From NCBI RefSeq assembly GCF_964204865.1, contig NC_135256.1, positions 14,756,001 through 14,820,000 of the forward strand: 64,000 nt of DNA, read 5' to 3'. The stretch is from Styela clava. Lineage: Eukaryota. The notes under the pieces are model-generated. The model saw nothing but the letters and a program-made list of their open reading frames with translations. It searched no databases and was not told where the DNA came from. This document shows, one piece after another, positions 1-64,000 of the stretch. How positions within the stretch are numbered: the first letter of the stretch is position 1; each line of letters begins with the position of its first letter. A program made the translations under genes and the position numbers.

Positions 1-2709
1 GTGTGACGATAACCAATGTGTTGTCGAGCAATAATAAAAGAATGACGAAATGAATTTATTTAACGTGAGCATATTTGAATTGCCCGAAACTTTAATCAAA
101 TGAAATTTATTACTTCAATCAAAATAGTTTAATGCAATTGATTAAATTCAACCACTTTTCAACTTATTCTAAATTGAATACATTTTATGAAGTTTTATAT
201 ATTTATTCATCTTCCATTTGTATCGTTCTCTTCAAAGGGTAATATAATGACTATGTTTAATTGCAGCGTATCCATCTTGTGCAAAGAACATCGAACGCCT
301 CCAAAAATAAAATTCACGAAAAAGAATTTCTGAGCAAAGCTAGTTTCAGTGAACTCAATATGTCACGTTATCTTTGCAAACAATGATGTGTTTACCATAA
401 AATCCACTTTAAATACATTTTGTCACAAAATTGTTCCGCAAAATTATCTTGTTATCTCCAATTACAACATTAATTATGGGTATGTTCGAAAACTTTGTTT
501 GTGTTCATTTTGGAGGCTCATTCAAGTTTTATGCACAAAGTAAGAAAATTAGTTTTGTGCAATCAAAACTTGTACAATCCAGATTGAGAGGCTGGATTTA
601 TGCGATGAGAGTCCATAGGCCAGAAATAGCGATACTTTTTCAATGGATGGGTCAAGCATGAACGGCATACGTATTTGAGCAATATCTGCATCGTGTTGTT
701 GCATCTTTTCCTCAAGTTTTGTAATCTTTGAAATGAGCCGGACCGAAGCCTGTTATCGAATAGTTTGGGATTAGAATCCTATACGGATGCGGTATTTCAA
801 ATTGCACTTACCTGATCAGGCCATTTCGTTACTCAATTTTATGAAATTCAAGTGCGGAAACCCGGATTCGCACACATATGTATTATCGAAACACGTTTAT
901 AATGCTACAGCAAATAATTTCATGATTTCAAATGGTATGAGACGGAGTTACACTATGAGAAAATTCAAATTTTTGATCGGTTTCCAACTGCTTCAAAGGC
1001 ATTCTATGCGAGAAAAAATACACTGCAGAATATCAACTTGTTTGTTATACCCCTCAAAACAGGCCTGCACAGCTTGAAACAATGTGAGAAGGCTGCAAAA
1101 AAATATCGTTCGCTGGCCATAAGCTGTTTTTTTTTATCATGTTTTTGTTTTTAAATATAACATTATTATATTCTATCTATGATTCATTCATTTTGTGTGT
1201 ACAGAATGGGATGATATGTATTTACACCAAAAGAAATTAAAAATACAAATTATCAAATTTTTCGAAATTATTGTGCACTATCCATTAGTGATTATCAAAT
1301 GACCTATACACAATTTTTTTGTTCTTAAGTTCATATATATATTTACATTTAACACGGCCGGCCCAACCTTGAGTATTCAGAATGGGACGCTCCCAAATAA
1401 AATTTGAATCAAGGAAGAACAATAATTTGTGAAGTTTGAATAGCTATTACAAATATCTTTGAAATTACAAAACAAAAATGCATCACAACATTAGACCCAT
1501 ATAGCCTAACACAACCTAAGTTTGAAATAGCTTATATAATATGCACAAATAAAACTATCATTATAAATATTTTCTTCCAAATTTTGATCACCTAATCCTG
1601 CTTTCAAACAGATATAATCAAACAAACAGATATAACATGTTCAAACAAAACTATCATTATAAATATTTGCCCCCAAATTTTGATCAGTTAATCCTTTTCT
1701 CAAACAGATGCAACAAATTTGATGTTTACCATCAACAGGAGTTTTGTTTTGAAGGGGTGTTTTCAAAAGTTAAGTGATAAAGAAACATTAATAAAAGAAC
1801 CCAGCCAAGAAAGTGTTGTTAAATAATCCAATTAGAAGAACTGCTACAACAATATGTTGCAACACAAACCTGGTTTATATTAAAACAAACATATTTAAGA
1901 TTCACATCGACTTTCTTCATACAATTAACCCGTATCAAATGAATTTTCAATGGCGTTTCCAGAGTGCCACAATGAAAGATTGAAAGATATATAAAGCATG
2001 GTTTCCTATAAAATTTAGAAATAAATAGTTTTCAAGCACCAAGTATCTCAGATATTTTGTAGATGATATTTTCTGAAGTTTAACAAAAAGCAGACATATT
2101 GGTAGATCATGAATACATGAAGAAGGCGATTTTCCAGTAAACAATGCTGCAAAATAATATTTAAGAACGAAAGTGTGAAGGCAGCATCAGTTGCTATTTT
2201 GCCGTAGTTGCAGATTAGGTTCGTCTAAGTTGCAGAGTTGTAAGCGGCACTAATTTGAGCCATGAAAAATATACAGATGGAAACTTTTACTTGCGTGTGA
2301 CTATCGAAATATATAAGAAAACCGTATGTAAATATTAAGATCGTAATTTAGAGACTAGAATCTTTACCTACTCATTCCAAACTCAAAATAGAATCCAAAT
2401 TGAATTTCTCATCCGTTTAACAACTCTCGCCTAAATGGATGAGCAAAAAAAAAAAAACGATGGTGTGTATTTTTAGGTGATTCATTTTGTGATAACTTTG
2501 GTCTCCCTGATTTTGTATATATAGATAACACAATGCTGTAGAAATACATCTTCCATCAAGTCGATGTGGTTAAATTATATTCACTCATTTTATGTTTAGT
2601 CATCAAGCTTTAGTTTTTTGTATTGAATTAATAATAGGCATTTTATTTTTGAAATCCAATATATCTTCATTTTCGTATTGAAAGACTTTTGAGTTCTTTC
2701 TCTGAAAAC

Positions 2710-5555
2710 ATGGCAAAATTATTAAAATTATTCTTTGTACTTTGTATCTGCTTTTTGCAATCCTGTTTTGGACAAGAAGGAATCGGACTTTGTTCGCAGG
2801 TAAAACAAAATACTCAATACTACATTCTTGAACAAATTAATGGCGCTACTAATTGCATACAATGATAACCGCTAAATTCCGTCTAAATAACTGTAATTGT
2901 TAAATATTCCAACTTTAGAAATATTATGAATGAAAATTGGAAACTTGTCTACAAAGTGCAATTGGAGCCATTACGGTTGATATATGCAAGTGTTCATAGA
3001 ACTAACATAAAATAAATAATTCATTGCAACATTTATGCTAAAACAATATGAGGTTATATAAATATGGAATATATCAATTTAGGTGTACCAGATGCATCAA
3101 TATTGTATGAACCGACAAGACTACTCAACTGGAACAAACCAAGTTGCAAAACGAGGACAAATCGGCAAAGCTGGGCCCAGGGGACCTCCTGGAATAGTGA
3201 ACTACGGAGTCATTAATTCGACTATTTCAAAACAATTCGAAGGTGATTATTGACAAACTTCCTCTGTCATTTTGTCAGTTTTGTAACTTCTTAATATGTC
3301 GAGTTCTAATTCGGATTCTGGATCTATCACTAAGCTTTTTACAAAATTAAATGCATAGCGGTTTATTTTATTTGTTAAGAATCGGTAATATTTGTAATTT
3401 CATACTTCAGCCACAAAAATATACATAACTTTTTTCCTGCTGTATTAACCGTCTAACAACACCTAGTTTTAGTTGTTGTTACTCACTTATCAAATATATT
3501 TCCAAATATGCCCTTTTGACTCAATGCAAATTTACCACATCTATAACTTCGCAGAGCCCTATTAGTGAGTCACATTTTTGGAAGAATATCGTGTGATATA
3601 ACATGAAGCTATCTTTGTTTTATAGTTCTTGAAAATGGGCTAGAAACGAAATTTGCAGAAAATTTTCAAGCTTTGGAGAGGACGAACTCAAATCGTGATG
3701 ATATAGAACATTTACAGAGAGGTTTATTTCAAATAATTTTTGTAATATTTGATGATTTTTATGATCATAATTCGCCTACCACGCAAATAGTGAATAAGAA
3801 GTCAATATCACCATGTTTCAAACAGAATTAATGAACTGCACTCGAAGAATCAGCAATCTAGAAGAGATGTTTACGTGGAACAGAGCTAGCAACAATTTTT
3901 TCTACAAATTATTTCACGATGAAGTAACTTATGAAACTGCTAGATCGAACTGCAAGAGAATGGGAGCGAATCTTGCATCTGCGGGAGTCCGCGATTCTAC
4001 AGTACGAAGGTAAGAAAGTCTTAAAATTTCAAATATTGGACTCGAAGGAGTTGTACTTGAGAGCGATATGTATCAAACAATTACTAAAACATTCCTGTAA
4101 AATTATAAATGAACGGAAGTGTTGAAAACATTAAACAAATTTTTTTGTCACCTTCCAATTGCAAATGTTCGAATTATTTTATTTTAAAGCATATTCATGT
4201 TTATCCCGCTCGACGTCACACTTCCTCGTTATCAGCCTTTTTTTAAATTGATCTATAGAAAGCCAAGGGTGGGATTTAATGTGTAGAGAATAGCCTGGTC
4301 TAACTGGTACTACCGTGTTTCCCCGAAGAAACGGACAGTGTCTTATTCCAATTTTCTTTCGAAATATAACACTAGGGCTTATTTTCGGGGGATGTCTTAT
4401 AATTTTATCAAAAACAAAATTAGAAAGTACTGAATTAGGAGATTAAAAATAGGAAAACCGATATTTATTCACTAGAATGATACGTTTTCCTCTCTCACAC
4501 GTTTCAGATTAATCATTTAAAATGTATGGAGAGATTTCTTGCTATCGACCAGGTAAAAAAAAATTGCGTTATCGACTAGGTCTTATTTTAATGGGAGGGC
4601 TTATATTAAAATCTTTCTTGAAATTCAGACTAGGTCTTCATTTCAGGATGGGTCTTATTTTCGGGGAAACACAATACTAGTCTTCCCTGTCTATTCTTCT
4701 ACGTTGTTCGAGTGATATCCGGAACATCCTCAGCACGCCTCTTGAGCTCTTTTATTTTTGTTCTACAACTAATGCGGACCGATTGTATTGTGTTTGGCTA
4801 CCCATGCCGTGTATTTTACTGAGTGTAAAGAATAATATAAGATTTTATCACTATTTATTGGACACTATTCATGCTATTGAAATGCCCTGACGGCAGAAAG
4901 TGCGCTTCATCAGAACCGAACGCTTAGGGAATTTGAAAGACAATTTGTATCAGAACAATGTTTGAACAATCCGTGAAGGCATGCTTGCAAATGCAGTAAA
5001 ACCTAGGAATCTTAAGAGAAAAATGTTTTCGAGTAGTTGATAATTTTGCGCGTCTCTCTGTGCGGATGTACGTTTGTCTTTGATGCCGCGGAGGTCACTG
5101 GAAACATGTCAAGAATAAATAACGTTTAGGCAAAACGTCCTTGATTACTGAAACTTTTAAGTACATTCAAACCCAAACAGAAGTTCAAGTGTAAACCAAA
5201 AAGTTATCTTCATTTCCGTAGACATATTGAGAAATCCATGTGTACCGTATAATGTTTGATGTAAAAGTTTGTATTTTTGGTATAATTATCTTCCAATTCT
5301 AGTCAACTAATTTCGTTGATCAAATCTGGAGAAAGTAACGTCTGGATCGGGTTGGATGATCTTCAGCGGGAGGGTAACTTCATTTGGGCAGATGGCGTCG
5401 TCTCGACTAAAGCAAATACTGATTGGTCTACAAACCAACCAGACAATGCGAGAAATGAAGAAGATTGTGGAGATTTTTTTTTTAGGATGGGGTGGAAATT
5501 GAATGATGCTGCATGTCGTTTTCTGATGAAATATCTATGTGAAAAACAAATTTAA
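2710..5555 (+). CDS. Secreted collectin-like C-type lectin, copy 1 (exons 2710-2799, 3083-3242, 3626-3721, 3826-4009, 5303-5555)
   Basis: Phase-compatible GT-AG exons: signal peptide MAKLLKLFFVLCICFLQSCFG; GQIGKAGPRGPPGIV collagen triplets; helical neck; CTLD with WIGLDD, FIWADG, QPD, EDC, LND and terminal YLCEK. Confidence 0.9.
4313..4674. mobile_element. Tc1/mariner-superfamily (pogo-like) MITE in intron 4 of lectin copy 1
   Basis: TIRs ccgtgtttccccgaa / ttcggggaaacacaa, TA on both sides; empty site ggtacTActagtc in copy 2 at about 12119. Confidence 0.85.
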
Positions 5556-6775
5556 AAGTTGCAAACGGGATATGGAAATGAAAACCTTTTCAACTTTTTT
5601 TCATACTCCCACAAAAGAGAGTGAGTGTCCACACAAGAACAATTACATTTTTACTATATATACCTATTTACATGACTCCGTGACGTTATCGACGTATTTA
5701 TAACTGATAACAAAACTTTTGATTAATATGTGTCACCAGTTGGATAGAGAAAATCTAGTAGACATTGGCTAGAAAGTTTTAATATGAACATAACTAAAAT
5801 AACTGAAAAATATTTTCGCAAAATAATACACTGACGTTTTGAATATTAAAACATTTTGTTTTCTCACGATAAACTATTTCAATCATAGCGATGGTATTCC
5901 ATCATCTGTCAAATGGAATATGAAAGTTACGATTACGCCTTGTTGGCAAATTTATTCAAGATGACTGAGATGAAAAGAAATACCTCGTACGTGCTTTCAA
6001 TGTTAGTGGTCTTGATGCATTATTAGGTATAAAATGAAAAGATATCTTAGTTATGTTGTGTAAAAAGCAGAAAATTGTTCTTTGAGTGTTTTCAGATAGA
6101 CGTTAGTTCTATCGTAGATATATATTCAACTCATGCCATAAGTCAGGAAAAGTTTGGGAAACTGATTGGGTTAATATGAGCATATTATAAATGATTTCCT
6201 TCATACCTCTGATTGAATGGGCACATATGCTCAAGAACAATACAAAAAGAGAGTTGAGGTAAACAAGAAATTTTGTAATTTTTCCGACAAAAAACGATAA
6301 ATATTCTCCAAATTTACTTAATAATTTATAATCGAACTTTCTGACTGAATTTGTTCCCAATAAAATTTAGCATCCCATATTATACAAAGTTTACAGTGTG
6401 ACCATTTCTGTCTGGGCGCTATACTTTTGACTCATATTGGGGTTTCCTTTTTCAATCCATTGCGCCATTGACAATGTATAATAAAGTGAAAAATAAAATC
6501 TGTTAGATATGCATAGAAAATACATAACCATGAAATCTAAGGTATGCTAGGAAAAAGAGAATTGTTTCAACAAAGTAAAAGAAAGTGGCAAATAACCTAT
6601 TATTCAATTTTTCTACTTGACGTTGCTCCTAGCTTTTGTATCTTAACATGGCAATAATCGATGCCTCGTAAAAAGATCGTATGTAATAATTATACCTTTC
6701 AGAATGTCGATGTTTGCGTAATGGAAAGCTCATATCGTGTCATATTTAAATATTCAAGAACTCGAACTTCTAGGG

Positions 6776-7730
6776 CAGGGGTGGGCAACCTTTTTCGGCT
6801 CGCGTGCCAAAATCGGATAAATTTAACGACAAAATTCTTCCGCGTGCCGACCAAAATTAAAAACATACCTTTGCTACTTTCAAAGCAAACATACACAATA
6901 ATAAACCTTTTAAACATGTACTGGCAGATTCACTATTCGGGAAAATATCAGTCCAACAAATAGACTTGATTACTTTTTTTTATTCTATATCAGTGAGACC
7001 TTTGCTGCTGCATTAACGCTGATAGATATTTTATATTGGGTTTATATTTTCTAATTTTCAAATTAATACACGGACTACTGGTACTGGTTTCATCTTACAG
7101 GTTACTCCTATTACGAGACTTATGAAGTTCATAACCGAGAACAGAGATTCACAAGCATATGTAGATGAAAATATGTAGAATTGTAGAGTAATGCAGTTGC
7201 CATGTTTTTAAGAAACGGAAAATTTTCGGGAATGGCATCCCAATCACGCAAGCAATAGTTCGTTTTGTGCATTTCTCTCTTGTTACCTTCCCTAATCGCT
7301 TATATTTCTTTCAAAATCATTTTATAACAGTAAGTTAGCAAGTGACTATAATCAACGTGGGCTGTACAACTTTTAAATCAAGCAGAAATGACGAAAAAGG
7401 GTGGCACAGACGATCTATATTATGTAAGAGTGTAGCCAAATGAATGCTGAGCTTTTCTCGACAAAATTTTGCGAGAGCTCACTCATTTGTTACGTCATAA
7501 TATATTCTTTGTAGCCATATGTCATGAAAGAACAAAAAAGGTTTAAATAAATACCGGATTGTTAACATTCGATAATGAACAAACGAAGACCTATTTTCAT
7601 CAGATAATTCATAGTCTTAAAACTTTTTATCTAAAGGAGAATGATCTCGTTTCCGAGGCCTCGCTCGCGTGCCGAATAAATGGGCTCGCCTGCCAAGTCT
7701 GGCACGCGTGCCAGGGGTTGCCCACCCCTG
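6776..7730 (-). mobile_element. Internally deleted Buster/Charlie-type hAT element
   Basis: Perfect TIRs caggggtgggcaacc / ggttgcccacccctg; flanks ttctaggg and cactaggg; carries a decayed transposase C-terminus. Confidence 0.85.
6990..7242 (-). pseudogene. Frameshifted hAT transposase C-terminal (dimerisation) remnant
   Basis: Minus-strand fragments WDAIPENFPFLKNMATALL / IFSSTYACESLFSVMNFI / KYKPNIKYLSALMQQQRSH* parallel FPSTWECEQGFS...LHPSH* of the intact transposase. Confidence 0.75.
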
Positions 7731-7738
7731 CACTAGGG

Positions 7739-8208
7739 CATGGTGGTCCAAACCAAGGCCCGCGGGCCGCATGTGGCCCCCAGCACCATTATCTGTGGCC
7801 CGCGTCGGTCTTGCTGAAAGGTAATGAAAAACCACATATAGTGTTGTTTTGTCCTGAAAATAACCAGAAAAATTCTTTGACATATTGTTACATCACTAAT
7901 ATCACTGAATTGACTAGAGTTATGACTGTTGAAGTTGAATGATGTGCTCGACTAGTCTAAATTGTTAACTGATTTTCTATCCTTCTGGTCTGGAATATAT
8001 GCTAACAATAAAGGCATCCGCGAGTTGTTCGGTGGCTTATGCTTGTTTTAGCATGATAAATGACAAATAATGAGCAATATGTATGTATGCACAATGAAAT
8101 TGTTCGTTTTGTATTGTACTGTTAACCTAATCTTGGCACTATCGTGGCCCGCGAACAATGCAAAAATATTTTGGTGGCCCGCGAAGCTGACAACCTTGAA
8201 CCACCCTG
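7739..8208. mobile_element. hAT (Charlie/MER-like) MITE directly abutting the previous element
   Basis: Ends catggtggtccaa / ttgaaccaccctg; subterminal ggcccgcg repeats; flanks cactaggg / ctctaggg (7/8 match). Confidence 0.8.
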
Positions 8209-10518
8209 CTCTAGGGTTTACTGGACTTATTGGGATTTTTTTCTCGCAGATGTGATCAGGAAATAAAGGAAACGGGTTTTACAGATATTATATTATATGA
8301 TGTAAAATATTAAAGAATTTTGTTGCTTGATGCAATTGATTGAATTCAACCACTTTCCAACTTATTCTAAATTAAATTTATTTTATGAAATTTTATATTT
8401 TTTCCCATTTCCATCTGTATCGTTGTCTTCAAAAGTCTAATTTGATGACTATGTTAGTTGAAGCGTATCCTGTGCAACGACCACCAAACGCCTCCGAAAA
8501 ATAAAATTCACGAAAAAGGTTTTCTGAGCAAAGTTAATTTTAGTGAACTCAATATGTCACGTTATCTTAGACAACAATGACCTGTTTATCATAAAAATAT
8601 AGCTAAATGTAATCCACTTTTAACATTTTGTCACGAGATTGTTCTGCAAAATTATCTTGTTATCTCCAATTACAACATTAATTATGCATAGGTTCGAAAA
8701 ATTTAACCTCGTTTGTGTTCAATTTGGAGGCTCATTCAAGTTTTATGCACAAAGTAAGAAAACTGGTTTTGTGCAATCAAAACTTGTACAATCGAGAAAT
8801 GCAATGTAAACATTATCGGAAGGCTGGATTTATGCAGTGAGCGTTCCTAGGCCAGAAATAGCGATACTTTTCTAATGAATGGGTCAAAGGTTATATTTTT
8901 ATTTTAGGAAATTAGACTGTGGCTCATACGTATTTAGGCAATATCTGGATCTTTTTGCTGCGTCTTCTCCTAAAGTCTTGCAATCCCTAAAATTGGCCAG
9001 GACCGAAACCCGTTATCGAATAGTTTGGGATTCGAATCCTACAGAAGCGATATTTTCAAGTCAATTCAAGTGCGGAAACTCGGATTCGCACACATATGTA
9101 TTATCGAAAAACGTTTATAATTCTACGGCAAATGTTTTCACAATATAAAAGGATTTTGGACGAAGTTACACTCTGAGAGAATCCCATATTTCGATCTGCT
9201 TCCAGCGGCATCAAAGGCATCCAATGCGAGAAAAATTGCAAACCAGCATCTTGTTCGTTATTCCCCTCAAAACATGTCTGCACAGCTCGAAACCATGTAA
9301 GTGCTGCAATAATTAAATATTATCGATCGCAGGCCATAAGCTATTTTATATTTATAATGAAGAGCATTATGTATTCGTTTTTAAATAAAACATCAATATA
9401 TTATATCTATGATTAAATCATTTTGTATGTACAGGGGCGAGGGGGTGATATGGATTCAAACCAAGAGAACTGGAAAAAAAAATAATTGATCAGTTAATCC
9501 TTTTTTCAAACAGATATATAAAATTTGATGTTTACCATGAACAGGAGTGGGAATTGTTTTGAATGGGTGTTTTCAGCTGTTAAGTGATAAACCAACGTTA
9601 ACAGAACCCAGACAAAAAGTGTTTTTAAATAATTCAATTCAAAGGAATGTTACAACAATATGCTGTAACACAAATCTGGTTTATATTAAACCAAAAATTT
9701 TTAAGATTCACTTCGATTTTCTTCATACAATTAACCCGCTTCTAATGAATTTTCAATCGAGTTTCGAGATTGCTACGATGAAAGCCTACAATGATGCCAC
9801 GATGAAAGATTCAAAGATATAAGACATGGTTTCTTATAAAATTTAAAACCAAATAACTTTCAAGCACCAAGTATTTCAAATATCTTGAAGGTGATATTTT
9901 CTGAAGTTTAACAAAAAACAGACATATTGGTAGATCATGAAAACATAAGGAATGCGATTCTCCAGTAAACAATGCTGCAAAATAATATTTAAAAACGAAA
10001 GTGTGGAGGCAGCATCAGTTGCTATTTTGTGGTAGATGCAGATTAGGTTCGTCTAAGTTGCAGAGTTGTAAGCGGCACTAATTTGAGCCATTAAAAATAT
10101 ACAGATGGGAACTTTTACTTGCATGTGACAATCTGAATATATATTAAAAAACCGTATGTAAATATTAAGATCGTGATTTAGAGACTAGAATCTTCACCTA
10201 CTCATTCCATACTCAAAATAGAATCCGAATTGAATTTCTTATCCGTTTACCAACTCTCGCCTAAATGGATGAGCAAAAAAAAAAATGGTGTATATTTTTA
10301 GGTGAATAATTTTGTGATAACTTTGGTCTCCCTGATTTTGTATGGATAACACAATGCTGTAGAAATAGATCTTCCCTCATGTCGATGTGGTTAAATTATA
10401 TTCACTTTTTTTGTTTAGTCATCAAGCTTCATTGAATTAATAATAAGCATTTTATTTTTGAAATCCAATATATCTTCATTTACGTATTGAAAGACTTTTG
10501 AGTTCTTTCTCTGAAAAC

Positions 10519-13186
10519 ATGGCGAAATTATTAAAATTATTCTTTGTACTTTGTATCTGCTTTTTGCAATCCTCTTTTGGACAAGAAAGAATCGGACTTT
10601 GTTCGCAGGTAAAACAAAATACTCAATACTACATTCTTGAACAAATTAATGGCGCTACTAATTGCATACAATGATAACCGCTAAATTCCGTCTAAATAAC
10701 TGTAATTGCTAAATATTCAAACTTTAGAAATGTTATGAATGAAAATTGGAAACTTGTCTACAAAGTGCAATTGAAGCCATTACGGTTGATATATGCAAGT
10801 GTTCATAGAACTAATATAAAATAAATACTTCATTGCAACAATTATGATAAGACAATATGAGGTTATATAAATATAGAATATATCAATTTAGGTGTACCAG
10901 ATGCATCAATATTGTATGAACCGACAAGACTACTCAACTGGAACAAACCAAGTTGCAAAACGAGGACAAATCGGCAAAGCTGGGCCCAGGGGACCTCCTG
11001 GAATATTGAACTACGGAGTCATTAATTCGACTATTTCAAAACAATTCGAAGGTGATTATTGACAAACTTCCTCTGTCATTTTGTCAGTTTTGTAACTTCT
11101 TAATATGTCGAGTTCCAATTCGGATTCTGGATCTATAACTAAGCTTTTTACAAAATTAAATGCATAGCGGTTTATTCTATTTGATAAAAACCGGTAATAT
11201 TTGTAATTTCATACTTTAGCCACAAAAATATACATAACTTTTTTCCTGCTGTATTAACCGTCTAACAACACCTAGTGTTACCTATTGTTACTCGCTTATG
11301 AAATATATTTCCGAATATGCCCTTTTGCCTCAATGAAAATTTACCACACCTATAACTTCGCAGAGCCCTATTAGTGAGTCACATTTTGGAAGAATATCGT
11401 GTGATATAGCATTAAGCTATCTTTGTTTTACAGTTCTTGAAAACGGACTAGAAACGAAATTTGCAGACAATTTTCAAGCTTTGGAGAGGGCGAACTCAAA
11501 TCGTGATGATATAGAACATTTACAGAGAGGTTTATTTTAAATAATTTTTGTAATATTTGATGTTTTTTATGATCCTAATTCGCCTACCACTCAAATATTG
11601 AATAAGAAGTCAATATCACCATGTTTCAAACAGAATTAATGAACTGCACTCGAAGAATCAGCAATCTAGAAGAGATGTTTACGTGGATCAGAGCTAGCAA
11701 CAATTTTTTTTACAAATTGTTTCACGAGAAAGTAACTTATGAAACTGCTAGATCGAACTGTAAGAGAATGGGAGCAAATCTCGCATCTGCGGGAGTCCGC
11801 GATTCTACTATTCGAAGGTAAGAAAGTCTTAAAATTTCAAATATTGGACTCGAAGGAGTTGTACTTGAGAGCGATATGTATCAAACAATTACTAAAACAT
11901 TCGTGTACGATTATAAATGAACGGAAGTGTTGAAAACATTAAACAAATTTTTTTGTCACCCTCCAATTGCAAATGTTCGAATTATTTTATTTTAAAGCAT
12001 ATTCATGTTTATCCCACTCGACGTCACACTTCCTCGTTATCAGCCTTTTTTTAAATTGATCTATAAAAAGTCAAGGGTGGGATTTAATGTGTAGAGGATG
12101 GCCTGGTCTAACTGGTACTACTAGTCTTCCCTGTCTATTTTTCTCCGTTGTTCGAGTGATATCCGGAACATCCTCAGCAAGGCCACGTAAAGTCCGTGCG
12201 TCTACGCCGTTTGAGCTCTTTTATTTTCGTTCTACAACTAAAGCGGACCGATTGTGTTGTGTTTGGCTACCCATGCCGTGTATTTTACCGAGTGTAAAGA
12301 ATATTATACGATTTTATCACTATTTTTTGGACACTGTTCGTATCATAAAAAGGACCTTACTGCAGAAAGTGCGCTCCATCAGAACCAAAAATGGCATGAT
12401 CGGTTCGTATTGCGTTAAATAAAGACTAGTATGAAATCGTCAATATCGAACGCTATTACAGTGCTGATAAAGCGGTTTCAGAAAAGGCGTATCTGCAAGA
12501 AGTGTGAAGTCGGGTACCTTATTACCGTGCTTGAACCCCTCCGATTCTCAACGCTTAGGAAATTTGAAAGACAATTTGTATCAGAACAATCTTTGAATAA
12601 TCCGTGAAAGCATGCTTGCAAATGCAGTAAAACTTAGGAATCTTGAAAAAAAAATGTTTGCGAGTAGTTGATAATTTTGCGCATCTCTCTGTGCAGATGT
12701 ACGTTTGTCTTTAATGCCGCGGAGGTCACTGGAAACATGTCAAGAATAAATAACGTTTGAGCAAAACGTCCTTGATTACTGAAACTTTTGAGTACATTCA
12801 AACCCAAACAGAAGTTCAAGTGTAAACCAATAAGTTATCTTCATTTCCGTAGACATATTGGGAAATTCATGTGTACCGTATAATGTTTGATGTAAAAGTT
12901 TGTATTTTTGGTATAATTATCTTCCAATTCTAGTCAACTGATTTTGTTGATCAAATCTGGACAAAGTAAAGTCTGGATCGGTTTGGATGATCTTCAGCGG
13001 GAGGGTAACTTCATTTGGGCAGATGGCGTCGTCTCTACTAAAGCGAATACTGATTGGTCTACAAACCAACCAGACAATGCGAGAAAGGAAGAAGATTGTG
13101 TAGAGTTTTCTTTTTGGATGGGGTGGAAATTGAATGATGCTGGATGTCGTTTTCTGAAGAAATATCTATGTGAAAAACAAATTTAA
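10519..13186 (+). CDS. Secreted collectin-like C-type lectin, copy 2 (exons 10519-10608, 10892-11051, 11434-11529, 11634-11817, 12934-13186)
   Basis: Near-identical paralog of copy 1 with the same exon lengths and phases, intact frame, QPD motif. Confidence 0.9.
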
Positions 13187-14492
13187 AAGTTGCAAACGGG
13201 ATATGGATACGGCATACTCCTACAAAAGAGAGTGAGTGTCCACACAAGAACAATTACATTTTTACTATATATACCTATTTATATGACTCCGTGACGTTAT
13301 CGATGTATATATAACTGATAACAAAATCTTTTGATTAATATGTGTCACCAGTTGGATAGAAAAAATCTAGTAGACATTGGCTAGAAAGTTTTAATATGAA
13401 CATAACTAAAATAACTAAAAAATATTTTTGCAAAATAATGCACTGACGTTTTGAATATTAAAACATTTTGTTTTCTCATGATAAACTATTTCAATCATAG
13501 CGATGGTATTCGATGATCTGTCAAATGAAATATGAAAGTTACGTTTACGCCTTGTTGGCAAATTTATTCAAGATGATTGAGATAAAAAGAAATAACTCGT
13601 ACGTGCTTTCAATGTTAGTGGTCTTGATGCGTTATTATAAGGTATAAAAGGAAAAGATATCTTAATTAAGTTGTGTAAAAAACAGAAAATTGTTCTTTCA
13701 GTGTTTTCAGATAGAATTAGAGTTTACTGGACTTATTGGGGATTTTTTGCTCGCAGATGTGACCAGGAAATAAAGGAAACGTGTTTTACAGATAATATAT
13801 TATATGATGTAAAATATTAGACATTTTTGTTGCTTGATGCAATTGATTGAATTCAACCACTTTCCAACTTATTCTAAATTGAATTCATTTCATGAAATTT
13901 TATATTTTATTTCCCATTTCCATCTGTATCGTTGTCTTTAAAAGTCTAATTTGATGACTATGTTTGTTGAAGCGTATCTATCATGTGCAACGACCACCAA
14001 ACGTCTCCAAGAAATAAAATTCACGAAAAAGGTTTTGTGAACAAAGTTAATTTTAGTGAACTGAATATGTCACGTAATCTTAGACAACAATGACGTGTTT
14101 ATCATAAAAATATAGCTAAATATAATCCACTTTTAACATTTTGTCACGAAATTGTTCTGCAAAGTTATCTTGTTATCTCCAATTACAACATTAATTATGG
14201 GTATGTTCGAAAAATTTAACTTTGTTTGTGTTCAATTTGGAGGCTAATTCAAGTATTATGCACAAAGTAAGAAAATTAGTTTTGTGCAATCCAAACTTGT
14301 GCAATCGAGAAATGCAACGAAAAGGCTGTATTTTGGCTATGATAGCATCTAGGCCAGAAATAGAGATACGTTTTTAATGAATGGGTCAAACATTATAGGT
14401 GTATTATAAAAAAGTAGACTGTGGATCATACGTATTTAGGCAATATCTGCATCTTTTCCTCAAGTCTTGCAATCCCTAAAATTGGCCAGGTC

Positions 14493-15627
14493 TAGGGTTA
14501 CCATATTTTTTGGCCTTCAAAGCGGGACGTCTCCAAAGACACGACCCTTTAGCTGTGATCCTGTAACTTTACAGTTTCCGATTTTATTACATAGTGTAGC
14601 GGCCATGATTCTAAACAGTGACCGCTATTATTGTAACTAAACAGGCAACGGTAACCTAGCTAGGGCATTGAACCCTGACCATTTTGGTGTTGGCGGGATC
14701 TCTTTCGGCGTGGGCCGGCTGGGGGTAGGACGTATAAATTTGTATCTTAATCAATCGGGGGGTTTTAGGAATATTATTAATTGAGCGTAGTTTAAATTTA
14801 CATTATATAATTCTATTTCCTGTTGTTTCGTATAGTTATTATTGGTCCCTCCTGTGTAATAGCACTGTATTTTACCGGATTACTGTTTGACAACTATTTC
14901 ATCATTATTTGACTACTATTTTGACTCAACAATAAACATCTTTGGACAATCATTTCGAACTTTGAAAGAAACTCAGACAGTACGGCGTCATCAAATATAA
15001 AGTGCCTGTACGATCTTATCTATTCCAATCACCCTAACGAGCGCATCGCCATCGTATGGTGCTGAGCCGTTATACATAGGCCTACATTTAAAGCCATCCC
15101 GGCTGTCTTCATTGACCATATTGTCATCGAGAGTTCATGCGCATATTCTCTGTCTAAATATCGGGTTCAGTTCGAAAATAGAAAGGAATAGACGCTAACG
15201 ATACAAATGATCCGAATTTAGATATTTTTATGTACAGCCAAAGGAATAAAGAATTAGACTGCCGTTTTCAAGCATTGAAATTTTACTTATTCCCTAAGCA
15301 CGCCTTTCTGTAGATACCACCTTCAAAAAGACGTTGATCAATGTTACATTCACGTGAATGTCCGAACAGGACCAATTAAAATAGATTTTACATGTGATAC
15401 GTTCGCTAACAATGTTAGTGGGAAACAACAAACAAACAAAATAACGCATTCACCTTCAGTAATCAGCAATTCAGCCACACAGCAACAACATTAACAAGAG
15501 CATGTTAGTGTGTTATGCTGGATGGCTGAACGCAAGAGCGGGACTTTTGACTGACTTGTCGGGACGGTGGGACAAAACGCCAAAGAGCGATACTGTCCCG
15601 CCTAAAGCGGGACGTATGGTAAGCCTA
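14493..15627. mobile_element. Non-autonomous hAT element upstream of lectin copy 3
   Basis: TIRs tagggttaccata / tatggtaagccta; 8-bp TSD gccaggtc / gccaggac; cgggac subterminal repeats; empty site at about 8996 in unit 2. Confidence 0.85.
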
Positions 15628-17159
15628 GCCAGGACCAAAACCCATTATCGAATAGTTTGGGATTCGAATCCTACAGATGCGATATTTTGTGTTGCCCTCA
15701 CCCGATCAGACGATTTTGGTTACTTAATTCAATTAAATTCATGTGCGGAAACTCGGATTCGCACACATATGTATTATCGAAAAACGTTATTATGCCACGG
15801 CAAATGTTTTCATGATATAAAAGGGGTTTGGACGGAGTTACACTCTGTGAGAATCCCATATATGGGATGGATATGAGGGGATATGGATTCAAACCAAAAG
15901 AACTGAGAAAAAAATAATTCATATTTTTTTTTTTAATTTGAAATTATTGACCACTTTCCATTAATGATTATCAAATTAACTACACACTATTTTTTAATTC
16001 TTTAGTCCGCGCTCTCTAATGAAATTTGAATCAATGAAGAACATTTAATTCTGAAGTTTTGAATCGCTATTTAGAAATCAATCCATTACAAAGAGACTGG
16101 TAGGTGGTAACATGCTAAAACAAAATTTTTTATCATAAATATTTGCTTCTAAATTCTAATCAGCTAATCCTCCTTTCAAACAGATATAGACAATTTGATG
16201 TTTACCATGAACAGGAGTGGGAATCGTTTTGAATGGGTGTTTCAGCTGTTAAGTGATAAAACAACGTTAACAGAATCCAGACAAAAAGTGTTTTCAAATA
16301 ATTTAATTCAAAGAAATGTTACAACAATATGCTGTAACACAAATCTGGTTTATATTAAACCAAAATTTTTTAGGATTCACATAGATTTTCTTCATACAAT
16401 TAACCCGCATCGAATGAATTTTCAATGGCGTTTCGAGATTGCCACGATGAAAGATTCAAAGATATATACGGCATGGTTTCTTATAAAAGTTAAAACCAAA
16501 TAGTTTTTAAGCACCAAGTATTTCAAATATCTTGAAGATGATGTTGTCTGAAGTTTAACATAAAACAGACATACTGATAGACCATGAATACATGAAGAAG
16601 ACGATTTTCCAGTAAACAATGCTGCAAAATAATATTTGAAAACGAAAGTGTGGAGGCAGCATCAGTTGCTATTTTGCCGTAGATGCAGATTAGGTTCGTC
16701 CGAGTTGCAGAGTTGTAAGCGGCACTAATTAGAGCTATTAAAAAATATACAGAGGAAAATTTTGCTTGCTCACTCACCCATTCCAAACATTTCTGACCGT
16801 TTAACAACATTCTCCAACCAATCCGTTCTAGATTAAATCTATTTGCGGAAAAGGGATATATCTTTTTTGAAAATCCATAACTTGGCCTCACTAATTTTGT
16901 AAATATCGTTGCCTTCTTAAATGTTTTATCAACCGTGTCACTGTGTTAAATGATGAGGAAACACGCAGTTAAGGATAACAAAACGTTGTAGAACTAAATG
17001 TTCCTTTAAAGCGATGTGGTTGAATTTTATTCATTCATTTTGTGTTACTCATTAAGCTCTAGTTTTTGTTATATTAAATTATTTAAAAGATTGTTTTTGA
17101 TACTCCATATGTATCTTTGTTTCTTTTTATTGGAAGACTAAGTTATTTCCTCTGAAAAT

Positions 17160-20096
17160 ATGGCGAAATTAATAAAATTATTCTTTGTAATTTGTATCTG
17201 CCTTTTGCAATCCTCTTTTGGACAAGAAGGAGTCGGACTTTGCTCGCAGGTAAAACAAAATACCCAATACTACTACCAGTACTATACTCCTGAACAAATT
17301 AATGGCGCTACTAATTGCATACAATGATAATCGCTAAATTTTCTCAAAATAATTGTAATTGCGAAATCTTCCAACGTTATTATGTCGATTAGAAATATTA
17401 TGAATAAAAATTGAAAACTTGTCTACAAAGTGCAATTGAAGCCAGTATGGTTGATATATGCAAGTGTCCATAGAACTAAAATAAAATAAATACTTCATTG
17501 CAACAATTATGCTAAAACAATATGAGGTTATATAATTATAGAATATATCAATTTAGGTGTACCAGATGCATCAATATTGTATGAACCGACAAGACTACTC
17601 AACTGGAACTAACCAAGTTGCAAAACGAGGACGAGTCGGCAAAGCTGGGCCCAGGGGACCTCCTGGAATTGTAAACTACGGAGTCATTAATTCGACTATT
17701 TCAAAACAATTTGAAGGTGACTATTGACAAACTTCTATGAAAAATCATTTCTCTGTCAGTTTTGTAATTTCTTAATGTGTCGAATGCTGATTTGGATTCT
17801 AGATCTATCACTAAGAATTTTGCAAAATCAAATGCATAGCGGTTTATTCTATTTGTTAAAAATGGGTACTATTTGTAACTTCATACTTCAGCAAAAAACC
17901 TACATTACTTATTCGCGATGCTCAACATCTAGTGTTACTTATTGTTACTCACTGAGCAAAATCACTTCCGGTTCTCAAAGCAAAATTAGCAATCTATAAC
18001 TCCGCACAGCCCTATTAGCAGGGTTACCATTTAACTAGAGCCAAAGATAAGCACGGGTGTCAAAAGGTTATTTGGGGGGGGGGGGGGGGGGGGTACGAGT
18101 TTCTCCCGCACTCCCAATTTTGGTATTTGTTTTATTTATTTTAGTAGAAGTCGCTTCGAACAAGGTTGTATGCAGCCCTGAAATCGCAAAAAGCCACATA
18201 AAGTTTGCCGACCACTGCTCTAATGTCTTTATACTTTGGTTACCCGCATTGCTTCTTGCAAAATTTTCGTGTTTTGTGGTAGTGGTGTGGACACTAATTG
18301 CTGTTTTCCTCATGGCCTCTTAGTTGATATCGCTGTCGCAATAGCAGCAGTGAGCATAGCTCTACCTTTTCGACTTTGTTTAAAGTTAGCAAATTCCTTT
18401 TCAAATTCGAAATGAACTGATGTTTACATCTACTCATTTTCTAAATTATGGTTTGTCCCTAAAAACAGTCGCCCATGCCTTGCAACTAGCAACAACTATT
18501 GTAACTGCTGTGTCACAGTTTGCCTGGAAATACCGCAATCCTTACAGTGAACATAAACGGTTCGCGCTGAGAGCGAGCTTGTGGCGAGAGCAAACTTCAG
18601 CTTTGTACGCAAAACAAGGACGACTTATCCATGTTTCTAAGACAAAATAAGCACACAACTCAAAAATAAGCAATTTTCTTAGAAATAAGCACATCGTTAC
18701 TTTATAAGATGTAAGCTAGAAAATAAGCACAAATCTTAGAAATAAGTACGATATGGTAACCCTGCCTATTAGTGAGTCATATTTTTGGAAGAATATCGTT
18801 TGATATAACATGAAGCTATCTTTGTTTTACAGTTCTTGAAAATGGGCTAGAAACGAAATTTGCAGAAAACTTTCAAGCTTTGGAGAGGACGAACTCAAAT
18901 CGTGATGATATAGAACATTTACAGAGAGGTTTATTTTAAATAATTTTCGTAATATTTGATGATTTTTATGATCATAATTCGCCTACCACTCAAATATTTA
19001 ATAAAAAGTCAATATCACCATGTTTCAAACAGAATTAATGAACTGCACTCGAAGAATCAGCAATCTAGAAAAGATGTTTACGTGGAACAAAGCTAGCAAC
19101 AATTTTTTCTACATATTATTTCACGATGAAGTAACTTATGAAACTGCTAGATCGAACTGTAAGAGAATGGGAGCGAATCTTGCATCTGCGGGAGTCCGCG
19201 ATTCTATTGTTCGAAGGTAAGAAAGTCTAATGATTTTAAATAGTAGACACGAAGGAGCAAAACTAAACATTGTACTCTAACATGAGATGAATATGCTTCA
19301 AAACTAAAAAGTTAGAAAGACCCATAATTTCATATATTGGATTCGAAGGAGTTGTATTTGAGAGCAATATTTATCAAACAACACCCCACTTGAACCCCTC
19401 ATATTTTCAACGCTTGAGGAATTTAAAAGACAGTTTTTATCAGAACAATCTTCGAACAATTCGTCAAAGCATGCTCGCGATCGCAGTAAAAGTTAGGAAA
19501 ATCTTAAGAGAAGAATGTTTGCGAGTAGTTAGTTGATAATTTCGCGCGTCTGTATGCGCGAATGTACGTTTGTCTTTAACGCCGCGAAATAACTTTTAAG
19601 CAAAACGTTGTCCTTGATTACTATAAATTTGAGTACATTCGAACTCAAACTGAAGTTTAGGTGTAAACAAATAGATTCTGTTCATTTCTGGAGAAATAAT
19701 TTAGAAATCCAGGGGATCTGTATAATTCTGTATGAAAGTTTGATGTAGAAGTTTGTATTTTTTGTATAATTAGATGAGAGGCGCTGAATATTTGGTTTTG
19801 TATTTAATGATGAACCAAACTTAAGCGCATTATCTTTTAATTTTAGTCAACTGATTTCATTGATAAAATCTGGAGGAAGTAACGTTTGGATCGGCTTGAA
19901 TGATCTTCAGCGGGAGGGTAACTTCATTTGGGCAGATGGTGTCGTCTCTACTAAAGCGAATACAGATTGGTATACAAACCAACCCGACAATTATAGCAAT
20001 GAAGATTGTGGACATTTTTCCCCTGGGTATGGATGGAAATTGAATGATGCTCCATGTAGCTATCTGATGAACTATCTATGTGAAAAACAAATTTAA
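17160..20096 (+). CDS. Secreted collectin-like C-type lectin, copy 3 (exons 17160-17249, 17557-17716, 18833-18928, 19033-19216, 19847-20096)
   Basis: Third paralog with the same structure; GRVGKAGPRGPPGIV; CTLD QPDNYSNEDC...LND. Confidence 0.9.
18019..18764. mobile_element. Non-autonomous hAT element in intron 2 of lectin copy 3
   Basis: TIRs cagggttaccat / atggtaaccctg; perfect 8-bp TSD cctattag; aataagcac subterminal repeats; single cctattag at the same position in copies 1 and 2. Confidence 0.92.
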
Positions 20097-22028
20097 AATT
20101 TGAAAAAATTAGGGATATGGAAAGACGTTTTAACTTTTTCCCACAAAAGAGAGTGAGTGTCCACACACGGTTAACTACATTTTTACTATATATACTTGTA
20201 TATATGACCTATAATGTTATAGACGTATATATAATTAATAACAAAATCAATTGATTGTTAAATGTCAGTCGTGATAAAAAATCCAGTTTAGAAGATCGAT
20301 ATTGGTTAGCAAACTCTGTCAAACTTGAGAAAAATGGGAATTGTTTTATTTCAGCATAACTAAAATTACTGCAAAAGATTTTTGCAAAATAATAGATTGC
20401 TAGTATAAATATTAAAACCTTTTCTTTCCCATTATAAACTAATTTATTAACAGTAATGGCCTATCAAGTGAATTATAAAAGTAGCGTTTACATGTAGTTT
20501 CTGACCAATTTATTCAAGATGAATAATACGAAAAGAAATAAACCTCACGTGTTTTCAATGTTGGTGGTCTGAATGCGTTATTGTGTATCAAAGAAAAAAG
20601 ATGTATTTCAGATTCAGATATGTCGTGTAAAACGAAGCAAATATTTCTTTAAGTGTGTCCAGATAAATTTTAGTCCTAATATAGATATATTCAACTCATG
20701 TTATGGGTCAGGTAGAGTACGGGATATTGATTGGGGTAATATGGACATGAAAATGATGATTATTGACTACTGCATATCGTCAAAGATTTTTTTTTTTTTT
20801 TTTTCATTTTGCTCCGCATTTCAAGCTTTAGCTTACTCCAAAGCTTCAGGTATAAATGATTCCATTCATGCCTTTGATTGAATAGAACACATATGCTCAA
20901 GGGCAATACATACGAAAATCTCAAAGAAAGTTAAAGTATACATGAAATATTAAAATTGTAATTTTTCCGACAAATAAATATGAATATTCTCAAATTATTT
21001 AATTTATCAATCTGGCGGTGCCCACCTGATCGCTGAGAACGTGAATGGTGATGTGATATTCGCGCAATTGTTGAACATTAGAAAAACCATGGGTAACACA
21101 AAGGGTACAGAGAGTTATTAAATATAAAAAAGATATTGATTAAATAATATGCAACCGAGAGGGAGTTTCATCTTTAATATCAGAAATATAAGAGTGATAG
21201 GTCCAATAATAACAAAAGCTTCCCAGTCACAACCGCAATAACAATAATTAGTGCAACATTCCAAAGGTCCACTTTATGCTTCCACGAATGTTCGTCAAGT
21301 GAGGTATTACAAAATCCATCTATTGTTTACTGAAATTTCAAGCACATGACCTGGCTTGGTTGGCATCTGTGCGACGAAGGAAGTGATCTATGAAGTCATT
21401 TCGTGTGCAAACGCGTACACAGCTCAACAATCTACGACAATCACGAATGCTTGTAAGGAAAGGTAATGGCAATTGCAAAAAGTATGATACTAAAGTTTTA
21501 TGGGCATCATGACTAAATAGTTCCTGTTCATACATGCGCTTCAAAAAAGTGAATTATGCTACGTGCAACTAATTATATATGGATAATTTGAAGAAAAATT
21601 ACTCATTATGGCAATGCACTTAGTCATTATTATACATCCACCACCATTCACAGCGAGTCAGTTCAAACCAAATAGCTGTGTTGAAGAGTGTCGAATGAGA
21701 AAGAATTCCTTCATTCCGTATATTTCGAGCAGCTAAACTAACCGACATGAACTTTTTAAGTAATATGATATTAATATTTTTTTTGATACTGAAACCGAGT
21801 CTCATTTTTGCTGGTGAGTTTTTAAAAGTTTTTTGCGAATATTAAAATTAACTGTATATAATCGAACCATTCATAGTCAATATTCATTTGGATGTATATT
21901 TGTAGGATTTCTTTGATTTGAGAAAAATATCTATGTCAGTCTTGTCAGAATGAAAGATATTCTCCAATCTTGTTTGCATTCCTTTTAATTTTAGTTGGGA
22001 CTAGAGCAATGCAAAATCGAGCGGCACC

Positions 22029-25000
22029 ATGGCGTTAATGTGTCTACGTCTAAACATTGTGTGTGTGGTGTTAAGAGTTTGTTGCTCCAATGATTCAAGA
22101 AATCTTGCAAGTTTAAAAATTTTTGTTTGCTGAAATTGGTTTCCGAATATCTTCATAACTGTACAGTATACTTAGGTATTACTCATCGATCTTAAGATCG
22201 GTAAGTATGTTGATAGGTTTTCGTCTGTCTGTGTGTTTGTCTGTTAGACACTTTCTTATGTTACGCGATATCTCACGAAATCGGAGTTGAATCTCCTCCA
22301 AATTTTGCATGTGGATTCATCATATCTCGGACCAAAAGCCTACTGATTTTGGATGAATTATGTCGTATAATTAGAATTTTTAAATAATTAGTGATAGGAC
22401 ACACGGTATCGCTGGGGAGCGGATGAATCGAAACCGCAGTTTTTATTTTGGGGGATCCCCTAACTTTTGATCGATAAGTCTTCGGTCTCTGACCGATATT
22501 CTCGTGTATATATTTTGATGAGTAGATCTGAATTCGGCCTCACTTCAGTTGAAAAATAAAAATTTACCGCGTCAGATCTTAAGATGAATTGCATCACCTT
22601 CCCCCATCTATGGTGAATGTACGGAGAAAATAAAGGACTGAATGAAAATGAGCAAAATTTGTTTTTTTTACAATGCAATAATGCGTTTTCAGATGACCCG
22701 TTTTCGAATGTCCAGTTGGTTATTGAGGATGGCCAAGGTTCCTGTAAGAAGGAAGATCATTTATCGGTAAGTATGTGAACATGCAATTCCTGCAAATTAA
22801 ATCAGAATATGGCAAATTTCCTGATTGATTGCTTCGAGGTTTTATCTTTCTATTCAAACGTGTTTGCTTGTACAATAATATTCCATATACCCGGATTACC
22901 CAAGCCGTTAAAACATGCTTGGCTGACCAATTTACTGCAAGACCCTGAAGTTGCAAGAGTTTCATTTATGTATACCGCAATCTTTTGTTTCAATTCTCTG
23001 ATCATATGTAAGTGTTCTAAACTAAACTTTATCCGATACGATTTGTAACGTGCTGCAGAAGACTAATGCGGAGGTATGGCATACTGGAGTGTTAATGACC
23101 ATCGTTTCCTCCTGACGTGTAGGCAAAAGTGCTATGAGTCAGTTATGAAGTAATGTATCAGTCTAGCCTGGACGGGCTTCTAACATGATTTGAAACTCAA
23201 CTAAAAACTCGGTCTCTCGTACTTTATTAAAATTTCTTTTTTTTATGAATTCAAAAATTTGTTTATTTTTACAGATTAAAAGTGAGCAAGGTGAGTACAA
23301 CGGTTTTTGATGAAATTTCTTGCAAATCTACCCGACTCCCAAGAAGCAGTTTGAATTTGCTAAAGTATATTGAGAAATTGTGAATGAGGCATTTATCGAA
23401 GAAAAACATATAAGCTATTCAATCATATTTAATCAATTTTCCCAGATTGTGTTTGGTCTACAGACTCTATTAGATCGATCATCATTCAGCATCATATTAT
23501 TTATATTAAGGATGGATTTTACGAACCTAGATAACCTAAGCTATAGTATTTGGTTACTTTGTTGTTATTTTAAAAGATCAGTTTCTAATTCAATTTATTG
23601 TCCAACCACATGTTTATATTTTTTCAAAGTTTATTGTATATATTTTATTTCGATGCAGAATTGAGAGAAGCATTGGAGAAAAAATTACTGAAGTTTTTGG
23701 CTGACAATCCTGGACAAGAGATCGCTATAACAACACAATTGATAGCGAATGGTACTAGCCCCGTTAAGCATTCACATGTGTATATAGGAATACTAAAATG
23801 CCTTACTAAAAATCACTTGTAACAAAAATTATTTTATTCGATATCTTTAGTGTTCAATTATAGTATAAATAAAAGCGAAGTTTATTGCCTGATTTTCGAA
23901 ATATTGATGCTGTATGTCCATAGTTTCACAGCCTAAATATTCACTTTGTTCTAGTTCATAAGATGTCAAATTTTGCTCGGATGGGCATTGACTACCCTAC
24001 AATGCACATTGAGTGAGATAGTAGGCATGTGATTTTAACTCTATAGTATTTTAACCTTGGGTACCAAAAAAAGGTCTAACGGTTTTAAATACTTGGCCAT
24101 CGCGCACACGTCATTTTGAAACGATATTTTAATGTCGTTCGTCGTGTATGCGATAGATCACGCGGTCGGAACAATCAAAGTACGCAAACCATTTCCTTAC
24201 CTCATCTGTTGTGACGTTTCACTAGAATTGATCCATAATAAAACGAAGTAACCATACAATGCGTATACACAAACCCCAAATTTTTCGGTAGACTTTCACG
24301 TCGACAAGAAGTTGAGAAATTGATTTACCATGTGAAAGTATTAATACTACATTACTTTTGGAAATAAAATAAAAATTGGAAATATATTTGTCAGATACGA
24401 CGATACATAATCTGATTTTTAATCGATGTTTCGATTGCTTTCTTCTAGAAATTTCATGTTCACCAGGATGGTATAAAGCGAGCAATAATTATTGTTACAA
24501 ATATTTTACACATGGAGCAAAATACGAAACTGCGAAATCAAATTGCGAAAATGAAGGAGGAACTCTCGCTGCTGCCGGAATTCGAGATTTCGTCGTTCGG
24601 ATGTAATACCTATATGAATAAACATTTTATAATAAAATTAAATTTCGGTTATAATCATCAAAACTTTTCTACTACCGCTACTACTACCGGGCCGCTTAAT
24701 GGCGTCTCAAGTCCGGCTTTTGTTAGTATTTTATGTTTGACTTCTTTCTCATTATGATTTAATATTAGACTCACTGCCTCAAAGGTGACGCTGCTCGATA
24801 ACCATCTCTGGTGTATCGCGTCTCCCTTCACACTGAAATGTAATTTTTTATTTTTCTTTTGTTCGTCAATGTTTACATTCGGTTTGTGATAAAATAAACT
24901 ACTGACTGACTGACTACTTATCAGGTTTAAAAAAAATTAAAACTAGTACAATAAACGCGGTCATTGGTATACATTAAACTCTAAGTAGCCAGAACGCCAC

Positions 25001-25725
25001 TATTTCTGCTCAATTTTGGAAGTCCTCCCATGGTAACAAATAGTGCTTCAGGCTTGGAAATGTGAAAACTTCATATTTTTTTTTTTATTTGCGTTTTTGA
25101 CCCTGTACAATCTAATTCTAAGGAAATGACGTTGTGGCCCAGCTCCGCTGGAGGATCGAAATATAATTTAGCTCAAAGTTTCGAAAATAAATCTCCACAA
25201 ATTAGTTTAATAATTTTGATTTTCTAATTTTTTTTATTAATTCTGTTATTCTTCTATGTAAACAAAACTGGAATTGCCGCTAGTAGCTAATGCGTTATTG
25301 CACATCATTTTTTTACAAATTGTTTCTGGTCGCTTAATTCGGACAAATGCTCTCAAATTTAAGTAAAAGTTACTGTGATTAATACTAACTAACTTACTAA
25401 GCAGCACTCTACATTCTCACAATACTTAGCTAATACATACTATACCAGTAATACAAACTTAGTATTCATTTTTTGAAGGGAATTGATTCAAAGCATGGGC
25501 ATTAAACAAAACATTTGGATCGGTGTGGATGACATAATAGAAGAGAAGAGTTTTATTTGGGCGGATGGTGGATGTTATGTTGAGTCAGATACTAACTGGA
25601 GTTATAAACAACCGGACGACCACAATGATAATGAGGATTGTGTTCAATTGTATCATTCCAATGGGAAATTGAATGATAACAACTGTGATATCCTATTATC
25701 ATACCTTTGTGAAAAAAAACTATGA
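22029..25725 (+). CDS. Divergent C-type lectin without collagen segment (CTLD exons 24449-24602 and 25479-25725 firm; upstream exons 23659-23751, 23275-23290, 22693-22766 probable; first exon 22029-22110 tentative)
   Basis: CSPGWYKASNNYCYK...NCENEGGTLA, WIGVDD, FIWADG, QPD, EDCVQL, LND, YLCEK; same phase-2 intron position in the CTLD as copies 1-3; upstream exons join in phase but the 5' end is uncertain. Confidence 0.7.
22179..22505 (+). mobile_element. Helentron-associated (HINE/DINE-1-like) non-autonomous element, copy A
   Basis: 5' palindrome and subTIR actcatcgatc, GTCT-type microsatellite, 3' subTIR gatcgataagt followed by hairpin tcggtc-tct-gaccga; second copy at 46212. Confidence 0.75.
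24730..24920 (+). repeat. Possible 3' end of a non-LTR retroelement
   Basis: aataaa followed by a short (actg)n tail; no ORF. Confidence 0.25.
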
Positions 25726-28700
25726 TTTCGTAAAAATGCCGTTGCTGTAATCAAGGAAGACTTGTGGACAATGTTACGAAACAATACTGAGAATTAGGAA
25801 AGTAAATATTACATGTTGAATTAACATTCCGATAGAATTCTGTAAATTACTACGCTGTAACATATTGAGATTTTCAATCGCTATATGATATTGTTTAGTT
25901 TATTGTGAATAATATAAGACACACAGGAGTCATGTTAAAGGCCAAATATTCAAACTTATAAGACAAGATATAAATTGTAGTTTGCACTTTATTTTCTTGG
26001 CTCGTGCGAAAATCTCATTTTTCATCAAGCAAGAAATATTTCTTTCTAGTTTTTCTGCCTGTAAATTCATTAGCATTCCAATTTTGTTATTTTCAATGTC
26101 TTTGTAGCCAGATCGTAGCCAAAGACTATCATAAATGCTAGTAAATATTGAAGTGTCTCACTTTCCTTCTTCTCTTATAGTCTGTATGTCAAACGATGGC
26201 GATTACTTATTTTAACAGTCTCATATTTCATGTTTTTGAATTTGAGTCTCTATAATCTTTATGTTGATAAAATACTTTGTTGTAAAATTGCTTATGGTAA
26301 TTGTAACTTCTCTTCGAGCCATACTATCTTACTATCTTTTTTTTTCAAAAATCAACTAACATTGAACTTTTTTTGCTTAATCCCTAAAATGCCATTGAAA
26401 TGACATAATAAAAATGAGCTATCAAAATGAAATTGTCGGAGTTTTGAAAACAGAATAATTGGGTTTTATTGACAGCATATTGTATACAATTCTATAACGT
26501 AGCATTGCAAAATATTTGATGCTTAATTTGAATGTTTGTGCGAGCTGAAGCTCGCAAACCTGATGGTATGACGCAAGTTGTCGGGACTAATTTTGAATTA
26601 ATGCGACAAAAATAAATCTTTTCGGACGACCATTGAATTATACTCAATTTTCTTGAAATTAAAATGGGCGATACCATAAAAACGAAATGTTTACAACCAT
26701 GACTGAAAAATCTGTTCGAAAAAGTTTCAAATGTTAGATCATGGTTAACTCATTGCGGATTGTTCCCTAATACGGGTATAAGCAAGGAAAACAATGCTCC
26801 TGGATATATCACTTACATTCGGTATACCTGATCATAATGACAAGCATGAGGAAATACTACGTCACAAGCGTATTATCTGCGTATATAATGGGTATAGTGT
26901 AATGCTTTGTTGCCCTAAGTCAAACAATGATCTTTAGGATGACGATGCTCGATTGGTGATGATTGGTCAATTGAATTAATAAATGCAATGGGTTTACACA
27001 AATTGCTCTTCTTTGTGTAACCTTATTCAGCATAAAATATTTGAATCCAATCGAATGAAATGATACTAATTACTATGATTTTAAGAGCTATATTAATAGC
27101 TCTATACTGTATATACAATATATAATATATATTATTTAAATATATATAATTATATTTTCTGTGCAGCCACTTTTCTGTCAACGATTAGAGGTCAAGAACG
27201 GTAATTCAAATAAAAATACTGACCAAAAATTACTTGATTCCATAGTATTCCAATGACTTGACCTAATTTTTGTTAAAATCTATGGGTTTAAGCAAACGTA
27301 AGCAATGAGAAAATTATTAAAAAATTAGTGCAACTGCGCTCAATTCTACAGAAATTCTTTAAATTGTATTTGGGATCTGTGAAATACTGTAAATGTCCGT
27401 ATCGTTCTGATTATCAATGAAATTCTCATGTTCTTTAAAGATTTGAGCAAACGAAAACGATTCGAAACTGAATTTACAAATCAGAACTGAAGTACAACAG
27501 TAAAATATTTTTTGAAGCATTTGAGCTAATCTAGAAGTTAAAAAATGAAATTGCGAAAGTATATTTGTCGATACAGGATTATATATCCCACAGAAATTAT
27601 TACTTTTGTAAAAATCTAATTCTAATTTGTTCCCGACCAGGCATACAATTCAGAGTCGAACACTTTTAAAGTAATATATTATTGAAAGTATGTCCAAATA
27701 TACAATTACTTATGATCGTCAATTACTATGCATGATGTTCGAATATTGCTTGTCTACGTGACTCTGACAGCGTATAAAATATATTTGTGAAATGTTCTTA
27801 TGTGTACATTGCAACTTTATGAGCGGCCTATGTTGTGTTTGTTTACCTTAACTTGTTTATCTCTCTTATGTATGACATAATTTGCGATCTTACGTCACAT
27901 CGTGTTTTTCTGAAAATGCAAAACAAACTGGTTGTTAAACGTAAATAGTTTTATACTTTTTTCTCGTACTTGCAATGGAAATCAGCTAGCGTAATTCGAG
28001 TTTGTTACATACTATGGTGCCAGAAACAACACCAACCCTATGCAAACTAGTCAGAAACATATTTTTCAGGTAAAAATTTAATTTAAAACTTTGATTCTGG
28101 TATTTTCGAAAAGACAGAATATCATATTCTTTTATAAGGTGTACCCACTGTTAGGTGCGTCCGATAGTTTTGGTGCGAAAATAAAATATGCCACACCCAG
28201 CTGTCTGAATGTTTTATATTCTATCTCATCACGATAATATTTTATTAATCCGACATAATACATATAGGTGAATCAAATAGTAACCCGCGAAAACGTCTGC
28301 GTAATTAGAAATCCTTACGGGTTGGCGATGATGAAATGAAAAAATCTGCAATCTCATCATTCATCCGTCCGAAAAGTTTTTAACACGATATGACGCGACA
28401 AATTAAATATTTGCAGTACATATAATAATATTTTATAGTATCGTTTGCTTAATAAATATTCTATGGTTGTTCTGTTTTGTTTGGCTCAATCCATGACTAG
28501 ACAAACTTGTGGAGAAAATTTTAGAAACAGTCGTGTGAATTTCTCTTACGACGGTCATAGTAGTAGATTAACCCTAGTTTTAAAGTATAAACTTAGATAA
28601 TGATAGTCTATTATTTTACATCAGAATGTAAAATATAGTTTATATTGTATATGGGATGATATTTCTTTTATTCAGAAAAGAATCTTTTGTTCGATTTATG

Positions 28701-30411
28701 GGGTTGATAAATTAAACTTACGGAATGAAAATGTATATATGATGTATATAAAATACTTCCTAATTTAAAAATCATATCATTATTCACTAATCGGAAAATA
28801 TTGAGAACGAATATTCAAAGTAAGTTTAAATAACAATTGACCGAATACGTTAATGCTAGTTGATCTTACCCTTACTTAAATTGATAACCGAACTGTATCA
28901 GGTGGTTTTCCTCATTTTACATTATAGTCACACCTATCAGGTGAATTTTGGATAATTTGACGATTCTATTATAGAAAAAAGTTAACATTTACAGTAAGTC
29001 GTACGCAGTTCATACGCATGCAGTAGATTCGTAACCTATAATTTCGCGGAATTAAACTCTCTGGTATATTTTTTTTGTTTGGACTGGCAGTTGTTCGGGG
29101 AATTCATGTTATACACTATGAAAGTGTATTTAGTATTTTATTGACGAACCAAACAAACTATATGTATTCTATGTAGTAATATGGGATTTCCCATTACACT
29201 AACATAGACTTGCATTGTATGAACGATCGTTTTATAATTACAGAAGCATATTTACTTTTGCATAACTTTTCCTATTCCCGTTCCTGGCCCATCACCTGGA
29301 CCACAAATACGTCGAATTGGGAGAGGCGCGGAAGTAGAATAGCGAATTCTAGTTATAGCAATATCCGGTATCAATATAAAATATTGCTGACAAAATGTGA
29401 AGATATGATATTATTAATATTCATGCCATTTTCTCTTAAGCACGCCGGATTTGGGTCTGACGTTGCCCCGAATATATGTAAGGTATGTCGAATGATGGTT
29501 TGGGTATACCACGCCGAACGGTACGTTCCAATTCACGAGACAAAGTCATTTTAATTCGCTATAATAAAAGCAGTGCATGAATTACTATGAAATTTTATTA
29601 AATATAAAAAAGTTTTTATAGTATTCTACGGAGTGTACATACAACCCGTACGGACGACGGAATGAATGGTTGCGTTGACGAGTTACGGAGGACTCTACTT
29701 CGCTAATGATTAATCCAATGAAATAGTTCATAATACTTTATTGAACTGTTATGTCATATATTTAGCCTCACGTGCCCTACTTTGGTAAACTAGACAAGAT
29801 TCCACGTTGATAAAAGGTGGGGGTGTTTTAATACATAGGTCGTGAATACTGGGAAGTAAGTGCGTCGAAGTTTATAGCAGAGCATAACATTTATATATAC
29901 AATAAATTACAGACTGTAGAAAAATGTGATCTGACTGGAGTCCTAATAGTAAAAAATTTCTAATGTAAACTAGGGCAGTTTTGTTATCAATTGTCAGTTA
30001 TAAAAATATCAGAATACTTGTCAATCATAACAAAAGGTGTTTTTGATATCTTAATCTCCCTTAGCTTCATTTCAAAGTATATTAGAATCAATATAAGCTG
30101 TAAGCCAGTCGAAGGAAGTCAGGGAATATATCATTGACAATTGACCAAAAATAGAAAACGAATCTTTTGATATCAAGGATGCTATAGATAGGCATGTTGA
30201 CCCAATGAAGTTATCAGGGCTGAGTTTCGAAACACTGATATGTCAAAACGCCGCTGTTTCGACGTTTGTGACGTCATGGAAAATGCAAACTGAAATTCGT
30301 CGAGGTATCATGTTTTGACTTACTAATAAATAAGTCGACGTCATCACTTGTGTCGAAAGTATTCCAGATGCGTATGGCCCCACTAGCACAGAACAATTGA
30401 TTCACTTACAT

Positions 30412-32725
30412 CAGCGATTCCCAAACTGTGGTACGCGTACCACCTGTGGTACGCGAGAGTCTTTCAGGTGGTACGCGACCAACTTTCAATAATTTGCAAT
30501 GTTGCGTTTCAATTACCTTTAATTTGTGGTTTCGCACGTTTATGAAGCAACACTTATTTTGTTCAAGATGATCAAACGCCAATTACCAACTTTCATGACC
30601 TTTGACCGATGCTGTCAGCAAAATATTTGGCGGGAACGCTCTCCTTACCGGCCGTCCCAGACTACGTACGGTTGCTATTCGTACTTGCTTTCAAAAGCCT
30701 GCGGTGTGTGAATATTGCGAAATTTTGTTTAATTCAACTATTGACAACATGTCTAAACGAAATTACAGTCCAGCTTACATAAAGTACGGATTCATAGCTA
30801 TTGAACACAACGGAGAAGTTTTGCCGCAATGTGTAGTGTGCATGAAAACGCTTGCTAATTCGGCTATGAAACCAAGCTTACCCCAACGACATCTTGACAC
30901 GAATCATCCCGACAAGAAGGATCGAAATGAGAGTTTCTTTCAGCGACTGGGCGAGCAAGTGAAACGACAGCGCTTCGACAACACTGGCACAATTTATCAG
31001 AGAAAGAAGTGTGCTGTCAAGGCATCCTATGAAGTCGCTCTCCTGATAGCAAAAAATCAGAAAGCACATACCATTGGAGAGCGCCTCATTATGCCAGCTG
31101 CAAAGATGTTAGTAAAAAATGTACTTGGTGAAGAGGCGGCTGCAAAGCTAGTAAGTGTTCCCCTCTCCAACAATACGGTTAAGAATAGAATAGAAGAGAT
31201 GTCAGTCGATATTGCTGAGCAAGTGATTTCAGGAGTGAAAGATTCAGAGTATGGTTTTTCCATTCAATTGGACGAGTCGACGGACGTAACAAATAACGCA
31301 CAGTTACTTGTGTATGTTCGTTATACACAAGAAAAGGCTGTAAAAACTGAATTACTTATGAGCAAAGAACTTTCAGGTACAACAAAGGGAAAGGATATTT
31401 TCGAAGCATTAGACAGTTTTTTCAAAGTGAATAAACTGGACTGGGGAAAGTTGATTGGCTGTACAACAGATGGAGCTCCATCAATGCTAGGACATAAATC
31501 AGGCTTCAGAGCTCATGTGACGGCTGTGGCGCAAAACGTGACTTTTGTTCATTGTTTTATTCATAGATTCGCCCTATGCGCGAAAGTGCTACCTCAGAAC
31601 ATGTTATCATGCTTGAACCGAGTTATCAAACTAGTAAATTTCGTCAAAACATCTGCTCTGAATACTCGGTTGTTTAAACTTCTTTGTGAGGATCTCGGTT
31701 CTAACCACAGCTGTCTCCTCTTCTATACGGAGATGCGCTGGCTCTCTCGTGGTAATGCAACAAGGCGCCTGTTTGAACTGCGACATGAGCTTCTGCAATT
31801 CTTCAAGGAGAAGAATCACGATTTTCAAAACGACCTGGAGAGCAAAGATTTTCTTACTAGATTGGCATATCTATCAGACATTTTTGAAGTTCTGAACAAC
31901 TTTAACCTGTCGTTTCAAGGACCCAATCTAACTGTAACAGATTTCATTTCAAAGCTTAGAGCACTCATTCGTGAGCTGGACCTCTGGACATGGAATGTTA
32001 GCAATCAAAACTACGGAATGTTCAAATGCCTCACTTCTGTTGAGAAAAATCCTGATGGTGGCATTTCTAAAGAAATTATTGATCATCTTTCGCAACTAAA
32101 GACGGAGCTATTGAATTACTTTCCTGATGTTGCATACTGTGCTTACTCCGTCAACCCATTTTTCATTGATCCGGTTGATGTGCCTGTAGGGACCGGGGAA
32201 CAAGAAGAACTAATAGACATTCAAACTGAAGAGGCAGCAAAAATAAAACATAAGGAATGTTGTCCAATCAATTTCTGGTTGAGCATGGCATCATCGTATT
32301 CTAACCTAGTACGTCACGCTGTTTCCCAGCTATTGATTTTTCCATCTACGTGGGAGTGCGAACAAGGGTTTTCGGCTTTGATGGCCATCAAATCGAAAAG
32401 CCGAAATCGTCTTGGAACGCCAGAACATGACTTTCGATGCGCTGTCAGCAAAGCTCTTCCTCGCATTGACCAGCTGGTGGAGAAAAAACAACTACATCCA
32501 TCTCATTAAAATTTTTAATTGGCTTCATTTTGTTTAATTTATGGTTTTTATCTCTTTCTGGAATGACATTTGTCAAATCTTAATGCTGCTACATGCTCAG
32601 TTTTCTTATCTACAGGTGCATAGTTTATGGTTTGAGATATTCTAGTCAAGTGTAACTTAGGTGGTACGCGAACGCTGCACAAAATTAAAAATGGTACGCG
32701 GGAATGAAAAGTTTGGGAACCACTG
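30412..32725 (+). mobile_element. Full-length autonomous hAT transposon, Buster/Charlie subfamily (2314 bp)
   Basis: TIRs cagcgattcccaaact / agtttgggaaccactg; perfect TSD acttacat (30404-30411, 32726-32733); ggtacgcg subterminal repeats at both ends; intact ORF. Confidence 0.95.
30749..32509 (+). CDS. hAT DDE transposase (BED finger; ZBED5/ZBED8/FAM200-like), 586 aa from the first ATG
   Basis: CVVC..H..H BED finger, LDESTD, TDGA, HCFIH (CxxH), RW, CEQGFS, C-terminal dimerisation region; no introns or stops. Confidence 0.95.
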   Translation: MSKRNYSPAYIKYGFIAIEHNGEVLPQCVVCMKTLANSAMKPSLPQRHLDTNHPDKKDRNESFFQRLGEQVKRQRFDNTGTIYQRKKCAVKASYEVALLIAKNQKAHTIGERLIMPAAKMLVKNVLGEEAAAKLVSVPLSNNTVKNRIEEMSVDIAEQVISGVKDSEYGFSIQLDESTDVTNNAQLLVYVRYTQEKAVKTELLMSKELSGTTKGKDIFEALDSFFKVNKLDWGKLIGCTTDGAPSMLGHKSGFRAHVTAVAQNVTFVHCFIHRFALCAKVLPQNMLSCLNRVIKLVNFVKTSALNTRLFKLLCEDLGSNHSCLLFYTEMRWLSRGNATRRLFELRHELLQFFKEKNHDFQNDLESKDFLTRLAYLSDIFEVLNNFNLSFQGPNLTVTDFISKLRALIRELDLWTWNVSNQNYGMFKCLTSVEKNPDGGISKEIIDHLSQLKTELLNYFPDVAYCAYSVNPFFIDPVDVPVGTGEQEELIDIQTEEAAKIKHKECCPINFWLSMASSYSNLVRHAVSQLLIFPSTWECEQGFSALMAIKSKSRNRLGTPEHDFRCAVSKALPRIDQLVEKKQLHPSH

Positions 32726-33008
32726 ACTTACATGGTGACGTGATAATAAAACTTTCGAAGAGAAAATTTCGTTTTGATTTCAAAACACCAATGTTTCGAA
32801 AATACCCAGCCCTAGTAGTTCTGCCAAAGTACTTAACATTTGATACCATGAGATGATAACGGTATTATCGGGCGAACTTTAAGATATTCTACCATTTACT
32901 ATCTAACACTGGTACTGTATTAAAATCGCCTTACATCTGTTTAAAAATGTTTTTTTTTATGTTTATTTAGCGTTTACACACATATTCATTTATAACAAAT
33001 ATTATAAA

Positions 33009-33641
33009 ATGAACGCATCACCCAGAACAACGACATTGGTCAGCACTACTATCGTTACATCGACTTCGTCTGATTCTGGTTCATCTTTAAATGGTTTCCA
33101 ATGGTATGAAATCATTGGACCATTGATTGGACTTGTGTTCTTGGTTGCCATATTTTTGGCGTTTTGTAAATGCGTTATCGAGATTTGTAAAGAAGGTATA
33201 TATTCACGCCAGCAAGACCAAGCCGCGGCTCAATCACGTAATCAAGTTGGTGCTAGCAATGGTTCGTGTGATGTCGAGGATCTTCCGCCAAGGTATTCCA
33301 CGTCTGGGATTGCAACAATAGATTTGGAAAATAATATCATCTTAGAAACTGAAGCGGAAAGACGACGCCGGGAAAGAAGAAAACAAGTCATGGGCCCAGA
33401 AGATAAATTGCCAACGTATTCTGAAATTATTGAAGAAAATCGTAAGAAATCTGCCAACGATAAACTTGAAGGCGAAAACCCGGTTTTTAATCCGGACGAA
33501 CTTGACGTTCGATCTTTACCTAACATTCAAGAGGACGACACCAGTGAAGATGCTGTGTTCGAACATGAGCCGGATCAAGTTAGCGTCATTTCTGAAACGG
33601 ACTTGTCTCCCCCACCTCCATATACATCAGTAAATACATGA
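33009..33641 (+). CDS. Single-pass membrane protein with three PY motifs (210 aa), no signal peptide
   Basis: Thr/Ser-rich N-terminus, TM IIGPLIGLVFLVAIFLAF, juxtamembrane CKC..C, then PPRY, LPTYSEI, PPPPY in an acidic tail. Confidence 0.85.
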   Translation: MNASPRTTTLVSTTIVTSTSSDSGSSLNGFQWYEIIGPLIGLVFLVAIFLAFCKCVIEICKEGIYSRQQDQAAAQSRNQVGASNGSCDVEDLPPRYSTSGIATIDLENNIILETEAERRRRERRKQVMGPEDKLPTYSEIIEENRKKSANDKLEGENPVFNPDELDVRSLPNIQEDDTSEDAVFEHEPDQVSVISETDLSPPPPYTSVNT

Positions 33642-34975
33642 AATCTTCAGTTTAACAAGATGAACAAAATGATTCGTTTTATTCGAATATGCGCAGCGAG
33701 ATATATAAGAACAAGAGGGGAAAACTTAATATCAATGAGCGATAGTTTAGGTATGGACTGAGATATTGAGCTAACAAATAACTCTCGATAAAATATGCTA
33801 CGATAAGATATTTTCCGGTCACGCACACTTTCTGCGAATTACTTCATATAATTTTTTTTTTTGCTTGCAAGTATGAAACGCATCTTATCAATGTCGTGGC
33901 TTATCTTGAATCGAAGTATTTCGAATGTCCGAGCGTTTGCAAATTGATACACGAATTTACTTTCAATATTGTTATTTACTGGGTTTATATTTCGGAACTA
34001 AACACCTATAATAAACCAAGTATATCGCGGCGAAAATAAGTGCATTTTCTGCAAATATCTTAGTAAAATGTACTTTTATCATTCAAAGAAGTGATTAATA
34101 TGCAGTGGTTGACCTTTACAAACCATAGGTCAAATGCTCACCAATTCCATTTATTTAGAGTGCTATTCTATTACTTTTACACTTCAATTTAGTGCTAAGC
34201 ATGTGCCTTATATATATATATATATACTTGATTTAGTAATGCATTTACTACTAAATCTGTATGGCTGTTTGCCCCTTTTCACCTTTATTACACTCTTTTT
34301 GTTTTCACTATACTATTGTGCTCTTCAAAGCTATAGTCCTTTCACAGATTTATGAACCATGTTCAACTCTGGCCTAAATGCCTAATCCTACTATTTTTTA
34401 TTTATTTATTTCATATCTTGCCAAATATTGTTGAAATATTTTTGTAATAAAATACTGTCATTGTGAAACAACGTCGCGTCATTTTTGTACATTGTCTTTT
34501 AGCGAATGGGTTCACATGAAATTAGACGATCAAGTTTCGATTGTAACTATAATAAATCAATTTGATGTGACACAGTGACACGACTAAGAATCGGAAGAAA
34601 TTAAAACACCATGAAATACTTCGATCATATTGATCATATTTGCTTCACGCGGATCCGATAGAGTATGCGCCAACGCCCAATTTTCAATTTGTCGCTGTGT
34701 GCATATTTTCATTCCAAATTGTTCGTCCTGATTCGGGTGAATCCAACCCGACCAAAATTGGGATTCCTCTCAAAAAAATTATCAATTATCTTTGTAGGCC
34801 TAAAAATGCAAATCTGTATGAGCACAATAAAAAAGTAACATTGCTGTTGTTCGTTTTCACTTGCTATATTTTATACTGAATTGTGTCTACTTTGTTGTTT
34901 AGATTTTAACTAAATGTGAAGTGTATTGTTTCAAATGCAATAGCGCATGACCACTCGTCCCAATTTGGTCATAAC

Positions 34976-35509
34976 ATGGTGAATGCTCTAGATATATCTG
35001 CAGCATTATTCATCAGTTTGGGGTTGATAACTATATTCATTTGGATATTTTTATCCGTGTGGGATCGCATAAAATGCTGCGGCACAAATCCTCTTGATTG
35101 TTGTCGTGGAAATATCGATGGCGTAAGAGATACAAGGTCAAGTGTGAGGTGAAATTTAAAAATTCATTGTAATATGTATATATAATGTTACAAAGTGCTT
35201 TCTTTCATTAAGTACTGCTATTTCATTTTGTGTTTTATATTCCACATCATACATTTTAGTGGTTCAGCAGAAATATTCAGCGTTACGACAGGCAATCTTA
35301 GTGAAGTTTGGGAAAACAATCCTCCATCTTATTCCTCACTTGAAGGAGATTTTTCAACCTGGATCATTGAAATTGATGAGATAAACGATACTGAAACTCT
35401 AGAAGAAAAAGATGAACAGTCGGACGAACTACCAACGTATAACGATGTAGTAAGCGAAACACAAACATATTCAAATAGAAGCGCAGTTGACGATGATGCA
35501 ATCAAGTGA
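34976..35509 (+). CDS. Small single-pass PY-motif membrane protein (exons 34976-35148, 35260-35509)
   Basis: TM AALFISLGLITIFIWIFLSVW, CC...CC, phase-2 GT-AG intron, PPSYSSL and LPTYNDV in an acidic tail. Confidence 0.8.
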
Positions 35510-38500
35510 AAAATTATTACCGTGAAAAATATCGTAGCCTGCTATGCAATGGATTTCATGATGTCATTTCTTATTCAAATGGTGGAACAACGAAAAAGCG
35601 TTTTATTCCACCTGATCTTGGGAATCTGGTCAAAATATTCAGTTGAAGTCTAGACACCTCGGCGAGATATATATTTGACTTTAAAGATAAAAACTTATTC
35701 GGATGTTATGGAAATTCGTTTTTCTGTGGCTGATTTGTAATCATTAATTAACTGCAATTTCAAGATCATTATAGTTTGTATGTATATTGTTGGGCAATCG
35801 CTTCTTGTTATAGATTCACATCAATGTTTCAGAGTTTCGTACAACTATCCGATGTAACAACGTTTCTATAAACAACTATGCTGAACAAGATATGATACTT
35901 TTACCAAATTTGATTTTCATATTAAGCAAGAAATAAAGCATTTTGCTAAAATGTCTTTCAATTCATTGCCTATTGTGTAAGCTTTACAGCAATGTTGTGT
36001 GCTAAAATGTTCTACAACAAACCAGTGCACCTTCTTATATAATTTATATAATGCACAAAATAGTCAAATTAGTTTTCAATTCTTTAAATTAAATTTTTAA
36101 TGTCAATTTTTTTACATTTTTATACAATTTCCCAAAGCATCATTTTATTAACTTTATATAATAACTAAAGAACATAACATGACCGTGCTGTGATAGTTCA
36201 GTTATTATATAAACTATAATGTTGGAAGTACTATGTATGCTTAAAAACTGATAAATTGTGTTACCTAGTAGTTGAGTATCATGTCAATTGACATGCATTA
36301 TATCCATTTGTTTGAGCCAATAACGATCAATGATTAAGTATTATTTTTATATCTATGTACTACATCTTTCCTTTTTTATGACGCTGTTAAAATTATATAT
36401 TTACTTTTATGCTATCACTTTGTTCAAAACATAAAAAAATAAAGGTGAGAAAAATGCAAAATAAATCTCTTTCTCTATGTATTATATTTTTCAAATTACA
36501 GTATTCTTATTACAATAATATAATATATGGCATATAAGATTAAGCGAATTGTGCAACAAATCAAACAAAATTATTTTCATGGTATGTTTTAAATTGTATT
36601 GACTCGGTGGCCGTTCGTGTATTCATCCATCTAGAATTTTAGAAAGGTTGATTAGTGATTGGCCCTATAATTCTTAAGCACGAAATGAATATTCGCCAAT
36701 TAGTCAACCGGAGCCAAACCCAATCATCAAAATAATGTCGAATGGTAGTACTGGGAATAGATTAAGATATTTGTGTAAGAAGCTGTACAACAGAAATTAA
36801 AAAAAAAGGGAAACAAATACAAAATAAAAAAAAACAAAATAGTATTATAGGTTCAATACGTTGACTACTAGCATCCTTGGCAAAAAAATCAACTCTCAAT
36901 AAAAAACGACCCTGCAATTTTCATTTTTTATGAAATGGCAAACACTTTTCAAAATTCAAAATTACAATATCGATTAACAGTTTTGAACATTGTAAAATAT
37001 TTCAATTTAAGGATACCTGTTTTGAGGTGGTTAGTTTGTTTCTGGGCAACATGAAAGCTGTACAACAAATAATCCTGCTCCAAACTATTTTGCTAATAGT
37101 CTTCTGTAATAGGAATCAAATAAAGGCAAATAGTTGTGATTGTGATATGCTGATTGCTATTTGTTTTTCGAATCCAAATTAAAACCTAAAGTAATCAAAG
37201 AAATATATGGCTTTATTAGTGGAATCATGGTATAATGCAGCTATTTTAGTCACTCATGCTCCACTGAAGCTCTGAAAACTTAGTCAATATCGCACAAAAC
37301 GTACAACGAATCAAAAATATTCAATATCGCTAATAAAGGAATTAAAATCAGATTTCTTTATCATTCTTTCGAGATATAATTATGCATTTGTTGATGTTTG
37401 TACACATATTGAATCCAAAATACATGGGAAACACTATTTATTTGAACGTCAAGGTCTATAGAACGGAGAAAATTTGTGCTAATCAGACAATTTCAAAGAC
37501 GATGCATTTCACAGCTTTGACGGTTTATCTTATAATTATCATATACCACTCATAAAATACTATACAACATATAAAATTCATGGTACTTTACTCTTTCATT
37601 TTATGTAAATCAATGGAAATTGAGAGAGAGCAAAATTATGTAATTCATCTGCATGCTGAACAGCATGATGGGAATTTTCAGTAATGGTCCAATACTAAAT
37701 AAAAGCTATGATATAATAAATACTTCCCTATTCGAATAGAATACTAGTTCAGACTGGGTGGGGTAATTACAAAACGGTTCATATACCGACAACATCTGTA
37801 TTTAGATTAAGTAAACAATTTCGTTCAATATTTTGCATCATATGACTGGCGCGTTGGAAAACGTAAATGTTAAATTTTTTTTATACATAGTTTTAATCTG
37901 AGTTGGTTAATGTTACTGTTAGTATATAGTCATTCATCGTTCTCCAAAAATTGTCGCTATAAAGGACCGACAGAGCTAGCATATTCAGGTTTTCAATATT
38001 TGTTCTGTTCGCAATATATACCCTCCTACTTAAATCTTTGTAATCATTAACTCATAGATAGGATGGTCTGATATTTCTCATTAAAGAAGATAGAGTTTGA
38101 TGTATTGGAAGTGGTATACTTAGTTCGCTGCAACACTGGTCGTATATTTTCTCAGTATTTAATCCTAGGACAGAAACGTTATTTTCTTCACATTGTCCAG
38201 TTTTGGCGAATTTAACGTGAATGGGACGTCTGTATTGTGTAAGACAAAAACGAGTACGTTAACCTTCGTAATGATTAATTTGAGAAATGTAAATATTACT
38301 TGCGTCAGCACCATCTAATATCATATGACCTAGAAAATATCGACCAAGAGGTTGCTTCAAACACATATCGCATTTAGTTGAAATGGATTGAAATGTAGCA
38401 AGCCAAGATAAAAAGCAACCCAGTCGTTGTAAATTTGATAAAGTTTAGCAAAAGTTATAACAAAAACTTACATACTAACTAATTGTTTATTTAGTTTAGT

Positions 38501-39109
38501 TGAACTTTGGAAACCGTGAATGTAGAGATGTTAACTGTAGTCGATGAGGTTTATAAAAGAAAAAGTAATACAGAACCAACTAAGACGAAAGTCAGCCAAG
38601 AGAACTAAAATATTTTCACGAAAACAGAACCTTACATTATGTATGAAGAGTATATAAACTATAAAGATGGCAAATTGAAAATTAATATCTAAATTATGTA
38701 GGCATTATTATTACTTTGACGTAGGTCCTAGTTTGAGTAAATAAACTTAAAAATACAGTTTCAAAATTTATTTGATTTAGTCAGATTCATAGGAACCCAA
38801 TGCGAAGGAAATGAAACTCATTTAAAATCGGTAGTGCTAATGAAAGCATGTGACGACTGCTGTACCAATAGTTCAACAGATTATAATGTATTTAGTATAG
38901 TACGATAGGTTTCAACAGGAATGCAAGTTTTCCATTCGCTTTAAAAGAAAGCCAAAGAAAATGAAATATACCTTAGGCTAATGATTAAATCCGAAAAAAA
39001 AATATGATTTTAATTTTAACATTTTTTAATTTGCCCTTTCAGAACTATATATCTTAGAATCCTTCCGAAATTTCTTTTTTTACAAATTTAAAAGTGAAAC
39101 AAAACCATC

Positions 39110-42100
39110 ATGATCAAACTAACCATGTCGAACGTCACGTGCTTATTGCTGATACTTTGTATGACCAATATAAGACAAGTTTTCTCTCAATGTGCCTGCC
39201 CTTCCGGGTGTCAATGTAACGGTGCTACAGTTACATGTAACAGTGAGTAGTGTTTTGTTATTTGCTCGTTTTCTTGATTTTTGCTTGAATTTGGTTATCT
39301 TGGTTTTTCGCATAGTTCAATTTAATGTCATTTAAGTACGTCGTATACGTACGTTTTGTGTTAATGGACAGATATTGGTTAATGAATCACGGTGTCTGAT
39401 AAGATGTGCTTGTTTATAATATTGCGCACTGCTCAATGAAAAATGATGTCAACGGGTAAGGTTAACCTGATCAAGGTAGTAACTATGGTTACTTTATGTA
39501 TATATATATTCATATTAGCAAGAAACATGTTCCATGATCATTGCTTGTGATTATAAGCTATTTTTAGGAATACTGATACAAAATCTTTTTATATATATAG
39601 ATGTGACACTGGAACCCGATCTTTATTGATTCACTTATGTCATTTATATTGAGTGCGTATAGAAAACCTAGAGTAGATGTAAATCTTGTAAAAGCTGCGA
39701 TGTCATACCACGTAAATCTTCTTATCTGTGTTGGAAAATTATACAGAAACTTTAGGCACAAAAAGATGATGTAAATATGCTGAGAATTTGAAAAAATTAA
39801 ACAGTTCGTCTGAATGTTTTTTCTCGACATTTTTTCCATATTTAGACATAAAGGTTTTCCCCGAATGCCTGCCAGCGGGATCAACAAGACTTACAGTATA
39901 CAACTCAAAGAACCTGACTACAATATCCAGCATTCCCAAGGACTTAACTTACCTAGAAGTAACAGATACTAGTGTATATAGCGTGTCAAAACACGCTATC
40001 GCAGACGCTTCCATGTTACAGGTAGGTAACACTTCAGTATATATTTCATTAGTCGTTTAGTCACAAGGTCGTTTTCTTATTTAATAATTGATTATTTCAG
40101 TGACGACGATTTTTAGTTTATTTATACGTTTTGAGTGTATAGTTTTTATGATGTCTTTGAACATACGACGGCAATGACGAATTTGTAAGATAAATTGCAA
40201 TCTCAGTCGTTAGTCACGGGTAGATTCATTGACTGTGGATTTGAAATAAAAGGACATTAAACGGATAGTTTAATTAACAAAGTGAGTACTTTTAAAAAAA
40301 AATTAAAAAAAAATAGTAAAAAAGCAAATTAAGCTTGGTACTAACTTTCATTTAAACTTTCAGTGGTGGGATTCTAATTTTGTTTGTCAGCCGGTTCCAT
40401 AACAGAAGTCATATTTTTCGGCCGGTTCTGTTATATGTTTTTTTAGTAATGCTAGCCGGTTTGCTGATCTCATAAGATTCCGCGAGGCGGTTCTATAGAA
40501 CCGGTGCGAACCGGCTGAATCCCACCACTGGACCTACCCAGTACGGATTGCTATCTATTTTCATTATTGACCTGTATACCTATATTTTAAAAACACTGCA
40601 TTACCAGATTAGCCATAGAATGTTTATAATTGCACTTTTTTTTATTTATAACGAAATATATTGTCTTAGTATCATGAGTTTTTAATATTATTTTCAGACT
40701 CTGATGTTCAGTTATAACGATCAGTTAAGACAACTTGATCTAGGTGAACCGAGTGATGGTAGCCATCCATTGACAACTCTAAATCTGACGAAATGCTCAG
40801 TGCTGAGTGAAGTCGATAATGTCAAAGAATATATCAACTTGCAATTTATTACTATATCTTCCTGTAATCTTCAAGTGAGTGAAATAATCAATAGAATGAT
40901 ATTTATCACAACAGATATAGATTATTGATGCAGGCAAGAGGATGCTACATAGGGCGAGCGGCAGTAAAATAATTGTGAAGAAACCAAACTATGAATTATA
41001 TGATCAGTTATATTATATATCTTACATTGTACCTACTCAATTTGCAATGTCATATTCTTATTGAAATTTATTTATAGGAAATAGATGATGACATGTTCAA
41101 AGGACTTCGAAAAGTGAAGACACTTGATATTTCACATAACCACCGACTGGATGACATTGATCGAGATGCTTTTGAGGACTTGGACGCTTTGGAAAGTCTT
41201 AGCATGAATGATTGCTCGTTGAGGAAGCTATATTCGGAATATTTTGATAACGCCTATCATAAAAATTTGGAATACGTCAATACATTGCTAAATCCTCTTC
41301 AGTGCTATAAGATGTGTGATTTCATGCAATGGTATTGGGGACATTCAAGTTTTTTGAGTTATGCTTTTATCGGTGAGTACAGATTTCATAACAGTTTCTT
41401 ACGTTCTTTTATTTCAAAAATAGGTACGTTTTCCAGCAATACTGACCTCTCTCAATGAAACAAAATAGAACTTAACTTATGAAATTAATTGAACATATAA
41501 TTACATGCCAATATAAAAGAAAGAAATCATATAGTAAAATTCGTAGCGTCAGTGCTGAGTAAAACAACTTGGCATACAGCCTTGCTAGCTGTCTTTAACA
41601 CGTCCAGCTGATAAATGTTTAACTACTAATGTATTCATGTGTAACCCGTATAACAGACTGCAAAGTCATTTATTTTTGAAAATTATGATTTCTTACTGCT
41701 TTATGACAATTTTTCGCATTGTGTGTGCAAATTCGAGTTAGTTATTATATCAGGGTATTTTTCTTGTTTTGCAAGGTATACTATAGCCCAGTGTGACCAA
41801 CCTGCTTTCGACCGCGAACGACTGAAATCTTCGACATAGCTCGCGATCGACTGATCGGTAATAAGGTCATAAACAAAAATCAATGAATACTAAATACGCA
41901 GATAACCTCACACACGCATACAAAAATTCCACCGCTGCCAATAAGCTCGGCTTTGCGGGTGCATTCTCAATAAAATTGCCACAAAAATTTGCATTTTTAA
42001 TATTCAATTTTCTAATTTGATTATGTAATTGTACTCGGAGTAAATGTTTCATCGTGTATTTTAGATTTCATCAAATCATACATTCCAGATCTAGGGCCTG

Positions 42101-43086
42101 TCTAATTTTTAGTCGTAAGTGTTTTTAATTTCTCAAAAAACCCTAAAAAGTATCCATGTATTATTTAAACAGCGAATAATGAATATTCTCAAACCATAAA
42201 TGTTATATGTCTGCTCAAACTTCAGTATATAATTTACAATTTTCTTAAAATCCAATGTTTTGCTCGATTGGAATTAAAAACAATTGGGCATTCTGATGGC
42301 ATTGCTGCCGTTGCGAATAAAACAAACACACTGCTATGGAAGTGACACAATAACTTTGACATAGTGCAGAAATTGTTGTAGGGTTGTTTGCCAGTCAAGT
42401 CACACGATATTCTGCGAGTTCATTTCTAAAACTTGGCAGTAGTGAAACTTGCATTGGTTACGTAATAATATGCTCTATCGGGCTTTTCATATCGAATTAC
42501 TGCATGCGTATATTGTATATTGCATGTACAACATTATATTCTTCCTCTTTTAAAACACACAACAGGCGCTGTATGAAACTGGTTCAAGGCAATTATTTGA
42601 AGTATGTTAATAAATTTACCCAACCCTTGATAGCTCTTTACTTGCTTTTTAGGAAGCTGCACAATTCAAAGCTACGGAAACACGTATGTGTACATAGTTT
42701 CCGATTTAAACCGATATGAGGCAGGATGTCCAACAGCCTTCGGTGTTATCATAGGCGCAACACTTGGAGCATTTTTCTTCATCTGTATTGCAGCTTGCGT
42801 GTTTGTAGTTGTTTGTGGAATTGATTACCGGAAATATTGTTGCTTTTGTTGCAAGAGCCAGAGGAATCGAAGAAATTCTAGCGATAATAGTAGTGCCAAT
42901 CAGGATCAAGATCACACTTACGCCACGGCGTACCAGACACAAAATGAAAAGGCACATATCAACTACCCTGAAGGTGCCATGTATACTGCCGCGCCACCAA
43001 GTTACGAAGATGTCACTAAAGCCGTGGATCAAGAGCAATCTCAGTCCATAAATATACCGGAGGTGGCTTCGTCTTCTACAACTTAA
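39110..43086 (+). CDS. LRR single-pass receptor A (exons 39110-39242, 39846-40021, 40698-40874, 41078-41372, 42653-43086)
   Basis: Signal peptide, LRRNT CACPSGCQC..C, LRRs (LRKVKTLDISHN, LESLSMNDCSL), LRRCT NPLQC..MC, TM, YCCFCC, tail PPSYEDV; all splice phases match. Confidence 0.88.
40361..40530. mobile_element. 170-bp hAT-like MITE in intron 2 of receptor A
   Basis: Perfect TIR cagtggtgggattc / gaatcccaccactg; internal ccggtt repeats; no TSD recognisable. Confidence 0.7.
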
Positions 43087-44519
43087 AACATGTAGGCCGA
43101 TGAAATAATTGATGTAAACAAAATCACTCAACAACGCTATTCCAATATTTGTAAAATCAACCTAATTGCCTGTTATGTAACTATTTTGTGTGCGACGTTT
43201 TGTGAATTTCACAAAAGTAAAATTCTGTGATGTAAACAAAGATGAACAATATTTAACCGAGAAAATGATGTGCTTTTCAGTGATCTTTTAGTTATACCAA
43301 GGTATAGATTCATAACAAATGAAAAGTAGCATCAAAATGACAACTTTATTTAAATCTTCACGTTTTGTTATGACATATATTTTTTGCAAATGCTGAAAAT
43401 GTCAAGGCCACGGTGAATAATTTAGCATCCTCTGAAACGTGGAATTCAAAATTCCTCATTTTTTAAATTGTTAACGAGTAGTAGGAAAAAAAAATTTTGT
43501 GCGAAATATGTCAACAAAGTTGAATATAACTAAATTTGGAAAGTAATTTAATCTCACTCACTCTGTCATTTTTACTATTTTATTTTGATTTTATATAAAA
43601 TATTTACACTGCGATCTTGCATAACAAAACATCTTGGAACATTTTCTATGTCAATTCTTTGATATTTGCTTTGAAATGGGTTGAAAATAACATAAACCTT
43701 TAGTTGGTTACTATTTTACTGGACTTCATAACGTTGCGTTAGCATTAATTCTCTTCTGGTGTATAACATATTCTGGTGCTAACATATTCATCGCGGTTTA
43801 GAATCAATTTGTTTGAAAATATACAGGGTATATCTCTTTACAAAAGTTTTTCAAGCACCCAATGTTAAATATGCATATGTATACTAACAGTGGAAAATTG
43901 ATAAAAATACAATTATATGCTGTAGTTATTTTCAAAAATTGACACGCTGAACGCTAAATAAGACGTGATGAAGTTTGGTTAATTTCAAGTATGAACCATT
44001 ATAATGGATCGTGACAAAAGTCAAAAGTTTATAATTTAATTTTTTTTTTTATTTATCCTCAGCTTTAATCTTGTTTTGAATCATACTTTGACTTGCTGCA
44101 AAATTGTAATGAATCTTGTTAATAAACCAGATCTTTCGAGGAAAATTTTTATCGGTTGACTCCAAATTTTGAGTTTCACAGAAATTGTCTCTCGCTCACA
44201 CTCCTGGTTGACAAAATCCGAAGGCCGACCTCACGTTAAAAATATTTTCGATCCCAATTCCAGAGAAAACCAAATTTTTAACCCAAACTCCTTCTTCAAC
44301 GTCCATGGAGAATGCTTATTCAACGTTCTGTTTTTTAGTTTCTGTTTGAAAATTTTGGTTTTAATTACACCACTAGTGCTGGAATTCCAACTTCTAACTC
44401 ACGAAAAAGTCAAATTTTCTAATTAGCGTCAAAATAAGGAGATGATAATTCGAATACGACTCCTGTTGTGTTATCGACGTCATCGATGAAAGTGAAATGT
44501 GATTGTATAAACGGTCACT

Positions 44520-44685
44520 GGGTAGAAAACGCTGTTCGTCCATCAACGCTAATTACAAGGACTGTTAGACTGAGGTAAGTTACATTGTCAGGCAAACTGC
44601 CTAGTGTTGTCTGTTAGATTGCCTTGGGATTCGAAGTGGAATCGATGAGTTCCAGTTTTGTTGTTCACACATTTTCTGGAATTAA
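44520..44685 (-). pseudogene. Inverted, decayed LRR exon fragment
   Basis: Minus strand reads IPENV*TTKLELIDS...*QTTLGSLPDNVTYLSL; 44567-44611 is the exact reverse complement of 47337-47381. Confidence 0.6.
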
Positions 44686-45872
44686 AACACTAACATGCAA
44701 TTTAAAATATATCTAAAAACAGGGCAGTAGAGGCATCTATGTCATTAGGTGAAATTAAGAACAATACCATATGGCGACAGTTTATAACTTCCATAAATAA
44801 GGAGTGCCTTACATAGAACTACTTCGAAACTTTTGTGGCATATCTGTGCAAAAGTATTTAAATAAATTGTGCACTGTCACCAAGTTTGTCAAATAAATTT
44901 TTACAAATATTGTACTCCCCACGAATGGCACAACCAGAAACAATATAGATAATAAATTGCTTTAATAATTCATTCATTCTCCCGGTAAATTTATTTGTGC
45001 GGTTGGCCTATGTTGTCATACGTAATGGTCTGCCAGTCTTCTGCGTTAACGTTTTATTTTAGCGTTCACAAAAAGAATAAGTTCTGACCATCGGATATCC
45101 ACGGACTGTTTAGTAAAATTTTGTGAAAATGAGTCGCAATTGGAGTCGGTTTCAGATGGTGTTTGATAAGCACAGGCTTTCTCCGTCGGGTTGGCGATAA
45201 GAAGTTTTCTAACAAAGTCAGAAGCGAAACAATTTGACATAAGCATAATCTATCCAACGAACACATTCAATTAACTTTCCGCTAGAGTAAGATAGAAATA
45301 TCGACGGGCTTTGTTATAGGACGCAAGTATACAATAATATTGATAGAATTATTCTGAAAAGCCGCAGTCGGCGGAGTAACAACGGCAGGCTGCATGGCTC
45401 CTTCATGTCTGGAAAAGATTTAGATACTCCGCCAAGCAAAAGGAGTGGATAATTCAAAATAAACTTTCACACAAAATACTAAGGTTTTTAATGGTAAGTG
45501 TGAATTTTGGTAATTAAATGGGTTTAATACATACTACCAGTATACTATTTTTAATCAACAATGAAAATATGTAGAAACGGTTTCGTTGAATTGTTCAATT
45601 GTTTCTCGGGCACCATGGTATGATATTATTGATTTGGATTCCAACAAGGTTTCTTGAAATGTTTAATTTAGGTTATTCATTAATTCGCGAGAACGAGAAA
45701 CATCTTAAATCTTAAGTAGTACTATTTCGTAAATGTTCATATTAGATATTCAGCATTCAATCGCACATGATCATCTCTTGCGAGTTTTGCGCATATCACA
45801 AGAGATGACTCGAGTGCCAATTTTATTACTAAGTTTTGGGAGCCGATTACCGTGCCTCTGTATTTCTTTACA

Positions 45873-45949
45873 CAGGGTGAGCCAAAAAATGTTACCAATT
45901 TTTACATCCAGAATATAAAAAAATAGTAACATTATTTTGGTCCACCCTG
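45873..45949. mobile_element. 77-bp Tc1/mariner-type mini-MITE
   Basis: Imperfect TIRs cagggtgagccaaaaaatgttac / gtaacattattttggtccaccctg, followed by TA. Confidence 0.6.
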
Positions 45950-46186
45950 TATATTCTTTTTTACTATTTCATACTGATTATACGGATAATACTAGTTATA
46001 TACTACAATATTATTTTAGTAATCATATTTATAAAATATTTTTTCAGACAGATAACATTTGAAGTATCCAGCCGTAGAAAAAGTGTAGAAAACATATAAC
46101 GCTATAGCAATAAAGTTTGTGTGATTGCTTTCTCAGATTTAGGTAACAAAATTATTCTCGTCTGGAAAATATAAAAAAAGCGTAAT

Positions 46187-49100
46187 ATGATCATGCTACG
46201 GGCTGTATTTGTTACTTATCGATCTTAAGATCGGTAAGTATGTTGATAGGTATTTGTCTGTTTGTCTGTCTGTCTGTTTGTATGTTTGTCTGTTTGTCTG
46301 TTAGATGAACGCGATATCTCACGAACGCGTGGTTGAATCTGCTCCAAATTTTGCATGTGCATGCATCTTACCTCGGACCAGAAGCATATAGATTTTGGGT
46401 TAATTATGTCGTATAATTAGCGAGTTATTAACTAATTACCGATCTAAGATCGATAAGTCTGCGGTCTCCCACCGATATTCTCGTTTTAACTTTTTTGATA
46501 TTTGGAATCTGCGCTATGGCAGACGTCTGGGAGGATTGCCAACATTGTAACTGTTATAACAGCACAGCATCTTGTAACAGGAAGTTATTGCATGTTATTG
46601 CGTATAGATGTGTCGATGTACTGATACTGCTAAATTCACAACGAAAAAGTATGAAAACTCAAAAAATAGCTAATAGGACAAAAATCCTCTTAATATTATG
46701 AATAATCATCTTATCTTAAATCGTCGGCCATTAGTCAAACTTTATATACTTTTTAATCTTATATTTTTTTTGTTGGCTTCCACGCAAATATTCATAAATC
46801 GTATTGATCCATTGGGGCCCTAATATTTCTATTTGTCGAACAATAATTTTTTTAAAGCTATTCGAATTACGAATTTGTAGATATTTTATTCTCTATATAT
46901 GCAAATGGAAAGTTTTTATTGCAAAACAAGAAAACAGATGTAGAATTATAGCTTTGACCAATTTGCTTGAATGAATGATGAATGAATTTGCGTGAATGAT
47001 ATTCTCGAGATAGAACAGGAGCTGTGACAATACTTCTGGAATTTTTCTATATTTTTTTTCAATTTTATCAAAAATGAGTTTATCTTTGAACATTCTCTAG
47101 CATTTCTATACTTTCATCTTTATTTTTTTGTTTTCTCATGTTTATGGATTCACAGTTGAAAACCATCCGGAGTTGAAAACACTTTGTTGCCTAATTTTAG
47201 ACATATTTTATTTAGAATAAGCGTATGATCAAAATAAACGTTTTTATGCGTACATTTGCAATTCAGACATCACCGAAATTCCGTTCTGTATACCATCGAA
47301 TACAATTCAACTGACTATAACTGACTCCCCCAAACTGACAACACTAGGCAGTTTGCCTGACAATGTAACTTACCTCAGTCTCAACAATGTTGGTATAAAA
47401 TCTATACACGACGATGAAATTGGATGTAATACTCCGGGTAGGTGTTTGATACATAACATACATATTACATATTTGATACATTAACTATAAAAACTAAATA
47501 AAGAGTTGTAGAAATGTAACTTCATAATTAGCCTTCGTACACAAGTTCGTTCCTCCAATATACTTTGATGAATATATTTATTGTCTGCATTACAACGATA
47601 AATTCAATGGGATTCTTATTGATACTCTCGTCATATAAACATTCTTTGCTTATACTAACCGTACCATTGTTGCCCATAATCTTTGAGAATATTATTATTA
47701 GCGACTTTCTCTTGAAGATAATAAACAAAATAGAATATCCTCTTTTAGTTTTTGAAAGTGATAGCATGTGAAGATCTGGTAATAGTTGATCTCGAATATG
47801 GGTCGCACAACTGGTCTGTTTCGTTGCAAGAAATACAAATTACCAGATGTAAAAATCTTGATGTTGTATCGAATTTTGACCAAGTAAAATCTTTGGAGGT
47901 CATAACTATAACAGAAACAAATATCAAGGTATGTACGCTGGTTGAGATTTACTAACCAAACTAAAACATATTATCGTATAATGAAGCGAATTACATCTAT
48001 TTTTACGATCAAATTGGAGCAAACAAAAACAAAACTGTGCCAAATTTAAGAAGAAAAGTAAAAACCTATCTAGGATTGTAAATATACGATACGAAAAAAG
48101 CAACCTGCGTATCATTCAAAAAAATATTTCAGCAAATTGCAACCTTGGAAGAGTTACCTTATGAGGGTTATACGTGAGCGTTTCTGCATTCACAAATATG
48201 GGAAAACTAAATTCCCTATTCTATACGACATCGGCACGGAACAAATTCAATGCACAATCGAAGCATGTACTGTGTTATTAAACACGACTCAATTCAGATA
48301 AACATATAAAGTGAACCAGTGATGCAATTATAAAAAAAAAATCAGAATAGTTTTGATTTTTATTTTATTTTCTTGCAGACTATTGACGAAAATATTTTTG
48401 GAGCACTGCCCTTGTTGAAACATCTTGACATATCTCAAAACGCTCACCTCAAAGTTATGATTCAATATGCTTCAGCCAAATTGGATTCTTTAAAAACTCT
48501 TGACATAAGTGAATGCAATTTATTCACCCTCTACTCAGAGTATTTACTCACTCATAAACAAATGAATTACTATCGGTTTGGACTTCAGGAAATCCGTTTG
48601 CTGATGTGTGAGTTTACAACATGGCTTATGGGGTATCAAGGTTTTATTAATAATTCAATTTTAGGTAAATTGCTTTTATGATAGTTTTACTTTGTGCCTT
48701 AAAATACTTCATGTTGTAAGTCAAACATGCATGGTGCGACACTTGCATCAAACACGTCTTTGTATACAACAGTCGGAGGCTAACATAATTTACAACAATA
48801 ATTTAAGGTAGACGAGAAAGTAAACTTGATAAACCAAGTCAGTTCTTGAACTAGCAATATCTTTCTCAAAAAATTTCTCATCGATATTTTCTGCGCTTTT
48901 ATTAGAAAATAGATTTTGTACAAATTGTAAAATGACTTTTTTACACGATTGCGGCGATCCTTTCAGATTACCTTAGAATAAACAAGCTATAATTTCTGTT
49001 TGAGTTGGAGTTTCGGGTTAGTTGTTGGACCAACCAGACAGAATGTAACTAAAAATACTAAATATGATTATGTTGAGTGGTGTGTATATTTCCCTCGCTT

Positions 49101-49502
49101 TTTGTGATTGGCAGTTAATTTTTTCTCAATTTTTTTAGCTCACAATTGGGATATCTTTTTGTCACAGGCGACTGCTATTTTAACACCACCGAGGATTCTA
49201 TTACATATAAAGTATCAAAGTTGACAGGCCTGGAAGCAGGATGCTCATACACAAAAGCTGGTCTGATTATCGGCTGTACTTCAATATTTGTGCTTTTGTT
49301 GATAATAGCATTTTTCATTATCATATCAAAATATGATCGACAATGCAAAAAATATTGTTGCCATTGTTGCGACCGACAGAGACTTAAGAATGCTGATGAC
49401 GAAGACCACGACATGTCTGAAAGCAATTCCTCCGAGCAACAGAAAGAAAAATTAGACGGAACAACTCTGAATACACTTTCATTTCCAGAAGATAATGCAT
49501 AG
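46187..49502 (+). pseudogene. LRR receptor B, disrupted paralog of A (exons ~46187-46579, 47267-47437, 47749-47928, 48379-48664, 49168-49502)
   Basis: HINE insertion in the signal-peptide exon; exon-1 donor reads GG instead of GT; exon 2/3 phase mismatch; LRRCT 'GNPF' lies in a shifted frame; TM and KYCCHCC retained; no PY motif. Confidence 0.8.
46212..46483 (+). mobile_element. HINE/DINE-1-like element, copy B
   Basis: ttacttatcgatcttaagatcggtaagta 5' end, (TGTC)n, gatcgataagt plus 3' hairpin; inserted at a T-run without a clear TSD. Confidence 0.8.
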
Positions 49503-50109
49503 GATGATAATATAAATTCAGCTGCTTTGTTTTGGGCTTATACATCTAGAAGTTGTTTTGCTTAAACTCATCTTGTATAAAGAAGAAATCTTGTATATCA
49601 AATTAAATAAACTACTCATGAAAAATAAAAACTCGATCAAATCGTTTTGAAACTTGTTTGAGGGGAGATTTTCATGCATGTAGTTATTCAAAATCAATTT
49701 TACATACTTAACAAATTAGAGTGTATTCTTCCTACTGTATTGAACAATTGTTGTCACAGACTTAGCTTCTCGTAAGATTTATGTAATCTGGTATTCTGCT
49801 GACTACACTCAAGCCGACTTACCGTTATTCTGCATTGTTGCAAGTCTATACTACCTAGTTTTTCCTAGACTAAATTGTGTCGTTCGTCCACGTACCTGTC
49901 TTATCTGTATACCAATTGTAAAAAAAAAAAACATTGTCGCCGGATAATTGCGTTCTGAATTATATGGGTGTAAATTAAAGCCGTAAATTTCATAATAAAA
50001 TCGACATACCATGGCGATTAAACTATCATTTGGTATACGCTTGAGCAACACCAATTTGGATAAGATCAGTTTTTACCTCACGCTGATTTTAATTTCTACT
50101 CTCTAAATC

Positions 50110-50170
50110 TACCATGGGCAAACTACAGCCCGCTGGACAAATCCGGCCCGCTGGGTAATTCAATCTGGCT
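50110..50170 (+). mobile_element. Truncated hAT-MITE left end
   Basis: atgggcaaactacagcccgctggacaaatccggcccg resembles the ends of the other hAT MITEs here; no partner end found. Confidence 0.35.
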
Positions 50171-50678
50171 CAACCAAACTAAAACCAAGTTTTGATGTTT
50201 TTGTTAAAATATAGCTCAAGGAATTTGTTAGGATTGCGATTAAATTTAGTTCTGGCACCAGGCTCATTGTTTTCCACCATTGCTTTTGCAACACCTCGCC
50301 CGCCCATGTGTGTCTGAATGTCTGAACAGTAACATTTGCTACTAAGTTCAAATAAATGTTTTCATTGTACATCAAAAATGAGGTATTTGTCTTGGCATGC
50401 TCGAATTTATGGAAAAACATTAGTCTTCCTGCGTTTTTTTCTAACTACACAGTTTTACAACGTATCATATGGTTGAAACTCTGTTTGCATGGTTTGATTT
50501 TTCAATTCAACTTTCAAGAATTAAAAAAACGTCAAAACATAAAATGAATGGTAAAGTAGCCCATATCGCGGCTGGTTGTTTTCTAGCTTCAATTATCAAT
50601 TTGCTTGGTTGATAAATTTAGAAAAATAGTAATAATATTCAGTTACTGTAAATCCAGTGTTAGATATCGGAGGCATCG

Positions 50679-50852
50679 GGAATACTGTTCAGTTATAACG
50701 TTTGAGATAACAAAAAATCCGAGTCCAAAAATGGACAAAACGCCCCATATTTCACCTTTATACTCGGAATACTGTTCAGTTATAACGTTTGAGATAACAA
50801 AAAATCCGAGTCCAAAAATGGACAAAACGCCCCATATTTCACCTTTATACTC
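50679..50852 (+). repeat. 87-bp direct tandem duplication upstream of receptor C
   Basis: ggaatactgttcagttataacg...cacctttatactc occurs twice; single copy at about 57751 in the paralog. Confidence 0.9.
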
Positions 50853-51394
50853 GATCTTTCGATTCTATATTTGTGCTTAGTTTTGATCGTCTGTCCTGGC
50901 TGGACAAACAATCGAAGCTGACTTGCTGTTCAAAAATATTATGAAAGCGCACATCTCTGAATATTATACAACAGGTCGTCTGTATTCTATCAAACATTAA
51001 CTACGGGAGGCTGTACGAATCTGCTAAAAACAATCAGGAAATTTAATATAACTCCACGTTAAAATGTAAGGCAAAAACAGCCAAATCGGTGATTTTAGCA
51101 AAGCATGGGATACAATCAAATGGGATCCCGGGGGTACTTTATAAGTATATTACGTATTCTGCTCGACATTTATCTTATAACAATTTTTGAATTAAGCAGA
51201 AATCTTTTTATCCATGAGTTTTTGCTAAATGCATTTCGTACAAACGTAATTGTTTTACCTTATCAATTCACGTGACGAATAACTATTAACAGTTTCTCTG
51301 GAATAACTTTTTGTTGAACATAATATGCATTAGTGCAGTTGTATTTGAAATTTGCATCAAAGTAGTAGACTGTAAGTAGGCGGCTGTATTCGTT

Positions 51395-54300
51395 ATGACA
51401 AGCGTAAAAATATCGCTATGCCTCTTTGTAGTCGCTCTTTTAATCTCCATAGCAAATGGAATATTGCTTGACGCATCGGAAAAAGCTTCAAGGAAAGACG
51501 ATGACACGAATCGCCTATGTCCTGTATGCCCTGAAAATTGTGACTGTTCGGATGAATCATCGCCGGTATGCACAGGTATGTTGAGATACACATAAATATG
51601 TGTTGTGTTTCAAGCACATCGATTTATGTCCGTATTTTATTTCCTACAAATTGTGCGTTTTTAGGTCTTCCAGATGGTGTTTTGAATATGATATGAATTT
51701 TAATTATTAGACTCAATCTATGGTTACTAGGTTTTTTATTAGGATTTATTTAAAATGATATATAGAATACTGCGATCTAAGACTCATGAATTTCCTCGAC
51801 AAAGCATAATCCATTATCACAACCTTGGTTACATTGATGGGGGCTCCCGAAGTATGCAAACCAAGATGGCGGACATCGGAATGTAATATGTGTACTAGGT
51901 TAGGGTTAGGCCATAATTTTAGCTATAAATACTACGGGGGGCTCTTGGCTAGTCTTCGAACTGATTATAGGACTAAAATAAGGAAAATTGGAAAAAAATT
52001 CTCGCCTAACCCTAACCTGTTACCCATGTTACGTTCCGATGTCCGCCATCTTGGTTCGCACACTTCGGGAGCACCCATTGATGTCTACCTTGGGTAGTCT
52101 ACGGGTGACTCTAATATGCCCGAGCGTACAGCTTGTTCTTGTCATGGTTTGACCAATTTTTCATATGTTTTGTTAAAATGAAAGCTTACATTCTGTTCGT
52201 TCTATGTGGTGTTTGGTAATACACTTTTGAATTGTAATAAATTAGATAAAGTACAAGTATTGTAATCTCAACTGATCAGTGATATTTACCAATAATAAAT
52301 TTAAGCGACGCCATATTTCTATAGGCAACTGGCATAATAATTCATATTTTACTCCCACGTGCCAAAACGACATAAGGTGTTTCAATATTCTTGGCATTGG
52401 ATGGAATTGAAAACTATTATCTTTTTTTTTATAATTTGACAAATTTATCAATTTATTGAATTATTTATAAGTCTTTACAAAAACGTTATTTGTAAGAAGG
52501 TTATGGTCATCTCCATATTGACCATATCCACATTTATTTCCTACTGTATGACTAATAATCTTGAACATACATCAAAGTTGTATAAAATGAAATAATCAGT
52601 GTAAAAAATATCTGATAACATTCCATGTCTTGAGAAGTTGAAGGTTACAATAATTACTGTAATACAATCTCAAGCACAAAGATATATATGTACAGCCAGA
52701 ACTTTTTTTCAATTTTTAAAATTAACATTAATTGTTATTTTTAAAACTGAAACCTTAGAAAATATATCATCAACAGTGAATATTTGTACATAAACTTACG
52801 TGTTTTATTCAACAGATATTTTTGAAATACCAAAATGCTTTCCTGATGGTAAAGAAATAGAGAGTTTAACAGTCCTCGACTCACCCCTTTTGACGTCAAT
52901 TGATGATGAAGATGCATTCGAACGTTACGACAAAAATCTCGAAATTCTTATTTTTCGCCAAACCGGACTTGGATACGTTAACTGGGAAGCTTTTGCAAAT
53001 GTTAAGAAATTGAAGGTGACAAAAAGGCATCTTGTACATTATAGTAAATTTACCAACGTGCAATTTCTACTTGAATCCCTATACTATATTCAAATGAAAT
53101 GATTCATTCAAATGATTAGCGTTAATCATTGTTAAAGGAGAGTGACCATGATTATATATGTTCTGCGGAGATGGTGATAATTTGCGGTGTTCTTGAAAAA
53201 AAAATTATTTGTCAAAGTTATAACTAGGACCGCGATTTCACAATACTGTATGAATTTTATTAGTATCGTTTATTTACCTTTCTCAACTAACAACAAATTA
53301 TCCAAAACTTGAGTGATTTTTACGATTTCATGGTCCAATTCTTATTGACTATTTAAATTACGTTGATAACTTTGCTAATAATAAATAAGTATTATTCATG
53401 TATTGTTTATTTTTCTATACAGACACTCGAAATATCATCAAGTCGGTTGAAATGCATTGAACCGATGGATCTAAGAAATTTACAAATTCTGAATTTGTCG
53501 GGCAACAATGATTTAAAATTTTGTACAGATCAAGAATTGTTTGTGGAAATGCCTTTTTTGGAAACATTGGATTTAAGAAACTGTAGCATTCAGGTAGAAA
53601 AACTTAAAACATTGTTATTTCATTTGCACAATTTTTTTGAAAATTGAGTCGAGTTTTATTTGCGCTAATATTCGAACAAACGACTGTTTCAAGCTATGGA
53701 TTCTATACTTTGTTTTTCAAATTTTTCTTGGTATACGACGTGCTTTTTAATATCTTTCATATTTAGGGAATGTATGAATATACTTTCCGTGGACCAAATA
53801 AACTTACTTACCTGAATATGAATTTTAACAACGAACTGGAAGAAATACCTAAAGACGCCTTTTCTGATCTTTCAAGATTACAAGAGCTTCATATAAGCTA
53901 TTGCGGGTTACGAACTCTTTATCCAGAGCATTTTTCCACGGCACATAGCGATGGAAGTTTGGAATCCGTGAAAGCGATTGGTAACTGTTGGAAATGTGAA
54001 ACAATGTGCAATTTTGGAGCATGGATGGACGACAACGACGACTTTCGCGACATTTTTGATGGTGAGCGGTGCAAAACGCCAACTTATTTGAGTGACGAAT
54101 TACTTCAAAATTTGGGCGAAAGTGAGCTCTGTTACATCTACACGACTGATGCTCTCATTGTGATAGGTGCACTTTGTTTAATGATGCTAACACTTATCTG
54201 CTGTTTTGCGTTAGCTTTCAAAAACTGTTTTATCGGAATGTGTAAAAGTAGTGACGTATACAGTTCAAACCCTACTAGTCAGCAGCAATCTAATTTACGA

Positions 54301-54567
54301 AGTGCACCTCGAACAGGTCGGGCAGGCGTAGAAAACTCCGCCGCAGAGACGAACGATCACGCTATTGTTACTGTTGATGGAGCGATGTCCACTGATTCTG
54401 TTGGGGGATGGTGTATACACGATATAGATCCACCTGGCTATGACGCAGTCGTAGGAAAAAATGATGAAAACATGGATATCATGACAATGACATTGCGAAA
54501 CGCAGATGACGCAGATTCAATGACAGATGTCGCCCCACCTCCTTATGATGAACATGCTTTTGCTTAA
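51395..54567 (+). CDS. LRR single-pass receptor C (exons 51395-51575, 52816-53015, 53423-53593, 53767-54567)
   Basis: Signal peptide, LRRNT CPVCPENCDC..C, LRRs (LQILNLSGN, LETLDLRNC, LQELHISYC), LRRCT GNCWKCETMC..C..P..L..C, TM, tail PPGYDAV and PPPYDEH. Confidence 0.9.
51839..52076. mobile_element. 238-bp fold-back MITE with 6-bp TSD in intron 1 of receptor C
   Basis: Long TIRs gggggctcccgaagt...ggttagggttagg / cctaaccctaacc...acttcgggagcaccc; TSD attgat; absent from paralog D at about 58939. Confidence 0.88.
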
Positions 54568-54570
54568 GTA

Positions 54571-55567
54571 TTATTGGACACGTTTAGTGGCCATAACGAT
54601 CGTTTCAAAATTTTGTTGTTATTGTTATTGTTGTTATTTGTCTCCGTCTCCATTTTTAAAAAATCGCTTTTCTCTTCGAATACTGGACCAATTGCTTTGC
54701 AATTTTCAGTGGTTAAAGATTATTGGACACGTTTAGTGGCCATAACGATCGTTTCAAAATTTTGTTGTTATTGGACACGTTTAGTGGCCATAACGATCGT
54801 TTCAATATTATGTTGTTGTTGTTGTTCTTGTTCTTTGACACGTTTTTAAAAAATCGCTTTTCTCTTCGAATACTGGACCAATTGCTTTGAAATTTTCAGT
54901 GGTTAAAGATTAATTTCTTCGCTAGAAGGCTATTACTTTTATTTATTTCAAAATTTTGCGTGAATTCTATGAAATTTGATATTTCGTCTAAAATTTTGCT
55001 GTATTATTTTTTATCCATGGGAACACTGATTTTAGTCAGTGTCATGACTGGCTGTACGTTTTGATTCTGAAAAATTCTTGCTACTGGAAATTCAGAACTT
55101 TTTTGAGGGTACCGGTAGCGTCAAAAGTACCGGTAAAGACTGATTCGCTCTGGTCTAACGTGTCCATATATTTGTGCGTAGCTCTCTTGTTGTTATTGTT
55201 GTTATTTGTCTCCGTCTCCATTTTTAAAAAATCGCTCTTCTCTTCGAATACTGGACCAATTGCTTTGAAATTTTCAGTGGTTAAAGATTAATTTTTTCGC
55301 TAGAAGGCTATTACTTTTATTTATTTAAAAATTTTGCGTGAATTCTATGAAATTTGATATTTCGTTTAAAATTTTGCTGTATTATTTTTTATCCATGGGA
55401 ACACGGATTTTAGTCAGTGTCATGACTAACGTTTTGATTCTGCAAAATTCTTGCTACTGGAAATTCATAACTTTTTTGAGGGTACCACCGGTAGCGTCAA
55501 AGGTACCGGTACGGACTGATTCGCTCTGGTCTAACGTGTCCATATATTTGTGCGTAGCTCTCTTGTT
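54571..55567 (+). mobile_element. Tandem array of a second HINE/Helentron-like family just after the stop codon of receptor C
   Basis: subTIRs tggacacgtt / aacgtgtcca, (TTG)n microsatellite, head-to-tail partial and full copies; absent after the stop of paralog D. Confidence 0.75.
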
Positions 55568-56139
55568 AAAACATTCGAAACGTATGCTTTATTTGTGAAG
55601 TCAATGTTAGACCTTAAGTAACTATCTAAATAAAATATTTTAAACGATGTGCAAATCAAGAGGAGTCACGTTGGCGCCCACTGCTTACCTCATTGCAGCG
55701 TTGCTCGTATAGTACGTGGTCAGGCTTTTGATTCTGGACGAGTAGGTATGTTCAAATATTATCTGACATTTGAAAATATCTTAAGGTTGCAAATAATCGG
55801 CAAAAAGACAGCTATCAATCTGAATCAATCAATTTTGTATGTGTGTCTGTAAATTTACTTTTTAATATTTTATAACAGAAATACTTTATTTGTTGTTTTT
55901 TTCGTTTATTTTAATTCTTGTTTCAATTTTGATTTATTTTGCTATTTCATTTTGCAGTATTGCAGTATTATTATAATTGAAGTTGCTTTATTTTACTATA
56001 TTTTCGCAATAATGAGAATGAAACACATTAAATTTACGTATATCTTAAAAATTGTATCTTTCACGTTATGTTGTTATATGTTATGAAAGTTATTGTATGA
56101 CTTGCACTTCGAAATTTTACGAGCATCATGGTACTAGTG

Positions 56140-57515
56140 CAATGTTTCCCAACCCGAGTCCGTGGTCTCAAATGAGTCCGCGGAGCGTTTGAATGAGTCC
56201 GCAACGAGCCAGAAATTCACTGCGGGCCGCAAAAGTTTTTGCGAAACTTAATTAACTATCAGCCAAGTTACGATTTACGTTAGAAATTACAAAAAACAAA
56301 AAAAGCCAGTTTATTCGCATAACAAATAAACGAGTCAATTTTTAGAGCTCGGCATATATTCGAATATTCAACTATTAGAATAGCAATTTACTATTCGAAA
56401 ATTCGGTAACATGTCTGTGCACGTTTTGATAGATACGTAATAGGTGCTTCTCGAGTTCGAACAACGAGGAATCATTTTTTTTTCTGGTAGGTGTAAATGG
56501 TGGCAACCTAAATTTTCTAAATCGAAAAGCACTTCGCGACCGATTAAAGACGCTTTTTTAGACATTGCAAATTGCAAAATTCCGGGTGCTACCGTAGTAT
56601 ATGTACCAGGGCATTTTCCTTTAGTATTCTGTGCTTTACTGCCTACACATTGGTACGGACAGTGGTAAAGGAGCGCCGTAAGTGTTGTACAAACAGCTCA
56701 GATTTGTCGAATTCACAAAAAATACGAATCAAAACAAACTATAATCGCCATCGGGCACTTTACCACGCATTTTTGTGTCCACGATTAGCATGGTATTTTC
56801 CGAGTAGTACTGCTTTTATTTCGTCAACACAACCGCAGATAAAAAGGATCACGCATATGAAAGGTTTAAATATTTTTAGCAACAGAAAAAATTATTGAAA
56901 AGTCGGCTCTTTTAACAAGTGACGTATACGCGACGATTCCTTCAGAAGTTGTTCGCGAGAATTTCAAAGCGATATATATATATTTGATTTACTAATATAC
57001 TTTAAATACTTTTTTTATAAATACTAAATTAAGTTGTACATTCTGAAAATTTATAGCAGATAGGATTTTTTCTAACGGCGAAAAAAAATCGCAAGAACGC
57101 AAAAATATGTATCAAATCTGAATATAATCGGGTAATAGGCTACATTCTCTCATTTTTATGTTCGCAGATGGCCGTGGTTATTTAAAGAAGTAATGCTTTC
57201 ACCTTGTAGTAAGTCGACGCAACCGCGAGTTACCATGAACACAATTAAATTAAAATAGAAACATATTTTAAATTCTCGTCGATGTCATGAACTGAATATT
57301 GTGTAAGAAAAAGTCCATTATACACCAAAAAGTCGGCTCTTTTAACGAACGCGTAATTGCGCGAATTTCCGATTTTGAAATTCGTTAAATTTCTGTTGTG
57401 TTTGGTTTTATTGCTTCTTCACACAGAGTACGGTTGCAATAAATGCGCCTTGAGTTCGCAAAGGTTTTCGCTGGTGAGGATATAGTCCGCGACCAAAAAA
57501 GGTTGGGAAACGCTG
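56140..57515. mobile_element. Non-autonomous Buster-type hAT element (1376 bp)
   Basis: TIRs caatgtttcccaacc / ggttgggaaacgctg; TSD tactagtg / ttctagtg; agtccgc subterminal repeats; empty site at about 61971. Confidence 0.88.
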
Positions 57516-58415
57516 TTCTAGTGAAAAAGGTTCAAACTACAAAAATGTTATCCGATTTAATCCGATTTAACACTTTAGCATCTTATAATAAAGTAGATAA
57601 AACATAGTTGTTATAGGCTACTTTGATTCTGTCGTGTGACGTTTCGGCTGGTTGATTTTAGCATCAATTATCAATTTGCTTGGTTGAATTTAAAAACATA
57701 GTAATAATATTCAGTTACTGTAAATCCAGTTTTAGATATCGGCGGAATTGGGAATACTGTTCAGCTAAAACGTTTGAGGTAACAAAAAACCCGAGTAGGC
57801 TACTAAAATTGACAAAACGCTTAATATTTCAACTTTATACTCGATCTTTCGTTTGAATATTTGTGCCAAGTTTTGATCGAATCTAGAGTTATGTAAACAA
57901 TAGTCTGTCCTGACTGGACAAACAATCAAAGCAGACTTACTGTTTAAAAATATTTTGAAAGCACACATTTCCGAATATTACACAACAGTTCATCTATATT
58001 CTATCAAACATTAACTACGGGAGGCTGAACGAATATGCTAAAAACAATCAGGAAATTAAATATAATTCCACGTTAAAATTTAAGGCAAAAACAGTCAAAT
58101 TGGTGATTCCAGCAAAGCATGAGACACAATCAAAGGGATCCTGGGGGTACCTCATAAGTATAGTACGTATTCTGCTCGACATTATCTTATAACAATTTTT
58201 GAATTAAGCAGAAATCTTTTTATCCATGAGTTTTTGCTAAATGCCTTTTGTACAAACTTAATTGTTTTACCTTATCAATTCTCGGGACGAATAACCATTA
58301 ACAGTTTCTTGGGAACAACTTTTTGTTGACCATATTATGCACTAGGGCTGTTGTATTTGAAATTTAGACGATCGGACAGTAGTAGACGATCGGTCTGAAA
58401 GAGTCAGTATTCGTT

Positions 58416-61409
58416 ATGACAAGCGTAAAAATATCGCTATGCTTCTTTGTATTCGCTCTCTTAATCTCCATGGCAAATGGAATATTGCCTGACGCATCGG
58501 AAAAAGCTTCAAGTAAAGACGATGACACAGATCGCCTATGTCCTGAAAATTGTGACTGTTCGGATGAAACATCGCCGGTATGCACAGGTATGTATACATA
58601 TACATAAGTATGTAGTGTGTTTCAAGCACCTCGATTGATATCAGTATTTTTTATACAAATTGTGCGTCTTTAGGGCATACAGATAGTATTATAAATTTGA
58701 TATGAATTTCAATTATTTGATCGGCTTATTTTAAGGTTGCTAGGTTTTTTCATTAGGATTTAAATGATTAAGATTAATGATAAGATTTAAATTAATATAA
58801 AATGATATATAGAATACAGTGACGTGCTATTTTTCCACACATATCTCTGACCAAGTAGGCTCCAAATTGTGACTAGTTACTGCAACCTAACCCTCGTGAA
58901 TTTCCTTGACAAAGTACATTCCTCACGACCTTGGCTACAGTGCTGTCTATCTTGGGTACCCTACAGGTGACTCTAATATGCCCGGGCGTACAGCTTTTTC
59001 TTGTCTTGGTTTGATCAATTTTTCATATCTTCTGTTAAAATGAAGGCTTACATTCTAAGTTCGTTGTATGTGTTGTTTAATAATAAACTTTGAAATTGTA
59101 AAATTCCAAGTTGATTACGAGTATTGTAATCTCAACTCATCTTGTTGATACTTTACAGTTCTTTTAGATTTAAACGACTCCATAATGCTATAGGGCAGTG
59201 GCATAATAATTCATATTTCATTTGCATGAGCCAAAACGACATAAGGTAACTGGATGGAACTAAAAATTATTACATTTCTTTATAATTTGACCAGTTTATC
59301 AATTTATTTAATTTTTTATAACACTTTTAAGAAATATTATTTGTAATAAGATTAGGGGCATCTTCATTTATTTCCTATTGTATGAGTAATAATCTTGAAC
59401 ATACATAAAAGCTGTATAAAATAAAATAATCAGTGTAAAGAATATTTGATAACATTTCATGTCTTGAGAAATTAAAGGCTGCAATATTTACTGTGATACA
59501 ATTACAAAACAACGGTATGTACAACCAGAACTTTTTTAAATTTAAATTAGCATTAATTGTAATTTTTCTAACTGAAATCTTAGATAATATGTAATCAACA
59601 GTGAATATTTGTACATAAACTTACGTGTTTTATTCAACAGACATTTCCCAAATACCAAAATACTTCCGTGATGGTAATGTAATAGAGAGTTTAACAGTAC
59701 TCGACTCACCCTGTTTGACGTCAATTAATGATGAAGATGCATTCGAACGTTATGACAGAAATCTCGAAACTCTTATTTTTCGTCAAACAGGACTTAATGT
59801 CGTTAACTGGGAAGCTTTCGCAAAAGTTAGGAAATTGAAGGTGACGAAAAGGCATTTTGTACATTATAAAAAATTTAACCATCGTACAATTTCTACTTGA
59901 ATCCCTATACTATATTCAAATAAAATGATTCATTCAATTTATTAGCGTTAAACATTGTTAAATGAGAGTGACCATGATTATATATGTTCTGCGGAGATAG
60001 TGGTGATATGGTTTGCGTGTTCTTGAAAAAAAAAATATATTTGTCAAAGTTAAAACTCGACTCGCATACCTATCCATGCCCTGTTTGAATATACCTAGGA
60101 CCGTGATTTTACAATATTGTATGAATTTATCTGTCTCGTTAATTCATCTTTCTTAACTAATGACAAATTACCCAAAATTTGAGTGATTTTCACGATTTCA
60201 TGGTCCAATTCTTATTGGCTATTTTAATTGCGTTAATAATTTTGCTAATGATATAATAAAAATGATTATAAGCTATTTTCGGTGGCACAAGTGTTCATGT
60301 GTTGTTTGTCTTTTTACAGACACTTGAAATATCATCGAGTCAGTTGAAATGCTTTGAACCGATGGATCTAAAAAATTTACAAACTCTGAATTTGTCGCGC
60401 AACAATGATTTAAAGTTTTGTACAACTCAAGAATTGTTTGTGGAAATGCCTTCCTTGGAAACATTGGATCTGAGAAATTGTAGTATTCAGGTAAAATCTT
60501 AAAAACATTTGCATTTGCACAATTTTTCTTGAGCTATTGATTTTATACTTTTATGCTTTCAATTTTTTTTTGGTATATTACGTGCTTTTTAAAACCCTTT
60601 ATATTTAGGGAATGTATGAATATATTTTCCGTGGACCAAATGCACTTACTTACCTGAATATGGATTTTAACAACAAACTGGAAGACATACCTAAATACGC
60701 CTTTTCTAATCTTTCAAGATTACAAGAACTTCATATAAGCAGCTGTGGATTACGAACTCTTTATCCAGAGCATTTTTCCACGGCATATAACGAGGGGAGT
60801 TTGAAATCCGTGATAGCAATCGGAAACTATTGGGAATGTGAAACGATGTGCAAGTTCGGAGAATGGATGGACGACAACGACGAGTTTCGCGAAATTTTTT
60901 TTGGTGGGCGCTGCGAAACGCCGACTCATTTGAATGACAAATTTCTTCGGTATTTGGGCGAAAGTGAGCTCTGTTACATCTACACATCTGATGCTATCAT
61001 TGTGATAGGTACACTTTGTTTAATGATGCTCATACTTATCTGCTGCTTCGCGTTAGCTTTTAAAAACTGTTTTATCGGAATGTGTAAAAGTAGTTCCACA
61101 TATAGGCCTAGTCGGTCCAGTCAACAGCAATCTAATTCACAAAGTAGACGTCGAACAAGTCGGGAAGGCGTAGAAAATTCCGCCGCAGAGACGGACGATC
61201 ACACTATTGTTACTGTTGATGGAGCGATGTCCGCTGATTCTGTTGGGGGATGGTGTATACACGATATAGATCCACCTGGCTATGACGCAGTCGTAGGAAA
61301 AAATAATGAAAACATGGATTTCATGCAAATGACTTTGCAAAATGCAGATGACGCAGATTCGATGACAGATATCCCTCCACCTCCATACGTTGAGCATGCT
61401 TTTGCTTAA
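58416..61409 (+). CDS. LRR single-pass receptor D (exons 58416-58587, 59641-59840, 60320-60490, 60609-61409)
   Basis: Close paralog of C with intact frame; PPGYDAV and PPPPYVEH. Confidence 0.9.
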
Positions 61410-63427
61410 GTATTATAAAAACACCCAAAACGTATGCTTAATATGTGTCGTTAATGTTAGACTTTAAGTAACTACCTAAATAAAATATTTTTAAACAATG
61501 TGCAAACCAATAGGGGTCACGCTGATGATCACTGCTTACCTCATTGCGGAGTTGCCTGTATGATATGTGGCCAGGTTTTTGATCCTGAATGACTATGTTT
61601 AGATAATATCTGACGTTTATGCATATCTTGAGGTTACAAATATTCAGCAAAAAGGCTGGTTATCAATCAATCGTGAATCAATCAATCTAGTATGGGTGTC
61701 TTCAAATACACTTTCTTAATGTTTTATTACAGAAATATTTTATTTGTTCTTCTTGTTTTTAAATAATTTTGATTTATTTTGCTATTTCATTTTGCATTAA
61801 TGCAGTATTATTATAATTAAAGTTGCTTTATTTTACTATATTTTCAGAATAATGGGAATGAAACACATTAAATGAACGTGTATCTTAAAAATTGTATCTT
61901 TACGTTATGTTGTTATATGTTATGAAAGTTATTATAGGACTCGCACTTCGAAATTTTAAGAACGCCACGGTTCTCCTGAAATAGGTTCAAACTACAAAAA
62001 TGTTATCCGATTCATGAAAGGACTTTAGTGTCTTATAATAAAGTAGATAAAACATAAAAAAGCGTTATAGGCTACTTTAATCTGTCGTGTGGCGTTTCGT
62101 ATTACACCATAACATTTACAAGGCATAGAAAACGTTGAATCAATACAACAATGTTTGCATTAATATTGATTTTTATCAAATATTAACAGAAATAATGTGA
62201 TATGCACACCTTTATGAATATGTATAATTTTCGTAATTATATTTCATTTTATGACGCCATTCTTCTTTTTATATATATTAGGAGCCCATATGTTGTGCAA
62301 ATTAGATAAAAGACAAGGGGAAAATGCTCAAATATAGGGACACGAAAGTTCAATGACTAACCGCACCACCGTTAGGACCGTATGCAACTTGCACATATCT
62401 GATCATTCAAAAGCTTTGTATAAGAATTGCAAATCAAGCCAATAATTCACATAGGCAGCGCAGCTGGGTAGTAAGCCTAAGCACCGAGCAGTTTTCGAAA
62501 AAAGCTGGGTTTGTTCTGACGTAATATACGCGATAGCGCAAAATTCGTATTAACGGTAAAGTTTCGAATGACAAATCAGAGAAACTTGAAGAGAATTTGA
62601 AAAAATAAAAGTTAGAGGTTTCGAGCGGTTTCAACCCTCTTCGTACCTGAAAACAATTAACCCCACAACAATCATAAAAATTCGGCCAAACGATCCATAG
62701 TGACATTTCTTGTCCAATAATATGACGATGGAGTCAAGTTTATTATTTGCTTGTGATTTGCGGTGTGTTGCGAAGTCTTAATCCTTTTGATTATGCGCTC
62801 ACATAAAGGATGAAATAATGCCACACCGGAGACATTTATATATCTGAACCAATTTAATTACATCTACGTGCTCCAACATCCGAACATGTATTCTGTTACT
62901 TGTTACTTGAATAATAAGGAATATAAATGTTTATACAGTATAATTAGGGTTCGTACTTATGTAACTTCATTGAAAACAGACTTTAGAAAACTATTACTTG
63001 GTGGGATGAAGATGCGATGCACGACGCAGAACGAACTCTGATGGATTACTGCACGCCCGTTTACTGTAGTTTCCTTTCGACAAAAATTTGATGATGGAAT
63101 TTTCAGAACTTTCGCTTCGTGAAATTCTATATATATATATATATATAAAGCTGATCGATTATTATGCGAACAGGAACTGACTGCATTATCCGATTATTTT
63201 GTCTCGTCATTTCTGTTGTTTTATCAATTTATTTACTCGGTAAACAGAGAAATATTTATTAGCACATTAACATTTCTACACAATTAAATATTAACAGAAG
63301 GGTGTTGGGCCACACATATCTATATTTGAACGCGAAACTACATCGCGAAGAGCTATCTAGACAAGTCAGTCATATTCGGAGATTTAGTTTTTACGGCATG
63401 CTGCCAAGAAAAATTAAAAATAGAAAT

Positions 63428-63614
63428 ATGGCATTATTAAGATTTCCAATTATTTTATTGTATGCTGCATCTCTTTCATCTATTTACTGTACAGAGAGAA
63501 AACTTGCACCTCAAGCAGTTTATCAGCAAAATCAACCCCCACAAAATTCAAGCTCTCCACCTTGCGCATGCCCAGAAGAATGCCAGTGCCTGGGACAAGT
63601 TGTTATTTGCACAG
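63428..63614 (+). CDS. First exon of LRR receptor E (gene continues beyond the window)
   Basis: Signal peptide MALLRFPIILLYAASLSSIYC, LRRNT CACPEECQCLGQVVICT, phase-1 donor at the same position as in A, C and D. Confidence 0.8.
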
Positions 63615-64000
63615 GTAATAGCATTGTTCTATCAAAATAGCTACACAAATTAAATTAGAGTACGTGTATGATGTGAAATTTGTGCAAATTTTAAAGGAGT
63701 GATTTGGATTAGATTGTTAACTATTTCCTATTTCCACGTTTATTTTCTACAACAATGTTGGTACTAACTGATAAGTTGAGTTAATGTATGCGCTCGAGTG
63801 TTTTTCCAGTTCGATTGCAGAAATAAGTGCATAGAGACCTAGAGAGTCGTTTCAGTCACATAGATTTATAAGACGTAGTTTTACACCTTCCGTTTCAAAC
63901 AAGACTCTGCACAAACAGCCAGCCACAGTTAAGTAGATACTATAGTTTGGAGGGACCAGAATCTTTCCCGTTGGACATTGCCCACTCAATTTAATGTACC

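What the first reader, a model, noticed from the sequence alone, without database searches (positions are those of the whole stretch)
33009..35509. Two Commissureless-like PY adaptors heading the LRR cluster
Seen: both proteins lack a signal peptide and a folded ectodomain, and both have PPxY followed by LPTY (LPTYSEII, LPTYNDVV) although the rest is barely alignable. Established: Drosophila Commissureless has a short N-terminus, one TM, then PPCY and LPSY, and uses Nedd4 to divert Robo to lysosomes; PRRG4 and PMEPA1 are vertebrate PY adaptors. Inference: these may be sorting adaptors, possibly for the neighbouring LRR proteins, or they may be the ancestral tail module onto which LRR exons were shuffled.
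Basis: partly seen in the sequence, partly recalled or inferred. Interest (0 to 1): 0.7.

Follow-up and report, generated by a model that had tools for sequence, protein, structure and literature searches.

The report
Sea-squirt membrane PY-motif adaptor pair
Two neighbouring sea-squirt genes encode small single-membrane proteins with conserved PY motifs, which likely recruit Nedd4-type ubiquitin ligases to send some unknown membrane protein for degradation, a known kind of protein here in an unnamed family with no shown link to the receptor genes beside it.

Summary
Gene 1 (33009-33641, 210 aa, no intron in the coding part) and gene 2 (34976-35509, 140 aa, one intron) each encode a short N-terminus without signal peptide, one transmembrane helix, then PPxY and LPTY. 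Gene 2 matches a RefSeq protein of Styela clava, and its intron is spliced in 2 of 3 RNA-like runs. Gene 1 belongs to an unnamed family (19 hits, all 168-242 aa, one from Clavelina) that keeps these motifs; gene 2 is probably a divergent paralogue. No fused form was found. The likely mechanism is Comm-like: WW-HECT ligase binding and endosomal sorting, with unknown cargo. Membership of Comm, PRRG, WBP1/Shisa or PMEPA1 is not shown (best Comm score 23 bits, cut-off 27). Robo is reported absent in Ciona. The neighbouring LRR receptors mostly carry their own PY motifs, and their tails are not homologous to this family by profile tests, so neither the 'adaptor for the LRRs' nor the 'ancestral tail' idea is supported. 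New member of a known kind; modest interest.

The parts
33009..33641 (+). Gene 1 coding sequence, 210 aa, one coding exon; Ser/Thr-rich N-terminus with an N-glycosylation sequon at residue 2, no signal peptide
   Evidence: ORF; 43%, 43% and 49% identity to P0001, P0002, P0005; whole ORF on one contig of run X1, parts in X2 and X3
33105..33185 (+). Gene 1 transmembrane helix running into a Cys-rich juxtamembrane stretch (palmitoylation inferred)
   Evidence: Hydropathy; invariant W32 and near-invariant P38 in 21 rows
33285..33296 (+). Gene 1 PY motif 1 (PPRY; family DLPP[S/R/T]YS)
   Evidence: P93 and Y96 invariant in alignment A2
33408..33419 (+). Gene 1 PY motif 2 (LPTY, then acidic at Y+2 and hydrophobic at Y+3)
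   Evidence: L134, P135, Y137 invariant; Y+2 acidic 22 of 22, Y+3 hydrophobic 22 of 22
33612..33623 (+). Gene 1 PY motif 3 (PPPY) near the C-terminus
   Evidence: Sequence; a PY motif downstream of the LPxY is present in 16 of the 20 homologues
32946..32970 (+). Candidate splice acceptor 38 nt before the gene 1 ATG (frame open to the ATG); 5' UTR intron or trans-splice site, use not shown
   Evidence: Sequence only
34976..35148 (+). Gene 2 coding exon 1: ATG, transmembrane helix, Cys-rich juxtamembrane stretch
   Evidence: Joined product equals RefSeq XP_039251074 at 139 of 140 residues
35149..35259 (+). Gene 2 intron, 111 nt, GT..AG, phase 2
   Evidence: Skipped in contigs of X1 and X3, not in X5, whose contig 34876-35466 runs through it
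35260..35509 (+). Gene 2 coding exon 2 with PPSY (35321-35332) and LPTY (35429-35440)
   Evidence: aligns to the gene 1 family core, hhalign 95.6%
34826..34902 (+). AATAAA followed 70 nt later by a candidate acceptor with an in-frame stop behind it; possible end of gene 1 mRNA abutting the start of gene 2
   Evidence: Sequence; X1 contig 33780-34822; ends not mapped
30412..32725 (+). Context: polymorphic hAT (Buster-like) transposon with 8-bp target duplication ACTTACAT, nested in an older element (30215-32814) that ends 195 nt before gene 1
   Evidence: Pfam hAT dimerisation and DUF4371 below cut-off; ends and duplication; empty site in X5
39110..64000 (+). Context: tandem LRR-transmembrane genes A-E (E ends at about 69660, beyond the window); tails: A one PPSY, B none, C and D PPGY+PPPY, E PPSY+PPPY

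Best explanation
These are two small single-pass membrane protein genes with conserved cytoplasmic PY motifs, probably paralogues, that likely act as adaptors for Nedd4-family ubiquitin ligases. Shown: the reading frames, the splicing of gene 2, the conservation of the helix, Cys cluster and PY motifs across an unnamed family, and WW-HECT ligase loci in the same genome. Inferred: (1) the helix inserts N-out/C-in without a signal peptide (type III); (2) the juxtamembrane cysteines are palmitoylated; (3) PPxY and LPxY bind WW domains of a Nedd4-type HECT ligase, and the YxxPhi that overlaps LPxY may add clathrin-adaptor sorting; (4) the adaptor meets a cargo through its short lumenal and membrane part, the ligase ubiquitinates cargo and adaptor, and both go to late endosomes and lysosomes, lowering the cargo at the surface, as Comm does for Robo. 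The cargo is unknown and is probably neither Robo nor, on present evidence, the neighbouring LRR receptors.
For: Motifs invariant across 21 aligned proteins down to 20-30% overall identity; PPxY before LPxY in 21 of 22, Y+2 acidic in 22 of 22; C-flank more positive than N-flank in 22 of 22, though by only +1 in both window genes; all 19 library hits 168-242 aa with one helix; no longer relative among 1867 candidates, weak evidence by the tool's own note; gene 2 annotated as a 140-aa protein and spliced in X1 and X3; four places where WW and HECT matches lie together on one strand (C9, C17, C18, C19); Atlas feature neighbours are all single-pass PY-type proteins (TMEM52B 0.92, BEAN1 0.89, Comm 0.89). 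Comm, PRRG4, Ndfip and PYT-1 work this way and share little beyond PY motifs (PMC12101832, bioRxiv 10.1101/2025.08.13.670147).
Against: No binding, localisation or cargo data exist. PY motifs also bind non-ligase WW proteins (38 WW matches in this genome) and can serve only the protein's own turnover. Gene 2's kinship is moderate: 9 of 500 local shuffles reach its score and its branch is very long (3.34). Expression of the intronless gene 1 is not cleanly shown: the runs are guessed to be RNA, X1 has depth in 23 of 30 bins and has a contig inside the gene 2 intron. Gene 1 has no annotated Styela record among 238 candidates. No 5' end was seen for either gene.
Confidence: 0.6

Rival explanations
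1. The PY motifs bind WW proteins but the proteins carry no cargo: they are ligase regulators or decoys, scaffolds for non-ligase WW proteins, or short-lived membrane proteins that only drive their own turnover.
For: The lumenal part is tiny (6 residues before the helix in gene 2) and poorly conserved; 38 WW matches in the genome, many away from HECT matches; CYYR1 is reported to degrade the ligase WWP1 (PMC11399591, title and abstract start only).
Against: The invariant Trp and near-invariant Pro at the lumenal edge of the helix look like a contact surface; Comm's lumenal juxtamembrane peptide is described as critical for function (PMC5578492 passage).
Confidence: 0.2
2. They are dedicated down-regulators of the five adjacent LRR-transmembrane receptors, co-located for co-regulation.
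For: Same strand, tandem, first LRR gene starts 3.6 kb after gene 2; 5 of the 6 frames with two or more PY motifs in 264 kb lie in this one cluster.
Against: 4 of 5 LRR tails have their own PY motifs and could recruit a ligase unaided; synteny in other species could not be seen; adjacency alone is weak.
Confidence: 0.1
3. The PY genes and the LRR tails share an ancestor (tail module onto which LRR exons were shuffled, or LRR genes that lost their ectodomain).
For: Clustering; similar PY spacing (29-35 residues in LRR C-E, 27-44 in the family); a 12-residue juxtamembrane likeness of gene 1 to LRR C and D, reached by 0 and 1 of 150 local shuffles, noticed post hoc.
Against: hhalign of the family against LRR C/D/E tails aligns only 7 columns at PPPY, gene 2 against them nothing; HMM scores of all five tails lie inside the local-shuffle range (80-271 of 500); the 12-residue likeness is not family-wide (1-12 of 12 shuffled means reach it); LRR tails lack LPxY and the Trp; intron positions differ.
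Confidence: 0.1
4. They are terminal exons of longer genes with an ectodomain upstream.
For: Gene 1 has an acceptor-like AG with the frame open to the ATG, in phase 1 like the transmembrane exon of LRR A; no 5' ends seen; many homologues may be ORF calls on genomic contigs.
Against: All 19 hits are 168-242 aa in a search without length limit; no longer relative; a Met lies 11-34 residues before the invariant Trp in all 21 rows with that Trp, including internal Mets in the longer calls; gene 2 has an in-frame stop behind its best acceptor and a 140-aa RefSeq model; no LRR exon remnant upstream of 39110, and the four lectin genes upstream end in their own stops.
Confidence: 0.05
5. They are true orthologues of Commissureless or PRRG that regulate Robo.
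For: Comm (PF15957) is the Pfam family hit by most members, 8 of 21 at E up to 0.5; motif order and the acidic and hydrophobic residues after LPxY match the Comm description.
Against: Best 23.3 bits, cut-off 27; neither window gene hits Comm; LRR tails A and E also hit Comm and WBP-1 below cut-off, so the match is generic; Gly before LPxY in 0 of 22; no Gla domain; no Robo in two Ciona species (PMC6389290 legend).
Confidence: 0.05

Closest known systems
Drosophila Commissureless (Pfam PF15957)
   Same: No signal sequence, one helix, juxtamembrane Cys, PPxY before LPxY, acidic and hydrophobic residues after LPxY (PMC5578492 passages).
   Different: Below the Pfam cut-off; Lys (17 of 22), never Gly, precedes LPxY; often a third C-terminal PY; much shorter lumenal part; Robo reported missing in Ciona.
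PRRG1-4
   Same: Single pass, PPxY and LPxY; PRRG1 and PRRG3 lack a signal sequence.
   Different: No Gla domain; in PRRG the PPxY follows LPxY, here the main PPxY precedes it.
Shisa-like group (WBP1, VOPP1, TMEM92, CYYR1) and TMEM52B
   Same: Short single-pass proteins with PY tails; TMEM52B is the best named Atlas neighbour (0.92 for P0009, 0.89 for gene 2).
   Different: No six-Cys lumenal domain (0-2 Cys before the helix, 0 in both window genes) and no signal peptide; the genome has a separate WBP-1 family gene on C10 over the cut-off.
BEAN1, PMEPA1/LDLRAD4 and C. elegans PYT-1
   Same: Single-pass Nedd4-binding PY proteins (BEAN1 and PMEPA1 function recalled; PYT-1, with three PY motifs); Atlas scores 0.81-0.89.
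   Different: Scores under 0.9 are leads only; no sequence match to these families in the Pfam copy searched; the PMEPA1 Smad-binding motif (recalled) was not tested.

Membership tests
PY-motif single-pass Nedd4 adaptors (functional class) | One transmembrane helix with cytoplasmic [L/P]PxY motifs | tested here: met
   One helix in 22 of 22; 2-3 PY motifs
PY-motif single-pass Nedd4 adaptors (functional class) | PY motifs under selection | tested here: met
   P93, Y96, L134, P135, Y137 invariant in 21 rows at 24% mean column identity
PY-motif single-pass Nedd4 adaptors (functional class) | Binds a WW-HECT ligase and routes a cargo to endosomes or lysosomes | not testable with these tools
   Four WW+HECT loci exist; binding and cargo need experiments
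Commissureless (PF15957) | Pfam score over the 27-bit cut-off | tested here: not met
   Best member 23.3 bits; window genes no hit; no place in the genome over cut-off
Commissureless (PF15957) | No signal sequence; PPxY before LPxY | tested here: met
   21 of 22 have this order; no hydrophobic leader in the window genes
Commissureless (PF15957) | Extended motif GLPSYDEAL | tested here: inconclusive
   Y+2 acidic 22 of 22, Y+4 hydrophobic 19 of 22, but Gly before LP 0 of 22
Commissureless (PF15957) | Sorts Robo | not tested
   Robo not searched in this genome; reported absent in C. intestinalis and C. savignyi
PRRG | Lumenal Gla domain; LPxY before PPxY | tested here: not met
   No Gla hit in Pfam and lumenal part of 6-32 residues; order reversed
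Shisa-like (WBP1, VOPP1, TMEM92, CYYR1) | Signal peptide plus six-Cys lumenal domain | tested here: not met
   0 Cys before the helix in both genes; WBP-1 best member 21.9 bits, cut-off 28.1
PMEPA1/LDLRAD4, BEAN1, TMEM52 | Family-specific sequence profile | tested here: inconclusive
   No TMEM52 hit among the 25 of 33 families listed; the newer PMEPA1 and BEAN1 models named by the Atlas may not be in the Pfam copy searched; Atlas feature scores 0.81-0.92
Unnamed ascidian family (A2) | W-x3-hydrophobic-x-P helix start, DLPPxYS, KLP[ST]Y-x-E | tested here: met
   Gene 1: 148 bits on a profile built without it, 0 of 500 local shuffles reach it
Unnamed ascidian family (A2) | Same, for gene 2 | tested here: inconclusive
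   hhalign 95.6%, E 1.1e-8; 34 bits, 0 of 300 coarse and 9 of 500 local shuffles reach it; lacks the Trp and the third PY

The most novel reading that the evidence does not exclude
An ascidian-specific family of Comm-like adaptors, kept in a lineage reported to have lost Robo, has been re-aimed at immune-type receptors: the two genes head a lectin and LRR receptor cluster, are made from one operon-like transcript, and switch off their neighbouring LRR receptors through Nedd4 ligases; the LRR tails may derive from the same module.
Probability: 0.1. Interest if true: 0.6.

Novelty: new member of a known kind. Interest (0 to 1): 0.33.

Why it matters
It adds an unnamed, conserved invertebrate-chordate family to the class of PY adaptors that tune surface receptors, and recovers a gene (gene 1) for which no annotated Styela protein turned up. 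If Robo is absent across ascidians, the cargo must be something else, and finding it would show what Comm-like adaptors do without Robo. The class itself is well known and has arisen or diverged many times, so the surprise is modest.

Tried and rejected
Run search: no RNA holder listed on record; the four RNA labels are guesses. Depths are per contig and were not used to rank expression; no 5' or 3' end could be read, and 44 loose ends, 81 differences and 145 pieces were not shown. Operon idea (AATAAA at 34826, acceptor at 34902, X1 contig 33780-34822): possible but untested; most Ciona operons lack AATAAA at the boundary (16 of 18, PMC1488885 passage) and four other AATAAA sites lie at 32745-34551. 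Paralogue searches in the own genome with gene 1, gene 2 exon 2, P0012 and P0007 found no other copy at useful E-values; these are lower bounds. Comm family search in the genome: 3 matches, none over cut-off. PDB profile search: only transmembrane-helix matches, best E 0.006 to a GPCR helix, rejected. Atlas structure search: all TM-scores under 0.35, models pLDDT about 0.5, rejected. Rfam: 0 matches in 13.5 kb. Metagenome scan with P0011: one 18-residue match, uninformative for synteny. Tree: gene 2 on a long branch, placement unsure. No fold or complex prediction was run: the proteins are mostly disordered and a WW-PY pair would pass by likeness to solved structures. Earlier findings: none. 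Literature searches with no paper: ascidian+PPxY+Nedd4, LOC120328610; supplements were not read and could list the gene.

Full report
Setting. The window is G000:C8:14756001-14820000 of a 377-Mb genome. Gene 2 matches a record named as Styela clava, a sea squirt. Upstream lie four C-type lectin last exons (three by Pfam; the fourth a near copy), then nested transposons, the two genes of the finding, and five LRR-transmembrane genes, all on the + strand.

Observation. Gene 1 is one frame, 33009-33641, 210 aa. Gene 2 runs 34976-35148 and 35260-35509, 140 aa, and differs from RefSeq XP_039251074.1 at 1 of 140 residues. Each has one hydrophobic helix near the N-terminus, a Cys-rich juxtamembrane stretch and an acidic tail with PPxY then LPTY. 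Gene 1 has a third motif, PPPY at residue 202. Chance does not explain this: 0 of 20000 shuffles reach the observed counts for either protein, and 5 of the 6 frames with two or more PY motifs among 4817 frames in 264 kb are in this cluster.

Are they real and whole? I laid 3 RNA-like runs (kind guessed by the tool) and 1 genomic-looking run. The 111-nt GT..AG intron of gene 2 is skipped in X1 and X3 (two studies) and not in X5. One X1 contig spans the whole gene 1 frame, and X2 and X3 cover parts. Against over-reading: X1 has depth in 23 of 30 bins and a contig inside the intron, so DNA or unspliced RNA may be in it; only 29334-29848 is covered by X5 and not by listed pieces of the other three. 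No 5' end was seen. Of the 10 listed differences in gene 1, 6 are synonymous, 4 are not, none is a stop, and the two inside PY motifs are synonymous (81 rows were not shown). Stronger evidence is conservation. A search at 115-368 aa gave 2 homologues of 238 candidates, and a profile search of 1.84 billion representatives without length limit gave 19 hits, all 168-242 aa. A search of longer proteins gave 0 of 1867 (weak evidence). In all 21 rows with the invariant Trp a Met lies 11-34 residues before it (gene callers force a start, so only the internal Mets count fully). No LRR exon remnant lies upstream of 39110 and the lectin genes end in their own stops. Terminal exons are therefore unlikely, although gene 1 has a phase-1 acceptor-like site with an open frame.

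The family. Alignment A2 (gene 1 plus 20 homologues) has six invariant columns: W32, P93, Y96, L134, P135, Y137. After LPxY, Y+2 is acidic and Y+3 hydrophobic in 22 of 22 (gene 2 included), and PPxY precedes LPxY in 21 of 22. The flank after the helix is more positive than the flank before it in 22 of 22, which fits an N-out, C-in anchor. Of 10 of the 18 new hits looked up, one is named, from Clavelina lepadiformis; the rest are unnamed, so 'ascidian family' rests on two species. Gene 2 aligns to the core with hhalign probability 95.6% and scores 34 bits on a profile built without either window gene; 0 of 300 coarse and 9 of 500 strict local shuffles reach that. I call it a probable paralogue.

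Link to the LRR genes. The LRR proteins have signal peptide, Cys cap, LRRs, helix and tail. Four of five tails carry PY motifs, none LPxY. The family profile aligns to tails C, D and E over 7 columns only, and all five tails score inside the strict shuffle range; the laxer control had favoured them (0-14 of 300), but it scattered the juxtamembrane cysteines. One hint remains: 7 of 12 juxtamembrane residues of gene 1 match LRR C and D (0 and 1 of 150 shuffles), found post hoc and not family-wide. The ancestral-tail idea is thus not supported, and receptors with their own PY motifs need no adaptor.

Mechanism. PY motifs bind WW domains of Nedd4-family HECT ligases, and Comm uses PPCY and LPSY to bring Nedd4 to Robo1 for lysosomal degradation (PMC12101832, abstract and Introduction). 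Such adaptors share little sequence beyond the motifs (bioRxiv 10.1101/2025.08.13.670147, passages). This genome has four places with WW and HECT matches together. I infer type III insertion, palmitoylation, ligase binding and endosomal routing of a cargo; none of these steps is shown. Sorting by YxxPhi is recalled knowledge. Robo is an unlikely cargo: a supplementary figure legend in PMC6389290 states that two Ciona species have no roundabout (passage); I did not test Styela.

Membership. It works like Comm but is not shown to be Comm. PF15957 is hit by 8 of 21 members at E up to 0.5, best 23.3 bits against a cut-off of 27, and by neither window gene; LRR tails A and E reach similar scores. 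The defining features in PMC5578492 (passages and one section) are partly met: motif order yes, Gly before LPxY 0 of 22. PRRG (Gla domain) and Shisa-like (six-Cys domain) features are not met, and a separate WBP-1 gene lies on C10. Atlas neighbours are TMEM52B, an unnamed arthropod cluster, BEAN1, Comm and PMEPA1, leads only. PMC10084454 (passages) says Comm does not exist in vertebrates.

Novelty and verdict. No paper held ascidian+PPxY+Nedd4 or the gene's locus id; the listings showed none on this family; supplements and subscription journals were not seen. The scan's earlier notes had nothing. Verdict: observation confirmed, interpretation partly supported; a new, unnamed member family of a known class. 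Interest 0.33.

Noticed in passing
window 30412-32725: hAT (Buster-like) transposon with an unbroken 636-codon frame and a perfect 8-bp target duplication; the empty site exists in run X5, so the insertion is polymorphic and recent. It sits 283 nt upstream of gene 1 and could affect its expression.
   Followed up: partly
window 30215-32814: Older non-autonomous element with imperfect terminal inverted repeats that hosts the Buster insertion.
   Followed up: partly
window 5286-25725: Four tandem C-type lectin genes whose last exons end in a stop right after the domain (probably secreted lectins); two are near-identical duplicates about 7.6-7.8 kb apart.
   Followed up: partly
window 39110-64000 and L003: Five LRR-transmembrane genes without a TIR domain; four have PY tails, so they may be rapidly endocytosed receptors. 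No close tail paralogue elsewhere in the genome. An hAT-like element lies inside gene E (about 66466-68413 in window numbering).
   Followed up: partly
window 44566-44694: Inverted fragment resembling an LRR B exon (56% over 43 aa) between LRR A and B.
   Followed up: no
window 34826-34902: Poly(A) signal close to the gene 2 acceptor, with X1 cover over most of the gap between the genes: possible operon-like arrangement.
   Followed up: partly
window 27200-29250: Almost no cover even in the genomic-looking run X5: possibly a structural polymorphism, or a filter effect.
   Followed up: no
P0010 and P0012: Both report the same longest-contig length (591378), so two family members may share a contig in another genome, as the two genes do here.
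   Followed up: no
window 33009-33641: Gene 1 has no annotated Styela protein in the searched collection although gene 2 does; it may be missed by annotation.
   Followed up: partly

Follow-up and report, generated by a model that had tools for sequence, protein, structure and literature searches.

The locus studied here raises the question of what LRR transmembrane (TM) proteins may do when their cytoplasmic tails carry PY motifs and no TIR domain. In the window, a 64,000-nt stretch of contig C8 of the tunicate Styela clava, we found the seven consecutive + strand genes (g1-g7) that a sequence-only reading had described. g1 and g2 are small single-pass genes, and g3 to g7 are five LRRNT-LRR-LRRCT-TM genes (Table 1).

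Gene models of the cluster

Table 1 Coordinates of the cluster genes (positions in the window) and of WW-plus-HECT loci of the genome
Feature	Position	Strand	Structure
g1	33009-33641	+	single exon (ORF), 210 aa
g2 exon 1	34976-35148	+	Met, TM ALFISLGLITIFIWIFLSV, CC..CC cluster
g2 exon 2	35260-35509	+	tail with PPSY and D-E-LPTY-NDVV, then stop; product 140 aa
g3	39110-43086	+	exons 39110-39242, 39846-40021, 40698-40874, 41078-41372, 42653-43086; 404 aa
g4	46495-49502	+	exon 1 ~46495-46590; exons 2-5 47267-47437, 47759-47928, 48379-48664, 49168-49502
g5	51395-54567	+	exons 51395-51575, 52816-53015, 53423-53593, 53767-54567; 450 aa
g6	58416-61409	+	exons 58416-58587, 59641-59840, 60320-60490, 60609-61409; 447 aa
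g7 exon 1	63428-63614	+	signal peptide and LRRNT; other exons beyond the window, the last at L005 5857-6657
WW+HECT locus	C9 7.607-7.623 Mb
WW+HECT locus	C19 17.320-17.324 Mb
WW+HECT locus	C18 3.543-3.564 Mb

The product of g1 starts with a Ser/Thr-rich 33-aa stub carrying an NAS site, followed by a TM segment at residues 39-57 (hydropathy), CKC..C and three PY motifs, PPRY (93), LPTY (134) and PPPY (202). AlphaFold2 models only the TM helix and two short, low-confidence helices. The queried protein sets returned no identical sequence, so g1 is apparently absent from them. One putative RNA-seq contig of run X1 (32995-33723) covers the g1 ORF entirely. The start and intron of g2 were refined from sequencing-run contigs, and its GT..AG splice joint (35148|35260) is present in contigs of runs X1 and X3. 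An RNA origin of the contigs that match g1 and g2 is presumed; the GT..AG joint supports it for g2, and g1 is intronless. The proposed gene models were backed in part by putative RNA-seq contigs: g2 is transcribed and spliced, and contig coverage extends over the whole g1 ORF. g1 and g2 are paralogous to each other, with a collinear BLASTP match that spans both motifs (E=1e-4). As neither has a signal peptide, we can only infer their topology, with the N-terminus outside.

Exon mapping of g3 gave canonical GT/AG sites and an LRRNT-LRR-LRRCT-TM-CCFCC-PPSY product identical to P0116 / XP_039249791.2. g5 encodes LRRNT-LRR-LRRCT-TM-CC..C..C followed by DPPGYDAVV and PPPYDE, and it differs by 8 substitutions from P0160 ('LRRC4B-like'), a protein of equal length. 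g6, whose translation is exactly equal to P0151 / XP_039251081.2, has the CC..C..C pattern and the motifs PPGY and PPPY, as in g5; with 83% amino acid identity and introns ~93% identical, g6 is a recent duplicate of g5. g7 corresponds to P0005 / XP_039251075.2 ('trophoblast glycoprotein-like', 421 aa), in which CCC..C..C is followed by EPPSYDTV and PPPPYEE. Exons were joined in scripts for frame checks, comparison with database proteins and dN/dS, and homology queries were single exons or database proteins. The LRR genes sit directly downstream of a tandem C-type lectin array.

The remaining gene, g4, is a g3-type LRR-TM gene whose exons 2-5 are open and have canonical splice sites. In its exon 1, the in-frame ATG before the signal peptide is missing and the donor reads GG, where the g3 equivalent is GT. 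g4 retains the TM and Cys cluster but not the first LRRCT cysteine, and the stop falls 59 aa past the TM without a PY motif. We also looked downstream of this stop for a PY motif hidden by a frameshift, and none occurs in any frame. Because the start codon and the PY motif are absent and the splice donor is lost, g4 is probably a decaying copy.

LRR ectodomains, tails and relatives

Pfam matched the ectodomains to LRR families only (LRR_8, LRR_4 and LRR_1, with LRRNT weak), and in the AlphaFold2 model the LRR solenoid (residues 45-300) and the TM helix (307-339) are confident and the tail has pLDDT <50. By Pfam, AlphaFold2 and hydropathy, these proteins have the capped LRR ectodomain and single TM of Toll-like receptors, but not their cytoplasmic TIR domain. 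No TIR or kinase domain was found by Pfam in g3, g5, g6, g7 or homologues, as the sequence-only reading had claimed. Nor do further downstream exons supply one: no TIR exon lies anywhere on contig C8, and those of the genome are found only on C10, C2 and C5. The tails of the LRR genes, 87-119 aa long, are predicted to be disordered. In all seven genes, Cys clusters lie at the inner end of the TM helix, and these cysteines at the cytoplasmic TM end are likely S-acylation sites. Between g5 and g6, constraint is strongest in the TM+Cys segment (dN/dS 0.16).

An exhaustive phmmer search returned 542 matches, but only ~10 tunicate-type clusters, all unnamed or Styela, align through LRRCT-TM-tail; profile and word-indexed searches found no named relative outside Styela clava. 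The best PDB sequence and fold matches (E 1e-17 to 1e-8) covered the LRR part only and were scattered over many families, and no one-to-one orthologue was found in the TPBG, LRRC4B, LRRTM4 or Slit2 families. The suspicion that this architecture fits no named family therefore held across the exhaustive phmmer, Pfam, PDB and profile searches. The RefSeq names in the group ('LRRC4B-like', 'LRRTM4-like', 'trophoblast glycoprotein-like', 'slit homolog 2-like' and 'TLR3') derive from generic LRR similarity. In this cluster, the automatic names 'TLR3', 'slit homolog 2-like' and 'trophoblast glycoprotein-like' are misleading, and we correct them here.

A profile search of the genome found no member of the LRR-PY family outside this cluster; the next match, at C1:7.653 Mb, is an LRR-TM gene of the ordinary kind, whose short tail has no PY motif. 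Elsewhere in the genome, the g1 profile matched only one weak exon on C9, which lacks a PY motif within 1.4 kb. The best explanation is a tandem cluster that is lineage-restricted in Styela clava. The small proteins and the LRR proteins had been proposed to share a tail. The motif pattern is indeed common to them, but homology is not detectable: in BLASTP and in profile-profile comparison of tail alignments (hhalign), only the TM segment of g1/g2 and the LRR tails aligns, and we rejected common-tail homology. What the two groups have in common is a motif pattern, with no demonstrable homology.

PY motifs and what they may bind

Motifs of the form [P/L]PxY occur in all genes except g4. The seven tails hold 12 of them, where composition-preserving shuffling (20,000 shuffles per tail) predicts 0.11. 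The single TM, juxtamembrane cysteines and PY tails described for the intact products are confirmed. In the LRR family, at 25-36% identity, the only columns C-terminal to juxtamembrane C327 that are at least 90% conserved are P403, P404 and Y406; one subfamily additionally retains a terminal PPPPY(E/D). Two g1 homologues (41-43% identity) show no change in any of the three motifs or in the residues flanking them. Across homologues of 25-43% identity, the PY motifs are thus almost the sole conserved tail residues, and the conservation on which the earlier proposal depended is found in both groups. Allelic variants in X1 contigs spare the motifs, the sole change within one being synonymous. These comparisons support the view that the PY motifs are genuine and maintained by selection in relatives.

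The motifs take the extended forms (D/E)PPxY(D/E)xV in g3, g5-g7 and homologues, DKLPTYSEII in g1 and DELPTYNDVV in g2, with the consensus D(K/E)LPTY(S/N)(E/D)(I/V)(I/V) across g1/g2. YxxPhi is a ligand of AP-2 mu2, and the conserved motifs YDAV, YDTV, YEDV, YSEI and YNDV have V or I at Y+3, as fits YxxPhi. Conservation alone does not single out NEDD4, because the conserved Y-x-x-V/I also fits a YxxPhi sorting signal. The conserved element might then be mainly a tyrosine signal, read as YxxPhi by AP-2/AP-3 clathrin adaptors or, once phosphorylated, by SH2/PTB proteins, with the prolines secondary. We regard this as unlikely, since the proline pair (or L-P) that precedes the Tyr is conserved as strongly as the Tyr itself and is not needed in YxxPhi. 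In addition, the terminal PPPPY(E/D)E motifs (PPPYEEG, PPPYDEH) have no hydrophobic residue at Y+3, and WW-ligand and YxxPhi functions are not mutually exclusive.

From sequence and by analogy, we hypothesize, as the reasonably probable reading, that the cluster proteins are PY-motif transmembrane adaptors or substrates of NEDD4-family ligases, with an LRR ectodomain in g3-g7. Our model suggests that the functional content of the disordered tail would be one to three class-I WW ligands, namely the extended motifs and the C-terminal PPPPY(E/D), and that NEDD4-family HECT ligases, the most likely partners by predicted binding, would dock on these motifs through their WW domains. The docked proteins would either be targets of ubiquitination or serve as substrate adaptors for cargo held by the ectodomain or TM. 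The protein and its cargo would then be routed into the endo-lysosomal pathway, as Comm, WBP1L and SUSD4 work. We infer this WW binding, as well as the ligase involved, palmitoylation, the fate of the protein and its ligands. In at least three loci of the genome, WW exons lie upstream of HECT exons in the same orientation (Table 1). Tandem HECT genes on C14 were considered as expanded NEDD4 ligases and rejected; the one examined is an RCC1+HECT (HERC-like) gene without a WW domain. As leads only, the g3 tail gave sub-threshold Pfam matches to WBP-1 (16.5-19.8 bits, cut-off 28.1) and Comm, and by ESM features g1 resembles, among others, BEAN1 and Comm clusters.

PPxY is a generic class-I WW ligand that also binds YAP/TAZ, WWOX, MAGI and dystrophin. 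The enrichment and conservation of the PY motifs would apply equally if they recruited such non-ligase WW proteins (YAP/TAZ of the Hippo pathway, WWOX, MAGI, dystrophin-type). The LRR proteins would then act as adhesion or signalling receptors, with WW proteins sequestered or scaffolded by them at the membrane, and not as degradation adaptors. Many WW exons of the genome are not adjacent to HECT exons, and the ectodomain resembles neuronal adhesion LRR modules (NGL, LRRTM, Slitrk, SALM and Nogo receptor); MAGI proteins are also bound by PRRG4 PY motifs (PMC5578492). However, NEDD4 adaptors are typically small single-pass proteins that combine membrane-proximal Cys with multiple [L/P]PxY motifs (PMC6991692, PMC5578492), and in the acidic and hydrophobic residues that follow the Tyr the motifs agree with the Comm type, so that we consider recruitment of non-ligase proteins improbable.

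The sequence-only reading had further proposed that variable LRR ectodomains capture microbial ligands, and this was not borne out. Between g5 and g6, the only young pair, dN/dS is 0.45 overall, 0.47 in the LRR and 0.39 in the LRRCT, with no region >1; positive selection in the LRR region was not found. There is no sign of diversifying selection in g5/g6, and an immune role is unsupported. In an immune capture system, diversifying LRR ectodomains would bind microbes and ectodomain-less PY adaptors would deliver them to lysosomes, replacing TLR signalling. The tandem arrangement of TIR-less LRR-TM genes next to the lectin array would fit such a system, and Ciona also has TIR-less LRR-TM genes of unknown role (PMC12816324). 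Yet besides the dN/dS values, the LRR genes number only five, one of them decaying, the small proteins have no demonstrable kinship to the LRR tails, and the fold matches fall on neuronal adhesion modules no less than on TLR or VLR; we judge immune capture very unlikely. A co-evolving two-part system, in which the TIR-less LRR receptors and the neighbouring palmitoylated PY adaptors g1/g2 send captured extracellular, possibly microbial, ligands to lysosomes via NEDD4-type ubiquitination, is likewise a highly doubtful prospect. In such a system, g1/g2 could supply PY motifs in trans to short-tailed LRR partners; if true, a chordate lacking adaptive immunity would possess an LRR effector pathway that works without TIR.

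Should the tails bind NEDD4-type ligases, as we favour, ascidian LRR receptors would be wired directly to ubiquitin-dependent sorting. Tunicate 'TLR-like' annotations are inflated by TIR-less LRR-TM genes (PMC12816324), and some of these genes would thereby gain a concrete function.

Comparison with known membrane adaptors

With NGL/LRRC4, LRRTM, Slitrk, SALM, Nogo receptor, TPBG and TLR ectodomains, the cluster shares LRRNT, ~7-8 LRRs, LRRCT and one TM; in contrast to those capped LRR-TM families, PY motifs take the place of a TIR, Ig or PDZ-binding end in its tails. PY-motif TM adaptors (Comm, NDFIP, WBP1L, Shisa, SUSD4 and SUSD6) aim NEDD4-family ligases at surface proteins that themselves lack PY motifs.

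Comm is a Nedd4 substrate adaptor that sends Robo1 to lysosomes, and both Comm and PRRG4 are PY-tail NEDD4 adaptors (PMC5578492, PMC10614773). Like g1/g2, Comm is a short TM protein without a signal peptide and with multiple PY motifs. Its extended motif GLPSYDEAL compares with DKLPTYSEII and DELPTYNDVV of g1 and g2 (GLPSYEQAV is also given in PMC5578492), and the LPxY followed by acidic and hydrophobic residues of Comm/PRRG-type adaptors is present here. In contrast, the cluster proteins have no Gla/propeptide-like region, no similarity outside the motifs and no known Robo link. Against Commissureless (PF15957), the g3 tail exon scored 16.8 bits (cut-off 27), and g1 and its homologues gave no match.

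Several [L/P]PxY motifs also occur in the small single-pass proteins WBP1L/OPAL1, WBP1, Shisa and CYYR1 (Shisa-like STMC6). Of these, WBP1L undergoes palmitoylation and glycosylation, interacts with WWP1, WWP2, ITCH and NEDD4L, and reduces the level of CXCR4 (PMC6991692). However, the extracellular C*C*CC*CC that defines the Shisa-like/STMC6 group (WBP1, WBP1L, Shisa, CYYR1 and TMEM92; PMC5578492, PMC6991692) is absent here: the N-terminal stubs of g1/g2 contain no cysteine, and g3-g7 have LRR ectodomains instead.

SUSD4 resembles the LRR proteins in being type I, with a protein-binding ectodomain, one TM and a short PPxY/LPxY tail. SUSD6/TMPS is another ectodomain-bearing type I protein with a PPxY/LPxY tail. 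The SUSD4 tail binds NEDD4-family ligases through its PPxY and LPxY motifs and promotes the degradation of a surface protein with which SUSD4 associates (PMC7972451). SUSD4 has a CCP/Sushi ectodomain in place of LRR and is unrelated to the cluster proteins in sequence, and binding is demonstrated for SUSD4 but predicted here. In the open-access literature we found no report of an LRR ectodomain fused to a PY-adaptor tail. An ectodomain joined to a TM and a PY tail is already established as a NEDD4 adaptor, and the arrangement is thus not new in kind; the LRR ectodomain is its new element.

A membrane-gene cluster downstream of a lectin array

The source assembly of Styela clava, the leathery sea squirt, is 377-Mb in size, and there were no runs of N in the window on contig C8 (C8:14,756,001-14,820,000). 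C-type lectin genes in tandem array occupy its first 30 kb, followed by a hAT-type transposase-like ORF that separates them from g1. The seven genes 3' of this ORF, all on the forward strand, fill the span described in the sequence-only reading: g1 and g2 are small single-pass membrane genes, while g3 to g7 encode LRRNT-LRR-LRRCT ectodomains followed by a transmembrane (TM) segment. That reading had proposed that the ectodomains capture targets, either microbial ligands or surface proteins, and the lectin neighbourhood was the one piece of positive evidence found here for an immune-capture model of this kind.

Features of the cluster, its surroundings and related stretches of the genome
Feature	Position	Strand	Remarks
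C-type lectin CRD terminal exon, four tandem copies	5316-5555, 12944-13186, 19860-20096, 25483-25725	+	WIGLDD...LCEKQ; directly upstream of g1-g7
hAT-type transposase-like ORF	30602-32509	+	open, uninterrupted, 635 aa; weak Pfam matches to DUF4371 and hAT dimerisation domain
X1 contig over g1	32995-33723		depth 72
g1	33009-33641	+	210-aa ORF, one exon
g2	34976-35148 + 35260-35509	+	140 aa; model refined with contigs of public sequencing runs
Second X1 contig over g2 exon 2	35312-35635		12-13 differences, with insertions of 1 nt and 2 nt
87-bp x2 tandem repeat	50679-50853		perfect; upstream of g5
48-bp x2.1 repeat	54720-54821		downstream of g5
ORF text like that upstream of g5	57680-57856		upstream of g6
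hAT/DUF4371-like transposase, last intron of g7	L005 3466-5413 (about 3.5-5.4 kb beyond window end)		split into at least three frames
Exon weakly similar to g1	C9:18,104,855-18,105,040	-	E=4e-4, N-terminal half of g1
Five HECT-domain matches in 40 kb	C14:7,681,711-7,721,091	-	long stop-free frames, about 970-1030 aa
HECT gene of C14	L009 1206-4280		RCC1-repeat + HECT (HERC-like), without WW domain

In contigs of X1 and X3, two public sequencing runs from different studies, a GT..AG joint skips 35149-35259 of g2 and passes an apparent stop codon of the genomic ORF. The whole g1 ORF lies inside one X1 contig. That these runs are RNA is our guess; their contigs total 56-79 Mb, compared with about 350 Mb for the DNA runs, and the spliced joint, too, supports it. 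Gene g2 is expressed, and g1 probably is. Allelic differences among the X1 contigs leave the PY motifs ([P/L]PxY) unaffected; the other X1 contig over g2 exon 2, which is diverged, may stem from a divergent allele or from a paralogue missing from the assembly. A collinear BLASTP match between g1 and g2 spans both motifs (E=1e-4), and by sequence the two are paralogues. The predicted structure of g1 consists of just one long TM helix plus two short helices of low confidence. On another contig, C9, an exon weakly resembling g1 encodes a Thr-rich stub, a TM segment and cysteines in a very dense cluster (CLSCKGRCCGNCKVFCFCC), with no PY motif within 1.4 kb downstream.

TIR-less LRR genes, one probably decaying copy and a young duplicate

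Pfam searches of g3, g5-g7 and their homologues returned LRR families only, LRRNT weakly, and no TIR, kinase or Ig domain. TIR exons were absent from C8 and present on three other contigs of the genome. The proposal that these receptors lack TIR and kinase domains was therefore borne out. AlphaFold2, run on g6 with a family alignment of 11 sequences, predicted a signal helix followed by a confident solenoid of about 7-8 β-strand rungs (residues 45-300, pLDDT mostly above 85). In this model the Cys cluster lies inside the TM helix (307-339), and pLDDT falls below 50 in the tail (341-447). Foldseek and PDB sequence matches of the ectodomain were generic capped extracellular LRR modules, as in NGL, Nogo receptor, LRRTM, Slitrk, SALM, LGR and TLR4-VLR.

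Each of g3, g6 and g7 has a translation that matches a RefSeq protein exactly (XP_039249791.2, XP_039251081.2 and XP_039251075.2, respectively); g7 extends past the window end. The four-exon model of g5 has the same length as P0160, a database protein named 'LRRC4B-like', and differs from it at 8 residues. Exons 2-5 of g4 are open with canonical splice sites. Its exon 1 has no in-frame ATG before the signal-peptide-like segment, and the exon-1 donor reads A|GGAAGT where g3 has A|GTGAGT; no alternative GT of the needed phase was found there. Its LRRCT lacks the first cysteine, and the tail stops 59 aa past the TM segment; none of the frames contains a PY motif. Because of these defects in ATG, splice donor, LRRCT cysteine and tail, we read g4 as a decaying copy, barring an unseen 5' exon.

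The LRR genes split into two subtypes, g3/g4, which have an additional LRRCT intron, and g5/g6/g7, with about 28% identity between g3 and g5-g7. g4, compared with g3 only, showed about 33-35% identity to it over g4 exons 4-5. As a pair, g5 and g6 are a young duplicate: their amino acid identity is 83%, that of their introns about 93%, and the repeat unit measures ~7 kb. The repeats and recurring ORF text around them are consistent with a ~7-kb duplication unit. The ectodomains had been suggested to be variable, but neither the overall g5/g6 dN/dS (0.45) nor any region (LRRs 0.47, LRRCT 0.39, tail 0.51, TM+Cys 0.16) carried a signal of diversifying selection; these values indicate purifying, somewhat relaxed selection. 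Exons were put together for dN/dS and for checks of reading frame only.

Within the Styela genome the LRR-PY family is confined to the C8 cluster. Three near-identical g3-like proteins of earlier RefSeq versions (P0154, P0156 and P0157) are labelled 'slit homolog 2-like', 'toll-like receptor 3' (for a fragment of 254 aa) and LOC120327540. Since g3 is single-copy in the present assembly, they are probably haplotype duplicates in an earlier one; the names are misleading.

Juxtamembrane cysteines and PY motifs

All seven genes encode cysteines at or just past the cytoplasmic end of the TM helix (g1, CKC..C; g2, CC..CC; g3, CCFCC; g4, C..CCHCC; g5-g7, CC(C)..C..C). Over the seven tails we counted 12 [P/L]PxY motifs, where shuffling at constant composition predicts 0.11. 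Conservation is a stronger argument than this count. When 1.84 billion representatives were searched exhaustively by HMMER with the g5 terminal exon as query, there were 542 LRR-level matches, of which only ~10 clusters align across LRRCT, TM and tail (25-36% identity). In their alignment, no columns other than P-P-x-Y reach 90% conservation past C327, the juxtamembrane cysteine taken as reference point; in one subfamily a PPPPY(E/D)E at the C terminus is retained as well. In two homologues of g1 (41-43% identity), DLPPxYST, DKLPTY(S/L)EII and PPPPY are invariant. The combination of TM segment, cysteines and PY motifs noticed from the sequence is real.

The same residues could instead act as a YxxPhi/AP-2 signal or a phosphotyrosine site, as V or I stands at Y+3 in all internal motifs. 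However, the prolines are as conserved as the remaining motif, and the terminal PPPPYEE has no hydrophobic residue at Y+3.

The small proteins and LRR receptors had also been credited with a shared tail. This holds as a common pattern, in which a TM segment is combined with a Cys cluster and PY motifs; because the TM segment alone aligns between them, common descent is not demonstrable from the sequences.

Possible ligase recruitment and comparison with known systems

[L/P]PxY is the class-I WW ligand, and on a rival reading the motifs could serve other WW proteins, for example YAP or MAGI. We consider recruitment of NEDD4-type ligases moderately likely and favour it by analogy: the PY motifs would recruit such ligases, and the protein, together with any cargo bound to it, would then be sorted into the endo-lysosomal pathway in a ubiquitin-dependent manner. 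Besides the motif itself, we base this preference on WW+HECT loci and on three precedents. In at least three loci of the Styela genome, on C9, C19 and C18, HECT exons are preceded on their own strand by WW exons. WBP1L is palmitoylated and glycosylated, and its three PY motifs bind WWP1, WWP2, ITCH and NEDD4L, driving CXCR4 ubiquitination (PMC6991692). SUSD4 joins a CCP ectodomain to a tail whose PPxY and LPxY bind NEDD4-family ligases, and its loss misregulates activity-dependent GluA2 degradation (PMC7972451). Through its PY motifs Comm forms a complex with Nedd4 and Robo1, by which Robo1 is sent to lysosomes (PMC10614773). The critical motif, which reads GLPSYDEAL in Comm and for PRRG4 GLPSYEQAV (PMC5578492), has an acidic-then-hydrophobic extension like that of the Styela motifs, which further supports NEDD4-type recruitment. 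Separately, the HECT genes of contig C14 are an unusual local expansion.

The cluster itself is real, and, as the sequence-only reading had supposed, no named family fits it. TLR membership fails for want of the defining TIR; the C*C*CC*CC ectodomain that defines Shisa-like/WBP1 proteins is absent and the Pfam score is under cut-off, as it also is for Comm. HMMER, PDB and profile searches did not support one-to-one orthology with the vertebrate families of the RefSeq names. For TIR-less LRR-TM genes of Ciona the published description goes no further than 'not canonical TLRs' (PMC12816324), and we found no report in the open-access literature of an LRR ectodomain on a PY adaptor tail. By analogy, the cluster genes fit the established functional class of PY-motif transmembrane adaptors; that class is already known, and what appears to be new is its combination with an LRR ectodomain.
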